From IMG/VR virus record IMGVR_UViG_3300043580_000025: a stretch of DNA of 59,139 nucleotides; one strand, 5' to 3'. The notes under the pieces were generated by a model. The model did no database searches. It was not told the DNA's origin and worked only from the letters and a program-made list of their open reading frames with translations. Made by a program: the position numbers and the translations under genes. This document shows, one piece after another, positions 1 through 59,139 of the stretch. The DNA comes from a virus. The stretch's first letter is position 1, and each line of letters starts with the position of its first letter.

Positions 1-127
1 CAGCTTCAGAAGTACCGCAACACATTCGTGCGCGCCTACGTGCTTGACAAGCATATCAACGGTCGCTTGTACGCGCTCTTTCATCAGCTTAAAGGCGACG
101 AGAATGGTGCGGTCACCGGCCGCTTTT
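1..127. repeat. Circular-assembly overlap, identical to 59013..59139
   Basis: 127/127 identical on manual comparison; lies inside one continuous polymerase reading frame. Confidence 0.95.
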
Positions 128-999
128 CCTCGTCGCTTCCAAACCTGCAAAACATTCCATCGCGCGACGAGTATTGGGGACCAAAGATTCGCGCGCTGTT
201 CATTCCCGAGGAAGGTGAAGAGTGGGTCCGGCATGACTGGTCGCAGATCGAGTACCGGTTCCTTGCCCACTATGCGCGCGGTGACACCGGCGACGCGGTG
301 CGCGAGCGCTATCGCACAGACCCGACCACGGACTTCCATGAGATGACGCTGGACTTCGTCGCGCCGTTCGCGGGATGGGACATCAGCACAAAGACGCTGC
401 GCAAGCAATGGCGCAAGCCGGTGAAGGGAATCAACTTCGGGCTTGTTTATGGGATGGGCATCGATGCGCTGATTGCGCACCTGGGCCTATCGCGCGACGA
501 AGCTGAGTACATCATTGAGCAATATCATAATGCTGTGCCATTCGTTCGCGCGACTTATAACATCGCCCAGAAGCGCGCGGCCGAGCGTGGCTATATCACG
601 ACCTTCGGTGGCCGTCGCGTGCGCTTCGATCTATTTGAAAAGCACTGGTCGAAGTCAGGCAGCAGCAAGGCGATGCGCTATGACGACGCGGTGGCCGAAT
701 GGGGACCGAAGGTACGCCGCGCCTATACGCACAAAGCCTTGAACGGTCTGCTGCAAGGCAGCGCGGCAGACCTGATGAAGGAAGCCATGCGGCAGATTCA
801 TCGCAGCGGAGCAACCAAGGTCATCGGCGTGCCGAAGCTGACGGTGCATGATGAACTTGGTCACAGCGCCAACGCCGCCAGCAAGGCGCATCAGGAAGCA
901 ACCAAGGAGGTAAAACACATCATGGAAACGAGCTTTGAATTATCCGTGCCGGTGATCGCTGAGCAATCGCGCGGTACCAACTGGGGGAACTGCGAATGA
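1..999 (+). CDS. DNA polymerase, family A (Pol I-like), C-terminal polymerase part; continues 57966..59012
   Basis: Frame is open from base 1 (track ORF 28..999 starts at an internal GTG); DWSQIEYR (motif A), KGINFGLVYG (motif B), VHDE (motif C); in frame with 57966 ORF across the junction. Confidence 0.93.
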   Translation, partial: QLQKYRNTFVRAYVLDKHINGRLYALFHQLKGDENGAVTGRFSSSLPNLQNIPSRDEYWGPKIRALFIPEEGEEWVRHDWSQIEYRFLAHYARGDTGDAVRERYRTDPTTDFHEMTLDFVAPFAGWDISTKTLRKQWRKPVKGINFGLVYGMGIDALIAHLGLSRDEAEYIIEQYHNAVPFVRATYNIAQKRAAERGYITTFGGRRVRFDLFEKHWSKSGSSKAMRYDDAVAEWGPKVRRAYTHKALNGLLQGSAADLMKEAMRQIHRSGATKVIGVPKLTVHDELGHSANAASKAHQEATKEVKHIMETSFELSVPVIAEQSRGTNWGNCE

Positions 1000-1307
1000 T
1001 CTATGAATTGTGGTCGACTGAGACTGATCGGATGCTTGGGACGATTGACATCCCCAGGCACGTGAACGAAGAGCGCGGTGAACGCGTGGTCGTCAGGTCC
1101 AAGGAAAAGATCGAGACGGCCGATGGCAGGAAGTACAACGCCATTGAGGTTCTCGTGTGCCGCATGAAGATGGACAAGCGAGAGTACTGGGCACTCGAGA
1201 CGAACTTGCCGTTGCTATTTGTGATGAAGCTTGAAGGCTTCACACCGAAGCTAGAGCGTCCGAGTCTCGCGCAAATGCACTACTTGAACTTGAATCAACA
1301 TGACTGA
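996..1307 (+). CDS. hypothetical protein
   Basis: 103-aa ORF, ATGA overlap with polymerase stop; no motif recognised. Confidence 0.6.
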   Translation: MIYELWSTETDRMLGTIDIPRHVNEERGERVVVRSKEKIETADGRKYNAIEVLVCRMKMDKREYWALETNLPLLFVMKLEGFTPKLERPSLAQMHYLNLNQHD

Positions 1308-1575
1308 GATCATCTATCCGCCCGTCTGGGTGTTCATCAAAGACGGAAGAATCGTTGCCACACATGACGAACAAGCGACCTGGGATGGCATCGTCGGTGT
1401 TGAATACTGCGCGAAGGGACCGGACCAATGGCCGCAAGACTGCGGACTGTCATGGGATGGGCATCGCATCTCCGGTGATCGTGCAAGCATTGACGCTGTG
1501 CAGCGCACGTTGCATGCTGCACATACAGTGGAGTTGATGCGAGAGCGAATCAAGATTCTAGAGGCACGCAAATGA
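1300..1575 (+). CDS. hypothetical protein
   Basis: 91-aa ORF overlapping neighbours by a few nt in an operon-like chain. Confidence 0.6.
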   Translation: MTEIIYPPVWVFIKDGRIVATHDEQATWDGIVGVEYCAKGPDQWPQDCGLSWDGHRISGDRASIDAVQRTLHAAHTVELMRERIKILEARK

Positions 1576-1949
1576 GTGACGCATACGACAAGATCGACCA
1601 CTACTTGCGCAACAACCTCGACGACACCGACTATACCGAGTATTCGACGGCACTCGATGAAGTGTATGCCGAAGAGCCGAATGGGCAAACAATGCGTGAC
1701 TTGCTGATGGTTGCTGAACACATGCAATTGTGGATCAAGGCAGTGCCGGAAGACACACCGCTGCCCGCGATGCCTGGGCTATGCGGTGACTTCATTCAAG
1801 GCACGCTAGAACGAGCGCGCAAAGTTTTGCTCGCAGTCCCATCGCCTGAAGACTGCCAAAGCTGCAACGGCACGGGTAGCGGAGGAATGGGAAGCGGCTG
1901 CACCGACTGCAACGGCACGGGAATCGACCCACGGTCGATGCTTAAGTGA
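1572..1949 (+). CDS. hypothetical protein with two DnaJ-type CxxCxGxG zinc-finger motifs
   Basis: CQSCNGTG and CTDCNGTG near C-terminus; ATGA overlap with upstream ORF. Confidence 0.65.
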   Translation: MSDAYDKIDHYLRNNLDDTDYTEYSTALDEVYAEEPNGQTMRDLLMVAEHMQLWIKAVPEDTPLPAMPGLCGDFIQGTLERARKVLLAVPSPEDCQSCNGTGSGGMGSGCTDCNGTGIDPRSMLK

Positions 1950-1952
1950 CCG

Positions 1953-2426
1953 ATGGATGAAGTCGGCTTCTGGTCGGATCGCATCCGGCCAAACCTCGTG
2001 CGCAACTGTCAGGCGATGGGCCTGCGGTTCCACCTGGAGCGCATCGAGAATATCGTCAGCGATGGCACGCCGGACGTCGACTATTGCATCGACGGTATCC
2101 AAGGTGGGATCGAATTGAAGTTCAGCGACACCGCGCCGGTGCGCGACACGTCCCAGGTGCTAGGGCTGGCCCACGGCATGCGCCGGTCCCAGATCATCTA
2201 CGCCTCGCGCCGCGTCTGGGCCGGTGGCCTATGCTGGTGCCTGATCGGCAACCGCCAGGGAACGTGGCTTGTTGACCTGCGGCCCCTGACGCCCGAGCAG
2301 ATGGCCGACCTAGCCGTCGCCAGCGCCGCCAGCCTGGGCCAGATGGCCACGTGGCGCTGCGGCCCGCGCATGCCTGCCACCCTACCACTAGCCCTTATCG
2401 AACGCCTGCCCAGGCTCATGCCATGA
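1953..2426 (+). CDS. PD-(D/E)XK / VRR-NUC-like nuclease (putative)
   Basis: GTPDVDY...GGIELK arrangement resembles the PD...(D/E)xK core of VRR-NUC nucleases. Confidence 0.5.
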   Translation: MDEVGFWSDRIRPNLVRNCQAMGLRFHLERIENIVSDGTPDVDYCIDGIQGGIELKFSDTAPVRDTSQVLGLAHGMRRSQIIYASRRVWAGGLCWCLIGNRQGTWLVDLRPLTPEQMADLAVASAASLGQMATWRCGPRMPATLPLALIERLPRLMP

Positions 2427-2429
2427 CGC

Positions 2430-2645
2430 CTACTTTTCCTCTTCTTCTTTCTCCGGGTTGAGAGGGACATAGCTGATGGCGTTTGCCTTGATGCCAACGC
2501 TTGCGGCGAACGCGCCGACTGCCTTCTGCGCTTCGGCCTTCGACTCAAAGAACTTCACGCCTTCAGCGATGGTGGTCTCGCCGTTATCGCTCTTGAAGCG
2601 CCAGGACCATACGCCGGTGGACGCTTGCGTGCATTCGAGTTTCAT
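2430..2645 (-). CDS. YegP/DUF1508-like small protein
   Basis: WSWRFKSDNGETTIAEG..FESKAEAQKAV resembles the YegP repeat; AAGGAG 6 nt upstream of ATG. Confidence 0.6.
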   Translation of the reverse strand: MKLECTQASTGVWSWRFKSDNGETTIAEGVKFFESKAEAQKAVGAFAASVGIKANAISYVPLNPEKEEEEK

Positions 2646-2654
2646 GTGATCTCC

Positions 2655-3893
2655 TTAAAGGTCAGTTGAACGTGAGCGCGTGCCAAGCGCGGGAGGTGGC
2701 TGTCGACTTGCAAAGGACGACCCGAGCCAAAAGGCCCCGATGGTCGAAAGGGAACCAATGATAGCCGTCACCACGATCAATCGTACTTCATCGGTGTAAA
2801 TTTGTCCGCCGTTCGCCCTGAATATTTCCCAAGGGAAAAGGACGACCAGCACCATCATGACGACCAGCCCGAGCATGACGACGGAGATGACGAACGCGGG
2901 CTGCGTCAAAAGCGATAGCGGCTGGCCTTCCGGTGTCCGCATCTGTGCAACGGCAATACTATAGTCGCGTGCCGCCGCTATACCGCCGCCGCCAGCCTCT
3001 TGAATCTGGAGGTAGTTCTTCTCGATGGCCGTCTTCACCGCCGTCGCCTGGACGGGGTCGGCCTTTATAGCTTCGATCACCTCTTGTTCGTTCTTTGCGC
3101 CGATGGCATCTTTGGCAACAGTGAACACGGCTTCGGCCGCTGCTATATTGCGCTGCGAGACTTCAGAGCCCGATCCAAATATCTTCGTCAGCTGCGGCAC
3201 TAGCTGAATCAGGCTGGGCAACAGCGCCGCGACGACGGCAGGTATTGGCATAGCTTTCTCCTGTTGGAATTCGACGCCGAGGTCCGTGCTGCCGCGAGCG
3301 ATCTCGGTTGTCTTGCTGGCGATGTGCGGTAGTTTAGCCTGCGCCACGACCGGCACCATCGGCGGATCGCGTGCGGTGTCTTCGTTCATAAACAGTCCGC
3401 CCGCCTCCTCATACTCGCGCCTGAATTCCTCCAGCGTAATGACCGGCTGACCATAGGGCGAGCCGGGAAGCGATGCCCATTCTTTGTTGCACTTCAACAC
3501 CGCAATATGGATACGGCCTTCGACAATGTCCTCGAGTGCTTTGCGGCCAGCGATCAAGGCTATCGCGGCAAGGTCTTGCGTCGGCGGTTCGAAGTTCAAG
3601 AAGCCGTATTGATTGCAGACGCCGTCCCAGGTGCGTTCGAGAATTTGGTAGGCACCGGCCGCAGTCGACGTGAGCCGCTTGCCGTTCTTTAGGGTGACCG
3701 TGATGCGCGTGCGGGGATGATCGGCAAAGTCATCGAACGTGCTATAGATGCCATCGGCCCCCAGGAACAGCTTTCCGCCGAATAGCGTGCGATATCCCTC
3801 TTCGCCCTGCGTGCCCTCGCCATAGCGAAGTGCCCACAGGAACGCCCGCACGTTGCGCTTGACGATATAGTCCGTGAGCGTGATGTCTGCCAT
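2655..3893 (-). CDS. Lambda-R-like lytic transglycosylase (GH104) with long C-terminal extension and two C-terminal hydrophobic helices
   Basis: AFLWALRYGEGT, GGKLF..FADHPR, STAAGAYQILERTWD, WASLPGSPYGQ, EEAGG align by eye with lambda R; start at ATG 3893 (TGATG overlap with upstream gene) rather than track start 3950. Confidence 0.88.
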   Translation of the reverse strand: MADITLTDYIVKRNVRAFLWALRYGEGTQGEEGYRTLFGGKLFLGADGIYSTFDDFADHPRTRITVTLKNGKRLTSTAAGAYQILERTWDGVCNQYGFLNFEPPTQDLAAIALIAGRKALEDIVEGRIHIAVLKCNKEWASLPGSPYGQPVITLEEFRREYEEAGGLFMNEDTARDPPMVPVVAQAKLPHIASKTTEIARGSTDLGVEFQQEKAMPIPAVVAALLPSLIQLVPQLTKIFGSGSEVSQRNIAAAEAVFTVAKDAIGAKNEQEVIEAIKADPVQATAVKTAIEKNYLQIQEAGGGGIAAARDYSIAVAQMRTPEGQPLSLLTQPAFVISVVMLGLVVMMVLVVLFPWEIFRANGGQIYTDEVRLIVVTAIIGSLSTIGAFWLGSSFASRQPPPALGTRSRSTDL

Positions 3894-4192
3894 CAGTAAT
3901 AGCGCGATTTTCTCGGCGGCTTGTAGTCTGGACGATGCGGAACGACCCACATAAGTTTATACCACATGGCAAGGCAATAGATCGCGAGCGCAATGGATAT
4001 CCATAACGCATCAGGGTCCGTCTCTTGCCGGATGAAAACATAGTAGGACCGCGAGAACGCGCCCAGGCTAACACCGGCCAGCGCGACGCATTCCATTACG
4101 GTCTTGCGCACGTACCCAGCGAAGCTCGCAACGAGGGACGAGACTCCGACGAAGAACCAGCAGGCCGAAGATAAGAAAGAGATGTCGATCAT
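3893..4192 (-). CDS. membrane protein, holin/antiholin candidate (3 hydrophobic helices)
   Basis: 99 aa with three hydrophobic stretches; located between holin-like gene and lysozyme; overlaps both. Confidence 0.6.
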   Translation of the reverse strand: MIDISFLSSACWFFVGVSSLVASFAGYVRKTVMECVALAGVSLGAFSRSYYVFIRQETDPDALWISIALAIYCLAMWYKLMWVVPHRPDYKPPRKSRYY

Positions 4193-4530
4193 TTCTTGTC
4201 ATCCTTTGGCGGTGCTGGCGGTGTTGGCGGGGGCGGCTTGCGCAGCCAAGCGTCCAGAAAGCCCGACACGGCGTTTGTCGACTGCACCCATTCCCACACC
4301 CGGCTAAGCACGGACATGCCGAACAGGCCCAGGAGGAAGCCTGTAAGCCCCTGCGGCAGCGCGAGCCATTGCGCAACCCACTCCGTAGCGTAGAAAGAAA
4401 AGAACGCCCCACCAATCACCATCAGCACGCGCTCAAAAAACGTACCATTGACGAATCGCATCGACACGAGCGCACCTGCAACACCGGCGAAGCGGAGTAT
4501 CCATTGTTGAATGTCGTCCCACATCATCAC
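4189..4530 (-). CDS. holin candidate (3 TM, charged Pro/Lys C-terminal tail)
   Basis: 113 aa, three hydrophobic helices, KPPPPTPPAPPKDDKK tail; first gene of lysis cluster. Confidence 0.6.
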   Translation of the reverse strand: MMMWDDIQQWILRFAGVAGALVSMRFVNGTFFERVLMVIGGAFFSFYATEWVAQWLALPQGLTGFLLGLFGMSVLSRVWEWVQSTNAVSGFLDAWLRKPPPPTPPAPPKDDKK

Positions 4531-6527
4531 GCGTTTATGACCATCACGCCAATTGTGTCGGTATCTGACAAGGTGCCGTCACTCGTTGTGATAGTGATCG
4601 TGTCGCCGCCAGTGAAGGCGCTATTTGGCTTGTAGGTCAGGCCATCGAGTGCAGCGTTGACCTGGGCAAGCGTGCCAGAGATGGCAAGCGAGTTCGTATC
4701 ATTGCCGGTGATGCCCGCGCCGGTCTGCATGGCGGTGTCGAATCTGGCCTTGAACGTATTTGCGAATTGATTAGGACTGGTTGCCGTAAGATCGAGGTGC
4801 GCGTTATAGCAGCTTACGCCGCGCAGCGTAGGATTCGCAGCATAGGCCGCATCCCATTCACGCGTGCACTCTGCTATCGTCAGCGAGTCCGTCGTCGTGT
4901 TGTAATTAGACGAGAGTCCCATCAACACCTTTGTCGTAGGCAATGGCGTAGCAAGCCACGTATCAATCTGACCCTTCGGAACGCCAGCCGTCTTGTAGGC
5001 AGCGTTGTCGGTGTACTGCGGCGACACCCACGTCAGACAGCCTGCATTGTGCATCGCCAACATCAGGTTGCGGTTAGCCGTGGAGTTATTCTTCACCGGG
5101 AAAGAGATCGAGAAGTTAGAGCCATACTGCGTCTTCAACTTTCCTGCGATGTAGATCAACTGCGTCGCGTAATCACCGACAGGATCACCTGTCCAATTGT
5201 TGAATTCAACACCGGAGATAGCCGCTGCGCCGCCGAGCCCGTTGATGAATGGCGTCAGCGAAGCGAGCAAGGCGTCCGACTCTTGCTGCGTCTGATAAAA
5301 GAACGTATTCCCGTAGCCACCTATGATGACGACCACTCTTTGCCCGCGTGCAACCACTGATGCTACGTCGCCCGGTGAAGGCGTACCGGCACCCCACGGC
5401 CATGACGCTGCGCCGCCGCCCAGGCCATTGCCGCCGTTGCGAAAGTTGAACAATCCAATGACGTTGAAATTCTGACTCACATTCAAGAGCGATGTCGTAT
5501 CGTAGGCAGTCCAGAACGCATAGTTGATCTTCGGCGGAAAACCATCAGCAAGGTTAGCCGCGCCCGTGACGACTGCCTTGAGCTTGCCGTTATTGCAACT
5601 CATGTTGACTTGCACTGACGTTGAATTCGGATCGGCAACAGAGATCGGAAAGCCATTAGCAACGGAGAATGTCTGCGTGCCATTCATCGACATTGACCGT
5701 TGCACTGGCACCGTGTTGACCGGCGCACCGACAGGAGCCTGAACAGTGATTGCAATGGTGTCGTAGTCCACTAGCGAACCATCTGATGTCGACATTGCAA
5801 TTTGTCCGGCACCCGTGAAGCCTGCACTTGGTGTATAGACCAGCGTTGCAAGTGCTGCGTTGATTTGCGCTTGCGTGCCAGAGATCGTGACAAGCCCCGT
5901 ATTGTTGCCGGTCACTGAAGCGCCGCCAGCAGCGGACACACCGCACGCACCGCCTGTCATCGTCAGCGTCGTCGTCAGTGATGGCGTGTCGGCATCGTAG
6001 ACGCTGATGTTTGCGCTCGCCAGATTGAGTGCCGTTTGATAGGCTGTCGTCTTCGCACTTGTCACAGTATTGACAGGCGGCTGCGGCGTTGGGGGCGGTG
6101 GCGTCCCGATGCCAACGGTCACGTTGAAGCTGTCAGTGTCGACGTTGAGTCCGTCCGTAGTGCGCAGCGTAATAACGGCCGTCACGTCTGTCGCAGGCGG
6201 TGGGCGATAGTACATCCCGTTCAGCGCGCGATTCACATTGGCAACCGAGCCAGAGACAATGACGCGCGTCGTGTTGTTATATGAGATGAACGTTGCTGGA
6301 TTCGGGATCACTTCGACCGTGCCGACCGAGCAGCTAACCGTGGTCGTAATGATCGGCGTATCGACGTCCGCAATCTTCACGACGTTGCCGCCGCTCTCGG
6401 AGAATTGCTTCGCCGTGCCTTGCGGCGTTGTCTGCGCCGCTACTGGCACCGTGTTAACCGACGGTGCGTTTACCGGAATGCCGGTCGGCGCAAGCCTGAT
6501 CGTTCTTTGTGCAAAGATGCGCGGCAT
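4527..6527 (-). CDS. tail fibre protein: three cadherin/BIg-like repeats, the third split by a TIM-barrel (GH18-like) insert
   Basis: Repeated NTVP...VN(R/A)AL(N/A/D)G(M/L).Y.P....TG......T(T/S)DG...D.D...(V/I)TV units; insert with VVVIIGGYGN and ISGVEFNNW strands. Confidence 0.75.
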   Translation of the reverse strand: MPRIFAQRTIRLAPTGIPVNAPSVNTVPVAAQTTPQGTAKQFSESGGNVVKIADVDTPIITTTVSCSVGTVEVIPNPATFISYNNTTRVIVSGSVANVNRALNGMYYRPPPATDVTAVITLRTTDGLNVDTDSFNVTVGIGTPPPPTPQPPVNTVTSAKTTAYQTALNLASANISVYDADTPSLTTTLTMTGGACGVSAAGGASVTGNNTGLVTISGTQAQINAALATLVYTPSAGFTGAGQIAMSTSDGSLVDYDTIAITVQAPVGAPVNTVPVQRSMSMNGTQTFSVANGFPISVADPNSTSVQVNMSCNNGKLKAVVTGAANLADGFPPKINYAFWTAYDTTSLLNVSQNFNVIGLFNFRNGGNGLGGGAASWPWGAGTPSPGDVASVVARGQRVVVIIGGYGNTFFYQTQQESDALLASLTPFINGLGGAAAISGVEFNNWTGDPVGDYATQLIYIAGKLKTQYGSNFSISFPVKNNSTANRNLMLAMHNAGCLTWVSPQYTDNAAYKTAGVPKGQIDTWLATPLPTTKVLMGLSSNYNTTTDSLTIAECTREWDAAYAANPTLRGVSCYNAHLDLTATSPNQFANTFKARFDTAMQTGAGITGNDTNSLAISGTLAQVNAALDGLTYKPNSAFTGGDTITITTSDGTLSDTDTIGVMVINA

Positions 6528-6536
6528 GATGTGCCC

Positions 6537-6947
6537 TTAAACCGCAGTCATCCGAAAGATTCGGAAGCCGATGCCATCGCTCGAAATGATTGCAGCGTTG
6601 CCAACTGAGATCGACTTCGACGTTGGAGTACCGCCGGAATCTGTGAAGAAGCCAATACCGGCAACGTTGACGGACGCTGAGCCTGTCACGACGTTGATGA
6701 CGAACGAGAACCCGTCTACCAAGCATTCCGCATGAAGCGTGAAGACCACGTTGCTCGCTCTGACATCGGCGCAGCAGCCGTTGTCGCCCAGGCGCATCTG
6801 CCTGCTAGCCGTCACGTCTGTGCCCGGTGCGTCGGGGTCGAGCGCGCTGGTCCGCACGCGCGTCATGCCCTGCGTGTACAGATCATTCAGCCGGTCGATA
6901 TAGTCCTTCTTGCCATAGTCGAAGGGGCGTAGTGAAGTAGCCATCAC
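6537..6947 (-). CDS. tail-associated hypothetical protein
   Basis: 136-aa ORF in the distal tail gene chain, ATGA overlap with upstream gene. Confidence 0.65.
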   Translation of the reverse strand: MMATSLRPFDYGKKDYIDRLNDLYTQGMTRVRTSALDPDAPGTDVTASRQMRLGDNGCCADVRASNVVFTLHAECLVDGFSFVINVVTGSASVNVAGIGFFTDSGGTPTSKSISVGNAAIISSDGIGFRIFRMTAV

Positions 6948-7798
6948 ACTTCCTCCATCGCAACGCGTGCGACATATTGGTCATAATTGGATTGAGACAA
7001 TTGCGCGTTCTCGGCAAACTTGCCCCATAGCTGATAACTCTGCTCGAGCAACGTGTCATCATCTTCAGGGAACAGACTCACGAACATCGGTTCAGTCGTG
7101 CCGTTCAATCGAATGAATCGCATCAGCGATGCACGATCTTCCGAGTTCATATTGCCAAGTTCAAACTCGATGCGCCGCCACTTCGGGCCGCGCTCGCCGC
7201 GCAGGTCGCCAGCTTCGGTGCGCTTGTTCTTGCTCGAGTCTACGTACGTGACGCTGTGCCCAAAGTTGAAGTTGTACGTTGGCGACCAAACCGCACCTGC
7301 GATTAAGCGGCCGACCTCAATATAGGTATCTGGATTATTGAGATCGTAGAAGTGCACTTCGAGTTTGCGCACCGCATGCGCGCCCGGTATCCATAGCACG
7401 CCGTAACCGCCGTAGCCATAGGAGAAGAGCGACGCGCCGCCGCGCTGGTAGAAGTTCTCGCCTAGCGGTGTGCCCCACAGGAATTGCCCCAGACCGGGAG
7501 CCGCAGCGCACTCGACAAGCCCGGTGTCGAACGCAGGCTGGAGGTCTGTCTCACGCGTATAGCCAACTGCGCGCATGGTTGCTTGCGCTGTGAAGTTATT
7601 GAACGCAGCGACGACGCAACTAATTTGTTCAGCAGTCGTCCACGTTGAAATAACACCGGCGTTGACATCGGCAGCACGCCACACTTTGGCCTTGAGGTTT
7701 GAGCGAAGGTTCGCAGCGACGAGAGCGCCTGCTTCGCTCGAAGCAATGATCGTCGCACGATCTATTGCGTTGTCCCAGACGATACGAAGATTGCTCAT
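6944..7798 (-). CDS. tail-tip/baseplate-associated hypothetical protein
   Basis: 284-aa ORF directly downstream of tail-tip genes; position only. Confidence 0.7.
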   Translation of the reverse strand: MSNLRIVWDNAIDRATIIASSEAGALVAANLRSNLKAKVWRAADVNAGVISTWTTAEQISCVVAAFNNFTAQATMRAVGYTRETDLQPAFDTGLVECAAAPGLGQFLWGTPLGENFYQRGGASLFSYGYGGYGVLWIPGAHAVRKLEVHFYDLNNPDTYIEVGRLIAGAVWSPTYNFNFGHSVTYVDSSKNKRTEAGDLRGERGPKWRRIEFELGNMNSEDRASLMRFIRLNGTTEPMFVSLFPEDDDTLLEQSYQLWGKFAENAQLSQSNYDQYVARVAMEEV

Positions 7799-7805
7799 GA
7801 TGATC

Positions 7806-8312
7806 CTAGTGCTGAATGATTAGTGCCCAGGCGACGAACTCTTTTGCTGCCCACGTGCACGTCGCAAAGACCGACCCATTCAACACTTGGTATTTACCTG
7901 GGAACGGCAAGCTGCGCGGATAGCTGGTCATCTCTATCGTCCTGACGTTTGGATCAGCGGACGGCGTCAAGATGATGCCGTGCTCTGACACTGGCTGTTC
8001 TTCATACGATATGAAATCGTAATCCAGCTTCGTTGAATTCCACGCGGTGTTCACTTTACCGACGTGCCAAGTTATAGGCGTGTTGGTTGCGATGCCGCTG
8101 AACTGAATCCATAGCGTCTGTCTCACCAGACCCGTCGAGCCCGGTTGAATGCGGTACAAGGGATGATTCGAAGCGCCCCACGTGCCTGCGTCCGAAGTCA
8201 TTTTAATGCCTGTGTAGCCAGCAATAATGCTCTCTTGAACAGGCTGCACAGGAACAACGCGCAACGGTGCGAAGCGCATCAACTTATCCCGCTCATTAAC
8301 TATGTTCGACAT
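7806..8312 (-). CDS. tail-tip-associated hypothetical protein
   Basis: 168-aa ORF; TAATG overlap with the giant gene. Confidence 0.7.
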   Translation of the reverse strand: MSNIVNERDKLMRFAPLRVVPVQPVQESIIAGYTGIKMTSDAGTWGASNHPLYRIQPGSTGLVRQTLWIQFSGIATNTPITWHVGKVNTAWNSTKLDYDFISYEEQPVSEHGIILTPSADPNVRTIEMTSYPRSLPFPGKYQVLNGSVFATCTWAAKEFVAWALIIQH

Positions 8313-11300
8313 TAGATCAACACCTTTATTGTGACCTGGGACGACAGCCAGTTTACAGCGACCGAAATGACTTGTCCCGTCTTGCCTGCGGACAAACCAA
8401 ACCGACGATGAAAGACAGTCATCGGCGCACCCACTGGCGTGAACATCAAATTAGCAAATCCAACGAACTCATAAACATGCCGCTGTGAAGAACGTAGATT
8501 CACTCGACGACCGCATTCGGTCAAAGCACTCTGTCTATCCAACAACAGCGAGTTCTCTTGTTCCGGTTGTCCCGGTATGCCGTACTTCGAGCGCATAAGT
8601 TGCTCGTCGATGGCAATCGTGAGCCACTCCCGCGCATACATCGACTTATGATCTTCAGGGACACCCTGTGCAGTGTCTTCTTGCACCGTCCAGTTCTTGC
8701 AATAGCCCAGGACGCCACCGGGCACCAATGGCAGACGATCCGCGATATGCATCGAGCCCAATACCATGTCCGACTCAGTAACGACGATGGGCGCTGCGGC
8801 AGCGGTGCTGGCGCTTTCGACCTTCACACCCGTCACGAACATCCACGAATCAACATTGCCGGGTTTGGTATCCCACTTGCGCAGCATCACGCGAATATAG
8901 TACGTGTTCGATCTCGTTATTGCCGTGTCAGTGACTCGCGTATAGAGACTATAGTCCGTTGGATAAGGCCCGCCTTGTCCCTGTGCATCGTTAGACGCAG
9001 AAGCGGCCAAAGGTGACGAGCCAAGCAACGTGCCGTTCTGTGTGTATTCCCAGAAGCAAACTTCAACCCGGCATCTGTGCGCGCCTGTATATGCACTCAC
9101 GGTGTATTGCTTACCGGGCTCGACGATAATTGGAGCACTCGCGTACTCATAATAGTAGGCTGGATTTGTCGGGCCAGAGGCCTGATGCGAGAAGAACACA
9201 AACTGACCCGGTATATTCCAAACGCCAGCACCGTTAAGATTGATGGATGTCGCAAATGGAAAAGCAGGATCAGGCACGATGCCGCCATTGGTGCCGCTAT
9301 AGGACCAACCATCTGTCCCAGAAGTGAAGTCGCCGTTATAGACAAGTGTTCTCGATTCCGTTGATGGCGGCAGTTGCAGCTTCACGAGTTGCGCCTTGCC
9401 AAGCGCAGTCATCGTCAGACGCGCACCAATCGACGAAGCGATTGTTTGACATGCTTCGAGCACAGTCATACGCTCTGTCGTATATAAGCCGACCGGATAT
9501 TTGTTGGCAATATCAAATGCTGTGAAGTTGTCGGTATCAATATCTGCCGACGTGAAACGGTTCACCGCCTCTGTGCCGTGCTCCATCATCAAACGCCTGA
9601 TGATAGGAGCCACGGTGTTCACGTAGCCAGTGCCAGGATGCCCACCGCCAAGTTTGTCGCCCTGCAAGCTGCAAGTGATCCGGCCATACGGCTGCTTCGA
9701 CAACTTGAACGACATCGGCGCACCCGTCATGAATATGTAATCGACAGGGATGCCGTTATCGCGAACCTCGAACACGCCTTCGGCTGCGTGGTTGTGATAC
9801 GCGTAATAGAGCTGTTTCGGATCGGTCAACACCGGCGTGACGTTATGACATTCACCAACCGAGAACGGCAAGAGCCGATCAGCGTTGGTTGTGGTGCCGC
9901 CCACTTTGTCTTCGTGCAATGGTATGTCGAGCCGGAAGAACTTATCGCGCAAGCGCACGTTCACGGTGTCGCGCTGGCTGCTGTCAACGTCTTCAATATT
10001 GCCGTCGAATATTTGCCTGAAGTCCCTGCGCGGCCAAGACGCATCACCGACATAGGCTTTGAATTCTTTGTACAGCCAAATGCGGTCGAACATCCAATCA
10101 AGGTCGCCGGTGGAATTGTCTAGCTCGATATCACCATACGATTGATTGCCGCTTAAATTGAGGTCGATGGTTTGTGCAAACTCAAGCCCGCCGCGCATCA
10201 GCGGTGAATAATAAACAGACGCGCCATCTTCAATCTTTGTGACGAAGCCGGACGACGCAAAGTAGACAAGCTCCGTGTTGCTGGTGATCGGCTCTACGCA
10301 TCGTGTCTCGATCAACACGACACGAACTGCGCGCTCGTCTTCCAGCCACGTCGCAAACTGCGCATCACTAATCGGCGCTCGCGGCGTGTACGTCGGGTAG
10401 ACTATCGGCGGCTTAACGATGCTTGGGACAAAGTCAAACGCAGGCCAAGGCACGCACTCCAGAAGATACCGTGCCGCGCCTGCTTGCGAGACGTAGCCAT
10501 AGCGATGCGCAGTCTGCGCCGTCGTGGATAGGCTATAGGTTGCGGGCAGCGCTGTCGATGTCTGCTTGCCTGGGATGTACGAGACCGTGTCCGGCGCTGA
10601 GAGGCTAAATGTCCGCGACAGCGCAACGGAGAACGTGACGCGGCCGGACCATGCATCCGGCGTCGTCGCGTAATAGCTTGTCCCAGACGCTATCGAATTC
10701 TTTGACGGGACGGCGGTCGTCCCAACCGTCACCGTCGCAGCGTACGTCGTGCTCGCGGCAACCGAGTTTGTGTTGGCACCGCTGACGGCCACCTGCCCGG
10801 TGGTCTTGAAGCTAAACGACGACGCGTCGCTGATGACCCGCGTGTTGATGACCGAAGTCGTCGTCGGCGTGGAGACAATGAACTCCACCGGCAGCGCCAT
10901 CGAGAGCCGCGCGAAGCTGGTTGTCGTCGTTGCTGGCAGGCTAACACCGGCAAACGGCAATGACGACGCAACCGACGAACGATCCGCATAGCCGTATGCA
11001 TCGCGCGCATTCGACGCGTAGGTTGCCTTCGCTGCATCACTTGGCGTGATCAGCGTAAAGCCAGCCGTCACGTCCTTTGCGGTGTAGCCGTAGGTCGCTC
11101 CAGTTGCATCCGAAGCGACGACGCGAATCTGACCACTTGTTGCCGATGCACCCGACCACCCGTACGAGCGACTGCCTGCATTGGTAACAAGATTGAGCGA
11201 CGCATAAGCATCGATCAATCGGAGAAGGAACGATGTCGAATCTGCGCTTGACGGAATGATGCGGCCAAGCGCCACCGTCGTCGACTGCGGCGAGAAGTCG

Positions 11301-14300
11301 TAAAGGACATTGAGCGCAATCGATGTCCGGCTTAGCGACGTCGCTGCGCCGGACCAGCCATAGGAAGCGGGCAACGCGTTAGTGACGCGTGCCTGATATG
11401 CATAGGCGTTGATCGCGTTAAGGTTGAACGATGCAGACGAGGCATCGGACGCGTAGACGAACCCTTGTCCTTCAAATGTGTTCTGCGGTGAATAACTGTA
11501 CGTTGCGTTCAGCGCAACAGAGCTTCTGCTTAGCGATGCCGATGCCGATGCGCCTGACCAACCATAGGAGGCAGCAGGCAACGTGCTAACGACGCGGTCT
11601 TGATAAGCGTATGCACTCGCTGCGTTTGTACTGAACGACGTTGACGAGGCAACGGACGTATAGACTAACCCTAGCGATTCCGTTGTGTTCTTTGCGTCGA
11701 CTGTATAGGTCGCGGGCAAAGCAACCGACACTTGCGAGATCGGCTGAACAAAGATCGTGTTCGTCGTCGGCGCATAATTGCCGCTGTACCCAATCGCTAC
11801 GGTCGACGAAATGAGCGCAACAAAATCGGCGGTGACCGTCGCCGGTGTGTATGCATAACCGGCCGCATTCGCCGTCGATGGGATGATGCGGCCAATCGAG
11901 ACGGTCGTCGTTGCTGTCGGGCTATAGGCATAGCTGGCAAGCGCGGCAGTCGTGGCAACACCGGCGCTGGCCTGGGAAACGCCTTGCGAGAATGCCCCAG
12001 GCTGGCCGTTCGAGACCCTGCCAATGCTGCCATAGCCTAGTGCCCCGCCAAGCGCCCACGAGCCCGCGCCTGCGTTGCTAAGCCCAGCAATGGTCGACGT
12101 GGCCGCAGCCAGCCCCATCAGCGGGTAGGTCAGCGCCTGGGCGACGCTGAAGGCCTGGACGCTCGACGCCGTCGTTGCCGTTGCCGCCTGGGCGTACGTC
12201 GCTGGCGACGCTTCCGATGGCACGTCGACGCGCCCGAGCGTGTAGGCGCTGGTCGCATCGGCTTCAGCAAGATCGTAGGTTGCCGGATCTGCCGTCGACG
12301 TGATCGTCTGCTTCAGCCCGGTGTAGTATTGCAGTTTGTACGGCGAGACGATGCGCGAGTTGCGCGCATTCATCCACATGCGCTGCAAGTAAAGCCCGCC
12401 TGTTGTCGTCTGCTGACCCGCGCCCCAGATCTCGACGACAAGTATGTCATTATCGAGAACGTTTGCCGACGCGCCTGCGAAGCGTTGCTCTAGTCGTGGA
12501 TCATCATTCGGCGCACGCCACTCGATGCCAGCTTGCGCCGCTGGATCGGAAAATATCTGTTTGACGACCGTGCCCGTCGATGGCCGATACACATAGATGA
12601 CCGGCCAGAAATACGAATGCGAGTTGACGCTGCCCGCGCCGATAGAGACTTCATATTCCCAGACCTGCGCGGGAATCGTTTGCGCTGCAAGCGGCAGCGA
12701 AGAGAACCGGCCAATGTAGTACGACTGCGGTGCAGCTAGGTTGTTCTTCGCAGCGACACTCAACGCAGTCTGCGGTGGCGTCACGTCGTTAGGCGCAACC
12801 TCCGACCATAGATACTCGTTCGCGATTGTCGTCGCACTGCCTGTCACCGCAAACGGCAGGTTCGACGGCGCATTCTTTCCGGCACTCGGCGCTGTGCCCG
12901 CTATGAACGAAGTAAACCACAGCGGCGAGTGCGGCAAGTACAGAACTTTGTACTGCGAATAGATCGGTGATGTCTTGTCCGTGATCCGCCATGTCTGCGT
13001 GTTCGCTGCGGCTGTCGTGTGCTGAGCAACTGCCCAGGCTTCGACGACCAGCATGTCGCCGTCTTGCACCGTGACCGCTGCACCGGCCATGTTGCGCGTT
13101 GCCGTGGCAGGCGTCGCGGGCCATTCATTCGTGCCGACATACGAGCCATCAAAGATGTGCCCGACAACCGTGCCCGTCGACGGACGCCACACATACATGA
13201 CCGGCGCGAAGAACGTCTTTGATGCAGTCGTGCCCTCGCCAACAATCGCTGCATAATTCCAATTCTGCGCCTGGATGGTTTGCGCAGCGAGTGGACGCGA
13301 CACGAACCGGCCGAAGTAGAACGACTGCGGTGTCGTGTTCGCAAATGACGAGATCGTGCGGTTGACGACGTTGCCGGTGCCGCCCCACCAATCATGCAGC
13401 ACACCGTCGATACCGGCATTCGCTGCGTCCTTATGCTGACCGCGCGGCAGATAGGTGACGTTCGCGTATCGCCCGCCGGTGATCGTGATGTTCGATGCAT
13501 CACCGATGCAATAGAAGGTGGTGACGCCGCTGAAGTACGGCTCGCCTGATGCCGCTAATAACGCAAACGTCGCCAGCGACGCAGCACTGGTGACGTTTAC
13601 GCTCGACGTTGCAGGGAAGGAACCGGTCTGCGTTGCGAAGCTGGCCGCATCCGCAATGCTTGCGTAGACACGCGTTACCGATGATGTCGCATTAGCCGCA
13701 GCCGTCGCATAAGATGCCGCTGGGGTCGGTACGCTGTACGCTTGAAAAACATCCGTTGTCGGTGTTGTCGTCGATACCGAATAGGATGCAGCCGACGCGA
13801 TGCTTGAGATATTGACAACACCGATCTGAATTGTCGATGTCGCGTCGCCCATCACCATCGGGGCAAAGTTCAGCGGTCCAGCCCTGATCTCGATGTTGTC
13901 CGATGCGCTCTTCACCGACGCCGCATACGTTGCCGCAGGCGATGGGACGCTGTTGGTGATCCTCAGCACCGTCGCCGTCGTGTTCGTTGACGGCGTGTAC
14001 GAATAGCTGGCCGCATTCGCGACGCTACTGGTCAACACCGGCGCACGCCCCACGGTCGATGTCGCATCGGCACCGAGCATTGGCGAGAAGAGCAAGCCTG
14101 ACGCAACGCTACTGAGCACAGCGACGTCTGTCGCCGCGCCCATTCCCATCGGCGGATAGGTCAACGGGTCCGCGACGCTAATCGTCTGCGCGCCAGTAGG
14201 TGCCGCTGTGCCCCACGTCAGCGCATTCGTGAAGTTGATCCACGAGCTAACTGTATTGATGCCGATAGAGCGTGGGCACGCGCCGGACATATCCTGATAT

Positions 14301-14899
14301 GGATAGACATTGCCCCACATCTCGACGACAAGCACGTCGCCGTTTTCGCAAGTGACAGGACTCGATAACGAGTTCGCTGCTGTTAAACCAGTAAACGCCG
14401 TCGTCGCCGTTGCATTGAGCGAGAAGAAGTCGAACTCATTGACGACGTTGCCAGAAGCAAACCACTCGACGTTCTTGTTCGCTGTCGGTCCCAGGTTGTT
14501 GCGGCCATCCCAGATATAGCCGACAACCTGTTGCGTATTTGGACGCCAGATATAAATGACAGGACAAGCGTGCGTCGCCCCCGAACCGCTCGTCTGACCG
14601 GCCCAGAATGTGACCGTCAATTCCTGCTGCGGAATAGTTTGCGCAGCAAGATAGGGTGAACTGAATCGGGAGAAATAGAATGACTGCGCCTTCGTTGCGT
14701 CGTCGGTGTCATTCGGCGCAGTGATAACAACCTGCGTGCCGCCCTTAGCCGTTGTCGTGATGGCTTTCTCAACACTGGCGGCTGCGGCTTCAAAGTATTT
14801 AGCAGGCGCAGCACGCGGCAGGTTCGGGTGCTTCGACCCGCCTGTCGGTGGCGCTACAGGTACACCGTCACCGAAGAAGAGTTTGAACGTGAGTGCCAT
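8312..14899 (-). CDS. giant tail-tip / host-specificity protein (2195 aa) with about 1500-aa repeated N-terminal extension and CBM-like insert
   Basis: Uninterrupted 6.6-kb ORF after the tape measure; C-terminal about 680 aa resemble central tail fibre proteins; NGDFTSGTDGW CBM-type motif; three paralogous modules. Confidence 0.9.
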   Translation of the reverse strand: MALTFKLFFGDGVPVAPPTGGSKHPNLPRAAPAKYFEAAAASVEKAITTTAKGGTQVVITAPNDTDDATKAQSFYFSRFSSPYLAAQTIPQQELTVTFWAGQTSGSGATHACPVIYIWRPNTQQVVGYIWDGRNNLGPTANKNVEWFASGNVVNEFDFFSLNATATTAFTGLTAANSLSSPVTCENGDVLVVEMWGNVYPYQDMSGACPRSIGINTVSSWINFTNALTWGTAAPTGAQTISVADPLTYPPMGMGAATDVAVLSSVASGLLFSPMLGADATSTVGRAPVLTSSVANAASYSYTPSTNTTATVLRITNSVPSPAATYAASVKSASDNIEIRAGPLNFAPMVMGDATSTIQIGVVNISSIASAASYSVSTTTPTTDVFQAYSVPTPAASYATAAANATSSVTRVYASIADAASFATQTGSFPATSSVNVTSAASLATFALLAASGEPYFSGVTTFYCIGDASNITITGGRYANVTYLPRGQHKDAANAGIDGVLHDWWGGTGNVVNRTISSFANTTPQSFYFGRFVSRPLAAQTIQAQNWNYAAIVGEGTTASKTFFAPVMYVWRPSTGTVVGHIFDGSYVGTNEWPATPATATRNMAGAAVTVQDGDMLVVEAWAVAQHTTAAANTQTWRITDKTSPIYSQYKVLYLPHSPLWFTSFIAGTAPSAGKNAPSNLPFAVTGSATTIANEYLWSEVAPNDVTPPQTALSVAAKNNLAAPQSYYIGRFSSLPLAAQTIPAQVWEYEVSIGAGSVNSHSYFWPVIYVYRPSTGTVVKQIFSDPAAQAGIEWRAPNDDPRLEQRFAGASANVLDNDILVVEIWGAGQQTTTGGLYLQRMWMNARNSRIVSPYKLQYYTGLKQTITSTADPATYDLAEADATSAYTLGRVDVPSEASPATYAQAATATTASSVQAFSVAQALTYPLMGLAAATSTIAGLSNAGAGSWALGGALGYGSIGRVSNGQPGAFSQGVSQASAGVATTAALASYAYSPTATTTVSIGRIIPSTANAAGYAYTPATVTADFVALISSTVAIGYSGNYAPTTNTIFVQPISQVSVALPATYTVDAKNTTESLGLVYTSVASSTSFSTNAASAYAYQDRVVSTLPAASYGWSGASASASLSRSSVALNATYSYSPQNTFEGQGFVYASDASSASFNLNAINAYAYQARVTNALPASYGWSGAATSLSRTSIALNVLYDFSPQSTTVALGRIIPSSADSTSFLLRLIDAYASLNLVTNAGSRSYGWSGASATSGQIRVVASDATGATYGYTAKDVTAGFTLITPSDAAKATYASNARDAYGYADRSSVASSLPFAGVSLPATTTTSFARLSMALPVEFIVSTPTTTSVINTRVISDASSFSFKTTGQVAVSGANTNSVAASTTYAATVTVGTTAVPSKNSIASGTSYYATTPDAWSGRVTFSVALSRTFSLSAPDTVSYIPGKQTSTALPATYSLSTTAQTAHRYGYVSQAGAARYLLECVPWPAFDFVPSIVKPPIVYPTYTPRAPISDAQFATWLEDERAVRVVLIETRCVEPITSNTELVYFASSGFVTKIEDGASVYYSPLMRGGLEFAQTIDLNLSGNQSYGDIELDNSTGDLDWMFDRIWLYKEFKAYVGDASWPRRDFRQIFDGNIEDVDSSQRDTVNVRLRDKFFRLDIPLHEDKVGGTTTNADRLLPFSVGECHNVTPVLTDPKQLYYAYHNHAAEGVFEVRDNGIPVDYIFMTGAPMSFKLSKQPYGRITCSLQGDKLGGGHPGTGYVNTVAPIIRRLMMEHGTEAVNRFTSADIDTDNFTAFDIANKYPVGLYTTERMTVLEACQTIASSIGARLTMTALGKAQLVKLQLPPSTESRTLVYNGDFTSGTDGWSYSGTNGGIVPDPAFPFATSINLNGAGVWNIPGQFVFFSHQASGPTNPAYYYEYASAPIIVEPGKQYTVSAYTGAHRCRVEVCFWEYTQNGTLLGSSPLAASASNDAQGQGGPYPTDYSLYTRVTDTAITRSNTYYIRVMLRKWDTKPGNVDSWMFVTGVKVESASTAAAAPIVVTESDMVLGSMHIADRLPLVPGGVLGYCKNWTVQEDTAQGVPEDHKSMYAREWLTIAIDEQLMRSKYGIPGQPEQENSLLLDRQSALTECGRRVNLRSSQRHVYEFVGFANLMFTPVGAPMTVFHRRFGLSAGKTGQVISVAVNWLSSQVTIKVLI

Positions 14900-15123
14900 T
14901 AGAGATACTCGCCGCTCAGCGTGCAGCTAGGGAACTTGCTGATCGTGGGCATGACCGGGCAATCGAGTACCGGCTTGGGATTCGTCATCCCTGCCCAGCA
15001 TTCACCGCACTGACAGCACACGCCGTCGATGCGCCATCTAACGCCGTTCTCAACGTTGCGATAGATGACGCTCGTCGGCGCGCGCGACTCGATGAACACC
15101 GCCGCGACGCAAGTTGCTTCCAC
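14899..15123 (-). CDS. small Cys-rich protein
   Basis: 74 aa, 8 Cys incl. CCQCGEC; TAATG overlap with giant gene. Confidence 0.55.
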   Translation of the reverse strand: MEATCVAAVFIESRAPTSVIYRNVENGVRWRIDGVCCQCGECWAGMTNPKPVLDCPVMPTISKFPSCTLSGEYL

Positions 15124-15127
15124 GACT

Positions 15128-15571
15128 TTAAGCGTCGGTGAAGATCACGCCTGGGGATGCGTTGCTGAACTTCACAGTGAATGAGTCACCGTCATTCAGG
15201 GTCACGTTCGAGCCATGATCCCACCACATGACAAGAGCATCGACCGGAGCCGACGCAGTGTCGTTGTATAGCCCGTAGTAGCGGAACGGACCAATCGCCG
15301 CGCCCGCCGCCGTGATGACAACTTGCGCGCCTTTCACCTCCATTGTGCCTGCGGGATTTTCCGCGTTGGTCACAGTGACGGTTGCGCCGCCGCCAGCACC
15401 GCCCGTATAGCCGGTGCCTGACGTAGCGAGTTGCGCGGCTTGCGAAAGCATCGTGTGCGTGGCAACAGGCAACGTCGCAGACAGGAACAGTTTGAACACA
15501 TGCGACTGCCAGTTATGCACGCCTTTATTCTTTTGAATGACGTAGTCGTTGTACTTGTTTGCTGTAGGCAT
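15128..15571 (-). CDS. tail protein (distal tail candidate)
   Basis: 147-aa ORF directly after tape measure; AAGGAG SD. Confidence 0.7.
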   Translation of the reverse strand: MPTANKYNDYVIQKNKGVHNWQSHVFKLFLSATLPVATHTMLSQAAQLATSGTGYTGGAGGGATVTVTNAENPAGTMEVKGAQVVITAAGAAIGPFRYYGLYNDTASAPVDALVMWWDHGSNVTLNDGDSFTVKFSNASPGVIFTDA

Positions 15572-15585
15572 TTGAGTGAACTCCT

Positions 15586-18500
15586 TTAGGCCAGTACAGG
15601 CCGTGAACGAGATTGATAGACGCGCTGGCGCGCGGCCCGAATAGTTGCTTCGCTTTGCACTTGCGCTGCTTGCGCAGCCGCTGTGAACGTCGCACCGATA
15701 GTGTTGCCTGCATCCTGCCGATTCTCTTTGCGCAGTGATGCGACCTCTTGACGCAGCGCACGCAACTCCCCTGAGAAGTCCGGCAGACCGCGAACGAAGT
15801 TCGACTCCTGTGCAGGCAAGACCAATTCATCTTTGTGAAGCAACGCAGGATAATTGTTGAACGGAACCCGCGACAGACCTTCGGCGTGCGGATAGCCCAG
15901 CGTATAAAGATCAGTGCGCGCGGACAGGAACTGAGTCAAGGCTGTATAAACATCAATGAGATGATTATCGATGTTCACGAGATAGCCGACCGACAACTCG
16001 AGGTTCTTCAACGATGCCTCTGCATAGTTCTGCCGTATCTTTGTCTCAGCCGCCGCGCCTTCCATTTCCTTCGTGATCTGGTTAAACAACTCGGTGTAGC
16101 CTTCGCCTGAGCCGTAGTAATCCCTGCCGCCTTGCAGCAAGGCCCGCGCAGCCTCTTGCATACGCGATACGTCTTCAGCTTGGTATCCACCTGCCTCCGC
16201 TTTGTTGCGTGCCGAACCGTATTGATTCTGAAGCTCCCACATCCTTGCACTTGGATCGAGCGTCGTCAGGGTCTCGTCGACCTTCAACGAAGCATTGAAG
16301 TCCAAGAACGATTGCGTGGCGGACTTCATCGCGTCACGCGTCTCGATCAAGGTACTCTTGTGACGCTCATAAGCATCGCGCAAAGTATCAAACGCTTTGT
16401 CGTACCTTTCCTGTGCCTTGATAGCACCGTCCGTCGACTCTTTGAGTTCAGCGAACGCGCCAGCAACTTTCATCAGCGCAATATAACGCTGTCTGTCCCC
16501 CTCGACTTCGAGGTTAAGACCTTCAACGATCTCACGAAAACGCGCAGGCGTATAACTACGCAAAATTGCTTCTGAAAAGCCTGTCCACCCACTACCCGAT
16601 TCATTGAGTTGCACGGCCATCTGTTGATAAGCCAAAGACTCGCGCTCTTTGTCGGTGTAGAACTTCTCTTGATACGTCGCAACACCGGACGCCAAACTAT
16701 CGACACCGCCAGCAAGCAGGACGAGCTTCTTCGCTGCGTCTTCCGATATCTTGCCCAGGTAGGATGTCTTCAGACCCATCGCCTGCACGTGCGCTTGCAG
16801 ACCAGCAAGCGAATCGGTGCTTGACCGCGCGGCTGTGTCGAGCTTGGCAAAGGCATCGCTTGCAGCAAGCATTGACGCGTATTGACGTTGCCCTAGTTCT
16901 GTCGTGAGATCAATCGCTTCAACTTGCTTGCGAAACCATTCCTTGTCATAGGAACGAAGAATCTCTTCCGACCATCCTTGCCACCCCGAGCCAGCAGCGT
17001 TAAGTTGATTCGCCAACTGCTGATAACCGATGCTTAATTGCTCTGCCTCGCTGTAGTAGTTGGCGATGTAACTCGACATGTTCGACGACAACTGTTCAAC
17101 ACCGCCGGAGAGTTCTGCGAGCGCAACTGCGGCTTCAAGCGAGATGCCCTGAAGCTCTTTCATGTTGCCGCCCATCGCTTGCATTGCTTTCCAGTATTGT
17201 CCGACAGCCGCGACTTGCTCGAATGCCCCGAGCTTCGCTTGATCCGTCATGCCCACAGTGATCTTGTCAAAGTAGGCAAGCATCTGCGGCTCCATGCCAG
17301 AGTTGCGCAACGCTTCGACCATCACCGTTGCCGATCCTTCGGCCAACGCCTTCGCCAATTCTTCCGGTGTGCGTCCGGCTTCTCTGTTCACCGACTCGCT
17401 GACCTCGCTGCGAATGTGCACCATCGACGGCGCTGTGCCAGCCGGGTCCATCGAGTAGCCAACGCCGAATTGCATATTCTGATTCGACGATCCAAGCAAC
17501 GTCGCCATGCGCCGATACTGAGAGTTCAAATCCGACACCGCACGTGCGGCGTTGGTGTCCATCTGATTACCGTATGCGCCGATCAACGTGCCACTATCCA
17601 AGCCGAACGAGCCTTCGACCTTTGGCCCGCCTTTGTGCTTGCCCCACTTCTTGTACGCTGCATAAGCGGCAATCGCCGCGAGCGCGACCCACCCGGCAAC
17701 CGGCACCGCAGCGAGCGCAGCACTCGCGCCCGCACCGGCACCACCGGCTGCACCGGCACCGGCTGCACCGGCCAGGGTGCCGCCTTCCGCAGCCATGATG
17801 CCCGTCGAGGCCATGTAGCCCTCAAAGGCCGCGCCAGCCGCCCCGCTGGTCGACATGATGGGTCCGGCCGCGCCCACCCCTGACAACGCCAAGCCGCCGC
17901 CTGTAGCCCCGGCGTAGCCCGCCGCAATATTGCCCACCGCGCCACCGACCCCTGCGCCGCCCGCCATCCCTGACAAGCCCATGCCGCTGCTGTAGGCGTT
18001 GTACATCCCGTACATGCTTGTCGCGTTGCCCATGTTGATGCCGCCACCGCCAGCACCGCCGCCGCTACCGCCGCCAGAAAATGCGGCCATGACTGTCGGA
18101 CGAAGAATCATCGTCCTGAATAGATTCTTGATGTAGTCGGATGCAGAGCGACCGCCTTGCATGAGTTGATCGGCAAACGATTGTCCGACCTGCTCCCAGG
18201 CTTTGTCGTATTCCTTCTTCGCTTCATCCGCTAACTTCTTATGCGCCTCAAGCAACTCTGTGCCCTTCAACGCATTCACGACTCTTTGTTGATCCGAAAT
18301 TTGCTGCTGATAAAAGGCACGGCTAACCGGATCGGCCTTGACCATCTCAAGCGTATCTTTCAATCGCAGCAACGTCGTCTCGGCAATCTCGCTCTTCAGC
18401 TTGCCGAAGTTTTTGAGTTCTGTTTCTGCCGCCGTCGCCGCTTCTGCTGATGCCTTTAGCGTAGCGGCATCATCTGTTGCCGCCTTGTCGATCATCTTTT

Positions 18501-20037
18501 GCTCAAGCTCGACGTACTTCTCCATCGCTTCAGCTTGCTCTTTGAGCTGTTGCACATAGAACGGTTGCTGCTTCAGCAGCGAATCAACAATAGTGCGGTA
18601 CTGCTCTTCGGTGTAGTTGCGCTTCTTGCTTTCGGCATTAATGATCTTCATCGAGTCGATGAAGTCATCGTTGTATCCAGCAGCCTTCGCAGTGCCGCCG
18701 CCGACGATCTTGTCGAAATCATCGGCTTGTTTTTGCGCTAGCTTGATTGCATCTTCGGCAGCCTTCTTCGCAATCTTTGCGAGTTCATCTGCCTTCTTCT
18801 TGGCGTCCGCTATTTCTTTGTCGGTTTGCCCCTGACGTATTCTTTCCTTCGCCTCTTCTGAACCTTCACCGCCCGCTGCCATTGCCGCTGCTTCTCGCGC
18901 AGCCTTGGACATCAGATCGAGCTTCTTTTGAAAACTTCCCTTGAAGCCTTGCGTGTTGCCAAAAGAGATCGCGGCAAAATCTTCGGACCAAATAGATTTT
19001 ATCTTCTCGCCCAAATCTTCTACGGTCTTGTATGCCGCTGAAAAGTCCATCGTACCCAAGTCGATGATGACTTTAATTAACGACACTACAGCATTGATGA
19101 CACTTTCAACAACCCGGTAGATCAACTGAAAAGCAGTGATTGCACCAGCAAGCCCGTGCCCGACAGCTTCAGAAAAACTGTTCGCCCCTTGATTCGCACC
19201 GAGTGCATCAGCCGCATCGCCCATCCCAAACATGGATGCAGTCGTCTCTTTAATCACGAGCTTGAATGCCTCGGTCGCAGGTACAGTGCCAACTAGTATC
19301 GCTTGAATGTATTGTCGCGACTTCGATGTGAATTCAGCGTTAGCGTCATTCAAGCCATCGACCGACTGAATCATTTCATTATTGAGTCGCGTTGCGAACG
19401 CTGTCTCATCTGCGAGAACCTTTATTGCCTTACCTAGTTCAGCAGCACCTCGGCCAGCCACAGCCTGCAATATCTCTGTCTTTTCAACGCCATCTGCGTA
19501 CTTGCCCATTGCAACACCGAGCGCCGCAACGCGTTCTGCCGGGTCCAGCTTTATGAAGTCTTCGTACTTGATGTTGATGCGCGCCAACGCTCGCGCTGCT
19601 TTGTCGCCTTCTTCATCGGTCGCCTTGAGTATCCGCGTCATCGCACTCATGTGGCCTGCCATGCTTTGCATGGATATACCGGCCACATCTGCCGCCGTCT
19701 GGAGCTTCGCAATGTTGACCGCAGATGCGCCTGTCATATCGGCAAGGTCTGCGTAATCACCCGCCTCTGACATCAATGCATAAAGTTGCTTGACGGCATC
19801 AATTGCTATCTGCACACCCTTCTGAATAGCGTCAGCAAAAAGAGCACCCTTGACCGACGCCGCAGTCATTTGATCTTCAAAACTCTTTACATCGCTGGCA
19901 CCCTTCTTCGCGCCTTTGCCAACACCTTCAGCGGCCTTCTCTGCTTTCTCAGCAGACTTCGAAAAGTCATCGAGCGCCCTTCTCCCGTCGTCAACTTGAC
20001 GCGAGTCAAGACCGATGCCAAGTGTAGTTATGTCCAC
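15586..20037 (-). CDS. tape measure protein
   Basis: 1483 aa, coiled-coil rich, Gly/Ala-rich hydrophobic core, follows G/GT chaperones; GTG start with GAGGAG SD. Confidence 0.9.
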   Translation of the reverse strand: MDITTLGIGLDSRQVDDGRRALDDFSKSAEKAEKAAEGVGKGAKKGASDVKSFEDQMTAASVKGALFADAIQKGVQIAIDAVKQLYALMSEAGDYADLADMTGASAVNIAKLQTAADVAGISMQSMAGHMSAMTRILKATDEEGDKAARALARINIKYEDFIKLDPAERVAALGVAMGKYADGVEKTEILQAVAGRGAAELGKAIKVLADETAFATRLNNEMIQSVDGLNDANAEFTSKSRQYIQAILVGTVPATEAFKLVIKETTASMFGMGDAADALGANQGANSFSEAVGHGLAGAITAFQLIYRVVESVINAVVSLIKVIIDLGTMDFSAAYKTVEDLGEKIKSIWSEDFAAISFGNTQGFKGSFQKKLDLMSKAAREAAAMAAGGEGSEEAKERIRQGQTDKEIADAKKKADELAKIAKKAAEDAIKLAQKQADDFDKIVGGGTAKAAGYNDDFIDSMKIINAESKKRNYTEEQYRTIVDSLLKQQPFYVQQLKEQAEAMEKYVELEQKMIDKAATDDAATLKASAEAATAAETELKNFGKLKSEIAETTLLRLKDTLEMVKADPVSRAFYQQQISDQQRVVNALKGTELLEAHKKLADEAKKEYDKAWEQVGQSFADQLMQGGRSASDYIKNLFRTMILRPTVMAAFSGGGSGGGAGGGGINMGNATSMYGMYNAYSSGMGLSGMAGGAGVGGAVGNIAAGYAGATGGGLALSGVGAAGPIMSTSGAAGAAFEGYMASTGIMAAEGGTLAGAAGAGAAGGAGAGASAALAAVPVAGWVALAAIAAYAAYKKWGKHKGGPKVEGSFGLDSGTLIGAYGNQMDTNAARAVSDLNSQYRRMATLLGSSNQNMQFGVGYSMDPAGTAPSMVHIRSEVSESVNREAGRTPEELAKALAEGSATVMVEALRNSGMEPQMLAYFDKITVGMTDQAKLGAFEQVAAVGQYWKAMQAMGGNMKELQGISLEAAVALAELSGGVEQLSSNMSSYIANYYSEAEQLSIGYQQLANQLNAAGSGWQGWSEEILRSYDKEWFRKQVEAIDLTTELGQRQYASMLAASDAFAKLDTAARSSTDSLAGLQAHVQAMGLKTSYLGKISEDAAKKLVLLAGGVDSLASGVATYQEKFYTDKERESLAYQQMAVQLNESGSGWTGFSEAILRSYTPARFREIVEGLNLEVEGDRQRYIALMKVAGAFAELKESTDGAIKAQERYDKAFDTLRDAYERHKSTLIETRDAMKSATQSFLDFNASLKVDETLTTLDPSARMWELQNQYGSARNKAEAGGYQAEDVSRMQEAARALLQGGRDYYGSGEGYTELFNQITKEMEGAAAETKIRQNYAEASLKNLELSVGYLVNIDNHLIDVYTALTQFLSARTDLYTLGYPHAEGLSRVPFNNYPALLHKDELVLPAQESNFVRGLPDFSGELRALRQEVASLRKENRQDAGNTIGATFTAAAQAAQVQSEATIRAARQRVYQSRSRPVLA

Positions 20038-20040
20038 AGA

Positions 20041-20439
20041 CTACTCCTCGACTTCTTCGGCAGGCTTCTTCTCGTCGTCAGCAGATGCATCGCGCAAAGC
20101 CTTATCCATACGAACGAGCGTGTCGAATTCCCACGGCGTCGGCTCAATGTTTCGGTTAGCAAAGAAGGCGCGCAACTCTGCCTCTGAGATAGCTGCAAAG
20201 CCACCAAAGCCCGGTGTGCGCGTGCTGCTAAGACGAATGAACCACTCCCAAAGATAGTCAGTCCCAGGAGGCAGCACATGGCTGCGAAGTTCAGTGAGTT
20301 CGTCAGGAGCAACACCCGTCATCCTTTCAACAACATGCAGCGTCTCGATCAACGCTACGCCGTCTTTACCTCTTTTGCCACCGCGAGCACCGGCTTCGAC
20401 GTATGAGCAGATGTCGACTGTGATGGCTTCAAAAAACCC
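20041..20439 (-). CDS. tail assembly chaperone GT extension (-1 frame; joined to 20440..20828 by frameshift)
   Basis: -1 frame is open from the slippery site to 20041 (translated manually, no stop). Confidence 0.75.
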   Translation of the reverse strand, partial: GFFEAITVDICSYVEAGARGGKRGKDGVALIETLHVVERMTGVAPDELTELRSHVLPPGTDYLWEWFIRLSSTRTPGFGGFAAISEAELRAFFANRNIEPTPWEFDTLVRMDKALRDASADDEKKPAEEVEE

Positions 20440-20828
20440 GCCTCATCCTCGAGTGCTGCAAGGATGCGATCCTTCCAACTTGGTTTGACGGCAAGTATCT
20501 GCGTCACACGTTCCTTGACGAATGGCGCTGGTTGACCCTTGGACGTAAAGCCAAACCATCCGACGACTACCGCAGCGGCAATCTCGAACTCGTTTTGCCG
20601 CAACGTAGCGTCAAGCTGCTCCGCACCTTCTTCGCTCTTGAGATCAAAGCGCGTGCGTTTGACCGCCTGCCGACGAATGGCCTTCTGCCGCTGACCCGAC
20701 AACGTGCGCTGGTACTCTTCCGAGTCTTTGCCGACGATGATGAAGCCATCGGTCGGCTCGCCCTCTTCATCCCAGGCAACAGCAACGCGCTGCGTGTTGG
20801 GCTCTTCCTGAACTTGATCTAATTCCAT
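20355..20828 (-). CDS. tail assembly chaperone (gpG-like)
   Basis: 157-aa acidic ORF immediately upstream of the tape measure; contains the slippery site. Confidence 0.8.
   Translation of the reverse strand: MELDQVQEEPNTQRVAVAWDEEGEPTDGFIIVGKDSEEYQRTLSGQRQKAIRRQAVKRTRFDLKSEEGAEQLDATLRQNEFEIAAAVVVGWFGFTSKGQPAPFVKERVTQILAVKPSWKDRILAALEDEAGFLKPSQSTSAHTSKPVLAVAKEVKTA
20433..20439 (-). promoter_or_regulatory. -1 programmed ribosomal frameshift slippery heptamer G GGT TTT
   Basis: Zero-frame codons GCG GGT TTT TTG give X XXY YYZ phasing about 25 codons before the G stop. Confidence 0.75.
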
Positions 20829-20829
20829 A

Positions 20830-22149
20830 TCACTTCCATATTCTGTAGTTGCTCACTTGCACATCACCCGTGCCTTCGACGGATTCGACGCCGCACTCGA
20901 TATCGACGAGATGCTCGTTGCCTGTTGCGAATGGCTTGCCATCCTTGGCCGTGCGCGTCGTGAGATGGTTCAAGATCGTGGCAAGGTTCAGCGTGCCGGG
21001 ATCGATCTTGGTAGACGGCACAAAACAGATGAACGCCCAGCCACCAGCGAACGGCCGCACAAAGAACACGTGCCAGAGATGACCATCAAGCGTCACGTCA
21101 TGGCTGTACCAACCCGGATTACGCCCCGTTGGATACGCACCATAGCCACCCCAGTTGTCGAGGATGATCATGATCTCATGCGAGATCGGTGGGCACTTGA
21201 AGCCGTGAATCTGTTGCGGACTATCCTGCAACCAGATGTCGAAGGTCAGTTGACCCAAACCTTGCGGGCGTCCCGTTGGATACCGATAATCGAATGAACA
21301 GTAGATCGGCGGCAGTCGACCATTCGCGGGTATCGGCAAGAACGACCCAGGCGTCGCACCAGATGGTGCCTTGGTTGAGACGCTTCCATCAGGCAACGTG
21401 ATAGCGAAGCCGCTTGGATTATTCCAATCCGATTGATACCCAGGCTTTGCACCAAACAGCACGGCGTGATAGCCCTTGACCTCGGATGATCCCTTCGGCA
21501 CTTTCCAAGCAACACGCCACGCGACTTCACCATTCGGGCCAACGGTTGCACCGCGCCCGAATGACGATTCGTACTTGTTGCCGGTGACGCCTGTGTAGGT
21601 GCCGCGCGTCATACCGGCCGTGCCCCACATATTGTCTTCGAGCCAGTACGTGACGTCCTTGCCCATCTGGAGCATATTATTGTGCGACTGCACTAGCGGG
21701 ATATCCGCTGATGGTGCCGGTGTCGGCCCAGGTGCAGGCGATGGCGCTGGCGATGACGGCGGTGCTGATGTCGAGACGCGCGGATCGAAGGAATCGACCC
21801 ACGTATTGTTTTGCCACTTCCACCAGCCACCAGCGTTGTTCTTTTGATAGACGACGCCGCTGTGATAAAGCAGCAGCGCCACGTTCGACGAAACGGTATC
21901 AACGCCGTCGCGACGAATCTTGTCGTTGGCCACGGACCACCGCACGCCTTGGCTATCGAAGATGGCAGGCGCAGGCGGCAGCGTCGTGCCGCTGGGGCTC
22001 TCGGCTTGCACCGCAGGCGGTGCCGGTGTCGGCCCAGGTGCAGGCGATGGTGGCGTCGGAGACGGCGCTGGTGATGGCGCAGGCGCAGGCGTGAACGTGC
22101 CCGAGAACGTACCGACGAATGTGCCTGTGAGCTTGTCGCCATCTGCCAT
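20830..22149 (-). CDS. GH12-like (concanavalin-type beta-jelly-roll) glycoside hydrolase with Pro/Ala linkers and a small Trp-rich domain
   Basis: DNMWG, AWRVAWKV..VKGY, FDIWL, SHEIMIIL, LWHVFFV, GVESVEG match the GH12 motif order (NNLWG, W.W..vKsY, E.MIW, GtE). Confidence 0.6.
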   Translation of the reverse strand: MADGDKLTGTFVGTFSGTFTPAPAPSPAPSPTPPSPAPGPTPAPPAVQAESPSGTTLPPAPAIFDSQGVRWSVANDKIRRDGVDTVSSNVALLLYHSGVVYQKNNAGGWWKWQNNTWVDSFDPRVSTSAPPSSPAPSPAPGPTPAPSADIPLVQSHNNMLQMGKDVTYWLEDNMWGTAGMTRGTYTGVTGNKYESSFGRGATVGPNGEVAWRVAWKVPKGSSEVKGYHAVLFGAKPGYQSDWNNPSGFAITLPDGSVSTKAPSGATPGSFLPIPANGRLPPIYCSFDYRYPTGRPQGLGQLTFDIWLQDSPQQIHGFKCPPISHEIMIILDNWGGYGAYPTGRNPGWYSHDVTLDGHLWHVFFVRPFAGGWAFICFVPSTKIDPGTLNLATILNHLTTRTAKDGKPFATGNEHLVDIECGVESVEGTGDVQVSNYRIWK

Positions 22150-22170
22150 GATGCTTCTCCTGAGTTTTGT

Positions 22171-23394
22171 TTACGAAGGAACGACCGCGCTGTCCTGAAG
22201 CTCAATCGTCGTCGCGTTTGCAGCCAGCAACGGCCCGCCGACATCGTTGAACAGCGCGACGAAGTTGTACGTGCGCTTCAGCCCTGTCTCAACGTCATCA
22301 GGCGTACTGGAATTGAGCTTGATCTTATGCAGCGAAAACGTATTGAAGTCCGCCGTGTCTGCATTGCTTGCCGCCAGCGCAGAGACGATACTCGTCTCGA
22401 CTTCATCATCGTAAAGATCGGGAATGTCTGCACTGTCATAGTAGGCCGTGAAGCTTCCGCTCGCCATCAGCTTCCCGGTGAACACGTCCGGTCGGATCAC
22501 GTCACCGACGACCGGGTCAGCCACCGCACCGCGAGCATCGAGATTGAATGAAAGATCGGTGACCGTGCCGCGACGCGTGCCATTCACGATCAGCGCACCG
22601 CCAGCCGCCACCATGACGCCGGTTGTCGTTTCATTCGTCGGTGCCGAAAAATAGCGCGTCGCAGCTTTGGTCTGGTCAAGGCCAAGGAAGGTCCAGTCCA
22701 GTCCAGCGTTACCCGACCCAGGCAAGCGCACATTCACCGACGCCGCTTTGCAGTCCTGATTGATCTGGCTGCGCGGCACCTCGGGGAACCATTCCTCGAA
22801 GGTGTAGTAGATGTCGGTGTGCCCCGTCTCAGGCACGAACGTGATGCCGCCTGGGAATGTGAACGTGCAGCCTGAAACGGTCGACTCAATCGTCGGCGCT
22901 TTGCGGTTGAGAGGCAGCACTGAAATGCTCAGTGCCGACACCGCAGTGATCAGATAGTTCCGCCGCGAGTTCGTGTTGAGACCCAGCGTCGGGCGAATGA
23001 CGCGGCCGATCTTTGCGCCGTCCGTCAGCCACGAGCCAAGCGTGCGGACGAAGGTATATGTCGGGCCAGTGCCAGCGACAGAGACCGTCACGGCGCTGAT
23101 GGGCGCGATGGCTGTGAACTCGCGCATCAGCAACGCTGCGAAGAAGTCCGCAAACGTACCCGGCGAAAATAGCGAGGACACCGAGCCATTGACAGTCACC
23201 GCGCCATGACGCGACGACATGAGTTGCTTGCGCGATGTCTGTTCAGATTCAGTCGTGTACGATTCTTTCGTGCGGTCGAAGGTCGATGTGTCGCGACGAA
23301 TGACTTGCCCGCCGACGCTTGGGACCGCAGGCGTACCCTTTACAGTTTGCCGCTTTGCGATCAAGAGTTTGTTTGCACCTTTTGCGATTGCCAT
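22171..23394 (-). CDS. major tail (tube) protein candidate
   Basis: 407-aa ORF between the tail terminator-like gene and the chaperones; GAGGA SD. Confidence 0.55.
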   Translation of the reverse strand: MAIAKGANKLLIAKRQTVKGTPAVPSVGGQVIRRDTSTFDRTKESYTTESEQTSRKQLMSSRHGAVTVNGSVSSLFSPGTFADFFAALLMREFTAIAPISAVTVSVAGTGPTYTFVRTLGSWLTDGAKIGRVIRPTLGLNTNSRRNYLITAVSALSISVLPLNRKAPTIESTVSGCTFTFPGGITFVPETGHTDIYYTFEEWFPEVPRSQINQDCKAASVNVRLPGSGNAGLDWTFLGLDQTKAATRYFSAPTNETTTGVMVAAGGALIVNGTRRGTVTDLSFNLDARGAVADPVVGDVIRPDVFTGKLMASGSFTAYYDSADIPDLYDDEVETSIVSALAASNADTADFNTFSLHKIKLNSSTPDDVETGLKRTYNFVALFNDVGGPLLAANATTIELQDSAVVPS

Positions 23395-23425
23395 GATGTG
23401 TCCTCAAAGAACAACGCGTTGATCT

Positions 23426-23833
23426 TCAACTATCTACTTGCGCTTGCCAATAGATAGTCACCGGAATCTTCCACTGTCCCTCGTCAGGCACACCAGCAGC
23501 CACGACAGGAACTTCAGTAATGATCGTTGAAATGCCGCCTTCGACTAACGTCGTGCCCCGACGAAAATGAGCACGTAATGCGTCAACCCGGTTCTCAGCG
23601 TCCCTCGGACCTTTACCCTGCGGATAGCACAACGCAACCTGCATCATTCCTTGCTCGATGATCGTGAGCGTATCCATCGTCTTGATCGGTGAATTGGGAA
23701 TCATCTTCACTTCTTGGTACACCGAGCCATCGGCCGGTGGCGAGAAGAACACGTTGTCCCAAGCTGTAGGCAAAGCCGGTGCAAGCGCCGCTAGATGCTT
23801 CTCGAGTGCACGACGGATTTGCGGCATGCTCAT
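23426..23833 (-). CDS. tail terminator-like protein (DUF4128-like)
   Basis: N-terminus IRRALEKHLAAL..LPTAWDNVFF.PP resembles DUF4128/gpU-like proteins; position. Confidence 0.45.
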   Translation of the reverse strand: MSMPQIRRALEKHLAALAPALPTAWDNVFFSPPADGSVYQEVKMIPNSPIKTMDTLTIIEQGMMQVALCYPQGKGPRDAENRVDALRAHFRRGTTLVEGGISTIITEVPVVAAGVPDEGQWKIPVTIYWQAQVDS

Positions 23834-24231
23834 TTAACGTCCCTAACTTCCGACGCTATATATGCCGTATAGCTTTGCACAGTTGCGCGCACAATACCTG
23901 GAGGTGAAGGAGCCTTCTTCGACCAACCATATTCCAGACGCCTCGCGTATGGCAACGAGTTAGTGACGTAGAGAACACCGCCAGCCCGCACATTTGCAAA
24001 GGCCGCAGTGATGCGCGCTATGGTCGTCGACCCATCAGGATCGACTGCCTCGATAGTCGACGTATTTGGCGAGCCAATACCGGGCATCCAGTTTCCGCGA
24101 AACCGGCCGGTGTCGACTGGCGACATCTCAACCATGCGACCGCCCATTTGAATGATGGCCCTTCGCACGATCACGTCCATCGACAGATTCGTCTTGCGTT
24201 GGAATTTCCTGATGTCTTCGCTGAAGCTCAT
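23830..24231 (-). CDS. HK97 gp10-like head-tail joining protein
   Basis: MSPVDTGRFRGNW motif; start at ATG 24231 (1 nt after upstream stop) rather than track start 24258. Confidence 0.6.
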   Translation of the reverse strand: MSFSEDIRKFQRKTNLSMDVIVRRAIIQMGGRMVEMSPVDTGRFRGNWMPGIGSPNTSTIEAVDPDGSTTIARITAAFANVRAGGVLYVTNSLPYARRLEYGWSKKAPSPPGIVRATVQSYTAYIASEVRDVK

Positions 24232-24232
24232 G

Positions 24233-24607
24233 TCATGTACCTCTTGCCTGCACTTCATGCAGCACGACTACGCCAGCAGGTTGTAGCGGGCGTGACTCCA
24301 CCACTTCGAGACGATATGCACCAAGCGTGACGACATCACCGCTCTGCGGCATCGTGCCCAAGTTAGGAGCAATAAGCACGCGACGATCTCCACTTTGTAT
24401 GAGACTACCGTCGACTTCACGTTGCGCATATTCAAACTCAACACCATTTGCACTCCACACTTGTTCGCCGCCATCTTCGACGACGCCTTGATCTGGATCG
24501 TATCCGCTACCTGCGGCTGAGCGCGTGAGCAGAACGATCTGACCTAGCTCATTGAGCAGGTCGACCGCCGCCTGGGCTAGCTCGCCGTATAGCGCAGATG
24601 CCATCAC
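24233..24607 (-). CDS. head-tail joining / head closure candidate
   Basis: 124-aa ORF in the connector gene chain; ATGA overlap. Confidence 0.6.
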   Translation of the reverse strand: MMASALYGELAQAAVDLLNELGQIVLLTRSAAGSGYDPDQGVVEDGGEQVWSANGVEFEYAQREVDGSLIQSGDRRVLIAPNLGTMPQSGDVVTLGAYRLEVVESRPLQPAGVVVLHEVQARGT

Positions 24608-25068
24608 ACTCTTTCAAAAGTCACAGCGCCATACCCTGACGAGTTTGTGTACGTCAGGCCATAGAGCAAGTCTGTGATAACTGGATACCGCGCCGCTTCG
24701 CTCGTAATAGTCGGCTGACCATAACGCAGCGTCAGCGGCCCAACTGTTTTCTCGAGGACCGGCGCAGAAGGCAGGTCGCCATACAAACTACCTTCGACGT
24801 GCCGCCGCGCGGCTTCGGCTGTTGCGGCAGCGACGTTCGGATGCACGCGCGCCGTCGCCGGTGTCGTCGTGGTGTCCCACAATGCCTCGGGCAACAGACG
24901 ACGCGCATAGATGAATTGTGTCCCACGTCGCAGTGCTGCTTCACGCTCGCTTGTCGACTTATTGTCCCAAACGTTTTTCGCGTATCCGAGAGCCGTCAAA
25001 TATGCATTGGCATCCTCTAGGCTGATAAAGGAATCATAACCGGGAGCCGGGTAGACGGCTACTGGCAT
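24604..25068 (-). CDS. head-tail adaptor (gp6/DnaT-like) candidate
   Basis: N-terminal SFISLEDANAYL pattern typical of head-tail connector proteins. Confidence 0.5.
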   Translation of the reverse strand: MPVAVYPAPGYDSFISLEDANAYLTALGYAKNVWDNKSTSEREAALRRGTQFIYARRLLPEALWDTTTTPATARVHPNVAAATAEAARRHVEGSLYGDLPSAPVLEKTVGPLTLRYGQPTITSEAARYPVITDLLYGLTYTNSSGYGAVTFERV

Positions 25069-25074
25069 GATGCT

Positions 25075-25419
25075 TCAAGCCTCTTCTTCCTTGACGCGTT
25101 TCCAGCCGGAACGCTCATGGATTTTCACGTTGTCCGCATCGATCTCAGCTTCGACGCCCTCAGCATTCACCATCCGCACAGGCGCAGCATCCGCGCTCGA
25201 CACCGGCTGCGAGCTATCGACAACCGCCGTCATGCCTGTCTCTGCACTTGGCCCAGTCGACGGCGCACCGTTAGCTGGCTCGCTTGCGTACGCTGGCAAC
25301 GCCTTTGCGTTCTGCCGGACCTCGACGCCGCCTGTCGGCTGGATGTCCTGAGCAATCTTTTCGACGAGCGCAGCTTCATCGTCAACGATAGATGCGCTTG
25401 CCTTCTTTGCAGTTGTCAT
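25075..25419 (-). CDS. hypothetical head-associated protein
   Basis: Start at ATG 25419 preceded by GAGAGG, just after a terminator; track start 25488 would cross the terminator. Confidence 0.6.
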   Translation of the reverse strand: MTTAKKASASIVDDEAALVEKIAQDIQPTGGVEVRQNAKALPAYASEPANGAPSTGPSAETGMTAVVDSSQPVSSADAAPVRMVNAEGVEAEIDADNVKIHERSGWKRVKEEEA

Positions 25420-25435
25420 CTTTAGCCTCTCGATT

Positions 25436-25462
25436 AAAAAGCTCCGGCCGTTGGGCCGGAGT
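25436..25462 (-). terminator. rho-independent terminator (minus strand)
   Basis: CTCCGGCC-caac-GGCCGGAG 8-bp GC stem followed by CTTTTT on the minus strand. Confidence 0.7.
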
Positions 25463-25501
25463 AACTTACGTCCGCCAACTACGGACACAGGAGAACGCCG
25501 G

Positions 25502-25741
25502 TTAGGGTTTGTTCAGAGGATTGATCGTCGGCTCGTCGCCGCCTGGGGCAGTCGTCGGGCCGCTTTGTTCGTCTTCCGGTGGCTCGGGCACATTCTCGCC
25601 GCGCGCACGCCGCGCTTCGCGTTCGGCCTTCGCCTCGGGCGAGTGACCGCGCCCAGCTTCGCCGCTCTTGCCGGGTGCGCCGCCGCCTTGACCGGGTGCG
25701 TTGCTACGACCTTGCGAGCCTGGATCGTCGGGTTTTGCCAT
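25502..25741 (-). CDS. Gly/Pro/Glu-rich low-complexity protein
   Basis: Start ATG 25741 with AGGAGAA SD; 79 aa. Confidence 0.5.
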   Translation of the reverse strand: MAKPDDPGSQGRSNAPGQGGGAPGKSGEAGRGHSPEAKAEREARRARGENVPEPPEDEQSGPTTAPGGDEPTINPLNKP

Positions 25742-25813
25742 GAGAAATTCTCCTGAAAGAGTAAAGAGCCTTGGATTCGTAGCTGTAGCAGCCACGTCGT
25801 TCTCACGTCGCGC

Positions 25814-26362
25814 TTAGCGCGCGTTGTGACGGTCGACCAATTCCGCGAGTTCTGCTTTCTTCGCATCGGCCGGGAATTGAACATTCTTCTCTTTGAGCGC
25901 AGTGCGCATCTCGTCGGTCGTCATGCCTTCAGATGCGCGCGACGTTTCCTTCGCTTGCTGGTACCCTGCGCGCGGATCGACAGGCGCGTCCTTGCCGACC
26001 TCGTCGATGTCCAACGGCCGACCCGACGTGGTCATCGGATTCATTGCCGTGGGTGCCACGTCCGGCACCGCCTTGACGACCTGACTGCGGCCATACTTCT
26101 CGGCCGACAGACCCGTCTGCAACTCGGCGTCCGCGCCTTGCAGTTGCGGGATGTTGACGGCGTCGTCGCCTTCGCCCTTCAGACGCGGATCGAATTGCAT
26201 GCCGATCAGCTTGCGTGACTCTTCGTCGATCTCGTAGTCCTGCCCAGGCGACGAGAGAATCTCACGTGCGTCGATGGGCTCGAAGTATTGGACGCCTTCA
26301 GTCGCTTCCAATTTCTTGTTGAGCGCTTCATCGTCGCCGGTATAGCGTAGTCCGATTTTCAT
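25814..26362 (-). CDS. protein with C-terminal HeH/SAP (Rho-N-like) motif
   Basis: AAGGAG SD before ATG 26362; C-terminal TTDEMRTALKEKNVQFPADAKKAELAELV. Confidence 0.6.
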   Translation of the reverse strand: MKIGLRYTGDDEALNKKLEATEGVQYFEPIDAREILSSPGQDYEIDEESRKLIGMQFDPRLKGEGDDAVNIPQLQGADAELQTGLSAEKYGRSQVVKAVPDVAPTAMNPMTTSGRPLDIDEVGKDAPVDPRAGYQQAKETSRASEGMTTDEMRTALKEKNVQFPADAKKAELAELVDRHNAR

Positions 26363-26372
26363 TGTGTGCTCC

Positions 26373-26753
26373 TTATGGCTTTGCCAGGAAGATCGTGCTG
26401 TTGATCGTCGGCGTAGCACCGCTGGTGTCGTTGAAGGCACGGATGTAACGGTAGTAGACGCCGCTGACCTCGTTGTTGAACGGGATCTCGAGACGCCCCG
26501 TCGTCTTCACTTCGCGTGCTGCGAGTTCGACCGGCGTGCCAAAGGCAAGCAGGAGCGAGCCTTGGATGCGCACGGTGTAGGCGTTGCCGCCAGATACGTC
26601 GACGGCGCTGGTGTCGACAACAGCGATGGCATCCAAGTGCGCATCGCCTACGTCAACGACGCGAGCAGCACCGGCCACTTGCGCGGCAGCGTCAACGGTA
26701 ACAACGCCTGCGTCTTTCAGCAGCGTCAGATTGTCATAAGTGCGAGAAGCCAT
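26373..26753 (-). CDS. head decoration/cement protein candidate
   Basis: 126-aa ORF immediately after the major capsid gene; TAAGGAG SD. Confidence 0.5.
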   Translation of the reverse strand: MASRTYDNLTLLKDAGVVTVDAAAQVAGAARVVDVGDAHLDAIAVVDTSAVDVSGGNAYTVRIQGSLLLAFGTPVELAAREVKTTGRLEIPFNNEVSGVYYRYIRAFNDTSGATPTINSTIFLAKP

Positions 26754-26764
26754 GTTTGTTCTCC

Positions 26765-27691
26765 TTAAGCAACGAGTGCTGCGTTGCTGATGTGCCGAAT
26801 GCGCGCAGCGGCACGACCGTGTTCAATCACGATGCCGTTGTACCATTCGACCCGAGTGCGGAACACTGGCGCGGCTTGCAGCTCGCCCAGGTCGCGAACG
26901 TCCATTGGGCCGTTCTGGATTCCTTGGATGCGGCCGGGACCGATGCTCAGGATATAGAGCGACGTTGCCGTTGCCGGACCCGATGCCGCTGCTTCGTCGA
27001 AGCCCAGGATGTCGTCGCCGCCGTTCGCACCGTATGCGACGAGCAACGGGATATCGTTGTAGTTCGAGATGCGCCGACCAAATGCGTCCGCGCTGTAGGT
27101 CACGAAGCCTGCGACGGCCGTCGTGCGCGCCGCTGCCGTGAACTTCCGGCGCATGGCTTTGGACATCAGATAGTGCGTCGGGTTGTCGACGGTATCGGTT
27201 GCGTCGTCGATCACACCGAGCGATAACGGAGAGCCGCCTGATGCCGCGCCTGCCGAAATGACTTGCGCATTCACCAGACGCTTCTGCAGGCCGTCGAACT
27301 CGCGTGGGTTGGTCGATGAATCGCCCTTGATGAACTTCTGCGTCCAGCCCGCCGCGAGGGACTTCACTTTCATGCGCTCATGCGTTGCGCGCACACCTTG
27401 GCCTTGCGTCTGGATGATGAAGCGGTCCACGTCCAGATCGCCGCCAGCAATCACCAGTGCTTCGGTCTGCGGATTCAGCACGCCGGACGACTCCGGGAAT
27501 GCCTCGTTCACGCCCCGGAAGCTGATGCCTGGGAGCGAGCCTTCGCGGTTGTACTTCAGTGCGTTACCTGCGATGTCATCGAACGGCAAGACCTGGAGGA
27601 TGTCCGATTCTTGCGCAAACATTTCGATGACGGCAGAGCGCACGATGTCGCCAGAGTTCAGCTTGGCGGCTTCGACGAGTGTCAGTGCCAT
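26765..27691 (-). CDS. major capsid protein
   Basis: 308 aa, N-terminus LTLVEAAKLNSGD..VIEMF typical of a capsid family; follows scaffold; AAGGTG SD. Confidence 0.85.
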   Translation of the reverse strand: MALTLVEAAKLNSGDIVRSAVIEMFAQESDILQVLPFDDIAGNALKYNREGSLPGISFRGVNEAFPESSGVLNPQTEALVIAGGDLDVDRFIIQTQGQGVRATHERMKVKSLAAGWTQKFIKGDSSTNPREFDGLQKRLVNAQVISAGAASGGSPLSLGVIDDATDTVDNPTHYLMSKAMRRKFTAAARTTAVAGFVTYSADAFGRRISNYNDIPLLVAYGANGGDDILGFDEAAASGPATATSLYILSIGPGRIQGIQNGPMDVRDLGELQAAPVFRTRVEWYNGIVIEHGRAAARIRHISNAALVA

Positions 27692-27716
27692 TTGATCACC
27701 TTAAAGGATGTCACCT

Positions 27717-28517
27717 CTAGCGCGATGCCCCCACCGCCTGCTGAGCGCGGTATTGGGTTATGCGTGCCTCGGGCGGGAGTTTTGAAAGATCGGGACCGCC
27801 TTTGGCAGCGCCGTTGGTGCCCATTGCACCGGAACCCTGTGCCCTCGGCCAGAGGTGTGGCGCGTTCTCGCGCAGCGATGCAGCCCACTCCTCGGGTGTG
27901 AGTGGCGTCTTGCCATCCTTCCCGAAGACAACGGTATCGCCGTTCATAGCGATCACGTTGCCATCGTCGTCGATGGTCCAGCCCGCGCCCTTAGCGCGCA
28001 GCACGATGTCCTCAGTTGCTTCAGGCAGCGCTCCTGCCTTCTGCGATGCCTTGATGATTGATTCGGCCATTGCGCGTTCGGCCAGCTTGTCGGCCTTCGC
28101 TTTCAGCTTGTCGGCCCGCGCGGTTTCCGCCTTGACCTTCTTGTCCCAATCCGCAGCCATACGTTCGGTGCGCTTATTGAGCACCTCGTCTAGCTTGCCT
28201 TGCTTGATCAGGCCCGCCTCTTCATCGTCCACAAACCTCTTGAGGATGGTGCGAACGGCTTCAGGATCGATGCCTTCGAACTGCGCGAGGTTGGCCTTGA
28301 GTTCTTTCTCCTTGCCAATCAACTCGCCGTTCTTTGCCTTCAGCCCTGCGACCTGCTCATTGACAGCCGCCTCGATCATGCCTTGCACGACGGGCTTCAG
28401 GTTCTCGGGAATTGCCGGTGGGGCTGGGGGCGGTGGAGGTGGTGGAGCGCCGCCGCCGCCTGGAGGATCAGGATCGGGTGCGCGGTATTTCATCATGACA
28501 TTTCGCGTCAGGTACAT
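27717..28517 (-). CDS. scaffolding protein
   Basis: 266 aa, poly-Pro then Ala/Lys/Glu coiled-coil, immediately upstream of the capsid gene. Confidence 0.75.
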   Translation of the reverse strand: MYLTRNVMMKYRAPDPDPPGGGGAPPPPPPPAPPAIPENLKPVVQGMIEAAVNEQVAGLKAKNGELIGKEKELKANLAQFEGIDPEAVRTILKRFVDDEEAGLIKQGKLDEVLNKRTERMAADWDKKVKAETARADKLKAKADKLAERAMAESIIKASQKAGALPEATEDIVLRAKGAGWTIDDDGNVIAMNGDTVVFGKDGKTPLTPEEWAASLRENAPHLWPRAQGSGAMGTNGAAKGGPDLSKLPPEARITQYRAQQAVGASR

Positions 28518-28520
28518 GCT

Positions 28521-28835
28521 TCAATTCCCCTTGGGAGTTGGATCGGATGCGATGGATTCCATGTCCCAGATCATCGCGGTGGTAATGCCGCCCATCAGGC
28601 AATCGAAGCAGACGCAGGCGTAGATGACCGTGCCGCCAGTTGGCCCGCGCCTGCCCTGGATAGCGCCGTTCACGACGCGGGCGTAGGTCTGGGAGCCGCA
28701 GCGTTTGCATCGCAACAGCCCCCGACGTAACGGCCGTGCCTTGGCCCGCAGCAGCACCGCCAGCTTAGGAGGAGGTGCAGCCGATGCGATGAGTGTTAAG
28801 CCGGACATAAGCAAACCACGGACACGGTACGCCAT
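28521..28835 (-). CDS. small zinc-ribbon protein
   Basis: 104 aa with CKRC ... CVCFDC; first minus-strand ORF after the island. Confidence 0.55.
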   Translation of the reverse strand: MAYRVRGLLMSGLTLIASAAPPPKLAVLLRAKARPLRRGLLRCKRCGSQTYARVVNGAIQGRRGPTGGTVIYACVCFDCLMGGITTAMIWDMESIASDPTPKGN

Positions 28836-28898
28836 GTCCGGCGCAAAACCAAGGCATATTTGCTAACACATTGTTGCTAGCTGGGCAATAGCCAAATC

Positions 28899-28923
28899 AA
28901 TCCCCACTAATTTAGTCGGGATT
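28899..28923. promoter_or_regulatory. 25-bp near-perfect palindrome in divergent control region (operator candidate)
   Basis: AATCCCCACTAA-T-TTAGTCGGGATT, 11/12 arm matches. Confidence 0.5.
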
Positions 28924-28936
28924 ATGGCTGGCCCTA

Positions 28937-28966
28937 TTGCGTTACGCTTTAACGGCGTGCTATAGT
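28937..28966 (+). promoter_or_regulatory. sigma70-type promoter, island cassette (33-nt class)
   Basis: TTGCGT-N18-TGcTATAGT; 33 nt from -10 to ATG 29000. Confidence 0.6.
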
Positions 28967-28999
28967 TGGGCCATCGCAACCCCAAACAGAAAGCACGAA

Positions 29000-29566
29000 A
29001 TGAACGCCAACCACACATTCACCCGAGTCCGCGTGATCGAAGACGAAGCCGCTTACGAAGCCGCCATCAAGCGCCGGATCAAGAACGCCTCGCAAGACAA
29101 GTTCTTCCGCGAGAACACCGACGCCCAGGAAGTCCTCGACTGCCTGCGCCAAGCGTCCAACTGGTCCGAGTTTGCAAAATCCCTGATGGCTTCCTACGAA
29201 GAGCGCGGAACGCTAAGCCCTGCCCAATTGAACGCAGGTCGCAGCATGCTTGCCAAGCAGAAAGAAAAAGCAGCCGCGAAGGTCGCAGCCCGCAACGCAC
29301 CGGCAACCTCTGGACGCCACCTGAGCACAATCGGCCAGCGCGAGACCTTTACGCTGACGATCAATAAGCTGATGGAAATGGAAGGCATGTACGGCACCTC
29401 CTACCTGCATATTTGCGCCGACGCCAACGGCAACTCGGTGGTGTACAAAGGCACTTCGGAGCTTGGCAAGCAAGGCGAGACGGTAACGGTCAAGGCAACG
29501 ATCAAAGAGCACACTGCTTACAACGGCGTTGCCCAGACGACGATCAACCGCCCCAAAGTGCTGTAA
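29000..29566 (+). CDS. hypothetical protein (188 aa)
   Basis: ATG 6 nt after CAGAAAGC box; the track's 21-codon upstream extension is the promoter/leader. Confidence 0.8.
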   Translation: MNANHTFTRVRVIEDEAAYEAAIKRRIKNASQDKFFRENTDAQEVLDCLRQASNWSEFAKSLMASYEERGTLSPAQLNAGRSMLAKQKEKAAAKVAARNAPATSGRHLSTIGQRETFTLTINKLMEMEGMYGTSYLHICADANGNSVVYKGTSELGKQGETVTVKATIKEHTAYNGVAQTTINRPKVL

Positions 29567-29574
29567 AGCAGGCA

Positions 29575-29604
29575 AAGCCCGACCAAGCAGGTCGGGTTTA
29601 TTTA
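29575..29604 (+). terminator. rho-independent terminator
   Basis: CCCGAC-7nt-GTCGGG stem followed by TTTATTT. Confidence 0.65.
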
Positions 29605-29611
29605 GCCCCTA

Positions 29612-29641
29612 TTGCGTTACGCTTTAACCGCACGCTATAAT
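29612..29641 (+). promoter_or_regulatory. sigma70-type promoter, island cassette (33-nt class)
   Basis: TTGCGT-N18-TATAAT; 22 nt upstream block identical to 28932..28953. Confidence 0.6.
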
Positions 29642-29674
29642 TGCGCCATCGACACCCCAAACAGAAAGCAGCAA

Positions 29675-29890
29675 ATGACCTCCAAGCCCACCGCCGCCGC
29701 AGCCTACGCGATGCACGTCGCTAACATCGAAGCCCAGATCGCCACCTTGCAAGCCAAGCTCGCCAAGCACAAAACCACGCCGGTCAAGCCCGGTTCCGAC
29801 AGCTTCGCCTCCTGGGGCAAAGTAGGCGACCTCGCGCACGTCAGCGAAACCCTGACCGAGATCAACGAATTCTTCGGCAGCGCACTGTGA
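29675..29890 (+). CDS. hypothetical protein (71 aa)
   Basis: ATG 6 nt after CAGAAAGC. Confidence 0.7.
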   Translation: MTSKPTAAAAYAMHVANIEAQIATLQAKLAKHKTTPVKPGSDSFASWGKVGDLAHVSETLTEINEFFGSAL

Positions 29891-30084
29891 AAATTAACCC
29901 CCCACTCATGGCCGTCGATTACACCCTGAACGAATTGCGCGCACGCCTGCCAGCGCTGCGCGAGCAAAGGGAAAACCCCAGCGTCGCATCAAGCTACAAT
30001 CGCTTGGTCGGAAAAATCGACGCGCTGGAAGCGGTTAAACGCTTACTGGAAACCGGTTCCTACTTTGAACTGCGACTACTCTGA
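29887..30084 (+). CDS. hypothetical protein (65 aa)
   Basis: GTG start overlapping upstream stop (GTGA). Confidence 0.5.
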   Translation: MKINPPLMAVDYTLNELRARLPALREQRENPSVASSYNRLVGKIDALEAVKRLLETGSYFELRLL

Positions 30085-30094
30085 AAGGCAAAGC

Positions 30095-30289
30095 ATGAAG
30101 CAACGCGACAAGGAAAACACGGTGGACGAGATGGTCGTCTACTTTAATAGGCACCCCAACATCCGCACGGCAACTCGGACGCTAAGCGTACAGAACGTCG
30201 AAGACCTGGAGGAACTTGGCTTTCGAGTTAGGCCAGTGCGCGGTGAATCTGGCGTGTACCGCCGTTGTTTAATTGAGCGACGCGATTGA
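30095..30289 (+). CDS. hypothetical protein (64 aa)
   Basis: ATG 6 nt after TGAAAGG, in which TGA is the upstream stop. Confidence 0.6.
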   Translation: MKQRDKENTVDEMVVYFNRHPNIRTATRTLSVQNVEDLEELGFRVRPVRGESGVYRRCLIERRD

Positions 30290-30298
30290 TGGTATAAT
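30290..30298 (+). promoter_or_regulatory. extended -10 promoter, island cassette (26-nt class)
   Basis: TGgTATAAT; 26 nt to ATG 30325. Confidence 0.55.
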
Positions 30299-30324
30299 TG
30301 CGGCACACCAACAGAAAGCACAGA

Positions 30325-30513
30325 ATGAAGATCAGCAAGCAAGACCTCACGATGACCCTGGGCACCGCCGCCGACATGGTCGCACGCGCGGACAAATTTG
30401 AGCCGCACCAATTGGCAAGGGCGCGTGTTGTGGTCGCCTACTGGGCTGCGCTGCGCGCCAAGCAAGCTCGCACAAAAGCAACAAAAGCCGCAAAGACTTG
30501 CGTGACGCGATAA
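30325..30513 (+). CDS. hypothetical protein (62 aa)
   Basis: ATG 6 nt after CAGAAAGC. Confidence 0.65.
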   Translation: MKISKQDLTMTLGTAADMVARADKFEPHQLARARVVVAYWAALRAKQARTKATKAAKTCVTR

Positions 30514-30527
30514 CGCGATGCTATAAT
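30498..30527 (+). promoter_or_regulatory. sigma70-type promoter, island cassette (33-nt class)
   Basis: TTGCGT-N18-TGcTATAAT; overlaps the last codons of 30325..30513. Confidence 0.6.
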
Positions 30528-30560
30528 TGCCACATCGCAACCCCAAACAGAAAGCACCAA

Positions 30561-30821
30561 ATGACCAAAGTCAAAGCCCACCTCCTGAGCATCGCCCTGA
30601 TCAAAGGCAACCTGAAGCTGGCCGCGCACCTCGCCATGCTGGCATCCATTGAATACGGCAACACGGTCAACCTCGACAACGCCTACGCAAAGGTCAAGGA
30701 CGCGATTACGCCGAAGCAATGGTCGGGATACCTGGGCGCATTGGCAAAGGATGGTGTGTATGCACCTTGCACCGACCCGGACTTCGCTGGCTTCTACGGC
30801 ACCTTGACCACATACGCCTAA
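30561..30821 (+). CDS. hypothetical protein (86 aa)
   Basis: ATG 6 nt after CAGAAAGC. Confidence 0.7.
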   Translation: MTKVKAHLLSIALIKGNLKLAAHLAMLASIEYGNTVNLDNAYAKVKDAITPKQWSGYLGALAKDGVYAPCTDPDFAGFYGTLTTYA

Positions 30822-30827
30822 AGCAAA

Positions 30828-30845
30828 ACAGCCCGCAAGGGCTGT
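30828..30845 (+). other. GNRA-tetraloop hairpin abutting the next promoter
   Basis: ACAGCCC-GCAA-GGGCTGT; no T-tract; 3' arm supplies the TG of the next extended -10. Confidence 0.5.
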
Positions 30846-30853
30846 GCTACAAT
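30845..30853 (+). promoter_or_regulatory. extended -10 promoter, island cassette (26-nt class)
   Basis: TGcTACAAT; 26 nt to ATG 30880. Confidence 0.55.
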
Positions 30854-30879
30854 ACCTGCACACCAACAGAAAGCACAGA

Positions 30880-31089
30880 ATGAAAATCGAAACCGCCGCC
30901 GAAGTCCTCGCAACCGTCAAGGTGCTCGAAGCACGCGCACGCAAAGTGCCGAAGCCAGCGCGCAACGCCTATCACCAGATCGCCAAGCGTCGCATCGCTG
31001 ACGCGCGCCTCTTTGCCGACAAGAACCTGGACCACGCCATTGCTTGCATCCGCGAGGCACGCCACTGCTTGGAACTGATTGTGTACTGA
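30880..31089 (+). CDS. hypothetical protein (69 aa)
   Basis: ATG 6 nt after CAGAAAGC. Confidence 0.65.
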   Translation: MKIETAAEVLATVKVLEARARKVPKPARNAYHQIAKRRIADARLFADKNLDHAIACIREARHCLELIVY

Positions 31090-31098
31090 TGCTATAAT
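31090..31098 (+). promoter_or_regulatory. extended -10 promoter, island cassette (26-nt class)
   Basis: TGcTATAAT; 31093..31120 is identical to 30293..30320. Confidence 0.6.
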
Positions 31099-31124
31099 TG
31101 CGGCACACCAACAGAAAGCAGATA

Positions 31125-31385
31125 ATGACACGCAAGACAACCGAACAAATCGAAGAAGGCCGCTGGATGCGCGGCATCAACCGCGACATCGAGAAGCACG
31201 ACAAGATCAGCAAGCTCGAAGACAAGATCATCGCATCGTGCATCATTGGCACGCTCATGCGCGAAGGCAAGACGGTTCACTACATTAACTTGACGAACCG
31301 CAAAGGCCAATACACCGGCAAGATCAAGACTGGCACGCACGACGCGCTGCTCGACTACCTCATTCGCAACAAATACGTCCGCTGA
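31125..31385 (+). CDS. hypothetical protein (86 aa)
   Basis: ATG 6 nt after CAGAAAGC. Confidence 0.7.
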   Translation: MTRKTTEQIEEGRWMRGINRDIEKHDKISKLEDKIIASCIIGTLMREGKTVHYINLTNRKGQYTGKIKTGTHDALLDYLIRNKYVR

Positions 31386-31387
31386 TC

Positions 31388-31618
31388 ATGAAACACGCAA
31401 AATTCTTCGAAGCCAACCCAAACGCAACCCTGGACTTCTTTGGCAAGTTCACCCGGCAAGAGCTGCAGGCAATGAACGAGCCAGCGTGGAAGGAGCTGCG
31501 CCGCCTGGACAACACCGGCGACAAGCTAGCGTTCCGCGCCTATATGCGGCTGCACGAAGGCCCACGCGGTCTGATCAACTGCATCATGGCCGACCACGAT
31601 CTGCCGAACAGATTTTAA
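31388..31618 (+). CDS. hypothetical protein (76 aa)
   Basis: ATG 2 nt after upstream stop. Confidence 0.6.
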   Translation: MKHAKFFEANPNATLDFFGKFTRQELQAMNEPAWKELRRLDNTGDKLAFRAYMRLHEGPRGLINCIMADHDLPNRF

Positions 31619-31648
31619 TTTCCCAACCACCGCCAAAGAAAGCAAAGC

Positions 31649-32047
31649 ATGACATTCAAACTCTCAGCAGAACAAACAAGGGCGCGCGACGCGCTGGCCG
31701 TACGCCTCGAAGAGGAACGCGCCAAGGTCGACACCGCCGTGACCGACTTCAACGACGCGCTGACCATCGCGCGCAACACGCTGCAAGAAGCGCTCGACGC
31801 CTATAACGGCGTGCTTAGCGAAGCGCGCTTCTTCGCCGCCGACGTTTCCCAGGACTGGGAGAACGACTTCGAAGAGAAGTCCGAGCGTTGGCAGGAAAGC
31901 GAGAAGGGCGAAGGCGTGCGCGAGATGATCGAAGCGTGGCAAAACGTCGACCTCGAAGACCTGGAGATCGACATGCCCGACGCCGAGATCGACCTGAACG
32001 TGGACACGCACGACGAAACGCTGACCAACCTCCCGACCGAAGCGTGA
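31649..32047 (+). CDS. strongly acidic protein (132 aa)
   Basis: ATG 6 nt after AGAAAGC; about 35 D/E versus 12 K/R by manual count. Confidence 0.7.
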   Translation: MTFKLSAEQTRARDALAVRLEEERAKVDTAVTDFNDALTIARNTLQEALDAYNGVLSEARFFAADVSQDWENDFEEKSERWQESEKGEGVREMIEAWQNVDLEDLEIDMPDAEIDLNVDTHDETLTNLPTEA

Positions 32048-32060
32048 CGCGATAACAGGA

Positions 32061-32069
32061 TGCTATAAT
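32061..32069 (+). promoter_or_regulatory. extended -10 promoter, island cassette (33-nt class)
   Basis: TGcTATAAT; 33 nt to ATG 32103. Confidence 0.55.
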
Positions 32070-32102
32070 CGCATCATGCCCACCCGAAACAGAAAGCTAG
32101 AA

Positions 32103-32279
32103 ATGATGACGAACCGACCGCTCACGCTCTGGAGCCGCCGTACCAACGCCGCCGTTGGCAACCATTGGGTCGCTGAGCGCGGCGTGACCGAAGCGACCGC
32201 CCAGGAATGGCTCGCGGTGTTCCGCAAGGACGAGCCGAACGTGATTTTCGTCGCTTGCGCGCACCGGCCGCGCGGCTAA
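32103..32279 (+). CDS. hypothetical protein (58 aa)
   Basis: ATG 6 nt after CAGAAAGC. Confidence 0.6.
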   Translation: MMTNRPLTLWSRRTNAAVGNHWVAERGVTEATAQEWLAVFRKDEPNVIFVACAHRPRG

Positions 32280-32286
32280 AATTAAA

Positions 32287-32311
32287 CACGCCGTTATGGG
32301 ATAACGGCGTG
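32287..32311 (+). other. perfect 11-bp hairpin overlapping the promoter spacer
   Basis: CACGCCGTTAT-GGG-ATAACGGCGTG, immediately followed by CTATAAT. Confidence 0.7.
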
Positions 32312-32318
32312 CTATAAT
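32310..32318 (+). promoter_or_regulatory. extended -10 promoter
   Basis: TGcTATAAT; 36 nt to ATG 32355. Confidence 0.5.
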
Positions 32319-32354
32319 CGAAGCATGCAAACCACCCCCCACCTTGGAGCCCCC

Positions 32355-32609
32355 ATGAAGAAACCCGTAGGCCAGATCGAGTGGCGCGACGAAAGCGGCC
32401 GGAAACACTGGGCCGAGTTCTACTTGGCCGCTGACAACTCCTGGGGCGCGCTGAACGGTTTCCCTTTTGAGATCGAGTTCAACAAAACGGGACAAAAACG
32501 CTTTGCCCAGATTTTGCGGACGGTGGTGCACGTCGCCATCGACGAGGACGAGACCGGCAAGCCCATCACCGACAAATGGACCGTCAAGCGCACCGACTTC
32601 CCTGCCTGA
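32355..32609 (+). CDS. hypothetical protein (84 aa)
   Basis: GGAG 5 nt upstream of ATG 32355. Confidence 0.65.
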   Translation: MKKPVGQIEWRDESGRKHWAEFYLAADNSWGALNGFPFEIEFNKTGQKRFAQILRTVVHVAIDEDETGKPITDKWTVKRTDFPA

Positions 32610-32619
32610 AAGAACACCG

Positions 32620-32865
32620 ATGAACTTCCCTAGCGCTCCCGCAAACAACCCCCTGGACGCTGGCTCGCAAGCCAGCGACAAAACCTTCTTTGGCGAGTTT
32701 GACCGCTACGCCCTCTTTGCGGTCCACACGCGCTTCGACGCGGTCCAATGGTTTGTGGCCGACGCCGAGCTGCCTGACCCAGTGACCGGCAAGCCAAGCA
32801 TTATCCGGCAAGCGGCAACGCCAGAAGAAGCGGTTGCAGGGTTACGCTTTAACGACGTGCTATAA
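32620..32865 (+). CDS. hypothetical protein (81 aa)
   Basis: ATG after TGAAAGA (TGA is the upstream stop); the 3' end encodes the next promoter. Confidence 0.6.
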   Translation: MNFPSAPANNPLDAGSQASDKTFFGEFDRYALFAVHTRFDAVQWFVADAELPDPVTGKPSIIRQAATPEEAVAGLRFNDVL

Positions 32866-32866
32866 T
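32858..32866 (+). promoter_or_regulatory. extended -10 promoter, island cassette (26-nt class)
   Basis: TGcTATAAT preceded by GGTTACGCTTTAAC block; stop TAA of the upstream gene lies inside TATAAT. Confidence 0.55.
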
Positions 32867-32892
32867 CTGGGCACACCAACAGAAAGCCCAGC

Positions 32893-33048
32893 ATGAACAA
32901 GATCAAAGTCACCATCAAATGTCGCGGCCAAGCCGAAGTCACAAAGGTCGTCCACGCCGACGACCTGAGCGCCGCGATGGACATTGTCCAAAACGAGATG
33001 GAAGCCGCTGGGTTTTTTGTTGAATTCCTCAGCGCCAGCTTCGCCTAA
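32893..33048 (+). CDS. hypothetical protein (51 aa; below ORF-track cutoff)
   Basis: Translated manually: MNKIKVTIKCRGQAEV...SASFA; ATG 6 nt after CAGAAAGC and 26 nt after the -10. Confidence 0.6.
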   Translation: MNKIKVTIKCRGQAEVTKVVHADDLSAAMDIVQNEMEAAGFFVEFLSASFA

Positions 33049-33062
33049 GTAGAAAGCAAAAC

Positions 33063-33257
33063 ATGACCGCCAAGCAATACGTTATCCGCGCAACCCAGAT
33101 CAAAGGTCTGGACCTCATCAAGCCCACGAAAGGCAACCCCGGCATCCTTGCCATCGACTACACCCGCAAGGTGGGCGGCGTCCACCCCTGCGTCATCGAC
33201 GCGCGGACCTGGGCCGAAGCACAGACCCAACTCAATAACTACTACATGGTGGGCTGA
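33063..33257 (+). CDS. hypothetical protein (64 aa)
   Basis: ATG 6 nt after TAGAAAGC. Confidence 0.6.
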   Translation: MTAKQYVIRATQIKGLDLIKPTKGNPGILAIDYTRKVGGVHPCVIDARTWAEAQTQLNNYYMVG

Positions 33258-33266
33258 AGCCCTTTT

Positions 33267-33431
33267 ATGAAATACGCTCAAGAACTCCGCGCGCAGGCGC
33301 AAGCACTGCGCATCAAAGCCCGCACGATGATCGTGCTGCACGCATGGCGTCTATTGATTCAGGCCCGCCAGCTTGAAGCCGAAGCCGACGCCATCGAAGC
33401 ACGCATCGCTTTACGCGAGATGGAAGAATGA
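33267..33431 (+). CDS. hypothetical helical protein (54 aa; below ORF-track cutoff)
   Basis: Translated manually: MKYAQELRAQAQ...REMEE; ATGA overlap with the next gene. Confidence 0.5.
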   Translation: MKYAQELRAQAQALRIKARTMIVLHAWRLLIQARQLEAEADAIEARIALREMEE

Positions 33432-33874
33432 CCGCACTAACCATTGCAGAACGCCAATCGCTTTACCGCGCGCGACGCACCTTAGAAGGCAAGACCGAAG
33501 TGCGTGGTATATACTTGCAGCCAGAGCAACACGCAGCGTTGCGCGCAATTGCCCGCACGCAGATTAACCAAACCAACAGAAAGGTACCACTCATGCAACC
33601 CAGCGTCGGCGCTTTGCCGCAAACCAAGAACATGATCTTCGTCCCGGCGCACATGGCGCTTGTCGAGACGGACGCACCCACCATCGCCGTCAAGCTGGGC
33701 GAGAAGGGATATTGGCCGGTGTACCACCCGAGCCATGAAGAGTTGAACGAGCGATATGCAAGCGAAGCGGTGCTTCGATCCGCAGTGCAGGCGTCGATGT
33801 TTGGATGGGATGCACCTATCGCACGCGAAGCAATCGAGTGGCTCGCAGAAGCAGACGATGCGTCGGCCGCGTGA
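33428..33874 (+). CDS. hypothetical protein (148 aa) with possible internal start at 33593
   Basis: In-frame CAGAAAGG box 9 nt before internal ATG 33593. Confidence 0.65.
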   Translation: MTALTIAERQSLYRARRTLEGKTEVRGIYLQPEQHAALRAIARTQINQTNRKVPLMQPSVGALPQTKNMIFVPAHMALVETDAPTIAVKLGEKGYWPVYHPSHEELNERYASEAVLRSAVQASMFGWDAPIAREAIEWLAEADDASAA

Positions 33875-34502
33875 CAATCAGCGCAGCAGGGTCTACGCCT
33901 GGGAGAAGTTCGTCACAAAAACGACGCACTGGACCGGTACCTTCAAGACCCTGGAAGAGTGCCAAAACTACCTAACCCCGATCTGGCGCACGGAGCGCGG
34001 GCGCTATGGGCGCGCTAGGGTTGCCCCACCGCCCATCGAACGGCCCGCCTGGGGCCAGCGTAGCGCCATTGCCCACCATTCCCACCGCATTACCCTGCCG
34101 ACCTGGGCGCGCAATCCGTGGGTCATCCTCCACGAGGCCGCGCACCGGCTGACACCGCGCGATGAAGCGCATGGCCCACGCTTTGTGGGCGTCCTGATGG
34201 GCCTTGCCTGCCGCCACCTGGGATACAACGCCGACGAGCTTATGGCTGCGGCCGATGACATGGGCGTAAATTATCATGTGCGCTCAATAGGCAGCGTGCC
34301 GGTGCTTGCGCCGCGCGGTCCATCGTGGCACGTCGAGCGCGCTGTGCGCGACGAAGGACCGATGACGGAAATGGATATCGCGTGCTGGTGCAATCTAACC
34401 TATTTGCAAGTGCGCGGAGCTGCGCTACATTTGATCAAAACGGGCCGCGCGAGATGGCTGCGTAAGAAATTAGTGCTGCTATCAAACGAAGGTACAACAT
34501 GA
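33858..34502 (+). CDS. HExxH metallohydrolase-like protein (SprT/TIGR04338-like)
   Basis: RVYAWE near N-terminus and ILHEAAH motif; start ATG 33858 rather than track start 33756. Confidence 0.6.
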   Translation: MRRPRDNQRSRVYAWEKFVTKTTHWTGTFKTLEECQNYLTPIWRTERGRYGRARVAPPPIERPAWGQRSAIAHHSHRITLPTWARNPWVILHEAAHRLTPRDEAHGPRFVGVLMGLACRHLGYNADELMAAADDMGVNYHVRSIGSVPVLAPRGPSWHVERAVRDEGPMTEMDIACWCNLTYLQVRGAALHLIKTGRARWLRKKLVLLSNEGTT

Positions 34503-35176
34503 GTCCAGTGGTCATCGGGAACGCAACGCTCTACCTGGGCGATTGCGCTGAGATACTTTTATCCTTGCCAAAGGTCGACGCGGTCATCACCGATCCGCCT
34601 TATGGCATCGGCGCATCGTCCAAGAAGTTTATCAACGGCACCTCGAAATGGAGCAAGGACTACTACGAGGACGTTTGCTGGGACACTGCGCCGCCCGATA
34701 ACATGTTGATCAAACTGGTCGTCGCAATGGGCGAGGTCGCGATCCTCTGGGGCGGCAACTACTTCGACCTCCCGCCTTCGCGCTGCTACCTCGTCTGGGA
34801 TAAAATGATCCGCGACTTCAGCTACGCCGACTGCGAGTTCGCCTGGACGAATCAAGACGCCAACGCTCGCATCAAATCGCTGAGCACCGCCGCTGCAACT
34901 GGCGACGGCCGCGTCCATCCAACGCAAAAACCACTCGAGCTTATGCACTGGTGCATCGCGCAATGCAAAAACAACCCGCAGACCGTGCTCGACCCATTCA
35001 TGGGGTCAGGGACCACCGGCGTTGCTGCTGTACAATTGGGCCGCAGCTTTATTGGGATTGAGCGCCTGCCAAAGTACTTCGACATCGCTTGCGAGCGAAT
35101 CGCGCTGGCCTACGCGCAGCGTCCCCTCTTTGAGCCCGAACCATTTAAACCACCCGTGCAACTGAGGATCGAATGA
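34499..35176 (+). CDS. DNA methyltransferase 1 (beta-class, DPPY; probably m6A)
   Basis: VDAVITDPPYGIG (motif IV), HPTQKP, DPFMGSGTTG (motif I) in beta-class order. Confidence 0.88.
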   Translation: MSPVVIGNATLYLGDCAEILLSLPKVDAVITDPPYGIGASSKKFINGTSKWSKDYYEDVCWDTAPPDNMLIKLVVAMGEVAILWGGNYFDLPPSRCYLVWDKMIRDFSYADCEFAWTNQDANARIKSLSTAAATGDGRVHPTQKPLELMHWCIAQCKNNPQTVLDPFMGSGTTGVAAVQLGRSFIGIERLPKYFDIACERIALAYAQRPLFEPEPFKPPVQLRIE

Positions 35177-35922
35177 ATAGCCCCGTCATCGTCGGAGACG
35201 CAACGCTCTACCTGGGCGATTGCCGCGAGATACTTCCATCGCTGCCAAAGGTCGACGCCGTCATCACCGACCCACCCTACTCGGAGCAGTGCCACACCGG
35301 GCACGACGCTGGCTCGCGCGCTGGCAACGACGGCGCTGTGCGCTCGACACTTGGCTACTCGGCGCTGACCCAGGCCGACGTGCTTGCGCTGGCCGACGCC
35401 TACGTCGCTGCGTCGGTGTCCTGGGTCGTCTGGATGACCGATAGCAACCTCGCCATGCAAGTGCGCGCAGCGTTGGAGCAACGGGGGCTTTGTACATTCT
35501 CGCCGCTGCCGTTCTACCAACCTGGACGCAGCATTCGCCTATCGGGCGACGGGCCGTCAAGCTGGACGGACTGGATCGTCGTCGCACGCACAAAGGCCGC
35601 GCACAAATGGGGCACGCTGCCTGGAGGCTACATCGCTGGGCCTGGATGGAATGATAAGGCACTCATGGGCGGCAAACCAACCGCGCTCATGGACGCACTG
35701 GTCATGGACTACACGCGCCTGGGCGCGACGGTGCTCGACTCGCACATGGGCGCTGGGACGACCGGCATCTCTTGCATGAGGACCGGCCGCAAGTTCATCG
35801 GCTGCGAGATAGACCCTGCGACCTTCGACATCGCCTGCCACCGCATCGAGCAAGCGTACAACCAACGGCCGCTCTTCATGCCCGAGCCGCTGAAGCCGCA
35901 AGAGCAACTCGGACTGATCTAA
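35173..35922 (+). CDS. DNA methyltransferase 2 (beta-class, DPPY, divergent middle)
   Basis: VDAVITDPPYSEQ, GGKPTALM, DSHMGAGTTG. Confidence 0.8.
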   Translation: MNSPVIVGDATLYLGDCREILPSLPKVDAVITDPPYSEQCHTGHDAGSRAGNDGAVRSTLGYSALTQADVLALADAYVAASVSWVVWMTDSNLAMQVRAALEQRGLCTFSPLPFYQPGRSIRLSGDGPSSWTDWIVVARTKAAHKWGTLPGGYIAGPGWNDKALMGGKPTALMDALVMDYTRLGATVLDSHMGAGTTGISCMRTGRKFIGCEIDPATFDIACHRIEQAYNQRPLFMPEPLKPQEQLGLI

Positions 35923-36612
35923 ATGCACAAAGTCATCATCGAGAACGCGACGCTCTACCTGGGCGATTGCCGCGACATCCTGCCGACGCTGGGCAAAGTC
36001 GATGCCGTCATCACCGACCCACCTTATGGCATCAACTACGGGAAGCTGATGAAGGGAAAAGGCGACGGGAACGGCGGCTTAGATCGCAATCGATGGAAGG
36101 ACTACGCTGCGTTCGACTGGGACACTGATCGCCCAAGCCGCGAGGTCTTTGACTTGCTGCGCGACGTCAGCAAGCAGCAGATAATTTGGGGCGGCAACTA
36201 CTTCGCTGATCTTCTCCCGCCATCCATGCAGTGGTTGGTGTGGGATAAGTGCCAAACGTTTTCGCTCGCTGACTTTGAGCTTGCCTGGACGTCGCAGCAG
36301 AAAGCCGCACGCCTCTTCCGGCTATCTCGCCCAGAAGCCCTGCAAGATGGTCGCCAGCACCCGACGCAGAAGCCGATTGCGTTGATGAAATGGTGCATTG
36401 CAATTGTCAGCGACGCACTCGAGATCGTTGATCCATTCATGGGATCAGGGACCACCGGCGTTGCTGCAGTCGAAATGCGCAAAGGCTTCATCGGCATCGA
36501 GCGCGAGCCTGCGTACTTCGATATCGCGTGCAAGCGCATCGCGCACGCCTACAACCAGCCGCCACTCTTTGACGAACCAATGAATCCGCAAGAGCAGATC
36601 GGGCTAATTTAA
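35923..36612 (+). CDS. DNA methyltransferase 3 (beta-class, DPPY)
   Basis: VDAVITDPPYGINYG, HPTQKP, DPFMGSGTTG. Confidence 0.88.
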   Translation: MHKVIIENATLYLGDCRDILPTLGKVDAVITDPPYGINYGKLMKGKGDGNGGLDRNRWKDYAAFDWDTDRPSREVFDLLRDVSKQQIIWGGNYFADLLPPSMQWLVWDKCQTFSLADFELAWTSQQKAARLFRLSRPEALQDGRQHPTQKPIALMKWCIAIVSDALEIVDPFMGSGTTGVAAVEMRKGFIGIEREPAYFDIACKRIAHAYNQPPLFDEPMNPQEQIGLI

Positions 36613-36617
36613 TTGTG

Positions 36618-36626
36618 TGCTACAAT
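36618..36626 (+). promoter_or_regulatory. extended -10 promoter
   Basis: TGcTACAAT; 36 nt to ATG 36663, CAGAAAGG in the leader. Confidence 0.5.
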
Positions 36627-36662
36627 CTGGGCTGGATTTAACGCAAACAGAAAGGCACCAAC

Positions 36663-36902
36663 ATGGCAAAGATTAAGCTCAAGACCTTCAAAGGCATCGT
36701 GGCCGCGCGCCAGAACGCGCTGTACACAATGGCAAACGGCGACAAGGTCTACGCAATGGGCGGCGAGATGGCCGAAGTCGGCGCAGAGATCAAGTACGTC
36801 GCAAGCCCCTCCAGCCGCACGGTACAAATGGGCGGCAGGTCGAACGCCTGGGCCGAGAGCCGCGACGACTACAGCAAAATGTTTTTCAGGCAATACGAAT
36901 GA
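36663..36902 (+). CDS. hypothetical protein (79 aa)
   Basis: ATG after CAGAAAGG box. Confidence 0.65.
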   Translation: MAKIKLKTFKGIVAARQNALYTMANGDKVYAMGGEMAEVGAEIKYVASPSSRTVQMGGRSNAWAESRDDYSKMFFRQYE

Positions 36903-37099
36903 GATTCGTCACCTGCAGCCGCGCGCTGTACCGGGTCACCGAGCGCAACTACCGCCGCCTCATGCTCGCCATCGCGCGCAATGAGGAGGTCGACATCAAT
37001 AAGTTTGGCATCCGCCTGGGCGTCATCGACGCGGATATCACCAAACTCGATCCCTATAGCGGACAACTCGCGCTAGGCACGCCGCCGCGCAAACGCTAA
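36899..37099 (+). CDS. hypothetical protein (66 aa)
   Basis: ATGA overlap with upstream ORF; last gene of the island. Confidence 0.55.
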   Translation: MRFVTCSRALYRVTERNYRRLMLAIARNEEVDINKFGIRLGVIDADITKLDPYSGQLALGTPPRKR

Positions 37100-37302
37100 C
37101 GGCACAGCAGCCGCCTGCGATAGTCCTTCTCGCTTTCGCCAGCGCGCTGCGGTGGCTTCGCATCGGTCCCATTCAGGTGGTCCGGCAGCTGCAGCTTCGA
37201 ACGCTTCGTGCGCACCGGCACCTGCGGCACCGCCTCTTCGAGCTTCTTCAACATCTCGCTGAAGTCGGCCGCGTCTTCAATTGCCCGATTCATCATTTGC
37301 AT
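37096..37302 (-). CDS. hypothetical protein (68 aa)
   Basis: GGAGAG SD; convergent 4-nt overlap with the island end. Confidence 0.55.
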   Translation of the reverse strand: MQMMNRAIEDAADFSEMLKKLEEAVPQVPVRTKRSKLQLPDHLNGTDAKPPQRAGESEKDYRRRLLCR

Positions 37303-37311
37303 CTTGCTCTC

Positions 37312-37452
37312 CTATATGCTGCGCGATACCAAGAGCGACGCCATCCAGCACGCAAGGCCCGCCGCCATGAGATTCAGACGACCCGCTGTAACACCGACAG
37401 CCGCCAAGATAAACAGCACCAACGCTGCGATTAAAAATGCCATACCAATCAT
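37312..37452 (-). CDS. small two-helix membrane protein (46 aa; below ORF-track cutoff)
   Basis: Translated manually: MIGMAFLIAALVLFILAAVGVTAGRLNLMAAGLACWMASLLVSRSI; AAGGTG upstream. Confidence 0.5.
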   Translation of the reverse strand: MIGMAFLIAALVLFILAAVGVTAGRLNLMAAGLACWMASLLVSRSI

Positions 37453-37462
37453 GATTCACCTT

Positions 37463-38581
37463 TCACAATCCCGCCCTCTTGAAAGCGTCGGCGTTGCGCT
37501 TGCGCAGCACGTCGAGGTTGATATCCTCGCCGCTTGCGTTGCGCATATCCTCCAGCGATAGGTTGCCCTCAGAGAACAACTTAGCGCGCGTGTCGCCTAG
37601 CACCTGCCGCTGCCTCGCTGGCGTCTGGTCAGCGAGCCATTCTTCGTAGGTCGTCTTCGCGGGCACTTGCCCGTCCATCGCTGAGCGCGTGCCTGGATCA
37701 AAGTCCTCCCACTCGCCAACGTCACCCGTCGCACCAAGTTCCTTCCACGACTTAGTGAGCTGCACGTACGTCGACCTGCATTGCCAATGCAGCCGCCCAG
37801 GTCCAGCCCCCCACGGAAATTCATGGTCGATAGGTTTGTGATCGAGCGTGTACGTCTTGCCGTCACGCATCTGACATTGGGGCGTCGTCCGATTGTCCAG
37901 CGTCGACAACCATTGCAACCCCTTCAGGATATCCTCATTGGCTTCGGTCACCATATCCTTCGCAAAGTGCGCCGTGTGCGATAGCGCCGTGCGCACAACC
38001 GCCGCCGCTTCCCGCCGCGTGATCTCCAGCGCGCCGTCGCGATACTTGTTCTCGCGCGTCCCGCGCAGGTCGCGCACGATCTGATCGGTCGTCCTATTTT
38101 GCACGTAGCCATCGGCAATCGTGCGCCGGATTAACCGCGCCTTGCTTGCCTCTTGGTCCTTGAGGAACTCGGACAGCAACGCACCTTGGAATGGCCGCGA
38201 CATCGCACCGGCGTAGGCTTGCGTCACGCTGACGCGCGCGATGTCGAAGGATGGCGGCATATTGCGCGCGAGCATCCCCTCTTGGAATTGAAGCTCCAGC
38301 GCCGTCAAGCCCCTGATCTCTTCGCGCAACGTGCTATCGACCTCGGCGTACATGGTGTGGTTTAGATCGCGCACGCTCTCTAGCATAACCTCGAGCCGCT
38401 TGATCGTAAAACGCTCCGGGTCCATCGTCTCGAGCTTTGTGATTAGCTCAGTGAATAGCGCCGCGTCCGCGCGATTCAAGATCGTTATTATGCGACGCAC
38501 CACGTTGTTGGAATAGGCGCGCAGATTCACGGCGTGATCGATCTGCGCATCTCGCAACGCGACGTTGACGGATTCGGCCAC
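37463..38581 (-). CDS. head morphogenesis protein (Mu F / SPP1 gp7-like)
   Basis: NRTTPQCQMRDGKTY motif, position after portal; GTG start. Confidence 0.8.
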   Translation of the reverse strand: MAESVNVALRDAQIDHAVNLRAYSNNVVRRIITILNRADAALFTELITKLETMDPERFTIKRLEVMLESVRDLNHTMYAEVDSTLREEIRGLTALELQFQEGMLARNMPPSFDIARVSVTQAYAGAMSRPFQGALLSEFLKDQEASKARLIRRTIADGYVQNRTTDQIVRDLRGTRENKYRDGALEITRREAAAVVRTALSHTAHFAKDMVTEANEDILKGLQWLSTLDNRTTPQCQMRDGKTYTLDHKPIDHEFPWGAGPGRLHWQCRSTYVQLTKSWKELGATGDVGEWEDFDPGTRSAMDGQVPAKTTYEEWLADQTPARQRQVLGDTRAKLFSEGNLSLEDMRNASGEDINLDVLRKRNADAFKRAGL

Positions 38582-38584
38582 GAC

Positions 38585-40249
38585 CTACCTTGCCCGCGCC
38601 TTGGCACGCCTTTCCGGGGGCGCTGGGGGCACGACCTTGATCGGGGGCGTTGGGGGCTTTGCAGCCCCATTCCCGCCCGCCCCTGCGCCTGCCGCCGCCG
38701 CTGCGGCCGTAGCCGCCAGCCCAGGCGGCGTGACGCCGGGAAGCCCAGGCGCAGGCACGCCCATCATGCCGAGCGGTTCCTCTTCCTCGACGTCCTTGTC
38801 GATATCTTCGTTGCTGCGCTCAGTAGCAATAAGCCCAAGCCGCCGATAAAAATCGCGCACGTCATTCTTCGCCAGCAAGCCGCTCTGCCACGACTTAATG
38901 AGTTCAGCCATGAGTTGCGGATTCGCCTGTAGCTGGACGAAGTCCTGCTGTATCTTAAACGCGTCGGCATAATCCGCCTCTGCTGGCATGTCCATGAAGG
39001 CCGCACAGAAGCCTATGGCACGTTGATAGGCTTCGCTCACGTTCGATACGCATAGCGATAGGACGGAAGTCGTTGCCTCGCGATCATTATTTTCACCAGT
39101 CGCAGTCTTGTTTGCCTTGGTCCCTTCAATCATGCGCGCACCGACTGCGATCATCTGCGCCTCTTTGTGCACCATCGCATCAGCCGCTAGCGTGTTGGGC
39201 TGCGCTTGCTCCATCCCAAACGCCGCGCCTTGCGGCAATAGGATCGGGCTGCGCGAGCCGATGTACATCTTCTGCCCGGTGTACCTGCGCTCGCCGTTGT
39301 TATCGAGCACGTACGGATTCTGCATGAAGTCACGCCATTGCTCCGTGAGGCCACTGATCCACGGCTGCACTTGCCCGCAGAAGAAAACGCTGTCCTCATA
39401 GTCGGCGCTGTTGCGGAAGTGCGCGAGGTTCAATTGCGCGAGCCCGTATAGCGGGGCTGGATCGATGTTCGCATCGTTGTTATTCGAACCGATGAACGTG
39501 AATGGGATGTCCGTGAGCACCTTGCCTTTGCTGCGCAGCTCCACGGCGTCGATGATATCCTCTTCCCCCGTTGCCACATTCTTGACCGTGCCCAGCGCAA
39601 CGAGCCGCTTCGTCTTTGTGACGCCAGTGTCCTCACGCCACAGCCGCACCTGCACGTTGCCCGCCTCATTGCGCGTGATCTCGCGCCATTGCTTCACGAT
39701 AACGATGCCCCACTCGCCATCCTCTTCCTCGGCTTCCTCTTCGAGGACGATCATGCACAGCGACGCTTTGCCATCGACGATGTCATACCGCCAATTGATG
39801 ATCGACTCAGCGTGGTACGCCTTGATGACCGGATGCCCCAGCGCCTCGGACCAATCGACAAACAAACCATGCCGACCGACTGCGAGGTTATTGTTTAGCG
39901 TCGCCTGCGACTGCTGATAAAGGCTAACGCCCAGGCCATCACAATCTTTGAGCAAGTACTCGAGCTGCGTGGGCAACTCGGTCACTGGATCGCGATGGAA
40001 GGCCAGCCCGACCAAGCCCTCGAGTGTGAATTGGGTCGCCGGGTACCACACCGCACGCGAGCGATAGGCTTTGTTGCGCGCTACGTTCTCGACGCTCGCA
40101 TCGGTCGAGTTAAGCATGGGCAAGTAGGCGTCACCGCGCAGCGCGTTGTCGCCGGACACGACATCGCGCACGACGGCCCACCGCTCTTTGATCGTCAGAG
40201 GGACGCGGTTGAACGAGACATCCGCGACGAGTCCAGTTGGTGCGCTCAT
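38585..40249 (-). CDS. portal protein
   Basis: 554 aa directly after terL; N-terminal region typical of a portal family (DUF4055-like); Ala/Gly/Pro-rich tail. Confidence 0.8.
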   Translation of the reverse strand: MSAPTGLVADVSFNRVPLTIKERWAVVRDVVSGDNALRGDAYLPMLNSTDASVENVARNKAYRSRAVWYPATQFTLEGLVGLAFHRDPVTELPTQLEYLLKDCDGLGVSLYQQSQATLNNNLAVGRHGLFVDWSEALGHPVIKAYHAESIINWRYDIVDGKASLCMIVLEEEAEEEDGEWGIVIVKQWREITRNEAGNVQVRLWREDTGVTKTKRLVALGTVKNVATGEEDIIDAVELRSKGKVLTDIPFTFIGSNNNDANIDPAPLYGLAQLNLAHFRNSADYEDSVFFCGQVQPWISGLTEQWRDFMQNPYVLDNNGERRYTGQKMYIGSRSPILLPQGAAFGMEQAQPNTLAADAMVHKEAQMIAVGARMIEGTKANKTATGENNDREATTSVLSLCVSNVSEAYQRAIGFCAAFMDMPAEADYADAFKIQQDFVQLQANPQLMAELIKSWQSGLLAKNDVRDFYRRLGLIATERSNEDIDKDVEEEEPLGMMGVPAPGLPGVTPPGLAATAAAAAAGAGAGGNGAAKPPTPPIKVVPPAPPERRAKARAR

Positions 40250-40458
40250 GGTTGTTTCTTCCCGCTAAGCCAGCGAGTCAGCGCGCCACGCAAGCCGCCG
40301 ATCATCTCTTGCTGCTCCGAGTCGCTTGCGAGCGTGGTTGCAATGCGGGATACCAGCACCGCCCGCCATTCGGGTCGCCCTTGCCACGCACCATCGGTTA
40401 CGTTGTCGATGAACTCTCGGCACTCCGTCAAGAGCGCTCGTTGATCTGCGGATAGCAT
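40246..40458 (-). CDS. hypothetical protein (70 aa)
   Basis: AAGGAGA 5 nt before ATG 40458; track start 40494 is a TTG inside terL. Confidence 0.6.
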   Translation of the reverse strand: MLSADQRALLTECREFIDNVTDGAWQGRPEWRAVLVSRIATTLASDSEQQEMIGGLRGALTRWLSGKKQP

Positions 40459-40471
40459 AGCTTTCTCCTTT

Positions 40472-41944
40472 TCAACCGTTGGTGCTGAATCCAATGCTGA
40501 TCGTCATGGCGTCGCTCGCCGTCTTCAGCAAGCGATAGCCCGCCTCGTCTGCGACGTGGTCCTCTGCGTCGGTGTCGATGTCATCCGGGTCACGCTCCAA
40601 GCGCGGCAACACTGGGATCGTGCGAATGAACTGCGGACAAGTGTTGAAGACGAACAGGCCAGCGTCTTCCATGCGAGGCTTGAGGGACGCGGCCATACGC
40701 CCACGCATCAACGCCCACCGCCGCTTGCGCGAGCCTGGAGTCTTGTCGGCCTTCGTCCAGTAGACGCCTAACGCTGCTTGCTGCTTCGCTGGGCTATCGC
40801 CGTTGATCTCGTCAAAGATACTCGAGTCCGCAGGCCCAGGCGTACACCGCATGTGCATCGCCCATTCCTTCTGCCGTTCGATGATGCCTTGCGCAATGGT
40901 GCGGTCAGTCAGGCGCAGCCCTTGATTCGGTTTCCCATTCCAGCCATACCACTCGTTGATGCGGAAGAGCGTGCCGCGCGGGAATGACCAACGCTTGCCC
41001 GTTGCGAGATAGCACTCAGTGCCATCGCTCTCGGCCCACCAGCCAATCGAGAAAGGCTTGCTGCTGCCCCAGTCGAACGACCTATCGACCGCCCATGATG
41101 GCGGGATGGCAAATGGCTCAATGACGTGGATGTCACGCCGCCACACGTCGTCGAACATACCGCCAGCGACGATATCCCAATCGCCCTCAAGCATGGCGCG
41201 CACCAGCGCCGGGTTGCCCAGGCCCGCAAGCCGCGCACGATAGGTTGGATCAGACTTCAGCAGCGCAGGATTGTCTGCGAGCTTTGCTGGGATGAACGCA
41301 CGCTTCAGCCCGCCGTCCTCTTCCGGCATTTGGCGAACTTCAAACGGCGCAGCGTAGTCGATGAACGTGGCCTTGACCCAATTATGCCCAATACCGCCAG
41401 GATTGCCGGAGACGAGCACGCGCGGGAAGAGGCCAGCATATTCGGCAGGCACGACAAGACCCACCATGCGGACACGTCCGCGCAGGTACGTATACATTGG
41501 CTCGGTCCAGTGCGTGATCTCATCGATAAGCAGCACATGAATCTCAGCGCCTTGATAGTTATAAACGTCATGCTCGTACTGGCAGTGACAAAGGTGAATA
41601 ACGGAGCCGTTATAGAAGCGTATCTGCCCCAACGAATGATTGATCTTGCACCATCGGCACATGATCCAAACGGCCAGCATCAAAGGGAAGGACGTCGGTC
41701 CCTCCATGTGATTCTTATTGAGGTCAGGGAACGTGCGCCGGAAAATATAGACCTGCAAGCCTGGGATTGCAATGCACCAAGCGATAGCAGCAACGCGCAT
41801 CAAATAGCTCTTGCCACCACCGGCCGCGCCGCCATACAAAAGCTCCGTCGCCTTCGACAAGAAGGCGAGGCCTTGCTTGAATTGCAACCGAAGAATCGTT
41901 CCCAGGTCAGGTGTCGGATTCTGGCTCACCGGCCTTGCCCTCAA
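40472..41944 (-). CDS. terL: terminase large subunit
   Basis: Walker A GGAAGGGKSY, size and position; non-ATG start (TTG 41944 or GTG 41929). Confidence 0.88.
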   Translation of the reverse strand: MRARPVSQNPTPDLGTILRLQFKQGLAFLSKATELLYGGAAGGGKSYLMRVAAIAWCIAIPGLQVYIFRRTFPDLNKNHMEGPTSFPLMLAVWIMCRWCKINHSLGQIRFYNGSVIHLCHCQYEHDVYNYQGAEIHVLLIDEITHWTEPMYTYLRGRVRMVGLVVPAEYAGLFPRVLVSGNPGGIGHNWVKATFIDYAAPFEVRQMPEEDGGLKRAFIPAKLADNPALLKSDPTYRARLAGLGNPALVRAMLEGDWDIVAGGMFDDVWRRDIHVIEPFAIPPSWAVDRSFDWGSSKPFSIGWWAESDGTECYLATGKRWSFPRGTLFRINEWYGWNGKPNQGLRLTDRTIAQGIIERQKEWAMHMRCTPGPADSSIFDEINGDSPAKQQAALGVYWTKADKTPGSRKRRWALMRGRMAASLKPRMEDAGLFVFNTCPQFIRTIPVLPRLERDPDDIDTDAEDHVADEAGYRLLKTASDAMTISIGFSTNG

Positions 41945-42332
41945 TGGTCACGCGCAACACCGGGGGCGCTAGGGGCTGACCACCGGGGCCTGTGACCTCC
42001 GTTCGCGTCAGCTTGGGGGCAACGTACTCGGCCAGCCTGCCAATCAGGTCCACGGCCCGCGCAGGGTCGGCCGCGATGGGGAAGCGCACGGTCTCGCGCT
42101 GGCCTTCTTGGTTGGTTTGGTATTCGCCTGGGACGCCGTTGGCCACGCGCTCCAACCATAGGCGCACGTTGTCCGCGTTCTCGTCGATCAGGTCTTGGAC
42201 GATGGTCTTGAACTCGCGCGTCACTTTGTTTTGCACACCCTTCTTGCGACCCGAGTTCTCGGGCTTATGACCTCGGAAGTTCCACCCTTGCGAGCGATCT
42301 TCGTCTTCTGGTCGATCTGGTTCATTGCTCAT
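41907..42332 (-). CDS. terS: terminase small subunit
   Basis: GRKKGVQNKVT motif; ATG 42332; the track's upstream extension crosses the terminator palindrome. Confidence 0.7.
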   Translation of the reverse strand: MSNEPDRPEDEDRSQGWNFRGHKPENSGRKKGVQNKVTREFKTIVQDLIDENADNVRLWLERVANGVPGEYQTNQEGQRETVRFPIAADPARAVDLIGRLAEYVAPKLTRTEVTGPGGQPLAPPVLRVTIEGKAGEPESDT

Positions 42333-42377
42333 AATTCGCTGAGAAACGCTGAGAGAGCGTAAGTCAAAGATCGGAGA

Positions 42378-42404
42378 AGTATAGGACGAATCGCGAAGTG
42401 TCAA
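42378..42404 (-). promoter_or_regulatory. candidate promoter for the terS operon
   Basis: Minus strand TTGACA-N15-TATACT, about 45 nt before terS ATG; short spacer lowers confidence. Confidence 0.35.
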
Positions 42405-42473
42405 CCGATAAACACCGCAAATGCGCGGCCCAGGCGTGGAGGACGCCGCCAGCTTCAGCCCAGCAATGCCGCC

Positions 42474-42597
42474 AAAAGCAAAAAAGCAAAACTTCAAATC
42501 TTCTAACCTTTCCGAGTTTGGCGGTACGAAGGCATGTAAAGCATTACATGCCCCCCTATAGCGACATCGAGAGATCTTAGAAGATTTGAAGTTTTGC
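42474..42597 (-). terminator. large intrinsic terminator: 112-bp concentric palindrome plus U-tract (minus strand)
   Basis: 21-bp perfect arms 42486..42506 / 42577..42597, inner 9-bp hairpin 42531..42552 on the same axis; minus strand continues TTTTTTGCTTTT. Confidence 0.65.
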
Positions 42598-42631
42598 CCC
42601 CCCTCGGTGTGCCGTTTTGATTCCTTGGACC

Positions 42632-44428
42632 TCACATTTCAGCGCCTTGATCTAGTTCAGCGCCGCTGCCGCTGCCGTTCGCCTCGCGGTATAGCTGCAC
42701 GCCTCGCGGTGATAGCCGGACCCATCGCAGATTTGGTCCTGTCTTGCCGTGCGCCACTTTCATCGGTGGCATTTTGTATTCGACTGGCGGTTCGACTTCA
42801 TCATCGATCCACACGCGCTCTCTTTCTTTGCAATAAACAAGAAGGTACTTTTTCTTTCTTGGCATCTTGATGCCTTCAGCGTCGCACCATCGCCTGTACA
42901 TAGCAAAGAGTGCAGTTGCGCTAACCTCGCGCCGTTGAAACCCTTCTTTTAACGCTGCCCACTTCGCGCGCTTTTCTTCTGATCCACCTGAACCTGCGAG
43001 TAGGTCTAGCTCGCTCGTTTCTGCAAGCCCGATATATTCTGTCGCCTCTTGAATGAACGCACCGAATTCATCCATCTCTTGTCGGTGTGCAGCAATTTGT
43101 CGTTTGATGCTGTCTGGCACCTTAATTCCATAGGCGAGATATTTAGGAACGGCGCTAACCATCCAGCGCAGCAGCACGGAGCGTCCCTCTGGTGTTTTGC
43201 ATTTCTCCAGTAGCAGTTGATCCCACAGATATTTCGCCGTCCCTGCTTCGACTTCTTCTTCAGGTCCGAATCGTGCTGGCGTCGCGGTCAGATATACGCG
43301 TGCCCATACCGCATCATCCTCGGCCACGATAATTGGTTTGTAGTTTGTCGCGAGCGTGATCTTATGCGTGCTCTGAGTCGTTTTATAGTTCTGATGCGAA
43401 GAGCGTGCGTTGATCGTATCGTCGCCAGTGATTGACTTGATGACCTCTGGTCTTAGATCAGAATGCTCGCGCGTCTCGGACCCATGTGCGAAGCGTATGC
43501 CATCCAACCCGGCCAGCGCAAACTGATCGTTATTGTCGGTGTTCCTTTTCGATTCCAAGAAGCCAAGCGGGAGTTTATAGGCGTAGGAGCCAAGGCAAGT
43601 AGCGACCGAATCAATGAGCAAGCTCTTGCCGTTGCGTGTTTTGCCAAACAGGATCATGAGTGCGTGATCCCTGCGCAAGCCGGTGCAGCAATAGCCGAAC
43701 CATTTATGTGCGAACTCGTATATCTGATCGTCGCCGTCGAATATCTTTCGGACGGCGTCTTCGAACCATTTGTAATCGATGTCTGGGTCATAGACCGTGC
43801 GTGTGCTTCGCGTCAAATAATCCGAAGGCTTCCACCATGACAACTCGCCGGTGCGAAGGTCGAGCAATCCGTTCGCACAATTCAGCTTTAGGCGATCTGG
43901 ATTCATGGTGACGCGTCTTGTCATGTGCAGCGTCTTCAAATGGTTATAGGCCATCGTAGAGATTGCGGCTATCGTATTAGCGCGGCTCCAGCGGATCACC
44001 AGCTTCCTCAATTGATCAAGCTCGCGCGTCAGGCGGTCCCGATCTTCCGGTGTTGCCAAGTTAAGCGCAGCCTGCGTAGCAGCATATCCTTCGCGGATAA
44101 CATCTTTCCACATCGTCCCCATCCACGCGTTAATTGCTTCGCGCACGCCATCGGTCGTCCACATTCCAGTTTCTTCGCGATAGATGGAAAGCTCGCTCTT
44201 ACCTGAATCCTGACTCGAGTCATCCATGCAAAACAGGTGTCCGTACTTGCTGATGAATGCGTGTTTAAGATCGACGTCTAGGATGCCCAGGCCGTCTGCT
44301 GTCGCGTGATCTTCTAAGTTAGGAGTTGCGACCTTGAAGCGAATAGTTTTTGGTTTTAACCTTTCTCGTCTCTCCCTTTCTAGTCTTTCTGGATCGTTCA
44401 TTCGCTCGTCGAACTCTTCGGGATTCAT
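42632..44428 (-). CDS. SF3 helicase (D5 / P4-primase C-terminal type)
   Basis: Walker A FGKTRNGKS, LATNYKP region; ATGA coupling to the primase gene. Confidence 0.85.
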   Translation of the reverse strand: MNPEEFDERMNDPERLERERRERLKPKTIRFKVATPNLEDHATADGLGILDVDLKHAFISKYGHLFCMDDSSQDSGKSELSIYREETGMWTTDGVREAINAWMGTMWKDVIREGYAATQAALNLATPEDRDRLTRELDQLRKLVIRWSRANTIAAISTMAYNHLKTLHMTRRVTMNPDRLKLNCANGLLDLRTGELSWWKPSDYLTRSTRTVYDPDIDYKWFEDAVRKIFDGDDQIYEFAHKWFGYCCTGLRRDHALMILFGKTRNGKSLLIDSVATCLGSYAYKLPLGFLESKRNTDNNDQFALAGLDGIRFAHGSETREHSDLRPEVIKSITGDDTINARSSHQNYKTTQSTHKITLATNYKPIIVAEDDAVWARVYLTATPARFGPEEEVEAGTAKYLWDQLLLEKCKTPEGRSVLLRWMVSAVPKYLAYGIKVPDSIKRQIAAHRQEMDEFGAFIQEATEYIGLAETSELDLLAGSGGSEEKRAKWAALKEGFQRREVSATALFAMYRRWCDAEGIKMPRKKKYLLVYCKERERVWIDDEVEPPVEYKMPPMKVAHGKTGPNLRWVRLSPRGVQLYREANGSGSGAELDQGAEM

Positions 44429-45393
44429 GTATTATCTCCATAGAAAGGTCCGCGCGTGCGCTGGCCCAATCGAATAACTTCATCAGCGACCCAGGACTCG
44501 AGGTCGCCCCAGTTGCGTGTCTCGCAATGGCCGTGGTGGCACTTGAAGCCGCCCATGTAGCCATTCTTTTTCATAGGGGGTGCCACGGCAGCGCCGGTGT
44601 TTGCGCGGGCGGTATGTCCATCGATCCAAGGACACGTAATATCCATCCATCCAGACCCCGTCGAATTCTTGACGCGCTTGAGCAGCTTGAGCGCTTCCTT
44701 GACGATCTCGTATCCGCGTTTGCGTTCGATGGTCACACCGTCAGTTGGCTCAGCGTAGTTCCGGTGGCGTTCGACGAGGTGGAATGTTCTGGTGAAGTCT
44801 TGCCAAGAGGTGCGGATGCTTGGATTCCATTGCCACACCCTGCAGCGCCAAGGCTTGCCGTCGACAAGCGACGTCGGCTTGCCGTTGATGCCTTCAGGCA
44901 AGCGCAGCACGCGGGTTACGCCTGCCATACCTGGATCAGCGCCGCCGCCTGTTAGCTTCTCGATGATCAGGCGAATGGCGTCTGTGACGTGGTCGACGTC
45001 AGCGCGCGGTTCGTCCAAGAAGAACGACGCCTGGAAGTTCCCAGGCGATGTCTCGATGACCAACGTTGGTTGAAGCTCGCGCGGGATATCCGCGAGCGAG
45101 ATCTTTGTACCAATGTCATCGATCATAATGCACCACGTTCGACTGAACTGCGCCTTGCGCCGTTTGAATCGACCTTCTTCTTCATGGAACGAACTGATCG
45201 CTACATAATTATTTCGGTCGTGGTGCAAAGGACAAGCAACGCCGTTATGCCACGGCACGCCGATCCATGCTTTAGGGTCAGCCTCGCTCGGATTCCCTTT
45301 TAATGAGCAGAGGATGGCTCGTTCATCTGGTCCTAAACCTTTGAAAAGTTCGGCCAGCACAATGTCGTTGGTCACGCCAACTTGGAGGGGCAC
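44425..45393 (-). CDS. primase-polymerase (RepB'-like) with Cys/His zinc motif
   Basis: VIETSPGNFQ motif, CPW..GH...CHHGHC; GTG start preceded by two CAGAAAG boxes. Confidence 0.7.
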   Translation of the reverse strand: MPLQVGVTNDIVLAELFKGLGPDERAILCSLKGNPSEADPKAWIGVPWHNGVACPLHHDRNNYVAISSFHEEEGRFKRRKAQFSRTWCIMIDDIGTKISLADIPRELQPTLVIETSPGNFQASFFLDEPRADVDHVTDAIRLIIEKLTGGGADPGMAGVTRVLRLPEGINGKPTSLVDGKPWRCRVWQWNPSIRTSWQDFTRTFHLVERHRNYAEPTDGVTIERKRGYEIVKEALKLLKRVKNSTGSGWMDITCPWIDGHTARANTGAAVAPPMKKNGYMGGFKCHHGHCETRNWGDLESWVADEVIRLGQRTRGPFYGDNT

Positions 45394-45446
45394 TTTCTGG
45401 ACCTTTCTGGTGTTGCTGCTGGGCTAGCCCGTAGGCTTGGCCCTAC

Positions 45447-45474
45447 ATTCTACTCGATTTTCCTGGGATGGCAA
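45447..45474 (-). promoter_or_regulatory. leftward early promoter (primase/helicase operon)
   Basis: Minus strand TTGCCA-N16-TAGAAT. Confidence 0.55.
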
Positions 45475-45497
45475 GTGGTGCTGAACCATTGGGGTTA

Positions 45498-45525
45498 TTG
45501 ACACAGCGGCAAATTATGCTACAGT
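45498..45525 (+). promoter_or_regulatory. rightward early promoter
   Basis: TTGACA-N16-(TGc)TACAGT; 30 nt to ATG 45556. Confidence 0.6.
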
Positions 45526-45555
45526 CCGGCCACCCGCAAACCAGAAAGGTCAGAA

Positions 45556-45810
45556 ATGGAATTGAACTGCTTATTCGAAAACGCCCGCTACATCGTCTGC
45601 CAGATCAAAGGCAGTGGTGCGCTCCATAGCGAAGGCATCGAAGTCGTCAGCAAAGAGAATCACTGCGCCGCGTACCTTACCGGCAGCATGAGAAAAGTCT
45701 TCATGCGTCAGATGAAAAGCTGGCGCGCACAAACCCCGAACGAAGATGAAGTCGAAGCGCGCCTCGACGAGTTTCTCGTGCTCAACACGAACCCCCTTGT
45801 CCTGCACTAG
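45556..45810 (+). CDS. hypothetical protein (84 aa)
   Basis: ATG after CAGAAAGG. Confidence 0.7.
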   Translation: MELNCLFENARYIVCQIKGSGALHSEGIEVVSKENHCAAYLTGSMRKVFMRQMKSWRAQTPNEDEVEARLDEFLVLNTNPLVLH

Positions 45811-45831
45811 CGGACAAACAGAAAGCCAGAA

Positions 45832-46383
45832 ATGAACGCCCAAACCCCACCAAGCTCGTGGCCGAACAAATGGCCGCACCCGACCACCAAGCCCTACACC
45901 GCAGAAGTGCAACTCATCCACATTCCCCCAGGCACCAGATTCGGCAAGCTAACCGTTATCAAACGAGGAGAAAACATTGGCAAGAACCGCAGCCTCTTAG
46001 TCGAGTGCGATTGCGGCACCTTCAAGACCGTCCAAGCGCGGTACCTGCGAAGCGGCACAACGACGTCTTGCGGCTGCGCGCGAACCAACACCGCCAATAG
46101 CGGCATCAAGAGCAGCCATCCGTTGTACCAGATATGGAAGAACATGCACGGCCGTTGCTATAACAGGAAGCACGGTGGCTATAGCGGCTGCGGTGGCCTG
46201 GGCATCAAGGTCTGCGAGCGCTGGCACAACTTTGCGGTGTTTATCTCGGACATGGGCGAGCGTCCACCGAAGACGCAACTCGTGCGAGTGAAACCGATGC
46301 AAGACTATACGCCAGAGAATACACGCTGGCTGACTCCAATGAAGAAACGCGCGGTGCAAATTGAACACGCCACTGCCGCATAA
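45832..46383 (+). CDS. Cys4 zinc-ribbon plus AP2-like DNA-binding protein (homing-endonuclease-associated type)
   Basis: FGKLTVI...CDCG...L.SG.T.SCGC then YQIWKNMHGRC..GIKVCERW pattern; ATG 6 nt after CAGAAAGC. Confidence 0.6.
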   Translation: MNAQTPPSSWPNKWPHPTTKPYTAEVQLIHIPPGTRFGKLTVIKRGENIGKNRSLLVECDCGTFKTVQARYLRSGTTTSCGCARTNTANSGIKSSHPLYQIWKNMHGRCYNRKHGGYSGCGGLGIKVCERWHNFAVFISDMGERPPKTQLVRVKPMQDYTPENTRWLTPMKKRAVQIEHATAA

Positions 46384-47929
46384 TTTCAAGTACAAGACCG
46401 CGCCACGCGGCAAGCAGCGCGAGGTCATCGACGCGACCTGGGACCAGCCGATGCACGCCTTTTTGTGTCGGCCCGGTACCGGGAAGACAAAACTCGGCCT
46501 GGACACGGCCGCAGCCAATTTCCTCGTTGGGCGGATCGACGCGCTGCTGGTTATTTGTCCTGAAGGCGTCGACCGACAATGGATTGAGGAAGGCGTCCCC
46601 AAGCATTGCGCGGTGCCGACCATTTGCGGCAACTATTACTCGTCCATTGGGAAAACCGCTTTTACGAAGCTGGAGCGAATGGTGCTGGCAACACCGCCCA
46701 ATGACACGCTCTTCATTCTCACCATGAGCTTCGACGCCTTGCAGACGACGCGCGGCAAGAGACTCGTGCAATTGCTGCAAACGGTCAAACGCTACATGTG
46801 CAACGTCGACGAAAGTCATCGCGTGAGCAATCCGAAGTCGGACGTATACAAAGCGGTGAAACCTGTTATGCGCATGGCCCGCGTCCGGCGCATCGGGACC
46901 GGCACGCTGATCCGGCAAAATCCGTTCAGCGCATGGGGTCAGTTTGAGCTAATGAGCGACGCGATGCTAGGCTACTCGAGCTTGGCGGCGTTCAAGAGCA
47001 CCTACGCCATGATGCTCGCACCGAGCAGCCCGTTGGTGCAGCACATCACAAAAGACCTCAAGGCCAAGGGGCGGCTGCGGCATGACCGCCAAGGCAACCC
47101 GATCTATCCCGCGATCATTGCCAAGGATGAAGAGGACCGGCCGATATACAAAAACCTGGGCGACCTGCGCAAGCGCATCGAGAAGGTCTCGTCCTTCTTG
47201 ACGCTGGAGGATGTCAATGGCACGGAGCCAAACATCAATCAAGACCCACGCTACGTCACGCTGGAGCCGCATCAGCAGGCAAGCTATGACGAGCTTATAA
47301 AGTGGGGCGTGACGCAAGCCCCAGGTGGCCAGCTAACCGCCGAGGGGGCGCTGGCGCTGGCGATCCGGCTGGCGCAGGTTGTGGGGGGCTTTGCCCCGAG
47401 CGATGATGACCCACAGGCGCAGCCCATCACGCCAGCGGGCAAGAATCCGAAGGTGCAAGAGCTGCTCCAGATCGCCCAGGATTGCGAGGGCGAGAAGCTC
47501 GTTATCTGGTGTCGCTTCTCTGCGGAGATCGATATTGTGGTCGACACGCTCGCAGAGGAATATGGGGCGGCTGCTGTGACCCAATATCACGGCCGCATGA
47601 CGGGAAGAGAGAAGGACGCAAGTAAGAAACGCTTCATCGCTGACCCGGCGTGTCGGTTCTTTGTCGGTCAGCAGAAGTCAGGCGGCACCGGCCTGGATGG
47701 TTTGCAAGGCGTGGCGAGCTACATGGTTTTTTACAGCAACGATTATTCTGCGCTCGAACGTTTGCAAGCCATCAGCCGCCTCGCGCGCACGGACGGTGCA
47801 AATACGGTGCAGGTCTACGACCTGATGGCGCAGCACACCATAGACGAGGACATCGTGCGTTGCTTGCAAGCCGCACGGGACGTCAGCGAGGTTGTCCTAC
47901 AGGCAGCAATTGCCCATGTTTGGACATAG
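46361..47929 (+). CDS. SNF2/DEAD-like helicase
   Basis: GTGKT Walker A, DESH motif II, C-terminal helicase motifs (GGTGLD); TTG start overlapping the upstream gene. Confidence 0.85.
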   Translation: MNTPLPHNFKYKTAPRGKQREVIDATWDQPMHAFLCRPGTGKTKLGLDTAAANFLVGRIDALLVICPEGVDRQWIEEGVPKHCAVPTICGNYYSSIGKTAFTKLERMVLATPPNDTLFILTMSFDALQTTRGKRLVQLLQTVKRYMCNVDESHRVSNPKSDVYKAVKPVMRMARVRRIGTGTLIRQNPFSAWGQFELMSDAMLGYSSLAAFKSTYAMMLAPSSPLVQHITKDLKAKGRLRHDRQGNPIYPAIIAKDEEDRPIYKNLGDLRKRIEKVSSFLTLEDVNGTEPNINQDPRYVTLEPHQQASYDELIKWGVTQAPGGQLTAEGALALAIRLAQVVGGFAPSDDDPQAQPITPAGKNPKVQELLQIAQDCEGEKLVIWCRFSAEIDIVVDTLAEEYGAAAVTQYHGRMTGREKDASKKRFIADPACRFFVGQQKSGGTGLDGLQGVASYMVFYSNDYSALERLQAISRLARTDGANTVQVYDLMAQHTIDEDIVRCLQAARDVSEVVLQAAIAHVWT

Positions 47930-47984
47930 CGTCCGATTATCCTCTACAATACTCAATCTTTCACCCCTAGAAAGGGAGCCAATC

Positions 47985-48350
47985 ATGAAACCCGGCCGCG
48001 TTTTTATTACCCAGAATCCCATGCGTCGCAACGTCTACAACGAGCTTGTATATAAGTACGACCTCACGGCTGCGCGCGAGTTTGGCACGCTTGATGTGCT
48101 CCTGCCATCAGGCCCGGTGTTAATCTCGCCCCAGCTTTCCGTCGCGCAGATGCGCGCGAAGCTGCGCGACTTCAAACCGAACGACTGGCTGCTTTGCCTG
48201 GGCGACCCGGTGGTCATCGCAGCGGCAAGCGCCATCATTGCCGAGGTGAATGGCGGCATCGTTCCGGTGCTAGTGTGGGACCGGCAGGTCAAGAAATACT
48301 TGTCGATAGTCATCGACATTCATCCCGCGACGGCCGAAGCCGTGGCATAA
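47985..48350 (+). CDS. hypothetical protein (121 aa)
   Basis: ATG 47985 after TAGAAAGGGAG. Confidence 0.7.
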   Translation: MKPGRVFITQNPMRRNVYNELVYKYDLTAAREFGTLDVLLPSGPVLISPQLSVAQMRAKLRDFKPNDWLLCLGDPVVIAAASAIIAEVNGGIVPVLVWDRQVKKYLSIVIDIHPATAEAVA

Positions 48351-48375
48351 TCACCCCACTTAGAAAGGACGAAAG

Positions 48376-48657
48376 ATGCTGATCAAAATACAAAGCGTGC
48401 TCACGAATGTATGGCACACCGAAGACCTGCCAGTGACCCAGGAGGAACTCGACTCTTGGAAAAACGGCAGGCTCGTGCAGGAAGTATTTCCGCACCTCAC
48501 TCCCGACCAACGGCAGTTCCTCATCTCCGGCGTGACTGCAGAGGAATGGGAGAAAGCGTTTGGCGACGAGGACAATATCGACCCGCGCGATCTTGTCAAG
48601 ATCGCGATGACGGCTGGCAAGACCGTCATTGTCATCGACCAGAGGTCGCCGGAATGA
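48376..48657 (+). CDS. hypothetical protein (93 aa)
   Basis: ATG after TAGAAAGG; TGgCATAAT at 48343..48351. Confidence 0.65.
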   Translation: MLIKIQSVLTNVWHTEDLPVTQEELDSWKNGRLVQEVFPHLTPDQRQFLISGVTAEEWEKAFGDEDNIDPRDLVKIAMTAGKTVIVIDQRSPE

Positions 48658-48878
48658 CGCTCGCAGAAGAACGTCAGCGCCTCGATCTCGACGTGCGCAT
48701 CATGGAGAAAAAGGGTTTCGCCGCAGCGCTCTTTGGCGTGATGTCGCACGCCACCATAAGCGGTTCGCGCCAGCACGGCAAAGCCCTGTACGACATTCTG
48801 CAAGCGGTCTATCGGGACATCGAATTGCTCGAGACGCAGAAGGCCATCAACGCTCAACAGGAGGCACGCTATTCATGA
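48654..48878 (+). CDS. hypothetical protein (74 aa)
   Basis: ATGA overlap. Confidence 0.55.
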   Translation: MTLAEERQRLDLDVRIMEKKGFAAALFGVMSHATISGSRQHGKALYDILQAVYRDIELLETQKAINAQQEARYS

Positions 48879-49078
48879 CCGCCGTCGCATATCTACGCCC
48901 AGACAACACCGAGAACAATTGCACGGTCTCAGGTGACCCAGAAGGAAAGGTCGGCCGCGCCCACGCCTGGATGTGGGAAAGCGCCGAGAGCAACTATCGC
49001 ATCTGCACCACGTGCGGTCGACGCGAGTTCAATAGCCGCAGCAAACAGGAGCCGCAAGATGATCCACGGCCCGATTAA
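48875..49078 (+). CDS. hypothetical protein (67 aa) with CxxC
   Basis: ATGA overlap. Confidence 0.55.
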   Translation: MTAVAYLRPDNTENNCTVSGDPEGKVGRAHAWMWESAESNYRICTTCGRREFNSRSKQEPQDDPRPD

Positions 49079-49283
49079 ACAGGATCGAGATTATATCGAG
49101 CTTGTCACCGGCATGACATTCACGGTGCTTGCCGCGAACACCGATGGCACGCTCAACACCGAGACGGTGCTGGAGGTGCTGGGCACGGAAGTGCCGTGCG
49201 TTGTGTACTATAATCCGCACCATATTACGAAGACAATCGTGTGTGCAGAGACTGCATTTAGAGAAAGGTTCGAAGAGAAATGA
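49059..49283 (+). CDS. hypothetical protein (74 aa)
   Basis: AGGAG 8 nt upstream of ATG 49059. Confidence 0.6.
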   Translation: MIHGPIKQDRDYIELVTGMTFTVLAANTDGTLNTETVLEVLGTEVPCVVYYNPHHITKTIVCAETAFRERFEEK

Positions 49284-49885
49284 ACGACGACAACATACCC
49301 AACTTCAGCGACTTCACGGACGGCGCAGCCCCAGACTTCAGCGGTGTCGAAGCCGAGCCGCCGCGCGAGGACCACTTGCAGATGCTTGGCTCAATGGCTG
49401 CGAAGCTGCGCGAGAAGATCAACGCCGTCGCAGACGCCCAGGCCAAGCTCGACCTCCTGACCGCCGACCTGAACCGGTACCAGCTTGGCGTCTTGCCTGA
49501 AGCGATGGAGCTAGCCGGTGTTGCGGACTACACGCTGACCGATGGCACGCGGCTTCTCATGCGACCGGACGTCAAGGCCAGCATCAGCATCGACAACCGC
49601 CCGTTCGCACACGGCTGGTTGCGCGAGAATGGCCACGGCGGCGTCGTGAAAGAATCTTTTCTGGTAGACTTGCGCACGTTGACCCCAGCGCAGCGCACGC
49701 AGCTTTATCACTCCATCATGGCTACGTACGAAGTGATGCCCGAGGTTCAAGAGTCAGTGCACGCAGCGACGCTGAAGTCGCTGGTAAAGGAATTGCTGGA
49801 GAAAGGCACCGCCCTGCCGCCTTCCATCAGCGTGTTTCAGTTCAAAAAGGCAGAGTTAAAAGAGATCAAGAAAGCGACGAAATGA
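49280..49885 (+). CDS. hypothetical protein (201 aa), recombination-module position
   Basis: ATGA overlaps on both sides; coiled-coil N-terminus; function not recognised. Confidence 0.7.
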   Translation: MNDDNIPNFSDFTDGAAPDFSGVEAEPPREDHLQMLGSMAAKLREKINAVADAQAKLDLLTADLNRYQLGVLPEAMELAGVADYTLTDGTRLLMRPDVKASISIDNRPFAHGWLRENGHGGVVKESFLVDLRTLTPAQRTQLYHSIMATYEVMPEVQESVHAATLKSLVKELLEKGTALPPSISVFQFKKAELKEIKKATK

Positions 49886-50742
49886 CCGACCAAACAACCG
49901 CACCGACAACACCGGCGCAATCCCAGGACGCACCCGAGGCATCAGCCAACGCAGTCGTCCCCAAACCGAACGGCGCTATGACCGAGACTGCAGGCGACGA
50001 CTTCAGCGGCTTCGCTGGCGAAGGCTTCCAAGGTGCGACGAAGGACGACCTCGCGATTCCTTTCCTGTCCATCTTGCAATCGAATAGCCCCCAGGTGAAG
50101 CGCAGCGAGGGCGAATATATCGAAGGCGCGTTCGAAGGCATGTTGTACAACAGCGTGACGCGCGAAGTGCTGGACCCGGTGAAGGACAAGATTCTGATCA
50201 TACCGTGCGTCTACGAACGGTACTTCATCGAATGGCGCGTGCGCGAGAATGGCGGTGGCTTCAAAGGCCAGCACAGCGTCGAGGACGGCGAGACGCTCTT
50301 GACGAAGTCCATGCGCGACGACAAGAACCGCGACATCCTGGAGAACGGCAACCAGCTAAACGACACGCGCACCTTCTACGTCATGGTCTACAACGAGACC
50401 GAAGGCTACGCGACGCCCGCGCTGATCACCATGACCTCGACGCAGATCAAGAAGGCGAAGCAATGGTATATGCAGCAGAATATGCTGAAGCTCAAAGGCC
50501 CGCACGGTCCCTATACGCCGCCGATGTACGCCAGCAAGTGGCGCGTTGTCACGGTCCCTGAGAGCAACGAGAAAGGTTCTTGGATGGGCTGGGCCTTCTC
50601 GCATGAAGGTTATCTCAAAGGCCCGCAAGACCCAGTGTTTGTCGAGGCCCAGAAGTTCGCCAAGAGCGTCAAGGCTGGTGTGATCAAGCCGGACTTCACC
50701 AAGGCACCGGATAATGGCGATGATTCTGAGATCCCGTTCTAG
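49882..50742 (+). CDS. ssDNA-binding protein candidate
   Basis: C-terminus ...NGDDSEIPF mimics the acidic SSB tip (DDDIPF). Confidence 0.6.
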   Translation: MTDQTTAPTTPAQSQDAPEASANAVVPKPNGAMTETAGDDFSGFAGEGFQGATKDDLAIPFLSILQSNSPQVKRSEGEYIEGAFEGMLYNSVTREVLDPVKDKILIIPCVYERYFIEWRVRENGGGFKGQHSVEDGETLLTKSMRDDKNRDILENGNQLNDTRTFYVMVYNETEGYATPALITMTSTQIKKAKQWYMQQNMLKLKGPHGPYTPPMYASKWRVVTVPESNEKGSWMGWAFSHEGYLKGPQDPVFVEAQKFAKSVKAGVIKPDFTKAPDNGDDSEIPF

Positions 50743-50744
50743 TC

Positions 50745-51182
50745 ATGCCCACTAAGCCTTGCATCAAATGCCTAAAAGAAAAGCCTCTCGAGGCTTTTTA
50801 TCGGCACGCCATGATGGCCGATGGGCATTTGAACAAGTGTAAAGAATGTGTGCGTGCATACGTTACCCAATATCGCCAAGAGAACAGCGAGAAGGTTCGA
50901 GCCTATGATCTTGAGCGATCTAAGTTGCCGTATCGAGTTGCGATGATGAAGCAGATAGTTGCCGATTACAAAGTAGATTATCCGAAGCGGGTCAAGGCGA
51001 CGAATGCGGTGCAGCATGCGCTAAGGGATGGCCGATTGTCGAGACAACCGTGCTGGGTCTGCGGCGAGAAAGCCGTCGCTCATCATGCAGACTATGACCG
51101 GCCGCTTGACGTTGTATGGCTTTGTCAGGCGCATCACAAACAAACGCACGCACTAATAAACAGCCCGGCGACAGGGGCTTAG
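50745..51182 (+). CDS. HNH endonuclease-like protein
   Basis: CxxC...CxxC and HHADYDRPLDVVWLCQAHH. Confidence 0.7.
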   Translation: MPTKPCIKCLKEKPLEAFYRHAMMADGHLNKCKECVRAYVTQYRQENSEKVRAYDLERSKLPYRVAMMKQIVADYKVDYPKRVKATNAVQHALRDGRLSRQPCWVCGEKAVAHHADYDRPLDVVWLCQAHHKQTHALINSPATGA

Positions 51183-51317
51183 CTCGCGAGGTGGTTGATG
51201 GAACTCCGGCCGCATGAGCACTGAAGACTAATCTGCCACACGCCCTGCGATCTACAAACAGAGTGGCTTGAGCCTGGGTATGCCGAGAAAACTGCCCACC
51301 TCCAACAGAAAGGAATT

Positions 51318-51515
51318 ATGGCCCGCATCATTCACACCGACAATTTCGCAGGCGATTATCCCGACGAGAAATTCGTCGAAGGCTTGCCCAGGCTGACCGC
51401 ACAAAGCGCAAAGACAATTTGCGACGCCATCAATAGCACGCAGCCCGATAACGCGCCGCGTTTTTACGTCGTCGTTGAAGACGACTACAAACTTCTACCG
51501 GGATTTGAACCATGA
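51318..51515 (+). CDS. hypothetical protein (65 aa)
   Basis: ATG after CAGAAAGG. Confidence 0.65.
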   Translation: MARIIHTDNFAGDYPDEKFVEGLPRLTAQSAKTICDAINSTQPDNAPRFYVVVEDDYKLLPGFEP

Positions 51516-51883
51516 CAGAACGCAAACTCTACTCGCCTGCCTGGGAAAAGTACCAACATAAGAATGTGTCCGATCAGGAGCTAGCTGATCTCTTCATGAA
51601 GAAGTACGGACACCTCTTCAAGATGCAGGCACCAGATTACACCGTCGGAATCGTCTTCAGCAATAAGCCGGTGCCAGCGAGCAGGTTTAAGCCTCGCTTC
51701 GGCAAGCCGCGCCCGTGCTTCTGGGACGAGCGCAATCAGCGCGACAACTTTCAAGTCTGGACATTTGTCGGTGTCAACATTGGCAACGTCGTAGATTTTC
51801 ACGTGCCGATGAACCGCCTCGCCGGTATTGTTCGAATCATTAACGCCGAAGTGCGCGCCAGAGGGGAAGTAGTTTCCGTCTAG
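51512..51883 (+). CDS. hypothetical protein (123 aa)
   Basis: ATGA overlap. Confidence 0.65.
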   Translation: MTERKLYSPAWEKYQHKNVSDQELADLFMKKYGHLFKMQAPDYTVGIVFSNKPVPASRFKPRFGKPRPCFWDERNQRDNFQVWTFVGVNIGNVVDFHVPMNRLAGIVRIINAEVRARGEVVSV

Positions 51884-51884
51884 C

Positions 51885-51986
51885 GTGCTTCAGCTATTCA
51901 TCAAGGTCGCGCGGGTAATGCTGCTCATTGCAGTCATTATCTGCGCGGCCGTTTTCTTCTACCTCTTCTTTTTTACCACGCCATGA
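51885..51986 (+). CDS. possible 33-aa hydrophobic peptide
   Basis: GTG start; VLQLFIKVARVMLLIAVIICAAVFFYLFFFTTP; ATGA overlap with the next gene. Confidence 0.3.
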   Translation: MLQLFIKVARVMLLIAVIICAAVFFYLFFFTTP

Positions 51987-52336
51987 GCCATCCATTCTAC
52001 GACAGGCCCGATTGCATTATCACTGGCTGCTGGTTCCACAGCCCAGCAGAAAGCAAGCGCCTGCGCGCGGACCTGCACCGCCTGGGAGACTGCTACATCA
52101 TTGTGGGCAACAGGAACGACGTTGGCGAGGCCGACTGGCAATACCTGGAGCCGCCCCATTACGACAGGATCATTTCGGTCGACTACCCCGACCATTATTT
52201 CGAGCGCCGGGGGATCGTCATGTTTACCACCCGATCAGCCATTTTCAATAAGGTTGCAGAAGACTATATCGCGGGCAATATGCGCCTCCCGGAGCCGCCG
52301 CCCACGTACCCAGACACGGCAGGCGACGCCGCCTGA
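51983..52336 (+). CDS. hypothetical protein (117 aa)
   Basis: ORF in the operon chain. Confidence 0.6.
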   Translation: MSHPFYDRPDCIITGCWFHSPAESKRLRADLHRLGDCYIIVGNRNDVGEADWQYLEPPHYDRIISVDYPDHYFERRGIVMFTTRSAIFNKVAEDYIAGNMRLPEPPPTYPDTAGDAA

Positions 52337-52460
52337 CGCAATCGCGCTACACTTTGTTGCATCTCACTTTCGATCAAAAGGGAGGAAGCGTCGAGTTCTG
52401 GATTACATTACTTATATCGCAACAACGCGATGCAAACACGAAGCACAGAAAGGCTTACCC

Positions 52461-53354
52461 ATGAAATCCTATGACCTCGACTCCAACGCCACCATCAACG
52501 AAGAGGAAAACATCGTGACCCAGGCCATCAGCCCAGCAGCCGACAAGACGGACGACGTGATCACCGACATCACCGCCCCCGAAGAGCAGCCCGCCAGCAA
52601 CTCGATCCTCGACGCCGCCAGCGACGTCGCCAACGAGCAAAGCAAGCGCACCACGCTGGGCAAGAAGGAAAAGGAAGAAGCACCGAAGCGTGTCCCGACC
52701 GACCCGGCGGTGCTGGCCCGCGCCAAGGAATACGCCGCGAGCCTCGACCCGCAGGTGCGCACCGGCAAGATGTCGCGTGTCGCCTTTGTCCGGCACCTCG
52801 CTCTCTGGGAAGAAAAAGCGCTGCAACGCCCCGACGTCCTCCAGATGGTGTCGGATCAAGCACTTGGCATTAGCCCCGCGACGGCGAGCACGCAATTCCA
52901 ATTTGCGCGCAGCAACCGCTGGACCGAACACCAAGAGCGCACCAGCGACCGCCAGTCGGACGCCGAGATTCGCGCAGCCCGCAAGCTCGAAGACGCGCAA
53001 GCAAAGCTCAAGGCCCGCGCGGAACGCGAAGTGCAGAATCGCCTGGAGCGCGAGGAAAAAGAAGCGGCCCGCGCCAAAGCAGCGGACGAACGCGAGCAGA
53101 TGCGCCGCGCGAACATCGAAGCGAAGGAAGCAGCGCGCGTCAAAGCCGCCAACGAGCGCGAAGAGATGCGCCGCGCGAACCTCGAAGCCAAAGAGGCAGC
53201 ACGCCTGAAGGCAGCGAAGGAGCGCGACGAGATGCGCGACGCCCTGCGCGAGTCGATCCTGAAGGCCAACCGCGAGGCCCGCGAAAAGGCTGAGCAAGAA
53301 GCCGCCGCCCGCGTCGCGGCCCGCGCCGCCGCAGCTGGCAAAGCCGACGAGTGA
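52461..53354 (+). CDS. acidic N-terminus / coiled-coil protein with 22-aa tandem repeats
   Basis: ATG 52461 after CAGAAAGG; the track's 120-codon upstream extension overlaps another gene. Confidence 0.75.
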   Translation: MKSYDLDSNATINEEENIVTQAISPAADKTDDVITDITAPEEQPASNSILDAASDVANEQSKRTTLGKKEKEEAPKRVPTDPAVLARAKEYAASLDPQVRTGKMSRVAFVRHLALWEEKALQRPDVLQMVSDQALGISPATASTQFQFARSNRWTEHQERTSDRQSDAEIRAARKLEDAQAKLKARAEREVQNRLEREEKEAARAKAADEREQMRRANIEAKEAARVKAANEREEMRRANLEAKEAARLKAAKERDEMRDALRESILKANREAREKAEQEAAARVAARAAAAGKADE

Positions 53355-53363
53355 AACCAGCCC

Positions 53364-53400
53364 GCAGGCACCTGCAAGACCCATGCAGGTGCCTGCATTT
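53364..53400 (+). terminator. terminator-like hairpin
   Basis: 13-bp perfect stem GCAGGCACCTGCA / TGCAGGTGCCTGC, 7-nt loop, then ATTT. Confidence 0.55.
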
Positions 53401-53463
53401 CCTCCTGAAGTCCTCCTGACTTCATCCTGAAGTCCTCCCGCCGCCCCCAGAAAGGAATGAGCC

Positions 53464-53673
53464 GTGCCCATTGACCGCGCCAACCGCCCCTACGATCCCC
53501 AGGAAGCCCGCAGGCGCAGCGAAGACGCCGCCGCCAAGCCGGTGTGGCGTCCCAACCTGACGCCCCCGCCCAAGCCCGGTGTTGGCCTGGGCCTGCTCCT
53601 CTGGACGCTGGCCGCAGCCGGGATCACCTTCTTCATCATCGTCCTCGCCTTGGTCATGTACCTGCGCGCATGA
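53464..53673 (+). CDS. small membrane protein (69 aa)
   Basis: GTG after CAGAAAGG; one hydrophobic helix. Confidence 0.55.
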   Translation: MPIDRANRPYDPQEARRRSEDAAAKPVWRPNLTPPPKPGVGLGLLLWTLAAAGITFFIIVLALVMYLRA

Positions 53674-53975
53674 CTACACCGGCCGCTTTATCCTGCCCGT
53701 TTTGCGGCAGCGCGAACGTTTACACGCAAGAGGGAAGCACCTTCCGCTGGATGCTGGCCGAATGCCAAAACTGCGGTGCACGAGGCCCCGAGGTGCGTGT
53801 ACAAACGCTAGGCAAAGGCACGCGCGAGGAATGGCTCGCCAAAGGTCGCGCCAACGCTATCGCTGAGTGGAATAGCCGCGCCGAGACGCCCCAGGACATC
53901 CCCACGCCGCGCAGCAAGCCCGGTCCAACCCGCGACAGGCCGACCGAGCCGCGCGAGCCCAAGCCCAAAATTTAG
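53670..53975 (+). CDS. Lar-like restriction alleviation protein
   Basis: CPFCG...CQNCG...AIAEWNSR pattern; ATGA overlap. Confidence 0.7.
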   Translation: MTTPAALSCPFCGSANVYTQEGSTFRWMLAECQNCGARGPEVRVQTLGKGTREEWLAKGRANAIAEWNSRAETPQDIPTPRSKPGPTRDRPTEPREPKPKI

Positions 53976-54000
53976 CCCGTCAGTGCCCGTGCGGCTGGGC

Positions 54001-54006
54001 TATAAT
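54001..54006 (+). promoter_or_regulatory. -10 box of a cassette of the 26-nt class
   Basis: TATAAT, 26 nt to ATG 54033, leader CCAACAGAAAG as in the island. Confidence 0.45.
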
Positions 54007-54032
54007 CAAAGCCCCCAACAGAAAGTTTCCTC

Positions 54033-54287
54033 ATGAAATTGTGCATCACCGCGCTCAACGACGACGAATCCCTTATCCCTTACTACCCACTCACGGCCAC
54101 CGGCGACGAAGAAGAGTTGACGCACCTGATGAATCAGGTGATCCTCGACGATGTACATCTCGAACAAGAATCTGTGCGGTGCAACATGATGGGCCAGTTG
54201 CCCACCAACGCTAGGCTGCACCAGTTAGTCGCTTGGGTCAATCGGCACAGTCGCGATCTAGAGGTGCAATTAGTCATAAACGACTGA
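54033..54287 (+). CDS. hypothetical protein (84 aa)
   Basis: ATG after CAGAAAG. Confidence 0.65.
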   Translation: MKLCITALNDDESLIPYYPLTATGDEEELTHLMNQVILDDVHLEQESVRCNMMGQLPTNARLHQLVAWVNRHSRDLEVQLVIND

Positions 54288-54384
54288 CCAGCAAAATATT
54301 TTCGCCAAATCGCCAGAAGCGGGCAAATTTCGATTACATTAAATGCATCGGCGCAGCGGTTGCGCCGAAAACAGAAAGCACGAA

Positions 54385-54606
54385 ATGATTAAGCACCTCG
54401 AACTGACGCCCGCCAAGACCTACGTTTCCCGCGACAACGCCATCAAGGCAGTCGAAAAGACCTTCGGCCCGCGCGTCACCGCCGAGAACGGCGAGCGCCT
54501 TGACTTTGTCATTGTGGCGAACGCCGAAGGCCGCTTCTTCCCGATGTTTTTGGGCGAACGTGCATTGCAAGCCGGGATGCACTTCCACTTTTGCGTCGCT
54601 AATTAA
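54385..54606 (+). CDS. hypothetical protein (73 aa)
   Basis: ATG 6 nt after CAGAAAGC. Confidence 0.65.
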   Translation: MIKHLELTPAKTYVSRDNAIKAVEKTFGPRVTAENGERLDFVIVANAEGRFFPMFLGERALQAGMHFHFCVAN

Positions 54607-54646
54607 ACAAAAGAGAGGGCGCTATACGCGCCCCAGGAGAACAACT

Positions 54647-54976
54647 ATGTCGTATTTCAAGAATATCCCGCCCCGTCCCAACTGCATCTTTTGCGGCAAG
54701 CCCGTCGCAGACGAGGCCTGGGACGAAGAGTCGCACGGCTGGTTCAGCTATGGACCGAACTGCATGATGTCGCACCCGCAAGGCCGGTACGCCGTCAAGA
54801 TGACCGAGGGCGAATTGTCGATCATCTATGCGGTCAAGCTGACCACGCTGGCCCGCGCGGTGTCGATGGCCGACTACCTGACGCGGTCCAACCCGCAATA
54901 CAAAGGCAAAGTAAAGTTCGAAGCTGTCGACCTGGGCAAAGGCATCAGCTACGAGTGCAAGACCAACCACCACTAA
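54647..54976 (+). CDS. hypothetical protein (109 aa) with CxxC
   Basis: AGGAGA SD. Confidence 0.7.
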   Translation: MSYFKNIPPRPNCIFCGKPVADEAWDEESHGWFSYGPNCMMSHPQGRYAVKMTEGELSIIYAVKLTTLARAVSMADYLTRSNPQYKGKVKFEAVDLGKGISYECKTNHH

Positions 54977-54992
54977 GCAGGAGATTAAAACA

Positions 54993-55193
54993 ATGAGCTT
55001 TGAGAACTACGCCGCCAGCATCGCAGAGAAGGCAGAGGCACGTGCCGCCGCAATGGCAGCGATGCAGCCGCTTTACGAAGCCGCACGCAAGCGCATCCTG
55101 CCTGATCTGAAGGATCATGGACTGGTGGAGGCCATCCGCCGCCATGAGATGCGCAAGCTCGCGATTGATCGCGCTATCAACGAGACACTTTGA
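54993..55193 (+). CDS. hypothetical protein (66 aa)
   Basis: AGGAG SD. Confidence 0.6.
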   Translation: MSFENYAASIAEKAEARAAAMAAMQPLYEAARKRILPDLKDHGLVEAIRRHEMRKLAIDRAINETL

Positions 55194-55297
55194 AACACTC
55201 AAGCTGGCGAACTGAGCAATTCAGCGTCGCCAGCGCCTATAATCCAAACACCGCAGCAATTGTTGCAGCGGAATTACCCCACCAGAAAGGCTACCCC

Positions 55298-56104
55298 ATG
55301 AACAAGCTCCTCGCCCTGACCAACACCGACATCGCCCAATACGCTCCGAGCATTTTTGCCGACGAGCCAGCACCCGGTGCCTCCTCCCGCTACCAATTTG
55401 TGCGCACCATTGAGGTGATCGACACCATGCGCAACGCCGGTTTCGAAGTTGTCCAAGCGTCGCAGTCAAAGACCTACAGCGCCGAGAAAAAGCCTTATGC
55501 GAAGCACCTTGTCCGGCTGGTGCATCGCGACTACCTTGAAGGCAAACTGCAGGTCGGTGATTTTGTCCCAGAGATCGCCATGACGAACAGCCACAACCGC
55601 ACGTCGGCCTACCACATGATGGCCGCGCTGAAGGTGCTGGCCTGCCTTAACGGCATGATGCTTCCCTCAGCGCAATACGGCAACATCCGCGTCTTGCACA
55701 ATGACCCGCGCATGATGGACCACATCATTGACGGCACGGACCTGATCCGCGAAGTGCACATGAACCACGCGCTGCCGCGCATCGAGCGCATGAAGCAGAT
55801 CGAATTGAGCAAGCAGCAAGCAGTCGATTTTGCGACTGGTGCGACGCTGCTGAAGTGGGGCGAAAAGCGCCCAGACCACGCCGATGGCCTGCTCTCGGTG
55901 CGCCGCGCGGAAGACGATAGCAACACGCTCTGGAGCGTCTTCAACCGCGTCCAAGAAAACGCCATGAAGGGCGGCTACCTCGCCCAGGATCGCGGTGGCC
56001 GCAACGTGAAGACCGCAGGGATCAACTCGGTCAACCGCGACATCGACTTCAACGCAGGCATCTGGACCTTTGCCAACCGCGTGCTGGACATCGTCGCCGC
56101 TTAA
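55298..56104 (+). CDS. DUF932-like protein
   Basis: N-terminus LLALTNTDIAQYAPSIFADEP..SSRYQFVRTIEVID resembles DUF932; ATG after CAGAAAGG. Confidence 0.6.
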   Translation: MNKLLALTNTDIAQYAPSIFADEPAPGASSRYQFVRTIEVIDTMRNAGFEVVQASQSKTYSAEKKPYAKHLVRLVHRDYLEGKLQVGDFVPEIAMTNSHNRTSAYHMMAALKVLACLNGMMLPSAQYGNIRVLHNDPRMMDHIIDGTDLIREVHMNHALPRIERMKQIELSKQQAVDFATGATLLKWGEKRPDHADGLLSVRRAEDDSNTLWSVFNRVQENAMKGGYLAQDRGGRNVKTAGINSVNRDIDFNAGIWTFANRVLDIVAA

Positions 56105-56150
56105 GAATAGAATGGGGCTTCGGCCCCAGCCCCCAACAGAAAGGTACATC

Positions 56151-56405
56151 ATGCTTCGCATCAGCCACCACACCGCCGTCGCCGCCTTGACGGAATCGGA
56201 TTATCCTTTTATCTTTACCGGCGAGGCTTCGAGCCTGGACATGGTGCCCGGTGAATGGCCCGAATCGTTTGAGCTTGTCGACTTCCCTATCGGCAACGAC
56301 AAACCCTTTTTCCGATTCAAGGACATTGTCGAAGCCGACGAACTCGTCGCTGTCGAATACCGGCAGCAAGACGGCACCATAACCATCCGCGTCTACAACG
56401 ACTGA
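56151..56405 (+). CDS. hypothetical protein (84 aa)
   Basis: ATG after CAGAAAGG. Confidence 0.65.
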   Translation: MLRISHHTAVAALTESDYPFIFTGEASSLDMVPGEWPESFELVDFPIGNDKPFFRFKDIVEADELVAVEYRQQDGTITIRVYND

Positions 56406-56406
56406 C

Positions 56407-56619
56407 ATGACGGTCCTACCCTGGGCCAAGTGGCCTGCGCTCCAGAAGGAGCGCGTGCGCCGAGAGGTCGGATTGCGCATGGACGCCGCGCACGTCGGCA
56501 CGCGCCACGAGATCATCTGCGCAGCGCTCTACGAGCTTTATCCATACGCCGTCACGGACGCAACCTACGACGACCTTGTCCGCGATATCTACGCCGACAT
56601 CAAAAGCAACCAGCAATAA
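56407..56619 (+). CDS. hypothetical protein (70 aa)
   Basis: starts 1 nt after the upstream stop. Confidence 0.55.
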   Translation: MTVLPWAKWPALQKERVRREVGLRMDAAHVGTRHEIICAALYELYPYAVTDATYDDLVRDIYADIKSNQQ

Positions 56620-56629
56620 GAGAACATCA

Positions 56630-56809
56630 ATGGGATATCTAATCACGCACGCACTTGCCAATGGGCTAACCGCCAACCTCTCGGTTGCCCGCGCAGGTCA
56701 ATACGCCATCTATGACGCGACAGGGAAGTTTTTGGCCTATGCGAAGAGCATCAAAGCGGCCCAGGAATTCGCAAAGAATTTCTCGGTTCCGCTTGCGGCT
56801 GGACTATAA
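56630..56809 (+). CDS. hypothetical protein (59 aa)
   Basis: internal ATG of track ORF 56576..56809. Confidence 0.45.
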   Translation: MGYLITHALANGLTANLSVARAGQYAIYDATGKFLAYAKSIKAAQEFAKNFSVPLAAGL

Positions 56810-56810
56810 T
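56805..56810 (+). promoter_or_regulatory. -10 box containing the upstream stop codon
   Basis: TATAAT; 29 nt to ATG 56840. Confidence 0.4.
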
Positions 56811-56839
56811 CAAGCACCAACCCAGAAAGGCAAAACAGA

Positions 56840-57106
56840 ATGACTCTCTCCCACGTGAACAGGTTCAAGGTCGGCCAGCAGATTCGAGCATACGAATTCA
56901 AGCCATGCGCCGGACGCAACGACTGCTACCACGAAGGCGTGGTGCTCGAAACCAACTACGCCAAGCATGGGTACGAAGCGTACCTAATCAACGTCACCCG
57001 GCACGTCTTTGCTGGCGAGAGCGTTCCTGAAAGCGTCGACCAGCACGTGATCGTCCCACACTTCATCGGCTCGCGCGAATACTCGCACCGCATCATAGCG
57101 GTGTAA
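56840..57106 (+). CDS. hypothetical protein (88 aa)
   Basis: ATG after CAGAAAGG. Confidence 0.65.
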   Translation: MTLSHVNRFKVGQQIRAYEFKPCAGRNDCYHEGVVLETNYAKHGYEAYLINVTRHVFAGESVPESVDQHVIVPHFIGSREYSHRIIAV

Positions 57107-57130
57107 ACCAACCCCAGGAGAACACCGCCT

Positions 57131-57535
57131 ATGACATTCAAAGTGCCAAACAAGTACCGCGTGCATACCGGCGAGTACGGCAGCGACGACAGCTATGGCT
57201 GCAACGGCGCGTTCTTCATCCCGCGCGGCCCAGGCAAAGCGTATCGCGACAGCAATGCGCCGTTCAAGGTCATCGCCAGCGACGGCGAAGGCTGGGAGCA
57301 CGTGAGTGTCAGCTTGCCCAACCGCACACCGACCTGGGCTGAGATGGATTCCATGAAGCGCATGTTCTGGGACGACGACGATTGCGTGATGCAACTGCAT
57401 CCGCCGCGCGCTGACTGGATCAACAACCATCCGTACTGCTTGCACCTTTGGCGTCCGGTCAACATAACGATCCCGCAGCCGCCTGGATGGTTGGTCGGCA
57501 ATCGCGACGCAAACATCGACGAGACCGTGACGTGA
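57131..57535 (+). CDS. hypothetical protein (134 aa)
   Basis: AGGAGA SD. Confidence 0.7.
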   Translation: MTFKVPNKYRVHTGEYGSDDSYGCNGAFFIPRGPGKAYRDSNAPFKVIASDGEGWEHVSVSLPNRTPTWAEMDSMKRMFWDDDDCVMQLHPPRADWINNHPYCLHLWRPVNITIPQPPGWLVGNRDANIDETVT

Positions 57536-57825
57536 AAACGATGATCATTGCTGCCGCACTGGTCGTCTCGACGGCGATCCTTGCCGCCGAATCCGACCAG
57601 CATATCGGCACTTGCTTTGCGTACATGATGCAAAATCAACACGGCGATGGTGCTAGAGCAGTCGCGAGAATGACTACAGATCTCGAGGCCGCGCAGCACT
57701 ATGTCATCGCCGGACTACGCAAGAAGGTCGACGTCGCAGACGCCGCCGCCGCTTGCACGAAGCTGGGGATTAACTTTCGCAATTACAAACCCAGTCCTGT
57801 TCTAACCGCAACACAAAAGGATTGA
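57532..57825 (+). CDS. small secreted protein candidate
   Basis: GTGA overlap; N-terminal signal-like MIIAAALVVSTAILAAE. Confidence 0.55.
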   Translation: MKTMIIAAALVVSTAILAAESDQHIGTCFAYMMQNQHGDGARAVARMTTDLEAAQHYVIAGLRKKVDVADAAAACTKLGINFRNYKPSPVLTATQKD

Positions 57826-57827
57826 CC

Positions 57828-57956
57828 ATGCCTCAGAGTTATACGTCCATTGCTGACTCGGCCAACATGAAAACAGAGGTCGCTGCGCCGAAGCCGAAGC
57901 CGCCGCCAACACCGCCGCCGAAGAAACCAGCGCCGAAGCCAAAGAAAAAGAAGTAA
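57828..57956 (+). CDS. possible 42-aa Lys/Pro-rich peptide
   Basis: Translated manually: MPQSYTSIADSANMKTEVAAPKPKPPPTPPPKKPAPKPKKKK. Confidence 0.3.
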   Translation: MPQSYTSIADSANMKTEVAAPKPKPPPTPPPKKPAPKPKKKK

Positions 57957-57965
57957 GTCTGCCGC

Positions 57966-59139
57966 ATGAGTGAGCAGCAGACTTTTTTCTGGGACGACCT
58001 TCCCGTCAGCGAGCCGCAGCCCAGGAAGCGCGGCAATAACAACCGCCCCACGCCGCCGATCCCGGATACAGGCTGGGTAGCCCCCGGCGCTTTCCCCCGG
58101 CTGGCCCAGGCCCGCGTTCTGGGCCTGGACACCGAGACAAAAGACCCGGCGCTGGTCGAGAAAGGCCCAGGCTTCCGCCGCGCCGGTGAAGAGGGCGCGC
58201 ACATCGTGGGCATGAGCGTCGGCACGCCGGACGGTGGGCGCTGGTACTTCCCGATGCGCCATGAGATCGCGCCGGAACAAAACCTCGACCCGGCGCACGT
58301 GCTGGCCTGGGCGCGCGATAACATTTGCACCGAAGGCCAAGCCAAGGTCGGTGCGAATCTATCCTACGACGTCGACGCGCTATGGTCCGAAGGCGTGCAG
58401 GTGACGGGACCATTCATCGACGTCCAGCACGCGGAAGCGTTGATCGACAGCAATCGATTCACCTACAGCCTCGACGCGCTGGGCGAGTCGTACCTGGGCG
58501 AGACGAAGGTCAAGACGGACCTCGCCAAATGGATCGAGCTTGCGTATGGCGACGCCGACAATTATCGCGCGCATATCTGGCACGCACCGCCTTGCTTGGT
58601 CGGTCCCTATGCCGAAGGCGACGTCGACCTGCCGCTGCGCATCTGGGATAAGCAGAAGCCGATCCTAGAGCAGCAGTTGATGATGGGCCTGTTCGATCTA
58701 GAGACCGAACTGATCCCGATGATGATTGAGATGCGGCAGAACGGCGTGCGCGTCGATATCGAATACGCGAAGCGCCTGGACGACGAATTGACCGCAGGCA
58801 TCCTTGAGGCCGACGTCCGCTTGCAGGCGGTGTCCGGTGGCGTGCTGCACAATCTCGACCCGGACAAGGACATCAGCAAGGGCGATCTCGCTGCGCTATT
58901 TGACGCGGCCGGTGTTGCCTATCCCAAGACGGCCACAGGCCAGCCATCGTTCGTCAAGGAATGGCTCGAGCGCGTGCAGCACCCGGCTGGCGAGCTAGTG
59001 CGACACCGCCGCCAGCTTCAGAAGTACCGCAACACATTCGTGCGCGCCTACGTGCTTGACAAGCATATCAACGGTCGCTTGTACGCGCTCTTTCATCAGC
59101 TTAAAGGCGACGAGAATGGTGCGGTCACCGGCCGCTTTT
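57966..59139 (+). CDS. DNA polymerase, family A, N-terminal 3'-5' exonuclease part (open at the window end; continues at base 128 through the junction)
   Basis: ATG 57966; LGLDTETKD Exo I motif; no stop before the window end; in frame with 1..999. Confidence 0.92.
   Translation, partial: MSEQQTFFWDDLPVSEPQPRKRGNNNRPTPPIPDTGWVAPGAFPRLAQARVLGLDTETKDPALVEKGPGFRRAGEEGAHIVGMSVGTPDGGRWYFPMRHEIAPEQNLDPAHVLAWARDNICTEGQAKVGANLSYDVDALWSEGVQVTGPFIDVQHAEALIDSNRFTYSLDALGESYLGETKVKTDLAKWIELAYGDADNYRAHIWHAPPCLVGPYAEGDVDLPLRIWDKQKPILEQQLMMGLFDLETELIPMMIEMRQNGVRVDIEYAKRLDDELTAGILEADVRLQAVSGGVLHNLDPDKDISKGDLAALFDAAGVAYPKTATGQPSFVKEWLERVQHPAGELVRHRRQLQKYRNTFVRAYVLDKHINGRLYALFHQLKGDENGAVTGRF
59013..59139. repeat. 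Circular-assembly overlap, identical to 1..127
   Basis: 127/127 identical. Confidence 0.95.

Follow-up and report, generated by a model that had tools for sequence, protein, structure and literature searches.

Predicted PeSL-like promoter and terminator cassettes in a small-gene island of a siphovirus-like phage

What are the near-identical sequences that precede one small gene after another in this phage, and do they serve transcription, gene exchange or both? The window, the whole stretch of 59,139 nucleotides analysed here, represents a tailed phage of approximately 59 kb that encodes a tape-measure protein, portal, terminase, DNA polymerase, primase and helicase. The 19 larger proteins scanned did not include an RNA polymerase. 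The region of interest is an island of 23 genes, g1 to g23, with products mostly of 51-188 aa and without family assignment, and homologues were found in relatives only for g1, g5, g7, g8, g10, g12, g15, g17, g18 and g23. The right flank of the island consists of convergent - strand genes, and the terminase-portal-head operon runs leftward from 45.4 to 37.5 kb and is presumably transcribed late. At least 16 related uncultured phage contigs of 70-82% identity, forming a non-T4, siphovirus-like clade, carry the same cassettes in fuller form. The best explanation, to which as a whole we assign a probability of roughly 0.7, is that the small genes of the island form a hyperplastic block, which copies of a composite cassette divide into about ten short transcription units, and that these copies constitute a PeSL-like promoter/terminator system in this clade.

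Extended -10 elements and leaders in the window

The window contains the motif TGNTAYART ten times, on the + strand in every case, whereas 2.16 ± 1.32 matches were expected (none of 100 shuffles reached ten). The TG starts are at 28958, 30290, 30519, 30845, 31090, 32061, 32310, 32858, 36618 and 45517, and nine of the ten copies fall within the island at 28.9-36.7 kb. A preliminary description had listed at least ten extended -10 elements in the island; nine were recovered, all on the + strand, whereas that at 29636 is preceded by CG instead of TG (CGCTATAAT) and is a plain -10. The tenth match, at 45517, lies outside the island, has a perfect TTGACA at 45498 and was absent from that description. 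The features are as follows.

29000..37099, + strand: island, g1-g23
34499-36612, + strand: three tandem N6/N4 DNA methyltransferases of 225-249 aa, within the island
28932..28999, + strand: cassette 1, before g1 (ATG 29000, 188 aa); -35-like TTGCGT 28937-28942, core GTTACGCTTTAAC 28941-28953, TG 28958-28959, -10 TATAGT 28961-28966, then a 33-nt segment (CATCGCAACCCCAAACAGAAAG...) to the ATG; nhmmer E = 2e-13 with a relatives-only profile
29577..29605, + strand: canonical intrinsic terminator after g1, GCCCGACC-AAGCA-GGTCGGG then TTTATTT; fold -19.3 kcal/mol
29607..29674, + strand: cassette 2, before g2-g4 (ATG 29675), a near-duplicate of cassette 1; -10 TATAAT 29636-29641, 33 nt to ATG
30287..30324, + strand: cassette 3, leader type A, before g5 (ATG 30325); -10 30293-30298, 26 nt to ATG; the g4 stop codon TGA adjoins TGGTATAAT
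30498..30560, + strand: cassette 4, before g6 (ATG 30561); TTGCGT 30498, core variant GTGACGCGATAAC 30502-30514, TGCTATAAT with -10 30522-30527, 33 nt to ATG
30826..30879, + strand: cassette 5, leader type A, before g7 (ATG 30880); hairpin ACAGCCC-GCAA-GGGCTGT 30828-30845 (z = -3.4) ending in the TG of TGCTACAAT, -10 30848-30853, 26 nt to ATG
31087..31124, + strand: cassette 6, leader type A, before g8-g10 (ATG 31125); -10 31093-31098 in TGCTATAAT, which the g7 stop codon TGA adjoins; 28 nt identical to cassette 3
32042..32102, + strand: cassette 7, before g11 (ATG 32103); GTGACGCGATAAC 32044-32056, TGCTATAAT with -10 32064-32069, 33 nt to ATG
32285..32354, + strand: cassette 8, before g12-g13 (ATG 32355); perfect hairpin CACGCCGTTAT-GGG-ATAACGGCGTG at ~32287-32311 (z = -3.9), TG 32310-32311, -10 32313-32318; leader of a distinct type, 36 nt, with a GGAG ribosome site
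32838..32892, + strand: cassette 9, leader type A, before g14-g21 (ATG 32893); GTTACGCTTTAAC 32841-32853, TGCTATAAT with -10 32861-32866, the g13 stop codon inside the hexamer, 26 nt to ATG; E = 5e-13
36618..36662, + strand: cassette 10, a divergent copy (E = 0.02) before g22-g23 (ATG 36663); TGCTACAAT with -10 36621-36626, then a 36-nt segment ending in ACAGAAAGG
45498..45555, + strand: predicted promoter outside the island, at the start of the rightward replication arm; TTGACA 45498, 16-nt spacer, TGCTACAGT (-10 45520-45525), then 30 nt with CCAGAAAGG to ATG 45556
53998..54032, + strand: type-A-like cassette outside the island (E = 0.008); GGGCTATAAT, -10 54001-54006 without TG, then a 26-nt segment (CAAAGCCCCCAACAGAAAG...) to ATG 54033

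Cassette 1, g1 and the terminator at 29577..29605 make up a complete predicted promoter-gene-terminator unit, and the canonical terminator is followed by the next predicted promoter. Each cassette was previously thought to drive one to three tiny ORFs, which holds for nine of ten; the cassette with its -10 at 32861 precedes eight genes, including the three methyltransferases. Profiles built from the relatives only recovered the window sites at 28939, 29613, 30282, 30498, 30842, 31081, 32041, 32289 and 32831, all on the + strand (E = 1e-5 to 1e-13); the hits at 36602 and 53998 were marginal.

Measured from the end of the -10, the ATG lies at exactly 26 nt for the genes starting at 30325, 30880, 31125, 32893 and 54033 and at exactly 33 nt for those at 29000, 29675, 30561 and 32103, in agreement with the preliminary description; the remaining gaps are 36 nt (ATG 36663), 30 nt (ATG 45556) and 36 nt (32313 to ATG 32355). 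The 'two rigid length classes' drawn from these distances proved to be two homologous leader types and no spacing rule, the range across the clade being 23-39 nt (type A 23-30 nt, mostly 26; types B, C and D 27-39 nt). The 26-nt class is leader type A, and the 33-nt class is a window-specific variant of the g1-type leader, common to g1, g2 and g6, with a more diverged copy before g11. Base-by-base checking bore out the reported identity of 30293-30320 with 31093-31120 (28 nt) and of 28932-28953 with 29607-29628 (22 nt), as well as the presence of ATCGCAACCCCAAACAGAAAGCAC, the exact 24-nt block, at both 28973 and 30534. In a repeat search of the window the copies fell into a 74-nt family of four and a 54-nt family of four.

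Cassette anatomy in related phages

The full cassette observed in the relatives comprises, 5' to 3', an A-rich tract containing a stop codon, a hairpin, TATAAT or TATACT, a leader, GAAAG and the ATG. The upstream gene's stop codon falls inside the A-rich tract (TAAAAATAAAT), which is positioned where the UP element of a promoter would be; A+T makes up 81% of the 12 nt 5' of the stem, compared to a genome G+C content of 58%, and a stop-codon triplet (TAA, TAG or TGA, in any frame) occurs within those 12 nt in 30 of 32 cases. The clade hairpin, GCACCGTTA-CNNRA-TAACGGTGC, has 9-11 bp with the conserved core CGTTA-CNNRA-TAACG, and its 3' arm ends in TGC, therefore supplying the TG of the extended -10. 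Approximately five variable bases separate the -10 from a conserved CA, the predicted transcription start. The leader that follows belongs to one of three or four C/A-rich types (A, CACACCAAC; B, CATCGCAACGAATT..; C, CTTCAGCAACCC..; D, CATCAGCAACCC...), and the cassette closes with the ribosome site (C)AGAAAG, 5-7 nt ahead of the ATG.

Cassettes occur on the coding strand only, just upstream of ORFs without known function. Among 109 distinct cassettes T1, A2 and T6 of the hexamer are invariant and positions 3-5 vary (TATAAT 58, TATACT 42, TACAAT 6), with TG ahead of the hexamer in 74; as had been proposed, the elements thus resemble real sigma70-type promoters. The hairpin and A-rich tract, obvious in the relatives and eroded in the window, did not feature in the preliminary description.

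What the sequences show is the anatomy of the cassettes, their conservation, covariation and recombination joints; that the elements are active as promoters, terminate transcription, work early and rely on the host polymerase is our inference. Host sigma70 RNA polymerase would start at each cassette without a good -35, producing 5' leaders of ~20 nt for type A and ~27 nt for type B/D. The hairpin, which lies at the preceding unit's 3' end, would most likely act there as an attenuator or terminator, or as a 3'-end stabiliser, the AT-rich -10 providing a weak hybrid behind it. The conserved blocks, hairpin plus -10 at one flank and GAAAG(A/C)NNNNNATG at the opposite one, recur as direct repeats every 0.2-1 kb and are therefore also short homologies, at which cassettes may exchange patches and promoter-plus-gene units may be deleted, duplicated or re-ordered.

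The hairpin and its possible roles

A strong stem is present in 64 of 97 cassettes, 30 of these 64 ending exactly at the -10, and representative folds gave z = -3.4 to -5.0. With the stem in register 85% of cells are paired, against 30-51% with the register slid. Covariation was observed at the four outer pairs, where 29 cells changed on both sides compared to 14.6 in shuffles (0 of 500 as high); invariance of the core in this test is by construction, because the selection pattern required it. Interior non-Watson-Crick pairs read on the + strand comprise eight G.U and one A.C (p = 0.04; ~6-7 independent events), an excess that favours an RNA structure of the + strand. In the window only two of ten cassettes have a significant hairpin (30828-30845 and ~32287-32311), the remainder being mostly eroded. 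TTGCGT, a -35-like hexamer, replaces the hairpin in three window cassettes, and cassette 3 lacks it because the upstream DNA is coding. The -10 is retained without a hairpin at 30293, 31093, 32064 and 36621 and is therefore not merely the tail of a terminator. On the + strand the hairpin is followed by UAUAAU or UAUACU, with 3-4 U in 8 nt and no canonical U-tract, so that at most a weak termination would be expected in this direction.

On the - strand the A-tract places AUUUAUUUUUA after the hairpin, which then has the shape of a canonical terminator. The structure might accordingly stop leftward late transcription from the terminase-portal-head operon running antisense through the island, and a terminator scan scored 32313-32285 and 30845-30828 as terminator-like on that strand; the convergent - strand genes on the right side of the island fit this proposal. 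We nevertheless regard it as unlikely, since the wobble pairs, G.U on the + strand, turn into A.C mismatches when read on the - strand (8 vs 1), the - strand U-run often starts 3-5 nt past the stem, and one terminator at the boundary would suffice, leaving no obvious need for a copy in every intergenic gap. The A-tract is equally well explained by the stop codon and the UP-element position, as in PeSLs. The palindrome could instead be a binding site, with core (C)GTTAC-N3-R-TAAC(G) centred near -26, for a dimeric phage or host DNA-binding protein; such a putative protein would switch all island promoters together, off or on, and hairpin potential would be a by-product of two-fold symmetry. GTTA-N5-TAAC occurs four times in the window, in island cassettes only, against 0.15 expected, and, counting two GTGACGCGATAAC variants, all six window cassettes that carry it have it at a distance of exactly 7 nt from the -10. 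The core persists in 43 distinct contexts even where the outer stem is broken or lost; this and the fixed distance give a hint that a specific sequence, and not structure alone, is recognised, and the C-N-N-R-A loop pattern and half-site centres ~9 bp apart, roughly one helical turn, fit such a site. A protein site, however, needs none of the compensatory changes seen in the outer stem (GCACCG/CGGTGC, CGCCG/CGGCG, ACCCG/CGGGT, TCGACCG/CGGTCGA), and the 8:1 bias of G.U over A.C argues for RNA. The position is also taken by unrelated hairpin sequences, at 30828-30845 in the window and as AAGAAGAAGGGC... in contig L012; core invariance is built into the covariation test. The island proteins scanned and the conserved neighbour g0m yielded no DNA-binding domain. 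An operator role is therefore improbable in our estimation, although it is compatible with the cassettes being promoters.

Recombination among cassettes and comparison with PeSLs

The proposal that cassettes serve as recombining homology linkers held in part. From genome to genome the leader type varies for 14 of 24 gene families, in which the coding sequence, and often the upstream module too, stays orthologous; family 9 retains an orthologous coding sequence and orthologous 34 nt upstream, the swap being confined to the 20-27 nt from the -10 to GAAAG. Several gene-order joints were observed inside a cassette. Downstream of gene family 37, one and the same hairpin and -10 module leads into three different leader-plus-gene modules (families 38, 40 and 41); the order of units 38, 40 and 41 differs between genomes, and the islands measure between 2.4 and 12 kb. 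All four window cassettes that have an orthologous gene are closer to a paralogous window cassette (0.70-0.85) than to the cassette of the orthologue (0.61-0.73), and TATACT occurs in 0 of 11 window cassettes vs 45 of 114 elsewhere (p = 0.007). These patterns indicate that cassettes recombine with one another. The expectation that gene content changes at cassette boundaries was not borne out: comparison of the relatives revealed no enrichment of order breaks at cassette junctions (55 broken and 57 kept, vs 39 and 31 at cassette-free junctions, p = 0.45; p = 0.14 in a second comparison).

Since both kinds of junction break equally often, the similarity might merely reflect strong promoters and leaders that were duplicated occasionally and kept by selection, recombination being incidental and not driving gene turnover. 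Because a viable rearrangement can only lie between genes, joints close to cassettes are expected in any case. Other mechanisms are evident in homing-endonuclease insertions, one of an HNH endonuclease among them, and in an illegitimate deletion that left a leader fused to a gene's last 17 nt; cassettes plainly did not mediate these events. We consider this account rather doubtful, given joints inside cassettes, in which an upstream module continues through TATA or TATACTCTAGGC before different leader-plus-gene modules, the short leader patches exchanged between orthologous contexts in those 14 families, and hairpins with an internally duplicated ATAAC arm (L009 7520, L006 5409) that look like crossover scars. 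A more active process, in which the hairpins are sites for a dedicated enzyme, integron-attC-like or an HNH endonuclease target, and promoter-plus-gene units move site-specifically, appears very improbable. Hairpin cores with GTTA and TAAC are reminiscent of integron core sites, single-gene units permute freely, and in contig L030 HNH_3/AP2 endonuclease ORFs occupy precisely the gap from a stop codon to the following cassette. However, attC sites have the order ..AAC...GTT.. over 57-141 nt, whereas the clade hairpin has the reverse, GTTA...TAAC, in 23 nt; the clearest joints are at the -10 and leader and not within the hairpin, which is wholly absent from many cassettes, and the proteins scanned included no integrase or recombinase.

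The preferred reading, a promoter/terminator cassette that also recombines, has a precedent in the PeSLs of T4-type phages, for which promoter and terminator function and recombination have been shown experimentally (PMC2839356, PMC4122927). PeSLs comprise an AT-rich tract, a promoter, a stem-loop between the -35 and -10 or overlapping the -10, a ribosome site and an ATG, and precede ORFans in hyperplastic regions (PMC2839356, PMC4122927). The cassettes of the present clade have the same architecture and a predicted promoter and terminator action. This kind of cassette is therefore already known from T4-type phages; what is new is its predicted occurrence in a non-T4, siphovirus-like clade.

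Genome context and the island

Judged by anatomy, conservation and analogy, from which their function too is inferred, the ten promoter/leader copies (cassettes 1-10) ahead of genes of the island appear to be a further example of the promoter-early stem-loop (PeSL), a cassette known from T4-type phages. The window phage is siphovirus-like and not a T4-type myovirus; the element is of the same kind but belongs to another lineage. The principal features are:

28-999, plus strand: C-terminal 323 aa of a DNA polymerase, opening the window
28521-28835, minus strand: 104-aa gene with zinc-ribbon-like CxxC...CxC...C spacing
29000-37099, plus strand: island of 23 genes (g1-g23)
33428-33874, plus strand: gene g17
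34499-36612, plus strand: three tandem paralogous N6/N4 DNA methyltransferase genes (225, 249 and 229 aa)

The window, a tailed-phage genome of 59,139 bp with about 58% G+C, carries genes for a tape-measure protein, a minor tail protein, portal, large terminase and primase on the minus strand, and for a helicase, an HNH protein, an endonuclease VII-like protein and, at the left end, the C-terminal part of the DNA polymerase on the plus strand. The N-terminal part of the polymerase is probably at the right end, a split that points to a contig which is complete and circularly permuted. Among the window proteins scanned there was no RNA polymerase, integrase or repressor, and no T4-like core genes were seen in the window. 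The portal is 46% identical to those of the Pseudomonas siphoviruses Medea1 and phiAH14a. Medea1 was dropped as an informative relative, being a temperate lambdoid phage with only the head module in common.

The island lies between two minus-strand structural blocks, divergent on its left from the 104-aa gene and convergent on its right with a 372-aa head gene. The region 28836-37465 interrupts the structural block: the portal and the 372-aa head gene flank it at one end, and the rest of the head and tail genes lie beyond the opposite end. Related uncultured phages were represented by 28 loci from IMG/VR, obtained by scanning for proteins like that of the adjacent head gene and for a DNA pattern, and by six further loci of 82% identity or less from a metagenome scan with g18, which yielded no very close relative. 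Genes shared with these relatives are 70-82% identical. The two flanking genes are constant, but the island between them measures from 2.4 kb (contig L005) to 12.1 kb (L023), with varying gene content. Among 50,697 isolate phage genomes, DNA searches for near and for distant matches brought up nothing related to the island beyond generic methyltransferase similarity, and no isolate phage matched the window as a whole in DNA sequence. No Pfam family besides methyltransferases was detected in the island proteins scanned.

The 104-aa gene adjoins the first island promoter divergently. Its product lacks a Pfam family, is 61-77% identical in all relatives and is a candidate regulator; nothing ties it to the cassettes. 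Within the methyltransferase trio, stops and starts overlap or abut, and repeats of 101-143 nt are common to the genes at 70-82% identity. No homologues were found in the related contigs by tblastn, and the block is therefore specific to the lineage of the window. Gene g17 contains a leader-like CCAACAGAAAGG at 33567-33595, followed by an in-frame ATG at 33593. Its C-terminal 93 aa form a separate ORF in L023, and tblastn divides g17 into two segments in every relative, so that g17 may represent two fused genes or contain an internal start.

Anatomy of the cassettes

The pattern TGNTAYART occurs ten times in the window, always on the plus strand, against 2.16 copies expected, and no shuffle reached ten. 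Nine copies lie in the island; the remaining TGn site, at 45517, is accompanied by a perfect TTGACA -35. The TG, at -15/-14 and one base 5' of the -10 hexamer, is present in nine of the ten island cassettes and in 74 of 109 clade-wide; the exception in the island is the -10 at 29636, CGCTATAAT. Ten of about 16 promoter-like sites in the window fall within the 8-kb island. A repeat search grouped the copies into a 74-nt family (28939, 29614, 30500 and 32042) and a 54-nt family (30290, 30845, 31090 and 32858). Distances from -10 to ATG of 26 and 33 nt had been reported in the preliminary description and proved exact, the outlying ATG at 54033 included, as did identical blocks of 28, 22 (and 24) nt. 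Profiles built from the relatives alone recovered exactly the window sites that it had picked out. The cassettes are a real feature and had been well described, and the interpretation given was largely right, except that a hairpin and A-tract module, plain in the relatives, was overlooked. That each cassette drives one to three tiny ORFs holds for nine of ten; at 32861 eight genes follow, including the methyltransferase trio.

Cassettes were collected as a hexamer with at most one mismatch from TATAAT, followed by GAAAG, 3-9 nt and the ATG of an ORF of at least 35 aa. This gave 97 and later 109 distinct cassettes, in all of which the presence of GAAAG and ATG is a requirement of the search pattern. 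From 5' to 3', a cassette consists of a stop codon in an A-rich tract, a hairpin of the form GCACCGTTA-CNNRA-TAACGGTGC, TATAAT or TATACT, five variable bases, a conserved CA, the leader, GAAAG, 5-7 nt and the ATG. In the 12 nt 5' of the stem, A+T makes up 81%, and a stop-codon triplet, frame not considered, is present in 30 of 32 cases. In the window the A-tract is weak, appearing only at 32273-32286 and 30818-30827.

The hexamer is best explained as a sigma70-type extended -10 promoter, an inference from its sequence. Positions 1, 2 and 6 (T1, A2, T6) are invariant in the 109 cassettes while positions 3-5 vary (TATAAT 58, TATACT 42, TACAAT 6), and it is positions 1, 2 and 6 that are fixed, and 3-5 that are variable, in the conservation profile of the sigma70 -10 element. 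The hexamer is also kept where the hairpin is absent (30293, 31093, 32064 and 36621). At 28937, 29612 and 30498 an eroded hairpin coincides with a -35-like TTGCGT with an 18-nt spacer, and relatives have TTGCAC at 19 nt, but the -35 is weak or absent overall. Together with the TGn, this indicates an extended -10 promoter that lacks the full consensus. A consensus promoter scan, with a single full -35/-10 promoter in the island, misses promoters of this type. A hairpin promoter of the N4 type, for a virion RNA polymerase, was considered and rejected, since the proteins scanned included no RNA polymerase and the hexamer resembles a sigma70 -10. Outside the island, in the replication arm, the promoter-like hexamers TACAAT, CATAAT, TAGAAT and TATAAT, all lacking the TG, were observed at 47945, 48344, 56108 and 56805 (plus strand), 29-37 nt 5' of plus-strand ATGs that AGAAAGG precedes; at 56108 the hexamer is followed, within the leader, by a GGGGCTTCGGCCCC hairpin.

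The ribosome site at the 3' end of the cassette is AGAAAG/GAAAG and not the canonical GGAG. It would pair with a 16S rRNA 3' tail ending CUUUCU, if the host has one. AGAAAG occurs 39 times on the plus strand of the whole window versus 14 times on the minus strand; it was seen ahead of most plus-strand starts, those at 45.5-57 kb included, and GGAG sites at some minus-strand structural genes, e.g. 40466 and 3259.

Four homologous classes of leader were distinguished between the -10 and GAAAG/ATG:

Type A: ..CACACCAACAGAAAG; mostly 26 nt, range 23-30 nt
Type B: TCGTCATCGCAACGAATT..GAAAG; 31-39 nt
Type C: CTAGGCTTCAGCAACCC..; 27-37 nt
Type D (that of g1): CATCAGCAACCC..; 33-38 nt

In the window, the 26-nt class corresponds to type A and the 33-nt class to a variant near the g1 type (CATCGCAACCCCAAACAGAAAG), which is specific to the window, present ahead of g1, g2 and g6, and degraded at g11. 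Since the two lengths correspond to homologous leader types, their exactness reflects recent common descent, not a spacing rule; the proposal of two rigid length classes does not extend to the clade, where lengths vary. A scan of genome contigs with the type-A pattern returned 29 single, chance-like matches in unrelated taxa, with no prophage and no clue to the host.

Strong stems were found in 64 of 97 cassettes, and 30 of the 64 end exactly at the hexamer. Because TGC closes the 3' arm of the hairpin, the stem includes the TG of the extended -10. Representative hairpins fold with z = -3.4 to -5.0. Only two of the ten window cassettes have significant hairpins, at 30828-30845 (z = -3.4) and about 32287-32311 (z = -3.9). 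Across 43 distinct contexts the four outer pairs covary, with 29 cells changed on both sides against 14.6 after shuffling (0 of 500 shuffles as high), and 85% of cells are paired in the proper register against 30-51% when it is slid. The invariance of the inner GTTA/TAAC is uninformative because it is fixed by the selection pattern. Rfam covariance models gave no match at E <= 1 to either strand of 28500-37500.

The hairpin might act in the RNA, at the 3' end of the preceding unit, or as a DNA site. Among interior non-Watson-Crick pairs under symmetric scoring, eight G.U were counted versus one A.C on the plus strand (p = 0.04, from about 6-7 independent events), a bias which mildly favours plus-strand RNA structure. 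Canonical terminators do occupy the same slot after g1 (29577-29605) and in L012 and L018. Against a simple terminator, the GTTAC-type hairpin is followed by UAUAAU with no U-run, and it is on the minus strand that the A-tract reads as a U-tract. GTTA-N5-TAAC occurs four times in the window against 0.15 expected, exclusively in island cassettes and, together with two GTGAC variants, always 7 nt from the -10; given this restriction and fixed distance, the core may serve as a protein-binding site.

A more far-reaching alternative is that the hairpin core and the leader boxes (CACACCAAC, CATCGCAAC, CTTCAGCAAC) are recognition elements for dedicated phage factors and not just remnants of shared ancestry, or that the cassettes are mobilised as circles. 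Such a factor could, for example, be an RNA- or DNA-binding protein timing the shut-off or antitermination of 10-20 early units together, and leader type could then set a temporal or translational class. Mobilisation as circles would amount to an integron-like gene-cassette system in a lytic siphovirus. Either is considered improbable, and the reading as a PeSL-type element is preferred.

Recombination and gene turnover

The preliminary description proposed that the repeated blocks act as homology linkers for the exchange of small genes. Sequence comparison among relatives shows that the cassettes do recombine. Leader type differs between genomes in 14 of the 24 downstream gene families with at least two distinct cassettes. 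For family 9, represented in four genomes, the upstream 34 nt and the coding sequence are orthologous, and the intervening 20-27 nt between -10 and GAAAG belong to type A in three of them and to type B in the fourth. For family 8, one upstream module is joined to leader B or leader C. Downstream of family 37, L023 and L034 are alike through the hairpin and TATA and then continue with family 38 and family 40, respectively, while L031 and L033 are alike through TATACTCTAGGC before family 38 and family 41. The order of these single-gene units (38, 40 and 41) varies among genomes. The four window cassettes ahead of a gene with an orthologue are each closer to a paralogous cassette in the window (0.70-0.85) than to the cassette of the orthologue (0.61-0.73), and TATACT is found in none of 11 window cassettes versus 45 of 114 elsewhere (p = 0.007). 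The three-part mosaic of A-tract and hairpin, -10, leader, and ribosome site with ATG offers exceptionally clean instances of recombination joints just 6-15 nt long.

In two hairpins, in L009 at 7520 and L006 at 5409, the ATAAC arm is internally duplicated (GCACCGTTACGCGATAAC and then C(G/T)CG(C/A)ATAACGGTGC), and they look like crossover scars. In L030, at about 8650-8730, the final 17 nt of a deleted family-41 gene are fused to a complete cassette (hairpin, TATAAT and type-A leader), which likewise resembles a rearrangement scar.

Cassette-specific gene turnover, the other part of the proposal, does not emerge from counts of order breaks. For adjacent gene pairs with both families present in a second genome, 55 cassette junctions were broken and 57 kept, against 39 and 31 for cassette-free junctions (p = 0.45); a looser test gave p = 0.14, both with crude ORF calls, regular-expression cassette calls and limited power. 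Individual joints do coincide with cassettes. Right-hand joints fall at the cassette edge in two pairs of close relatives. Among pairs that are 97-98% identical, one replacement ends at the 5' edge of a cassette. In another, a free-standing HNH_3/AP2 homing endonuclease gene (HNH_3 E = 1.5e-9, AP2 weak) at 2282-2764 (plus strand) in L030 takes the place of a 78-aa ORF found in L029 (98.5% identical); it fits exactly into the gap from a stop codon to the next promoter's GTGC-TATACT. A second HNH-like ORF, recognised by its resemblance to the first, was noted in L030 after family 37 at about 7855-8330 (plus strand), again exactly between the stop codon and the next cassette.

Comparison with known systems

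Morons of lambdoid phages, described by Juhala, Hendrix and their colleagues, are reportedly units of promoter, gene and terminator inserted between genes. The island units are likewise autonomous, with their own sigma70-type promoter (and, for g1, a canonical terminator) and with accessory genes that differ from one relative to another. Morons occur as isolated insertions in the late operons of temperate phages, are expressed from the prophage and have no common repeated cassette, whereas the island has at least ten tandem units with homologous regulatory sequences, in a window with replication genes and no integrase or repressor among the proteins scanned. The attC sites of integrons are long imperfect palindromes with RYYYAAC...GTTRRRY ends and an adjacent integrase. 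They were rejected as a model because the order here is GTTA...TAAC, the element is 23 nt long and the proteins scanned included no integrase.

A looser analogue than PeSLs is the start-associated sequence (SAS) of Cluster K mycobacteriophages, a 13-bp motif with AGGAG and a proposed function in translation (Pope et al. 2011, PMC3203893). Like the cassettes, it is a conserved, one-orientation repeat a few nt 5' of the ATG of non-structural genes of various families, with an imperfect inverted repeat (ESAS) just upstream in about half of the copies (PMC3203893). It differs in lacking a promoter hexamer, in the 17-bp length of the ESAS inverted repeats and in that no recombination role has been shown for SAS/ESAS. 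In the literature searched, the sole mention of PeSL-like motifs outside T4-like phages concerns the haloarchaeal myovirus HGTV-1, described as having a stretch that resembles a TATA box, together with an inverted repeat, before most left-arm ORFs (PMC3950731). By that description, a promoter element and inverted repeat again precede many small ORFs and a role in genome shuffling was proposed (PMC3950731), but the promoter is of archaeal type and the virus unrelated.

PeSLs consist of an AT-rich tract with an upstream stop codon, a sigma70 promoter, a ribosome site and ATG (PMC2839356, PMC4122927), with a stem-loop containing G-T pairs that lies between -35 and -10 or overlaps the -10 (Arbiol et al. 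2010, PMC2839356; Comeau et al. 2014, PMC4122927). They cluster densely where ORFans form hyperplastic regions, act as promoter and terminator in lacZ fusions and recombine into mini-circles (PMC2839356, PMC4122927). The present cassettes share the composite order of stop codon and AT tract, promoter and stem-loop, ribosome site and ATG; the dense, tandem, same-strand arrangement among small ORFans in a hyperplastic region; and the lineage-specific sequence flavours and degraded or half copies. A possible further parallel is the presence of copies at indel and replacement joints; here some joints lie in cassettes, with no enrichment of order breaks.

If the PeSL reading is confirmed, such cassettes are not peculiar to T4-like myoviruses but would have arisen also in an unrelated, uncultured siphovirus-like clade. 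A second origin would argue for a general solution to the insulated expression of many small accessory genes and to their shuffling without loss of expression. The cassette is also a compact natural design, its hairpin supplying the TG of an extended -10 promoter, and its profile serves well to locate start codons and early-gene islands in metagenomic contigs of this clade.

PeSLs belong to T4-type myoviruses and their activity and mini-circles have been demonstrated, while the present cassettes, known from sequence, belong to an unrelated clade with genomes of about 59 kb and 58% G+C. They have an extended -10 (TGn), with the TG from the 3' arm of the hairpin, in place of a consensus -35; a hairpin core of CGTTA-CNNRA-TAACG instead of stems of G-runs and C-runs; discrete leader types that reassort independently of upstream module and gene; and AGAAAG where PeSLs have GGAG. 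What sets the present case apart is the lineage, the hairpin-supplied TG, the conserved core, the reassorting leader types and the AGAAAG site.

Follow-up and report, generated by a model that had tools for sequence, protein, structure and literature searches.

The uncultivated soil phage analyzed here (approx. 59 kb; the whole stretch of 59,139 nucleotides is referred to as the window) has its head-assembly cluster interrupted by an 8-kb island of 23 small early-type genes that are oriented in the other direction. We interpret this island, with a probability of roughly two in three, as a hyperplastic early-gene region that occupies a hotspot between the MuF gene and the m104, scaffold and capsid genes, and whose content is exchanged cassette by cassette.

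The initial annotation had described 23 plus-strand genes splitting the minus-strand head genes. This is confirmed by the ORF layout and an independent metagenome gene caller, which agree that the genes tile positions 29000-37099, and by the AT skew, which amounts to +0.23 to +0.32 across 29-34 kb and is negative in the adjoining minus-strand genes. The flanking genes also agree with the initial description (Table 1), with MuF and m68 on one side of the island, and m104, scaffold and capsid on the other. The GC content of the island is that of the rest of the genome. The phage backbone comprises an epsilon15-gp7-type major capsid protein (MCP), a DUF4055 portal (only 46% identical to those of the nearest GenBank phages) and a Phage_tube_2 tail tube. 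In strains that share 99.3-99.97% identity with the window, 40 island SNPs were synonymous versus 6 non-synonymous, and 38 of the 46 fell at codon position 3, which indicates that the island ORFs are real coding sequences under purifying selection.

Table 1. Features of the island and of the adjoining head genes (positions within the window)
Feature	Position	Strand	Remarks
Major capsid protein	26765-27691	-	PF20911, GP7; part of conserved downstream flank
Scaffold-like protein, 266 aa	27717-28517	-	part of conserved downstream flank
m104, 104-aa Zn-ribbon protein	28521-28835	-	part of conserved downstream flank
Divergent intergenic region	28836-28999	both	plus-strand cassette 1; candidate minus-strand promoter
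Cassette 1	-10 TATAGT 28961-28966; leader ACAGAAAG 28986	+	heads isl01
isl01, 188 aa	29000-29566	+	
Cassette 2 and isl02-isl04	29614-30289	+	-10 29636-29641; isl02 29675-29890; isl03 29908-30084; isl04 30095-30289
Cassette 3 and isl05	30290-30513	+	short-leader class; -10 30293-30298; isl05 30325-30513
Cassette 4 and isl06	30500-30821	+	long-leader class; -10 30522-30527; isl06 30561-30821
Cassette 5 and isl07	30828-31089	+	-10 30848-30853; isl07 30880-31089
Hairpin of cassette 5	30828-30845	+	ACAGCCC-gcaa-GGGCTGT; abuts -10
Cassette 6 and isl08-isl10	31090-32047	+	-10 31093-31098; isl08 31125-31385; isl09 31388-31618; isl10 31649-32047
Cassette 7 and isl11	32042-32279	+	-10 32064-32069
Cassette 8 and isl12-isl13	32285-32865	+	isl12 32355-32609; isl13 32620-32865
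Perfect hairpin of cassette 8	32285-32313	+	12-bp arms, ACACGCCGTTAT-ggg-ATAACGGCGTGC; overlaps extended -10 (32310-32318)
Cassette 9 and isl14-isl21	32840-36612	+	eight-gene unit; -10 32861-32866; some stops and starts overlap
isl17	33428-33874	+	
isl18	33858-34502	+	HEAAH metallohydrolase-like domain and winged helix
isl19, isl20, isl21 (methyltransferases)	34499-35176, 35173-35922, 35923-36612	+	N6_N4_Mtase
Cassette 10 and isl22-isl23	36618-37099	+	-10 TACAAT 36621-36626; isl22 36663-36902; isl23 36899-37099
Convergent junction isl23/m68	37093-37100	both	4-nt overlap
m68, 68-aa gene	37096-37302	-	
m46, 46-aa membrane-like ORF	37312-37452	-	between MuF and m68
MuF-like minor head protein	37463-38581	-	Phage_Mu_F; conserved upstream flank of hotspot
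Portal	38585-40249	-	DUF4055
TerL	40472-41944	-	Terminase_6N

The borders of the island required some revision. Its first gene had been placed at a TTG codon (28937), with a gap of 100 nt (28836-28936) before it; the cassette, the lengths of the homologues and the independent gene call place the start at ATG 29000 instead, and the divergent gap therefore measures 164 nt. The starts of isl11 and isl12 are probably at 32103 and 32355, respectively. The late strand of the gap contains a conserved element, TTGAC/TTGCC-N17-TAGnAA (TTGCCC-N17-TAGCAA upstream of m104, scaffold and capsid in the window), which is a candidate restart promoter of the late operon; late transcription of the distal head and tail genes would probably resume from here. 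At the other end, the convergent overlap of isl23 with m68 was as originally described, with no terminator-like site at the junction. A further correction concerns m46, located between MuF and m68. Island-less relatives lack both m46 and m68; these two are late-strand accessory genes of the variable insert and not part of the ancestral operon.

Upstream of ten island genes we identified a repeated cassette of 40-106 nt, composed of an A-rich stretch, an optional hairpin, an extended -10 element (TGCTATAAT; TGnTATAAT type) and a CA-rich ACAGAAAG leader ending 6-9 nt before the ATG. With at most one mismatch, TGCTATAAT matched 15 times in the window versus 4.9 +/- 2.2 times in shuffled sequences. 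The plus strand of the island holds ten of these matches, among them all five exact ones. An independent repeat finder recovered the cassette families D1, D2, D4, D5 and D7. Copies within one genome are 60-84% identical, and more than 60 distinct copies were found in relatives. All 16 copies of the ACAGAAAG motif are on the plus strand, nearly always immediately 5' of an ATG, in the island and in the early arm. Ribosome-binding sites of the GAAAG type precede 12 of 22 island genes and 14 of 29 early-arm genes, compared with 3 of 35 late genes, while a Shine-Dalgarno (SD) core was present in 15 of 26 late genes versus 2 of 22 island genes. The leader and the GAAAG motif are thus common to the island and the early arm and nearly missing from the late genes. 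These signals, together with the ten extended -10 promoter-like sites, bear out the early-type character suggested initially. The density of the cassettes is 6-8 times higher in the island (approx. 1.2 per kb) than in early arms (approx. 0.15 per kb). The island consists of approximately ten short predicted transcription units, each led by a cassette copy.

Relatives were counted for island presence if their MCP was at least 92% identical and the fetched stretch reached the slot. Every one of them carried an opposite-strand island there, of 2-9 kb, and the synteny comparison recommended initially thus found the island constant in presence among close relatives and variable in size, content and order. 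The proteins of 13 islands fell into approximately 81 families, 39 of them singletons; isl02, isl03 and isl04 are ORFans found in this genotype only. The backbone order of the islands is loosely conserved, and the genes are not arranged alike in all genomes (isl10 and isl12 have exchanged places; clusters c10, c12, c13 and c19 move). Blocks of nucleotide homology begin at -10 elements (28956, 30290 and 31090). Strain L067 (99.3% identical) differs at 37093/37100 by exactly one extra promoter-leader-ORF unit: approximately 277 bases with a complete cassette (TGTGCTATAAT, AACAGAAAG leader, ATG) and a 70-aa ORF. In two distant relatives (L034 and L036), the genes for MuF, the m104 homologue, scaffold and MCP are contiguous, with no island. 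Since MuF is there followed directly by m104, the head module was ancestrally contiguous and the site is an insertion point, in agreement with the initial view of an accessory island interrupting this module. The genes of the islands turn over cassette by cassette. The likeness of the cassettes could also reflect common promoter constraints, but breakpoints at -10 elements and the single-cassette indel of L067 favor recombination. The repeated cassettes and the cassette-wise turnover, the main structural feature of the island, were absent from the initial annotation.

We propose that host sigma-70 RNA polymerase would fire the -35-independent cassette promoters soon after infection; the island would then share its temporal and translational class with the early arm (45.8-59 kb). 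The cassettes may serve as portable homology, by which promoter-leader-ORF units would be inserted, deleted, replaced and reordered. The cargo would be accessory. The three methyltransferases, which differ in their target-recognition regions, would pre-empt host restriction, and the approximately 18 ORFans are candidates for a role in host takeover or anti-defence.

The three methyltransferases proposed initially were verified by N6_N4_Mtase domain matches: isl19, isl20 and isl21 scored 88, 54 and 72 bits against PF01555 (gathering cut-off, 26.7). In the alignment, DPPY (motif IV) lies N-terminal to FxGxG (motif I), and the pairwise amino-acid identity is 36-53%, with conserved termini and divergent middle (target-recognition) regions. 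The three genes encode tandem paralogous beta-class DNA methyltransferases. No cognate restriction endonuclease was found near them (the neighbors are isl18 and isl22, and no nuclease domain was detected in the window's island), and they were not found in any related island compared. An anti-restriction role is likely. The anti-defense content suggested initially fits these genes; no island protein matches a known anti-defense family. Neither known Acr families nor a terminal HTH regulator of the Aca type were found with Pfam, PHROGs and NCBIfam, general libraries by which distant Acrs could be missed, and 76 of the approximately 81 pan-island families lacked a Pfam match.

The HExxH protein noted initially is isl18 (HEAAH at residue 92). 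Its C-terminal winged helix is predicted confidently, and the N-terminal domain is IrrE-like by a weak fold match (TM ~0.5). Its score against TIGR04338 (HEXXH_Rv0185) was 36.3 bits, below the NCBIfam cut-off of 90, which points to a relative and not a member of this family; some isl18 homologues carry a TIGR04338-type name at JGI. The predicted structure of isl01, the sole island gene found in every island with the m104-proximal part sequenced, combines a four-helix N-terminal domain with an SSB-like OB fold at the C-terminus (weak match, E ~1e-3). The targets of isl01 and isl18 would be nucleic acid or proteins bound to DNA. Elsewhere, the island of relative L013 carries an HNH_3-AP2 homing-endonuclease-like gene, and a Lar-like anti-restriction-type gene is located in the early arm of the window (53544-53975).

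The cassette hairpins are GC-rich, with the core CCGTTA-N5-TAACGG, and their 3' arm abuts or enters the extended -10. In 28 of 63 distinct cassettes, a perfect stem (5 bp or longer) abutted the -10; a clear hairpin was seen in only two or three of the ten window cassettes. The hairpin overlaps the promoter instead of lying upstream, and has a T-rich tail in the antisense (late) direction only. Of the terminator-like matches, 16 of 19 in the window and 19 of 20 in L013 are oriented in the late direction, the best ones being cassette hairpins. They may stop late read-through into the island, a function made doubtful by the strong AT skew, which confounds the strand bias, and by the A residues with which the tails start. 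Alternatively, the hairpins may be neither terminators nor recombination sites but operators for a phage repressor (e.g. isl18 or isl17), and the island a co-regulated regulon that is off before late transcription. The inverted repeat, whose core is conserved in sequence, covers the -35/spacer region, a classic operator position, and isl18, with its winged helix, is kept in the large, hairpin-rich islands. However, the outer stem positions hold several Watson-Crick pair types (CG, GC, AT and TA) and unrelated hairpins take the same place in cassette 5 of the window and in L010 (AGAAGAAGGGC...GCTCTTCTTCT), which favors selection for the stem over the sequence; moreover, short islands keep variant cassettes though they lack isl18. 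We regard the operator model as rather unlikely.

The leader, ribosome-binding site and promoter type common to both regions would also be expected if an ordinary early or middle region had been moved into the head module by an ancestral inversion or translocation, with general ORFan plasticity and no counter-defense role. The lack of recognizable function in most island genes and the Lar-like gene in the early arm itself fit this explanation. Nevertheless, the window's early arm contains no homologue of any island protein family from any relative, the cassettes are far denser in the island, the island-less relatives mark the site as an insertion point, and Mu-like phages, with their acr locus, demonstrate that counter-defense genes are drawn to this slot (PMC3993853), all of which makes simple relocation unlikely. 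A selfish mobile element (transposon, satellite or homing-endonuclease cassette) that has integrated here and is not owned by the phage is a very improbable explanation of the island: despite the sharply defined insertion site and the homing-endonuclease-like gene of L013, no integrase, transposase or replication gene was found in the island and no direct or inverted repeats flank it, its GC content matches the genome, it uses the phage's own early leader motif, and it is present, with its loosely conserved backbone order, in all close relatives.

The hyperplastic region proposed here resembles those of T4-like myoviruses in which PeSL (promoter-early stem-loop) cassettes sit (Arbiol et al. 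2010, PMC2839356; Comeau et al. 2014, PMC4122927). Both cassette types are repeated elements of approximately 50-100 bp in which an early promoter of the sigma-70 type is combined with an AT-rich stretch, the RBS and ATG of the next gene and, though not in every copy here, a stem-loop; both are concentrated in a variable region rich in small ORFans, next to which they lie, and in both the endpoints of indels and replacements between close relatives fall in cassettes, so that an ORF moves with its own expression signals. The phage studied here belongs to an unrelated lineage and not to the T4-like myoviruses. Its hairpin overlaps the -35/spacer into the extended -10, whereas the PeSL stem-loop precedes both the AT-rich region and a full -35/-10 promoter; the RBS is GAAAG with a CA-rich leader instead of SD; the hairpin is terminator-like in the antisense (late) and not the sense direction; and the region is embedded head-on in the head operon. 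Because the backbone (approx. 59 kb, epsilon15-gp7-type capsid, Phage_tube_2 tube) is unrelated to T4, the resemblance is best described as analogy, not membership.

In position, the island corresponds to the acr locus, a variable small-ORFan operon at a fixed slot in Pseudomonas Mu-like phages of the JBD30/DMS3 group (Pawluk et al. 2014, PMC3993853). Each is a variable accessory insert after Mu F/G-type genes and before scaffold and capsid, with differing combinations and arrangements of small ORFans in related phages. The acr locus is short, with few genes, and is described as a single operon. The island is 2-9 kb long and multi-promoter and runs against the head genes; no Acr or Aca homologue was detected in it, and methyltransferases are its only recognizable counter-defense genes. 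The acr operon, by contrast, shares the strand of the head genes, and its last gene is the HTH regulator gene aca1. A sigma-70-driven early accessory region evolving by cassette exchange would represent a PeSL-like organization in a non-T4 lineage at the Mu-like acr slot.

The host-takeover module of Bacillus phage SPO1, which Stewart and colleagues reportedly assigned in 1998 to genes 37-60, is likewise a dense cluster of approximately 20-25 small genes of unknown function in many short operons, with strong host-type early promoters and distinctive translation signals. It is located in the terminal redundancy and not in a structural operon, and we know of no repeated recombinogenic cassette or strain-level shuffling described for it. 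The island methyltransferases resemble phage orphan beta-class enzymes (CcrM/PRK11524-like, anti-restriction) in their N6_N4_Mtase domain, DPPY...FxGxG order, lack of a cognate endonuclease and early-type placement. They differ in forming a tandem of three paralogues, alike at the termini but with swapped middle regions, behind a winged-helix metallohydrolase gene, with which they would be co-transcribed.

With about 59 kb and about 58% GC, the window has the appearance of a complete, circularly permuted phage genome. The initial annotation was right in observing an opposite-strand block within its late genes: 23 plus-strand ORFs (isl01–isl23) tile the island between two minus-strand blocks, and the AT skew changes sign across it. 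The same gene set was returned by an independent metagenome gene caller on contigs 99.3–99.97% identical to the window, and the genotype is present in at least 40 metagenomes. The SNPs found in the island among these near-identical strains comprise 40 synonymous and 6 non-synonymous changes, and 38 of the 46 fall at codon position 3, a pattern showing that the island ORFs, even the genotype-specific ORFans, encode proteins and evolve under purifying selection.

The three methyltransferases, the HExxH protein (here HEAAH) and the 4-nt convergent overlap without a terminator (37096–37099) described in that annotation were all recovered; the divergent gap (28836–28999), given as 100 nt, measures 164 nt, because the first island gene starts at the ATG at 29000. 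Its interpretation as a host-takeover or anti-defence island stands in part: the island is accessory and variable, its signals are of the early type, and the methyltransferases plausibly act in anti-restriction. The main feature, a repeated promoter-leader cassette, had been overlooked.

The 12-mer TAACGGCGTGCT of the divergent gap has exact copies at two further plus-strand sites of the island, and one composite element precedes ten island genes. In this cassette, an extended −10 (TGCTATAAT or a variant with one mismatch) is followed by a spacer of about 6–20 nt, a CA-rich leader (CACACCAAC or CATCGCAACCCCAA) terminating in ACAGAAAG, and an ATG located 6–9 nt beyond ACAGAAAG. Allowing at most one mismatch, TGCTATAAT occurs 15 times in the window vs 4.9 ± 2.2 times in shuffles, and the plus strand of the island accounts for 10 of the 15 matches, including all five exact copies. 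A generic repeat finder independently recovered the cassettes as families of direct repeats (42–106 nt, 60–84% identity), which fall into a long-leader and a short-leader class. The cassette positions imply ten predicted transcription units: [01], [02-04], [05], [06], [07], [08-10], [11], [12-13], [14-21] and [22-23].

Many cassette copies have an inverted repeat immediately upstream, usually GCACCGTTA-N5-TAACGGTGC, whose 3′ arm abuts or enters the extended −10; 28 of the 63 distinct cassettes have a perfect stem of 5 bp or more. Short islands carry a variant cassette, TCTGGTGTATACT...TTCAGCAACCC...ACAGAAAG, and a pattern scan of IMG/VR found the cassette to be almost exclusive to this clade. 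Within isl17, ACAGAAAG also lies 9 nt ahead of an internal ATG; in relatives isl17 is represented by two separate genes and tblastn matches come in two pieces, so that isl17 of the window may be a fusion or have an internal start.

Coordinates of the features discussed (L-numbers denote contigs of relatives)
Feature	Sequence	Position	Strand	Details
Early/replication arm	window	45.8–59.1 kb, continuing 1–2.4 kb	+	SNF2 helicase, Pam3 gp33/gp34-like proteins, DUF932, Lar-like protein, PolA
First minus-strand block	window	45393 to 37096	-	RepB-type primase, D5_N helicase, putative small terminase, TerL, DUF4055 portal, MuF, 46-aa ORF (m46), 68-aa ORF (m68)
Second minus-strand block	window	28835 to 2655	-	m104 Zn-ribbon, 266-aa scaffold-like protein, epsilon15-gp7-type capsid, Phage_tube_2 tail tube, 1483-aa and 2195-aa tail proteins
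Island	window	29000–37099	+	isl01–isl23
−10 hexamers of the ten island cassettes	window	28961, 29636, 30293, 30522, 30848, 31093, 32064, 32313, 32861, 36621	+	
Hairpin, perfect 12-bp arms	window	32285–32313		
Hairpin unrelated to the usual form	window	30828–30845		
ACAGAAAG in early arm	window	45818, 51305, 52445, 54018, 54371, 56136	+	also present in island
ACAGAAAG inside isl17	window	33576–33595	+	ATG at 33593
m104	window	28521–28835	-	CxxC...CxxC
Divergent control region	window	45393–45831		primase (-) vs early arm (+)
Lar-like protein gene	window	53544–53975	+	PF14354
Cassette-like promoter	window	53998–54006		ahead of the gene after the Lar-like gene
2195-aa protein gene	window	8312–14899	-	tail region
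1483-aa protein gene	window	15586–20037	-	tail region
Possibly split polymerase regions	window	1–999, 57957–59139		window junction
Late-strand extras	L018	5853–6341, 8347–8871	late strand	DUF6884 protein; 174-aa protein
Portal-MuF insert	L034	3824–7795	same strand	includes 923-aa protein
HNH_3-AP2 gene	L013	17897–18382	island strand	homing-endonuclease-like
isl18 homologue region	L070	8001–10184		Ramlibacter sp. AN1133

A megablast search of the 28–38 kb region against 50,697 GenBank phages gave no match. Among cultured phages, the nearest (Pseudomonas Medea1, phiAH14a and PseuP_222) have only the head module in common with the window (approx. 46% portal identity) and lack the island. Closer relatives form an IMG/VR clade with 74–80% identity in the minor head protein MuF and 92–98% in the capsid. 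The synteny comparison that the initial annotation had called for revealed an opposite-strand block, variable in size, content and order, in these close relatives: all clade members whose fetched stretch reaches the slot between MuF and the 104-aa gene m104 carry one, of approx. 2 to 9 kb. Two more distant relatives, at 81% and 75% capsid identity, lack the island: in them MuF is followed directly by the m104 homologue, scaffold and capsid, so that portal-MuF-m104-scaffold-capsid was the ancestral order. Besides the opposite-strand island, the variable insert includes some late-strand extras, which in the window are m46 and m68. In L018, the m68 homologue at this hotspot is followed by a DUF6884 protein, and a 174-aa protein with a signal-peptide-like N-terminus is encoded just upstream of m104. 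The island-less L034 contains about 4 kb of same-strand genes between portal and MuF; this interval is a second plastic junction of the head module.

Gene calling in 13 islands yielded approx. 81 protein clusters, 39 of them singletons. This count excludes one artefact, "Cluster 0", an antisense reading of a late-strand gene for a 174-aa secreted protein that lies upstream of m104 in some relatives. A loose backbone order is kept (01, 05, c4, 08, c9, 12/10, 17, 18, c11 and so on, c-numbers being pan-island clusters) and is interrupted by many insertions, deletions, replacements and permutations: the order of isl10 and isl12 in the window is reversed relative to all relatives, and c10, c12, c13 and c19 change place. 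About 10 of the 23 window genes, among them the three methyltransferases, had no counterpart in the related islands. At the nucleotide level the islands match in patches, and the homologous blocks start at −10 elements (28956, 30290 and 31090). The most direct evidence for cassette-wise turnover is provided by contig L067, which is 99.3% identical to the window over 9.2 kb and has approx. 277 extra bases at the convergent junction (37093/37100); these correspond to exactly one cassette, with TGTGCTATAAT, tgcggcatcagcAACAGAAAGgcaccgaca, an ATG and a 70-aa ORF. Neither att-like flanking repeats nor other signs of a mobile element were found at the island.

The expression signals of the island are those of the early arm. 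All 16 copies of ACAGAAAG in the window lie on the plus strand, nearly always immediately ahead of an ATG. A GAAAG-type ribosome-binding motif precedes 12 of 22 island genes and 14 of 29 early-arm genes vs 3 of 35 minus-strand genes; the latter mostly have a GGAG/GAGG/AGGA core (15/26 in the 2.6–28.8 kb late block), which is found in 2/22 island genes. The density of cassettes in the island is 6–8 times that of the early arm, and a search for gene exchange between the two revealed no protein family in common. Extended −10 promoters work without a −35 element and can be used directly by the host sigma-70 holoenzyme. This enzyme would fire the island promoters, and we infer from the common leader that the island belongs to the early class.

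Recombination between cassettes, which supply 40–106 nt of dispersed homology, would shuffle the genes; the mosaic structure, the breakpoints at −10 elements and the single-cassette indel all fit such a process. On the late strand, the gap upstream of m104 contains a conserved TTGAC/TTGCC-N17-TAGnAA element, which may need an activator since its −10 is weak. In the late direction, T-rich sequence follows the cassette hairpins, and these dominate the terminator-like matches, 16 of 19 of which in the window and 19 of 20 in L013 lie on the late-direction strand. The hairpins may thus shield the island against late read-through, although the AT skew inflates this bias and the tails start with A residues. 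Alternatively, the repeat might be an operator for a phage regulator, as its core is conserved in sequence; however, several different Watson-Crick pair types are found at the outer stem positions and unrelated hairpins occupy the same position in the cassette, so that we lean towards selection for structure.

A more speculative reading (probability roughly 0.3) is integrase-free cassette capture, evolved independently of the T4-type PeSLs (promoter-early stem-loop cassettes) in an uncultivated soil phage lineage. The unit would combine an early promoter, a late-direction (antisense) insulator and a recombination site, letting an early island sit head-on in the head operon while gathering a fast-turning pool of undescribed counter-defence or host-takeover genes (about 81 families in 13 genomes) and a modular triple methyltransferase.

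In how it works, the island most closely resembles the PeSLs and hyperplastic regions of T4-like phages (PMC2839356, PMC4122927), but the likeness is one of analogy, not membership, because the phage is unrelated to T4-like phages and the architecture of the element differs. In location, the closest known system is the anti-CRISPR (acr) operon found in Mu-like phages of Pseudomonas, which has the Mu G homologue on one side and the protease/scaffold gene on the other and already shows counter-defence cargo at this junction for one group (PMC3993853). If the reading is true, the MuF/scaffold junction would be a recurrent landing pad for such cargo in unrelated phages, and turnover of accessory genes through PeSL-style "promoter + ORF" cassettes would have arisen convergently and be general instead of peculiar to T4-like phages. 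The cassette motif offers a cheap sequence tag for gathering the early accessory genes of the clade from metagenomes, the mostly unannotated families a focused candidate list for anti-defence screens, and the head-on layout a compact setting in which to ask how phages evade convergent early and late transcription or turn it to use.

The methyltransferases isl19–isl21 are beta-class N6_N4 enzymes (DPPY...FxGxG motif order) with sub-threshold CcrM/PRK11524-like matches, and belong to a very large family of phage-type enzymes of approx. 225 aa. They are paralogous (36–53% amino-acid identity), with conserved termini, where nucleotide identity reaches 85% across a stretch of approx. 95 nt, and divergent middles, the pattern expected if their target-recognition regions differ; such swapped middles would make them a natural example of specificity shuffling.

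The confident model of isl18 (pLDDT 92.7) has an N-terminal HEAAH domain weakly resembling viral "IrrE N-terminal-like" proteins (TM approx. 0.5) and a C-terminal winged helix matching MarR/IclR/GntR domains. Its homologues number hundreds (55–80% identity); the idea that those of about 300 aa are isl17-isl18 fusions was tested and ruled out. On a Ramlibacter sp. AN1133 contig, a homologue (61% identity) adjoins a gene for DpdA (PF23859), a DNA-modification enzyme, and lies near HNH genes, which hints that the isl18 family is tied to DNA-modification modules. isl01 recurs in all islands with a sequenced m104-proximal part; a constant position next to m104 proved wrong for short islands. Its model (pLDDT 89.8) combines a four-helix domain with an OB fold at the C-terminus; it has SSB, RPA, PriB and the plasmid SSB-like PrgE as best structural matches (E about 1e-3).

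PDB sequence searches with isl01 and isl18 found nothing, and the remaining 18 island proteins gave no informative match. PHROGs and Pfam assigned unknown-function PHROGs to isl01, isl02, isl08 and isl12, besides the methyltransferases, and nothing else; the pan-island Pfam scan returned only methyltransferase, weak HTH signals and one HNH_3-AP2 endonuclease, a homing-endonuclease-like gene in L013. An Rfam search gave 0 matches. Host inference was unsuccessful: the window has 0 tRNAs, no close relative was found among GTDB genomes (best capsid match 43%), and homologues of the methyltransferases are anonymous metagenome proteins.

Outside the island, a Pfam search with the smaller of the two very large tail-region proteins found no match. 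The PolA-domain ORF begins at position 28 and aligns with Pfam positions 105–380 only; in the circularised window, a 409-aa ORF in a different frame stops at position 44. This leaves two options: a polymerase gene that is split or frameshifted where the window ends meet, or a junction produced artificially by assembly or permutation. The early arm encodes a Lar-like restriction-alleviation protein, and anti-restriction-type genes are thus found outside the island too. The m104 Zn-ribbon, an unusual constituent for a head module, is conserved and always directly upstream of the scaffold gene, also in island-less relatives. The divergent control region contains two good sigma-70-like promoters, TTGACA-N16-TACAGT on the plus strand (approx. 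45500–45525) and TTGCCA-N16-TAGAAT on the minus strand, so that a host-type promoter, and not a purely late one, may drive the minus-strand genes from primase to MuF.

Follow-up and report, generated by a model that had tools for sequence, protein, structure and literature searches.

The stretch of DNA analysed here (the window, 59,139 nt) comes from an uncultured soil phage. Ahead of many of its plus-strand genes, and ahead of a minus-strand operon headed by a RepB-type primase gene, lies a short box, (C/T)AGAAAG, while a long minus-strand block of structural and lysis ("late") genes carries start signals of another kind (Table 1). An earlier note on this DNA had listed 26 positions for the motif, and all 26 are present. 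At 30082 and 32607 the TGA of each TGAAAG variant is indeed part of the stop codon of the gene upstream, and on the minus strand the primase gene is preceded by two copies (45393-45399 and 45403-45409), as described. Two further boxes, at 49262 and 49869, had been missed.

Table 1. Start-site boxes and associated features, in coordinates of the window
Feature	Position	Strand	Remarks
Late gene block (structural/lysis)	2430..28517	-	AAGGAG, AGGAG, GGAGG or AGGTGATC 5-9 nt before starts
Cassette D1, reference copy	28939..29012	+	74 nt, 4 copies; others 29614, 30500, 32042
AGAAAG box	28988..28993	+	6 nt to ATG 29000 (188-aa ORF); D1
AGAAAG box	29663..29668	+	6 nt to ATG 29675; D1
GAAAGG variant, TGAAAGG	30083..30088	+	TGA is upstream stop; precedes ATG 30095
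AGAAAG box	30313..30318	+	6 nt to ATG 30325; D4
AGAAAG box	30549..30554	+	6 nt to ATG 30561; D1
Cassette D4, reference copy	30845..30898	+	54 nt, 4 copies; others 30290, 31090, 32858
AGAAAG box	30868..30873	+	6 nt to ATG 30880; D4
AGAAAG box	31113..31118	+	6 nt to ATG 31125; D4
AGAAAG box (AAAGAAAG)	31637..31642	+	6 nt to ATG 31649; no upstream promoter
AGAAAG box	32091..32096	+	6 nt to ATG 32103; D1
GAAAG variant, TGAAAGA	32608..32612	+	TGA is upstream stop; precedes ATG 32620
AGAAAG box	32881..32886	+	6 nt to ATG 32893; D4
TAGAAAG box	33051..33056	+	6 nt to ATG 33063; no upstream promoter
AGAAAGG box	33578..33584	+	ATG 33593, 9 nt from AGAAAG
AGAAAGG box	36649..36655	+	8 nt to ATG 36663; TGCTACAAT 22 nt upstream
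RepB-type primase start	GTG 45393, or 45375 by public call	-	
Two CAGAAAG boxes	45393..45409	-	before RepB-type primase gene, head of operon
Sigma-70-like promoter, primase operon	45447..45474	-	TTGCCA-16 nt-TAGAAT, read directly from sequence
AGAAAGG box	45543..45549	+	7 nt to ATG 45556 (DUF3567 protein); TTGACA...TGCTACAGT promoter upstream
AGAAAG box	45820..45825	+	6 nt to ATG 45832; no upstream promoter
TAGAAAGG box	47969..47975	+	10 nt to ATG 47985
TAGAAAGGA box	48362..48369	+	8 nt to ATG 48376
AGAAAGG box	49262..49268	+	12 nt to ATG 49280; absent from earlier list
AGAAAG box	49869..49874	+	7 nt to ATG 49882; absent from earlier list
AGAAAGGA box	51307..51314	+	5 nt to ATG 51318
AGAAAGG box	52447..52453	+	8 nt to ATG 52461
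AGAAAGGA box	53449..53456	+	9 nt to GTG 53464
AGAAAG box	54020..54025	+	7 nt to ATG 54033
AGAAAG box	54373..54378	+	6 nt to ATG 54385
AGAAAGG box	55284..55290	+	8 nt to ATG 55298 (DUF932 protein)
AGAAAGG box	56138..56144	+	7 nt to ATG 56151
AGAAAGG box	56824..56830	+	10 nt to ATG 56840

Two kinds of start signal

The heptamer CAGAAAG occurs 27 times on the two strands of the window (24 plus, 3 minus) versus 6.9 +/- 2.4 in dinucleotide shuffles, none of which reached 27; the plus strand has 15 copies of AACAGAAAG, the minus strand none. The arrangement AGAAAG-N6-ATG is found 12 times, on the plus strand only, against 0.31 expected. These are the same twelve copies given earlier in the exact form AGAAAGC-N5-ATG, and C follows the box in all of them. 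An unbiased scan covered every hexamer 4-11 nt ahead of ATGs that begin reading frames of 50 codons or more, and it placed AGAAAG at the top for the plus strand, with 25 of 39 copies in that position (p=4e-26). The top minus-strand hexamers were AGGAGA (7 of 8 copies) and AAGGAG (5 of 6).

Gene-level counts used starts from public pipelines' gene calls on identical contigs. A GAAAG box precedes 25 of 48 plus-strand genes versus 2 of 36 minus-strand genes (Fisher p=3.7e-6), and a GGAG-type site alone precedes 9 of 48 versus 20 of 36 (p=1e-3). Within the late block the box stands before one gene only (24604), no extended -10 promoter was found, and the late-gene sites that the earlier note had called canonical are so. 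Its proposed restriction of the box to early genes captures a real split, but six plus-strand genes (32355, 48875, 49059, 54647, 54993 and 57131) use (CA)GGAG instead; the early/late division of start signals is strong but not absolute.

Promoters, cassettes and leaders

Sigma-70 promoters of the canonical extended -10 type (TGCTATAAT), overlooked in the first reading, lie 10-47 nt upstream of about 16 boxes, and the gene class with the box is better defined by these promoters than by strand. A -10-like hexamer is found upstream of 16 of 26 boxes versus 6% of random positions; since the other ten lack one, box and promoter are independent of each other. Promoters of this canonical type indicate that the host sigma-70 is ordinary, which speaks against an SD-blind Bacteroidota host.

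Many boxes are part of promoter-leader cassettes, which are repeated and border hypervariable small ORFs. Cassette D1 consists of a dyad (CGTTA-N5-TAACG), a TGCTATAAT-type extended -10, a 21-nt A/C-rich leader, the box, 6 nt and the ATG; D4 consists of an extended -10, 14 nt (..CACACCAAC), the box, 6 nt and the ATG. Of the twelve copies with the exact form, eight are members of these two families and are therefore not independent, so that the near-identical form, and with it the "invariant spacing" claimed earlier, is real in the twelve copies but partly reflects cassette repetition. When relatives are compared, the DNA is most conserved at the cassettes, and the ORFs in between are replaced.

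Early leaders average 43% A, 31% C, 19% G and 7% T, with little predicted structure. The predicted mean unpaired probability over positions -15..-4 is 0.70, versus 0.46 for late genes, and the predicted median over -15..+3 is 0.68 versus 0.49 (p=2e-6).

Conservation of the box in related contigs

No relatives were found among 185,579 species genomes, and comparison was made with 24 related contigs. These hold 141 distinct box-ATG contexts, a count that overstates independent events because instances are partly orthologous or cassette copies. AGAAAG is kept in 35 of 40 distinct variants of orthologous leaders whose flanks have diverged. Four of the five exceptions read CGAAAG or TGAAAG, so that only the first base, opposite the terminal U of the rRNA, varies, and no drift to GGAAG, GAGAG or a similar word was seen. 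The invariant core of the box is GAAAG. In this phage and its relatives alike, genes behind host-type early promoters generally begin 6-8 nt past the box, and structural genes begin behind an ordinary GGAG sequence. In right-arm orthologous leaders nearly every flanking position differs, with AGAAAG(G) kept at an SD-like distance, and a divergent relative (about 71-73% nucleotide identity in shared genes) has the same arrangement. The "extra conserved C" proposed earlier does not survive this comparison, as the base that follows the box in relatives is C in 42%, G in 36% and A in 19%. The base before the box is C in 76% and C or T in 84%, and A makes up 68-79% at positions -2 and -1 of the ATG, leaving an A-rich stretch 3' of the box.

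Probable pairing with the 16S tail, and alternatives

We assign a probability of roughly 0.6 to the reading that the (C/T)AGAAAG box is a ribosome-binding site, a weak SD variant that pairs with a CUUUCU-3' tail of 16S rRNA. It would serve the genes that host sigma-70-type promoters drive in this phage clade, among them many small early ORFs, methyltransferases and most replication genes (the primase operon on the minus strand is one case), while structural and lysis genes use core SDs such as AAGGAG. Its partner would be the last 5-7 nt of a 16S rRNA ending ...CCUCCUUUCU-3' instead of the CCUCC core, and in unpaired A/C leaders even a weak duplex, about 6 nt ahead of the ATG, may suffice; the predicted openness of these leaders suggests that it should. 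What is documented here is where the box lies, how enriched it is, its bias to one gene class, its conservation, its link to promoters, its accessibility and its match to a CUUUCU tail; that the host 16S has such a tail, and that initiation is driven by pairing with it, we infer.

AGAAAG is the exact complement of CUUUCU-3', and the C at -1 of the box would pair with a G following CUUUCU. Against a CCUCCUUUCU-type tail, which may not be that of the host, predicted duplex energies are -4.1 kcal/mol for AGAAAG, -7.2 for AGAAAGG and -5.2 for GGAG; against an E. coli-type UUA tail AGAAAG yields a predicted -0.1 kcal/mol, so that pairing would be impossible in a Pseudomonas- or enterobacteria-like host. 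Among soil taxa, Comamonadaceae and Azospirillum included, 16S genes commonly read CCTCCTTTCTG; CCUCCUUA is an example of a 16S 3' end without CUUUC. Some Proteobacteria, N. meningitidis for one, likewise have tails that end in CCUCCUUUCU(A) (PMC6288834). AGAAAG, UAGAAAG and AGAAAGG are catalogued tail-pairing SDs in B. subtilis, and such sites are documented in phi29 gp6/gp7, gp6 being dependent on UAGAAAG (PMC5427494). Measured from AGAAAG, AGAAAGG boxes have a median spacing of 8 nt versus 6 nt, and this shift of 1-2 nt keeps the unpaired spacer constant at about 6-7 nt, as in late genes. Complementarity does not extend into the SD core, all four bases occurring after AGAAAGG, and in late-gene SDs the tail-specific A is not favoured ahead of AAGG.

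The earlier idea of an SD shifted onto the rRNA tail thus stands on position, exact complementarity and documented precedents, but is strained by distance. In the commonest class, whose boxes are spaced 6 nt from the ATG, the rRNA 3' end lies 12 nt from the start codon, at the lower edge of the accepted 12-23 nt for this tail (PMC5427494) and 2-6 nt below the 14-18 nt of this phage's late genes; phi29 gp6 has 19 on a tail written 1 nt longer, about 18 here. The 6-nt spacing would be an unusually start-proximal register for tail pairing. Moreover, cultured phages of betaproteobacteria (Variovorax, Janthinobacterium, Bordetella) have GAAAGGAG-type extensions and no stand-alone AGAAAG, so a CUUUCU tail alone fails to explain the clade's use of the box.

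It is unlikely, though compatible with an SD role, that the box serves chiefly, or as well, for class-specific post-transcriptional control, in which a protein of the phage or the host recognises GAAAG in early leaders and the whole class is switched off or on together, either by a T4 RegA-like translational repressor or by a T4 RegB-like endoribonuclease cutting inside early-gene ribosome-binding sites. A strictly invariant core of 5-6 bases that never drifts to other purine-rich SD-like words would suit such a site, as would confinement to sigma-70-promoter-driven genes on both strands, the A-rich stretch 3' of the box, which loosely resembles the RegB consensus GG*AGRAYARAA, and about 25 small early ORFs without known function that could encode the factor. 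However, the box-ATG distance shifts with the G extension, as base pairing and not a fixed protein site predicts, and no RegA, RegB, S1 or IF-like family appears in any called product by precomputed Pfam matches, or by Pfam and PHROGs on 20 proteins. RegA operators are A+U-rich and overlap the AUG (PMC3014915), unlike the T-poor box upstream of the ATG, and the RegA-like regulator suggested earlier finds no backing. The single product labelled "IF-1" in a JGI record has no sequence or fold similarity to IF1.

Slightly less probable still is a mismatched host tail (e.g. Pseudomonas-type UUA), with SD-less initiation on structure-free A/C leaders and the box bound by another partner: the Hfq distal face, protein S1 or another rRNA segment. 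The Hfq distal face follows an A-R-N triplet rule, and the consensus AAC AGA AAG fits (A-R-N)3, but the N positions are invariant here, and Hfq recognition does not call for a fixed base at them. The extreme A/C content and predicted openness of the leaders fit SD-less initiation, and a spacing of 6 nt is short for pairing with the tail; S1, however, prefers U-rich RNA (PMC6288834), and the leaders contain 7% T. No tRNA genes were found in the phage, and its nearest cultured phages share 37-56% identity in single proteins only and have mixed hosts. Portal homologues are closest in Pseudomonas phages, and terminase DNA similarity likewise includes them among others. Yet in Pseudomonas phage Medea1, which has the closest portal homologue (46% amino acid identity) but an otherwise unrelated architecture, none of 29 AGAAAG and none of 21 GAAAGG copies lies 4-11 nt ahead of an ATG that opens an ORF, and with a mismatched tail it would have to be a coincidence that the box, at SD position, complements 6-7 nt of the commonest bacterial 16S tail perfectly. 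Most improbable by far is a functionless box carried along by cassettes spreading through recombination and duplication in the early region. The share of exact-form copies in the 74- and 54-nt families and the conservation peaks on cassettes would fit, but this reading is largely refuted by the ten boxes without surrounding promoter or cassette and by the diverged orthologous leaders that keep AGAAAG(G), and the divergent relative also counts against it.

The tail-pairing type of SD that we favour is itself already known, from B. subtilis and phi29 gp6. The feature of this phage would be its use almost exclusively by the early/middle gene class; new here are the sigma-70 promoters upstream of the boxes, the repeated promoter-leader cassettes and the A/C-rich leaders.

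Box occurrence and gene class

The window, a phage genome of 59 kb, has a G+C content of 57.7%. Genes cross its ends, so it begins and ends inside the plus-strand replication gene block. Gene blocks were delimited from our own ORF scoring together with public gene calls on identical contigs, and their coordinates are collected with those of other features in the table. The markers of phage type are a DUF4055 portal, Phage_tube_2, the tape measure and DNA polymerase A, and the tail module is of non-contractile type. The phage is on record from metagenomes only; its nearest cultured phages, whose hosts are mixed (Pseudomonas, Variovorax, Stenotrophomonas, Caulobacter and others), have single proteins in common with it at 37-56% identity. 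The source metagenomes are of rhizosphere/enrichment type, for example JGI 3300045070 and 3300044492 and ENA ERZ27267990. Plus-strand (early) coding strands show an AT skew of up to +0.30 and a negative GC skew, both missing from the late-gene blocks. At the tail/lysis end of the structural block, a 666-aa gene drew neither a tblastn match among 50,697 phage records nor a PHROG hit; it may code for a novel receptor-binding protein. The right arm opens with a gene, conserved in relatives, for an 84-aa DUF3567 protein. The name "translation initiation factor IF-1" comes from one JGI record of a homologue, and that name is not supported: BLASTP found nothing against E. coli IF1, and in a structure search the AlphaFold model (pLDDT 85; four strands and two helices) had no significant PDB match. 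An Rfam search of the window returned no known RNA family.

Coordinates of gene blocks, single genes and sequence elements in the window
Feature	Position	Strand	Basis
Many small ORFs and three methyltransferase-like genes	28.9-37.1 kb	plus	ORF scoring, public calls
RepB-type primase, D5 helicase, terminase, portal, MuF	45.4-37.1 kb	minus	ORF scoring, public calls
SNF2 helicase, DUF932, Lar, DNA polymerase A	45.5 kb to window end, on to 2.4 kb	plus	
Capsid, tail tube, 1483-aa tape measure, 2195-aa protein, holin, endolysin	28.5-2.4 kb	minus	
666-aa gene	4527-6527	minus	
DUF3567 gene	45556-45810	plus	
Three AGAAAG copies within 30 nt	44366-44395	minus	
Plus-strand genes without a box	48875, 49059, 54647, 54993, 57131	plus	
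Dyad CGTTA-N5-TAACG	28940-28954, 29615-29629, 32292-32306, 32841-32855		
Dyad variants	30501-30515, 32043-32057		
GC-rich hairpins	30828-30845, 32285-32313		

The box, (C/T)AGAAAG with the core GAAAG, is real, strongly non-random and conserved. The motif is present at every site where the earlier note had placed it ahead of a start codon, and CAGAAAG occurs 27 times in the window, compared with 6.9 expected. That note had also described a clustering of copies in one exact form, AGAAAGC-N5-ATG, and this is borne out by the count for AGAAAG-N6-ATG (12 observed, 0.31 expected). When all hexamers were ranked by their frequency 4-11 nt ahead of an ATG opening at least 50 codons, an unbiased scan for start association, AGAAAG came out as the top plus-strand hexamer, with 25 of its 39 copies so placed (p=4e-26); on the minus strand the top hexamers were AGGAGA and AAGGAG. 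The spacer between box and start has a mode of 6 nt and a range of 5-12, and the starts agree with public gene calls.

About half of the early gene class uses the box, and the late class almost never does. In our own gene set it stands ahead of 24 of 47 plus-strand and 1 of 35 minus-strand genes (p=1.3e-6). With public-pipeline starts, a GAAAG box is found at 25 of 48 plus-strand and 2 of 36 minus-strand genes (p=3.7e-6), and GGAG-type sites alone at 9 of 48 and 20 of 36, respectively (p=1e-3). The early/late split claimed from the first reading is strong but not absolute, as six plus-strand genes carry (CA)GGAG. The plus-strand genes without a box listed in the table tend towards CAGGAG in a similar A/C-rich context, and CAGGAG is the best canonical word on that strand (5/13); it is a second flavour of ribosome-binding site inside the early class. 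Inside the D5 helicase gene, near its 5' end (about codons 13-22), a triplet of AGAAAG copies is not followed by a start codon, and probably merely codes for a stretch rich in Lys, Arg and Glu. Public calls begin two genes upstream of their boxes, at codons without a ribosome-binding site (ATG 54343 and TTG 55190). More likely to be the true starts are the ATGs that the boxes define, 54385 and 55298, and another public call does begin at 55298, giving a 268-aa product.

Promoters and repeated leader cassettes

A -10-like hexamer lies 10-47 nt upstream of 16 of 26 boxes, compared with 6% of random positions. The usual promoter is of the extended -10 type, TGCTATAAT, and all 12 matches to this pattern, applied strictly, fall on the plus strand. 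The primase operon, the only minus-strand operon with a box at its first gene, has a good sigma-70 match as its promoter, TTGCCA-16 nt-TAGAAT. The class of genes that carry the box is defined by promoter, not by strand. With such promoters upstream, the box is a mark of genes that unmodified host RNA polymerase transcribes, presumably those of the early and middle classes, judging by gene content and promoters. Where a promoter is present, the box begins 14 or 21 nt past the -10. In a leader as short as this, that would be about +8 or +15, not the transcript 5' end.

Eight of the 12 exact-form copies fall in two repeat families, one of 74 nt and one of 54 nt with four copies each, and every copy consists of promoter, leader, box and ATG. 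These families explain part of the form that the earlier note had called invariant, and to that extent the claim is weakened. Across 28.9-33.5 kb in 15 related contigs, DNA conservation peaks sharply on the cassettes, and most ORFs between them are missing from those contigs; a divergent relative (about 71-73% nucleotide identity) has the same cassette arrangement with other ORFs. Set against the compared contigs L007-L030 and L267, the early region 28900-33600 is a mosaic in which cassettes are conserved and small ORFs missing or replaced, a pattern that suggests cassette-mediated gene shuffling.

The arrangement recalls the PeSLs of T4-type phages, in which an early sigma-70 promoter and a stem-loop flank small variable ORFs (Arbiol et al. 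2010, PMC2839356; PMC4122927). Common to both are repeated early-promoter cassettes, about 50-75 nt here, ahead of small ORFs of unknown function, with the cassettes forming conserved islands and the intervening ORFs differing among relatives; a repeated strong sigma-70-like promoter before small non-conserved ORFs is thus found here as well. Unlike PeSLs, these cassettes belong to an unrelated lineage with a 59-kb genome that is not a T4-type myovirus, take in the 5' leader and the ribosome-binding site, and have a clear terminator hairpin at some copies only, with CGTTA-N5-TAACG at the -35 position instead. PeSLs are elements with demonstrated recombination or mini-circles, and we regard the resemblance of the present cassettes as analogy, not membership.

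The dyad CGTTA-N5-TAACG ends 4-5 nt ahead of the extended -10 TGCTATAAT at six early promoters, and is kept as CCGTTAC..TAACGG in the divergent relative (locus L267). A repressor of early transcription may use it as an operator; alternatively, it may form a small hairpin at the -35 position. Two GC-rich hairpins lie just upstream of, or overlap, the -35 region of two early promoters and abut the -10, where other copies have only the short dyad; they may be terminators of the preceding small gene, in a PeSL-like arrangement.

Proposed pairing with the 16S rRNA tail and competing readings

Position, spacing, accessibility and sequence-specific conservation all point to a ribosome-binding site. 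The best reading is a Shine-Dalgarno (SD) variant of tail type, placed in the short, A/C-rich leaders of genes under sigma-70 promoters, many of which lie in putatively mobile cassettes. As had been pointed out in the first reading, AGAAAG(G) complements (C)CUUUCU-3' exactly. This 6-7 nt perfect complement is to the generic tail ...CCUCCUUUCU-3', which may not be the host's. Against that tail the predicted duplex is -4.1 kcal/mol for AGAAAG and -7.2 for AGAAAGG, in a range comparable to GGAG (-5.2) and AAGGAG (-6.6); against an E. coli-type tail AGAAAG reaches only -0.1 kcal/mol. The box would thus pair with the 16S 3' tail on a structure-free leader, and we consider this the best explanation, with a probability of roughly 0.6.

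Box anatomy in the clade was derived from 141 distinct contexts. Upstream of AGAAAG, positions -7 to -2 are rich in A and C, and position -1 holds C in 76% of contexts and T in 8%; at the two bases preceding ATG, A is favoured. The base directly after AGAAAG is C in 42%, G in 36% and A in 19% of contexts; the "conserved C" of the earlier note, variable in the clade, is confined to the cassettes of this genome. With C or A as the following base, 66 of 88 contexts have a 6-nt spacer between AGAAAG and ATG; with G, which extends the complement to CCUUUCU, the box sits further off, 7-12 nt from ATG. The unpaired spacer past the last complementary base consequently stays at about 6-7 nt, as it does after the AAGGAG/AGGAG of late genes. 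Among orthologous leaders of the right arm nearly every flanking position differs, yet AGAAAG(G) is kept in 35 of 40 distinct variants, and four of the five exceptions read CGAAAG or TGAAAG. Base pairing fits better than a protein site, because the sole variable base is the first A, which faces the terminal U of the rRNA, and because the box shifts away from the ATG as complementarity grows. Early leaders (-25 to -1) contain 43% A, 31% C, 19% G and 7% T. They are predicted to be much more open than late ones, with a mean unpaired probability over -15..-4 of 0.70 for early and 0.46 for late genes, and a median over -15..+3 of 0.68 and 0.49 (p=2e-6).

Several observations weaken the case for tail pairing. 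The rRNA 3' end would lie 12 nt from ATG for AGAAAG[C/A] with its 6-nt spacer and 13-18 nt for AGAAAGG; 12 nt is the lower edge of the 12-23 nt working range for a UCU-ending tail (PMC5427494) and is 2-6 nt below the late genes of the phage (14-18). Complementarity never runs on into the CCUCC core, and the late SDs have no tail-specific extension. These late SDs do not indicate the host tail, as no base is preferred ahead of AAGG[A/T]G (C 11, G 8, A 8, T 5, after removal of TAA-GGAG stop-codon overlaps). Nor is stand-alone AGAAAG used by the cultured betaproteobacteria phages in a hexamer scan of six cultured phages (two of Variovorax, two of Pseudomonas, one each of Janthinobacterium and Bordetella), where AGGAG-type canonical words came out on top. 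A CUUUCU tail may be necessary, yet it is an insufficient reason for the stand-alone AGAAAG habit. A collection-wide scan for CCAACAGAAAG-N6-ATG gave mostly single chance matches and two enriched contigs, both relatives.

The kind of element is already known. AGAAAG, UAGAAAG and AGAAAGG are B. subtilis-specific SDs, the "SD_Bs" motifs (Abolbaghaei et al. 2017, PMC5427494); phi29 gp6 depends on UAGAAAG, and gp6 and gp7 are cases of tail-pairing SDs (PMC5427494). With a 16S end of CCUCCUUUCU(A), B. subtilis and phi29 use identical words upstream of starts, complementary as here to the rRNA nucleotides 3' of the CCUCC core, and phi29 likewise employs them for essential genes. Here, unlike there, use is class-wide and not that of an occasional variant, the box is stand-alone and never lengthened into GGAGG, and the host is apparently Gram-negative, to judge by the holin and lysozyme-type endolysin. 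The box also sits 6-8 nt from ATG with 12-14 nt between rRNA end and start, compared with 18-19 for phi29, where the tail is written one nucleotide longer. New here are the near-exclusive, class-wide use in a phage of an apparently Gram-negative host, the start-proximal register, and how cleanly the box is set apart from the GGAG sites that structural genes use.

A class-specific control site of RegA or RegB type is a possible reading and is compatible with SD function. It has a T4 precedent in RegB, a phage endoribonuclease that cuts the GGAG SDs of early mRNAs (PMC3014915), and the present box resembles those targets as a ribosome-binding word tied to the early class, with an A-rich stretch after it, and as a possible route to shutting off that class as a whole. 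The motif differs, however, being GAAAG and not GGAG/U, with GGAG typical of late genes here, and the gene products gave no family match to a RegB/RelE-like protein in precomputed Pfam or direct scans. The operators of T4 RegA overlap the AUG, are rich in A+U and show little conservation (PMC3014915). The box shares with them an unstructured setting in the initiation regions of many early or middle mRNAs, but it is T-free and invariant, ends 5-12 nt ahead of ATG, and stands in leaders with 7% T. The RegA-like regulator raised in the earlier note found no backing: no such family turned up in precomputed Pfam for the public calls or when 20 proteins were scanned directly, and most small ORFs lack a family hit of any kind.

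Initiation independent of an SD, in a host with a UUA tail like that of E. coli or Pseudomonas and by way of Hfq A-R-N triplets or S1, is disfavoured. AAC-AGA-AAG does match the A-R-N pattern, but this motif consists of degenerate triplets in which N is free, and the N positions within the box are invariant in the 141 contexts and the orthologous leaders; T, moreover, is scarce in the leaders. The idea that the box is a pure hitch-hiker in the cassettes is contradicted by 10 boxes without a promoter and by the conserved right-arm boxes, whose AGAAAG persists in diverged leaders, so the cassettes do not explain the box itself. For a trans-acting antisense RNA with a CUUUCU seed no candidate emerged, as none of the few CTTTCT copies outside box complements has a plausible small-RNA setting.

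Host clues and biological meaning

The host is apparently Gram-negative: the lysis genes, a holin and a lysozyme-type endolysin, are as in phages of Gram-negative bacteria, and the promoters are of ordinary sigma-70 type. No tRNA genes were found in the window, and a portal search of the genome collection found no relative. With the portal, capsid, endolysin, a tail protein, DNA polymerase and the D5 helicase as queries, tblastn gave distant matches with mixed hosts or none, and the promoter-leader cassettes matched no cultured phage. Pseudomonas phage Medea1, the best portal match, was set aside as a relative, being lambdoid and temperate with an unrelated architecture. Mapped tails that end in CUUUCU(A) come from several phyla, and the betaproteobacterium N. 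meningitidis is one example (Silke et al. 2018, PMC6288834). The pyrimidine at -1 of the box (C+T 84%) would pair with a G after CUUUCU. In a scan of one genome per species, GGATCACCTCCTTTCTG matched many Comamonadaceae (Variovorax, Acidovorax, Comamonas, Polaromonas, Limnohabitans, Hydrogenophaga, Ottowia) as well as Azospirillum, Stella, Gemmatimonadales and Hymenobacter. These taxa are a host lead and not an identification, as the mature 3' end may stop short of that G. The G+C content of the phage is below that of the two Variovorax phages compared (61.7% and 65.9%). The start-region strings of one compared record, L035 (PV558795.1, "UNVERIFIED: Variovorax phage VPv64"), are almost identical to those of L037 (PP992516.1), the Pseudomonas aeruginosa phage Baskent_P4_1; with such close relatives under differing host labels, that of VPv64 needs care.

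The box helps in annotating where the small early ORFs of related metagenomic phages start; two public calls appear to overlook the start that it defines. The compact, structure-free cassette of promoter, leader and ribosome-binding site is a possible expression part. The part of the anti-SD beyond CCUCC is usually treated as marginal outside Firmicutes. If the pairing holds, this phage clade would be a natural case of 16S nucleotides beyond CCUCC carrying a whole gene class, and the box would serve as a host-range predictor read from sequence only, since hosts would need a CUUUCU tail. The partition by promoter class and type of ribosome-binding site makes timing of phage expression based on that site, and not only on transcription, directly testable. 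It is quite improbable, in our estimate, that the two dialects form a translational switch, with early mRNAs needing the CUUUCU end and late ones the CCUCC core. If they did, trimming or masking of the tail during infection could silence the whole early class and leave late translation intact, or a box-specific phage nuclease or repressor could be the silencer; such a switch would share the logic of RegB, through a novel motif and perhaps on a novel target, the ribosome.
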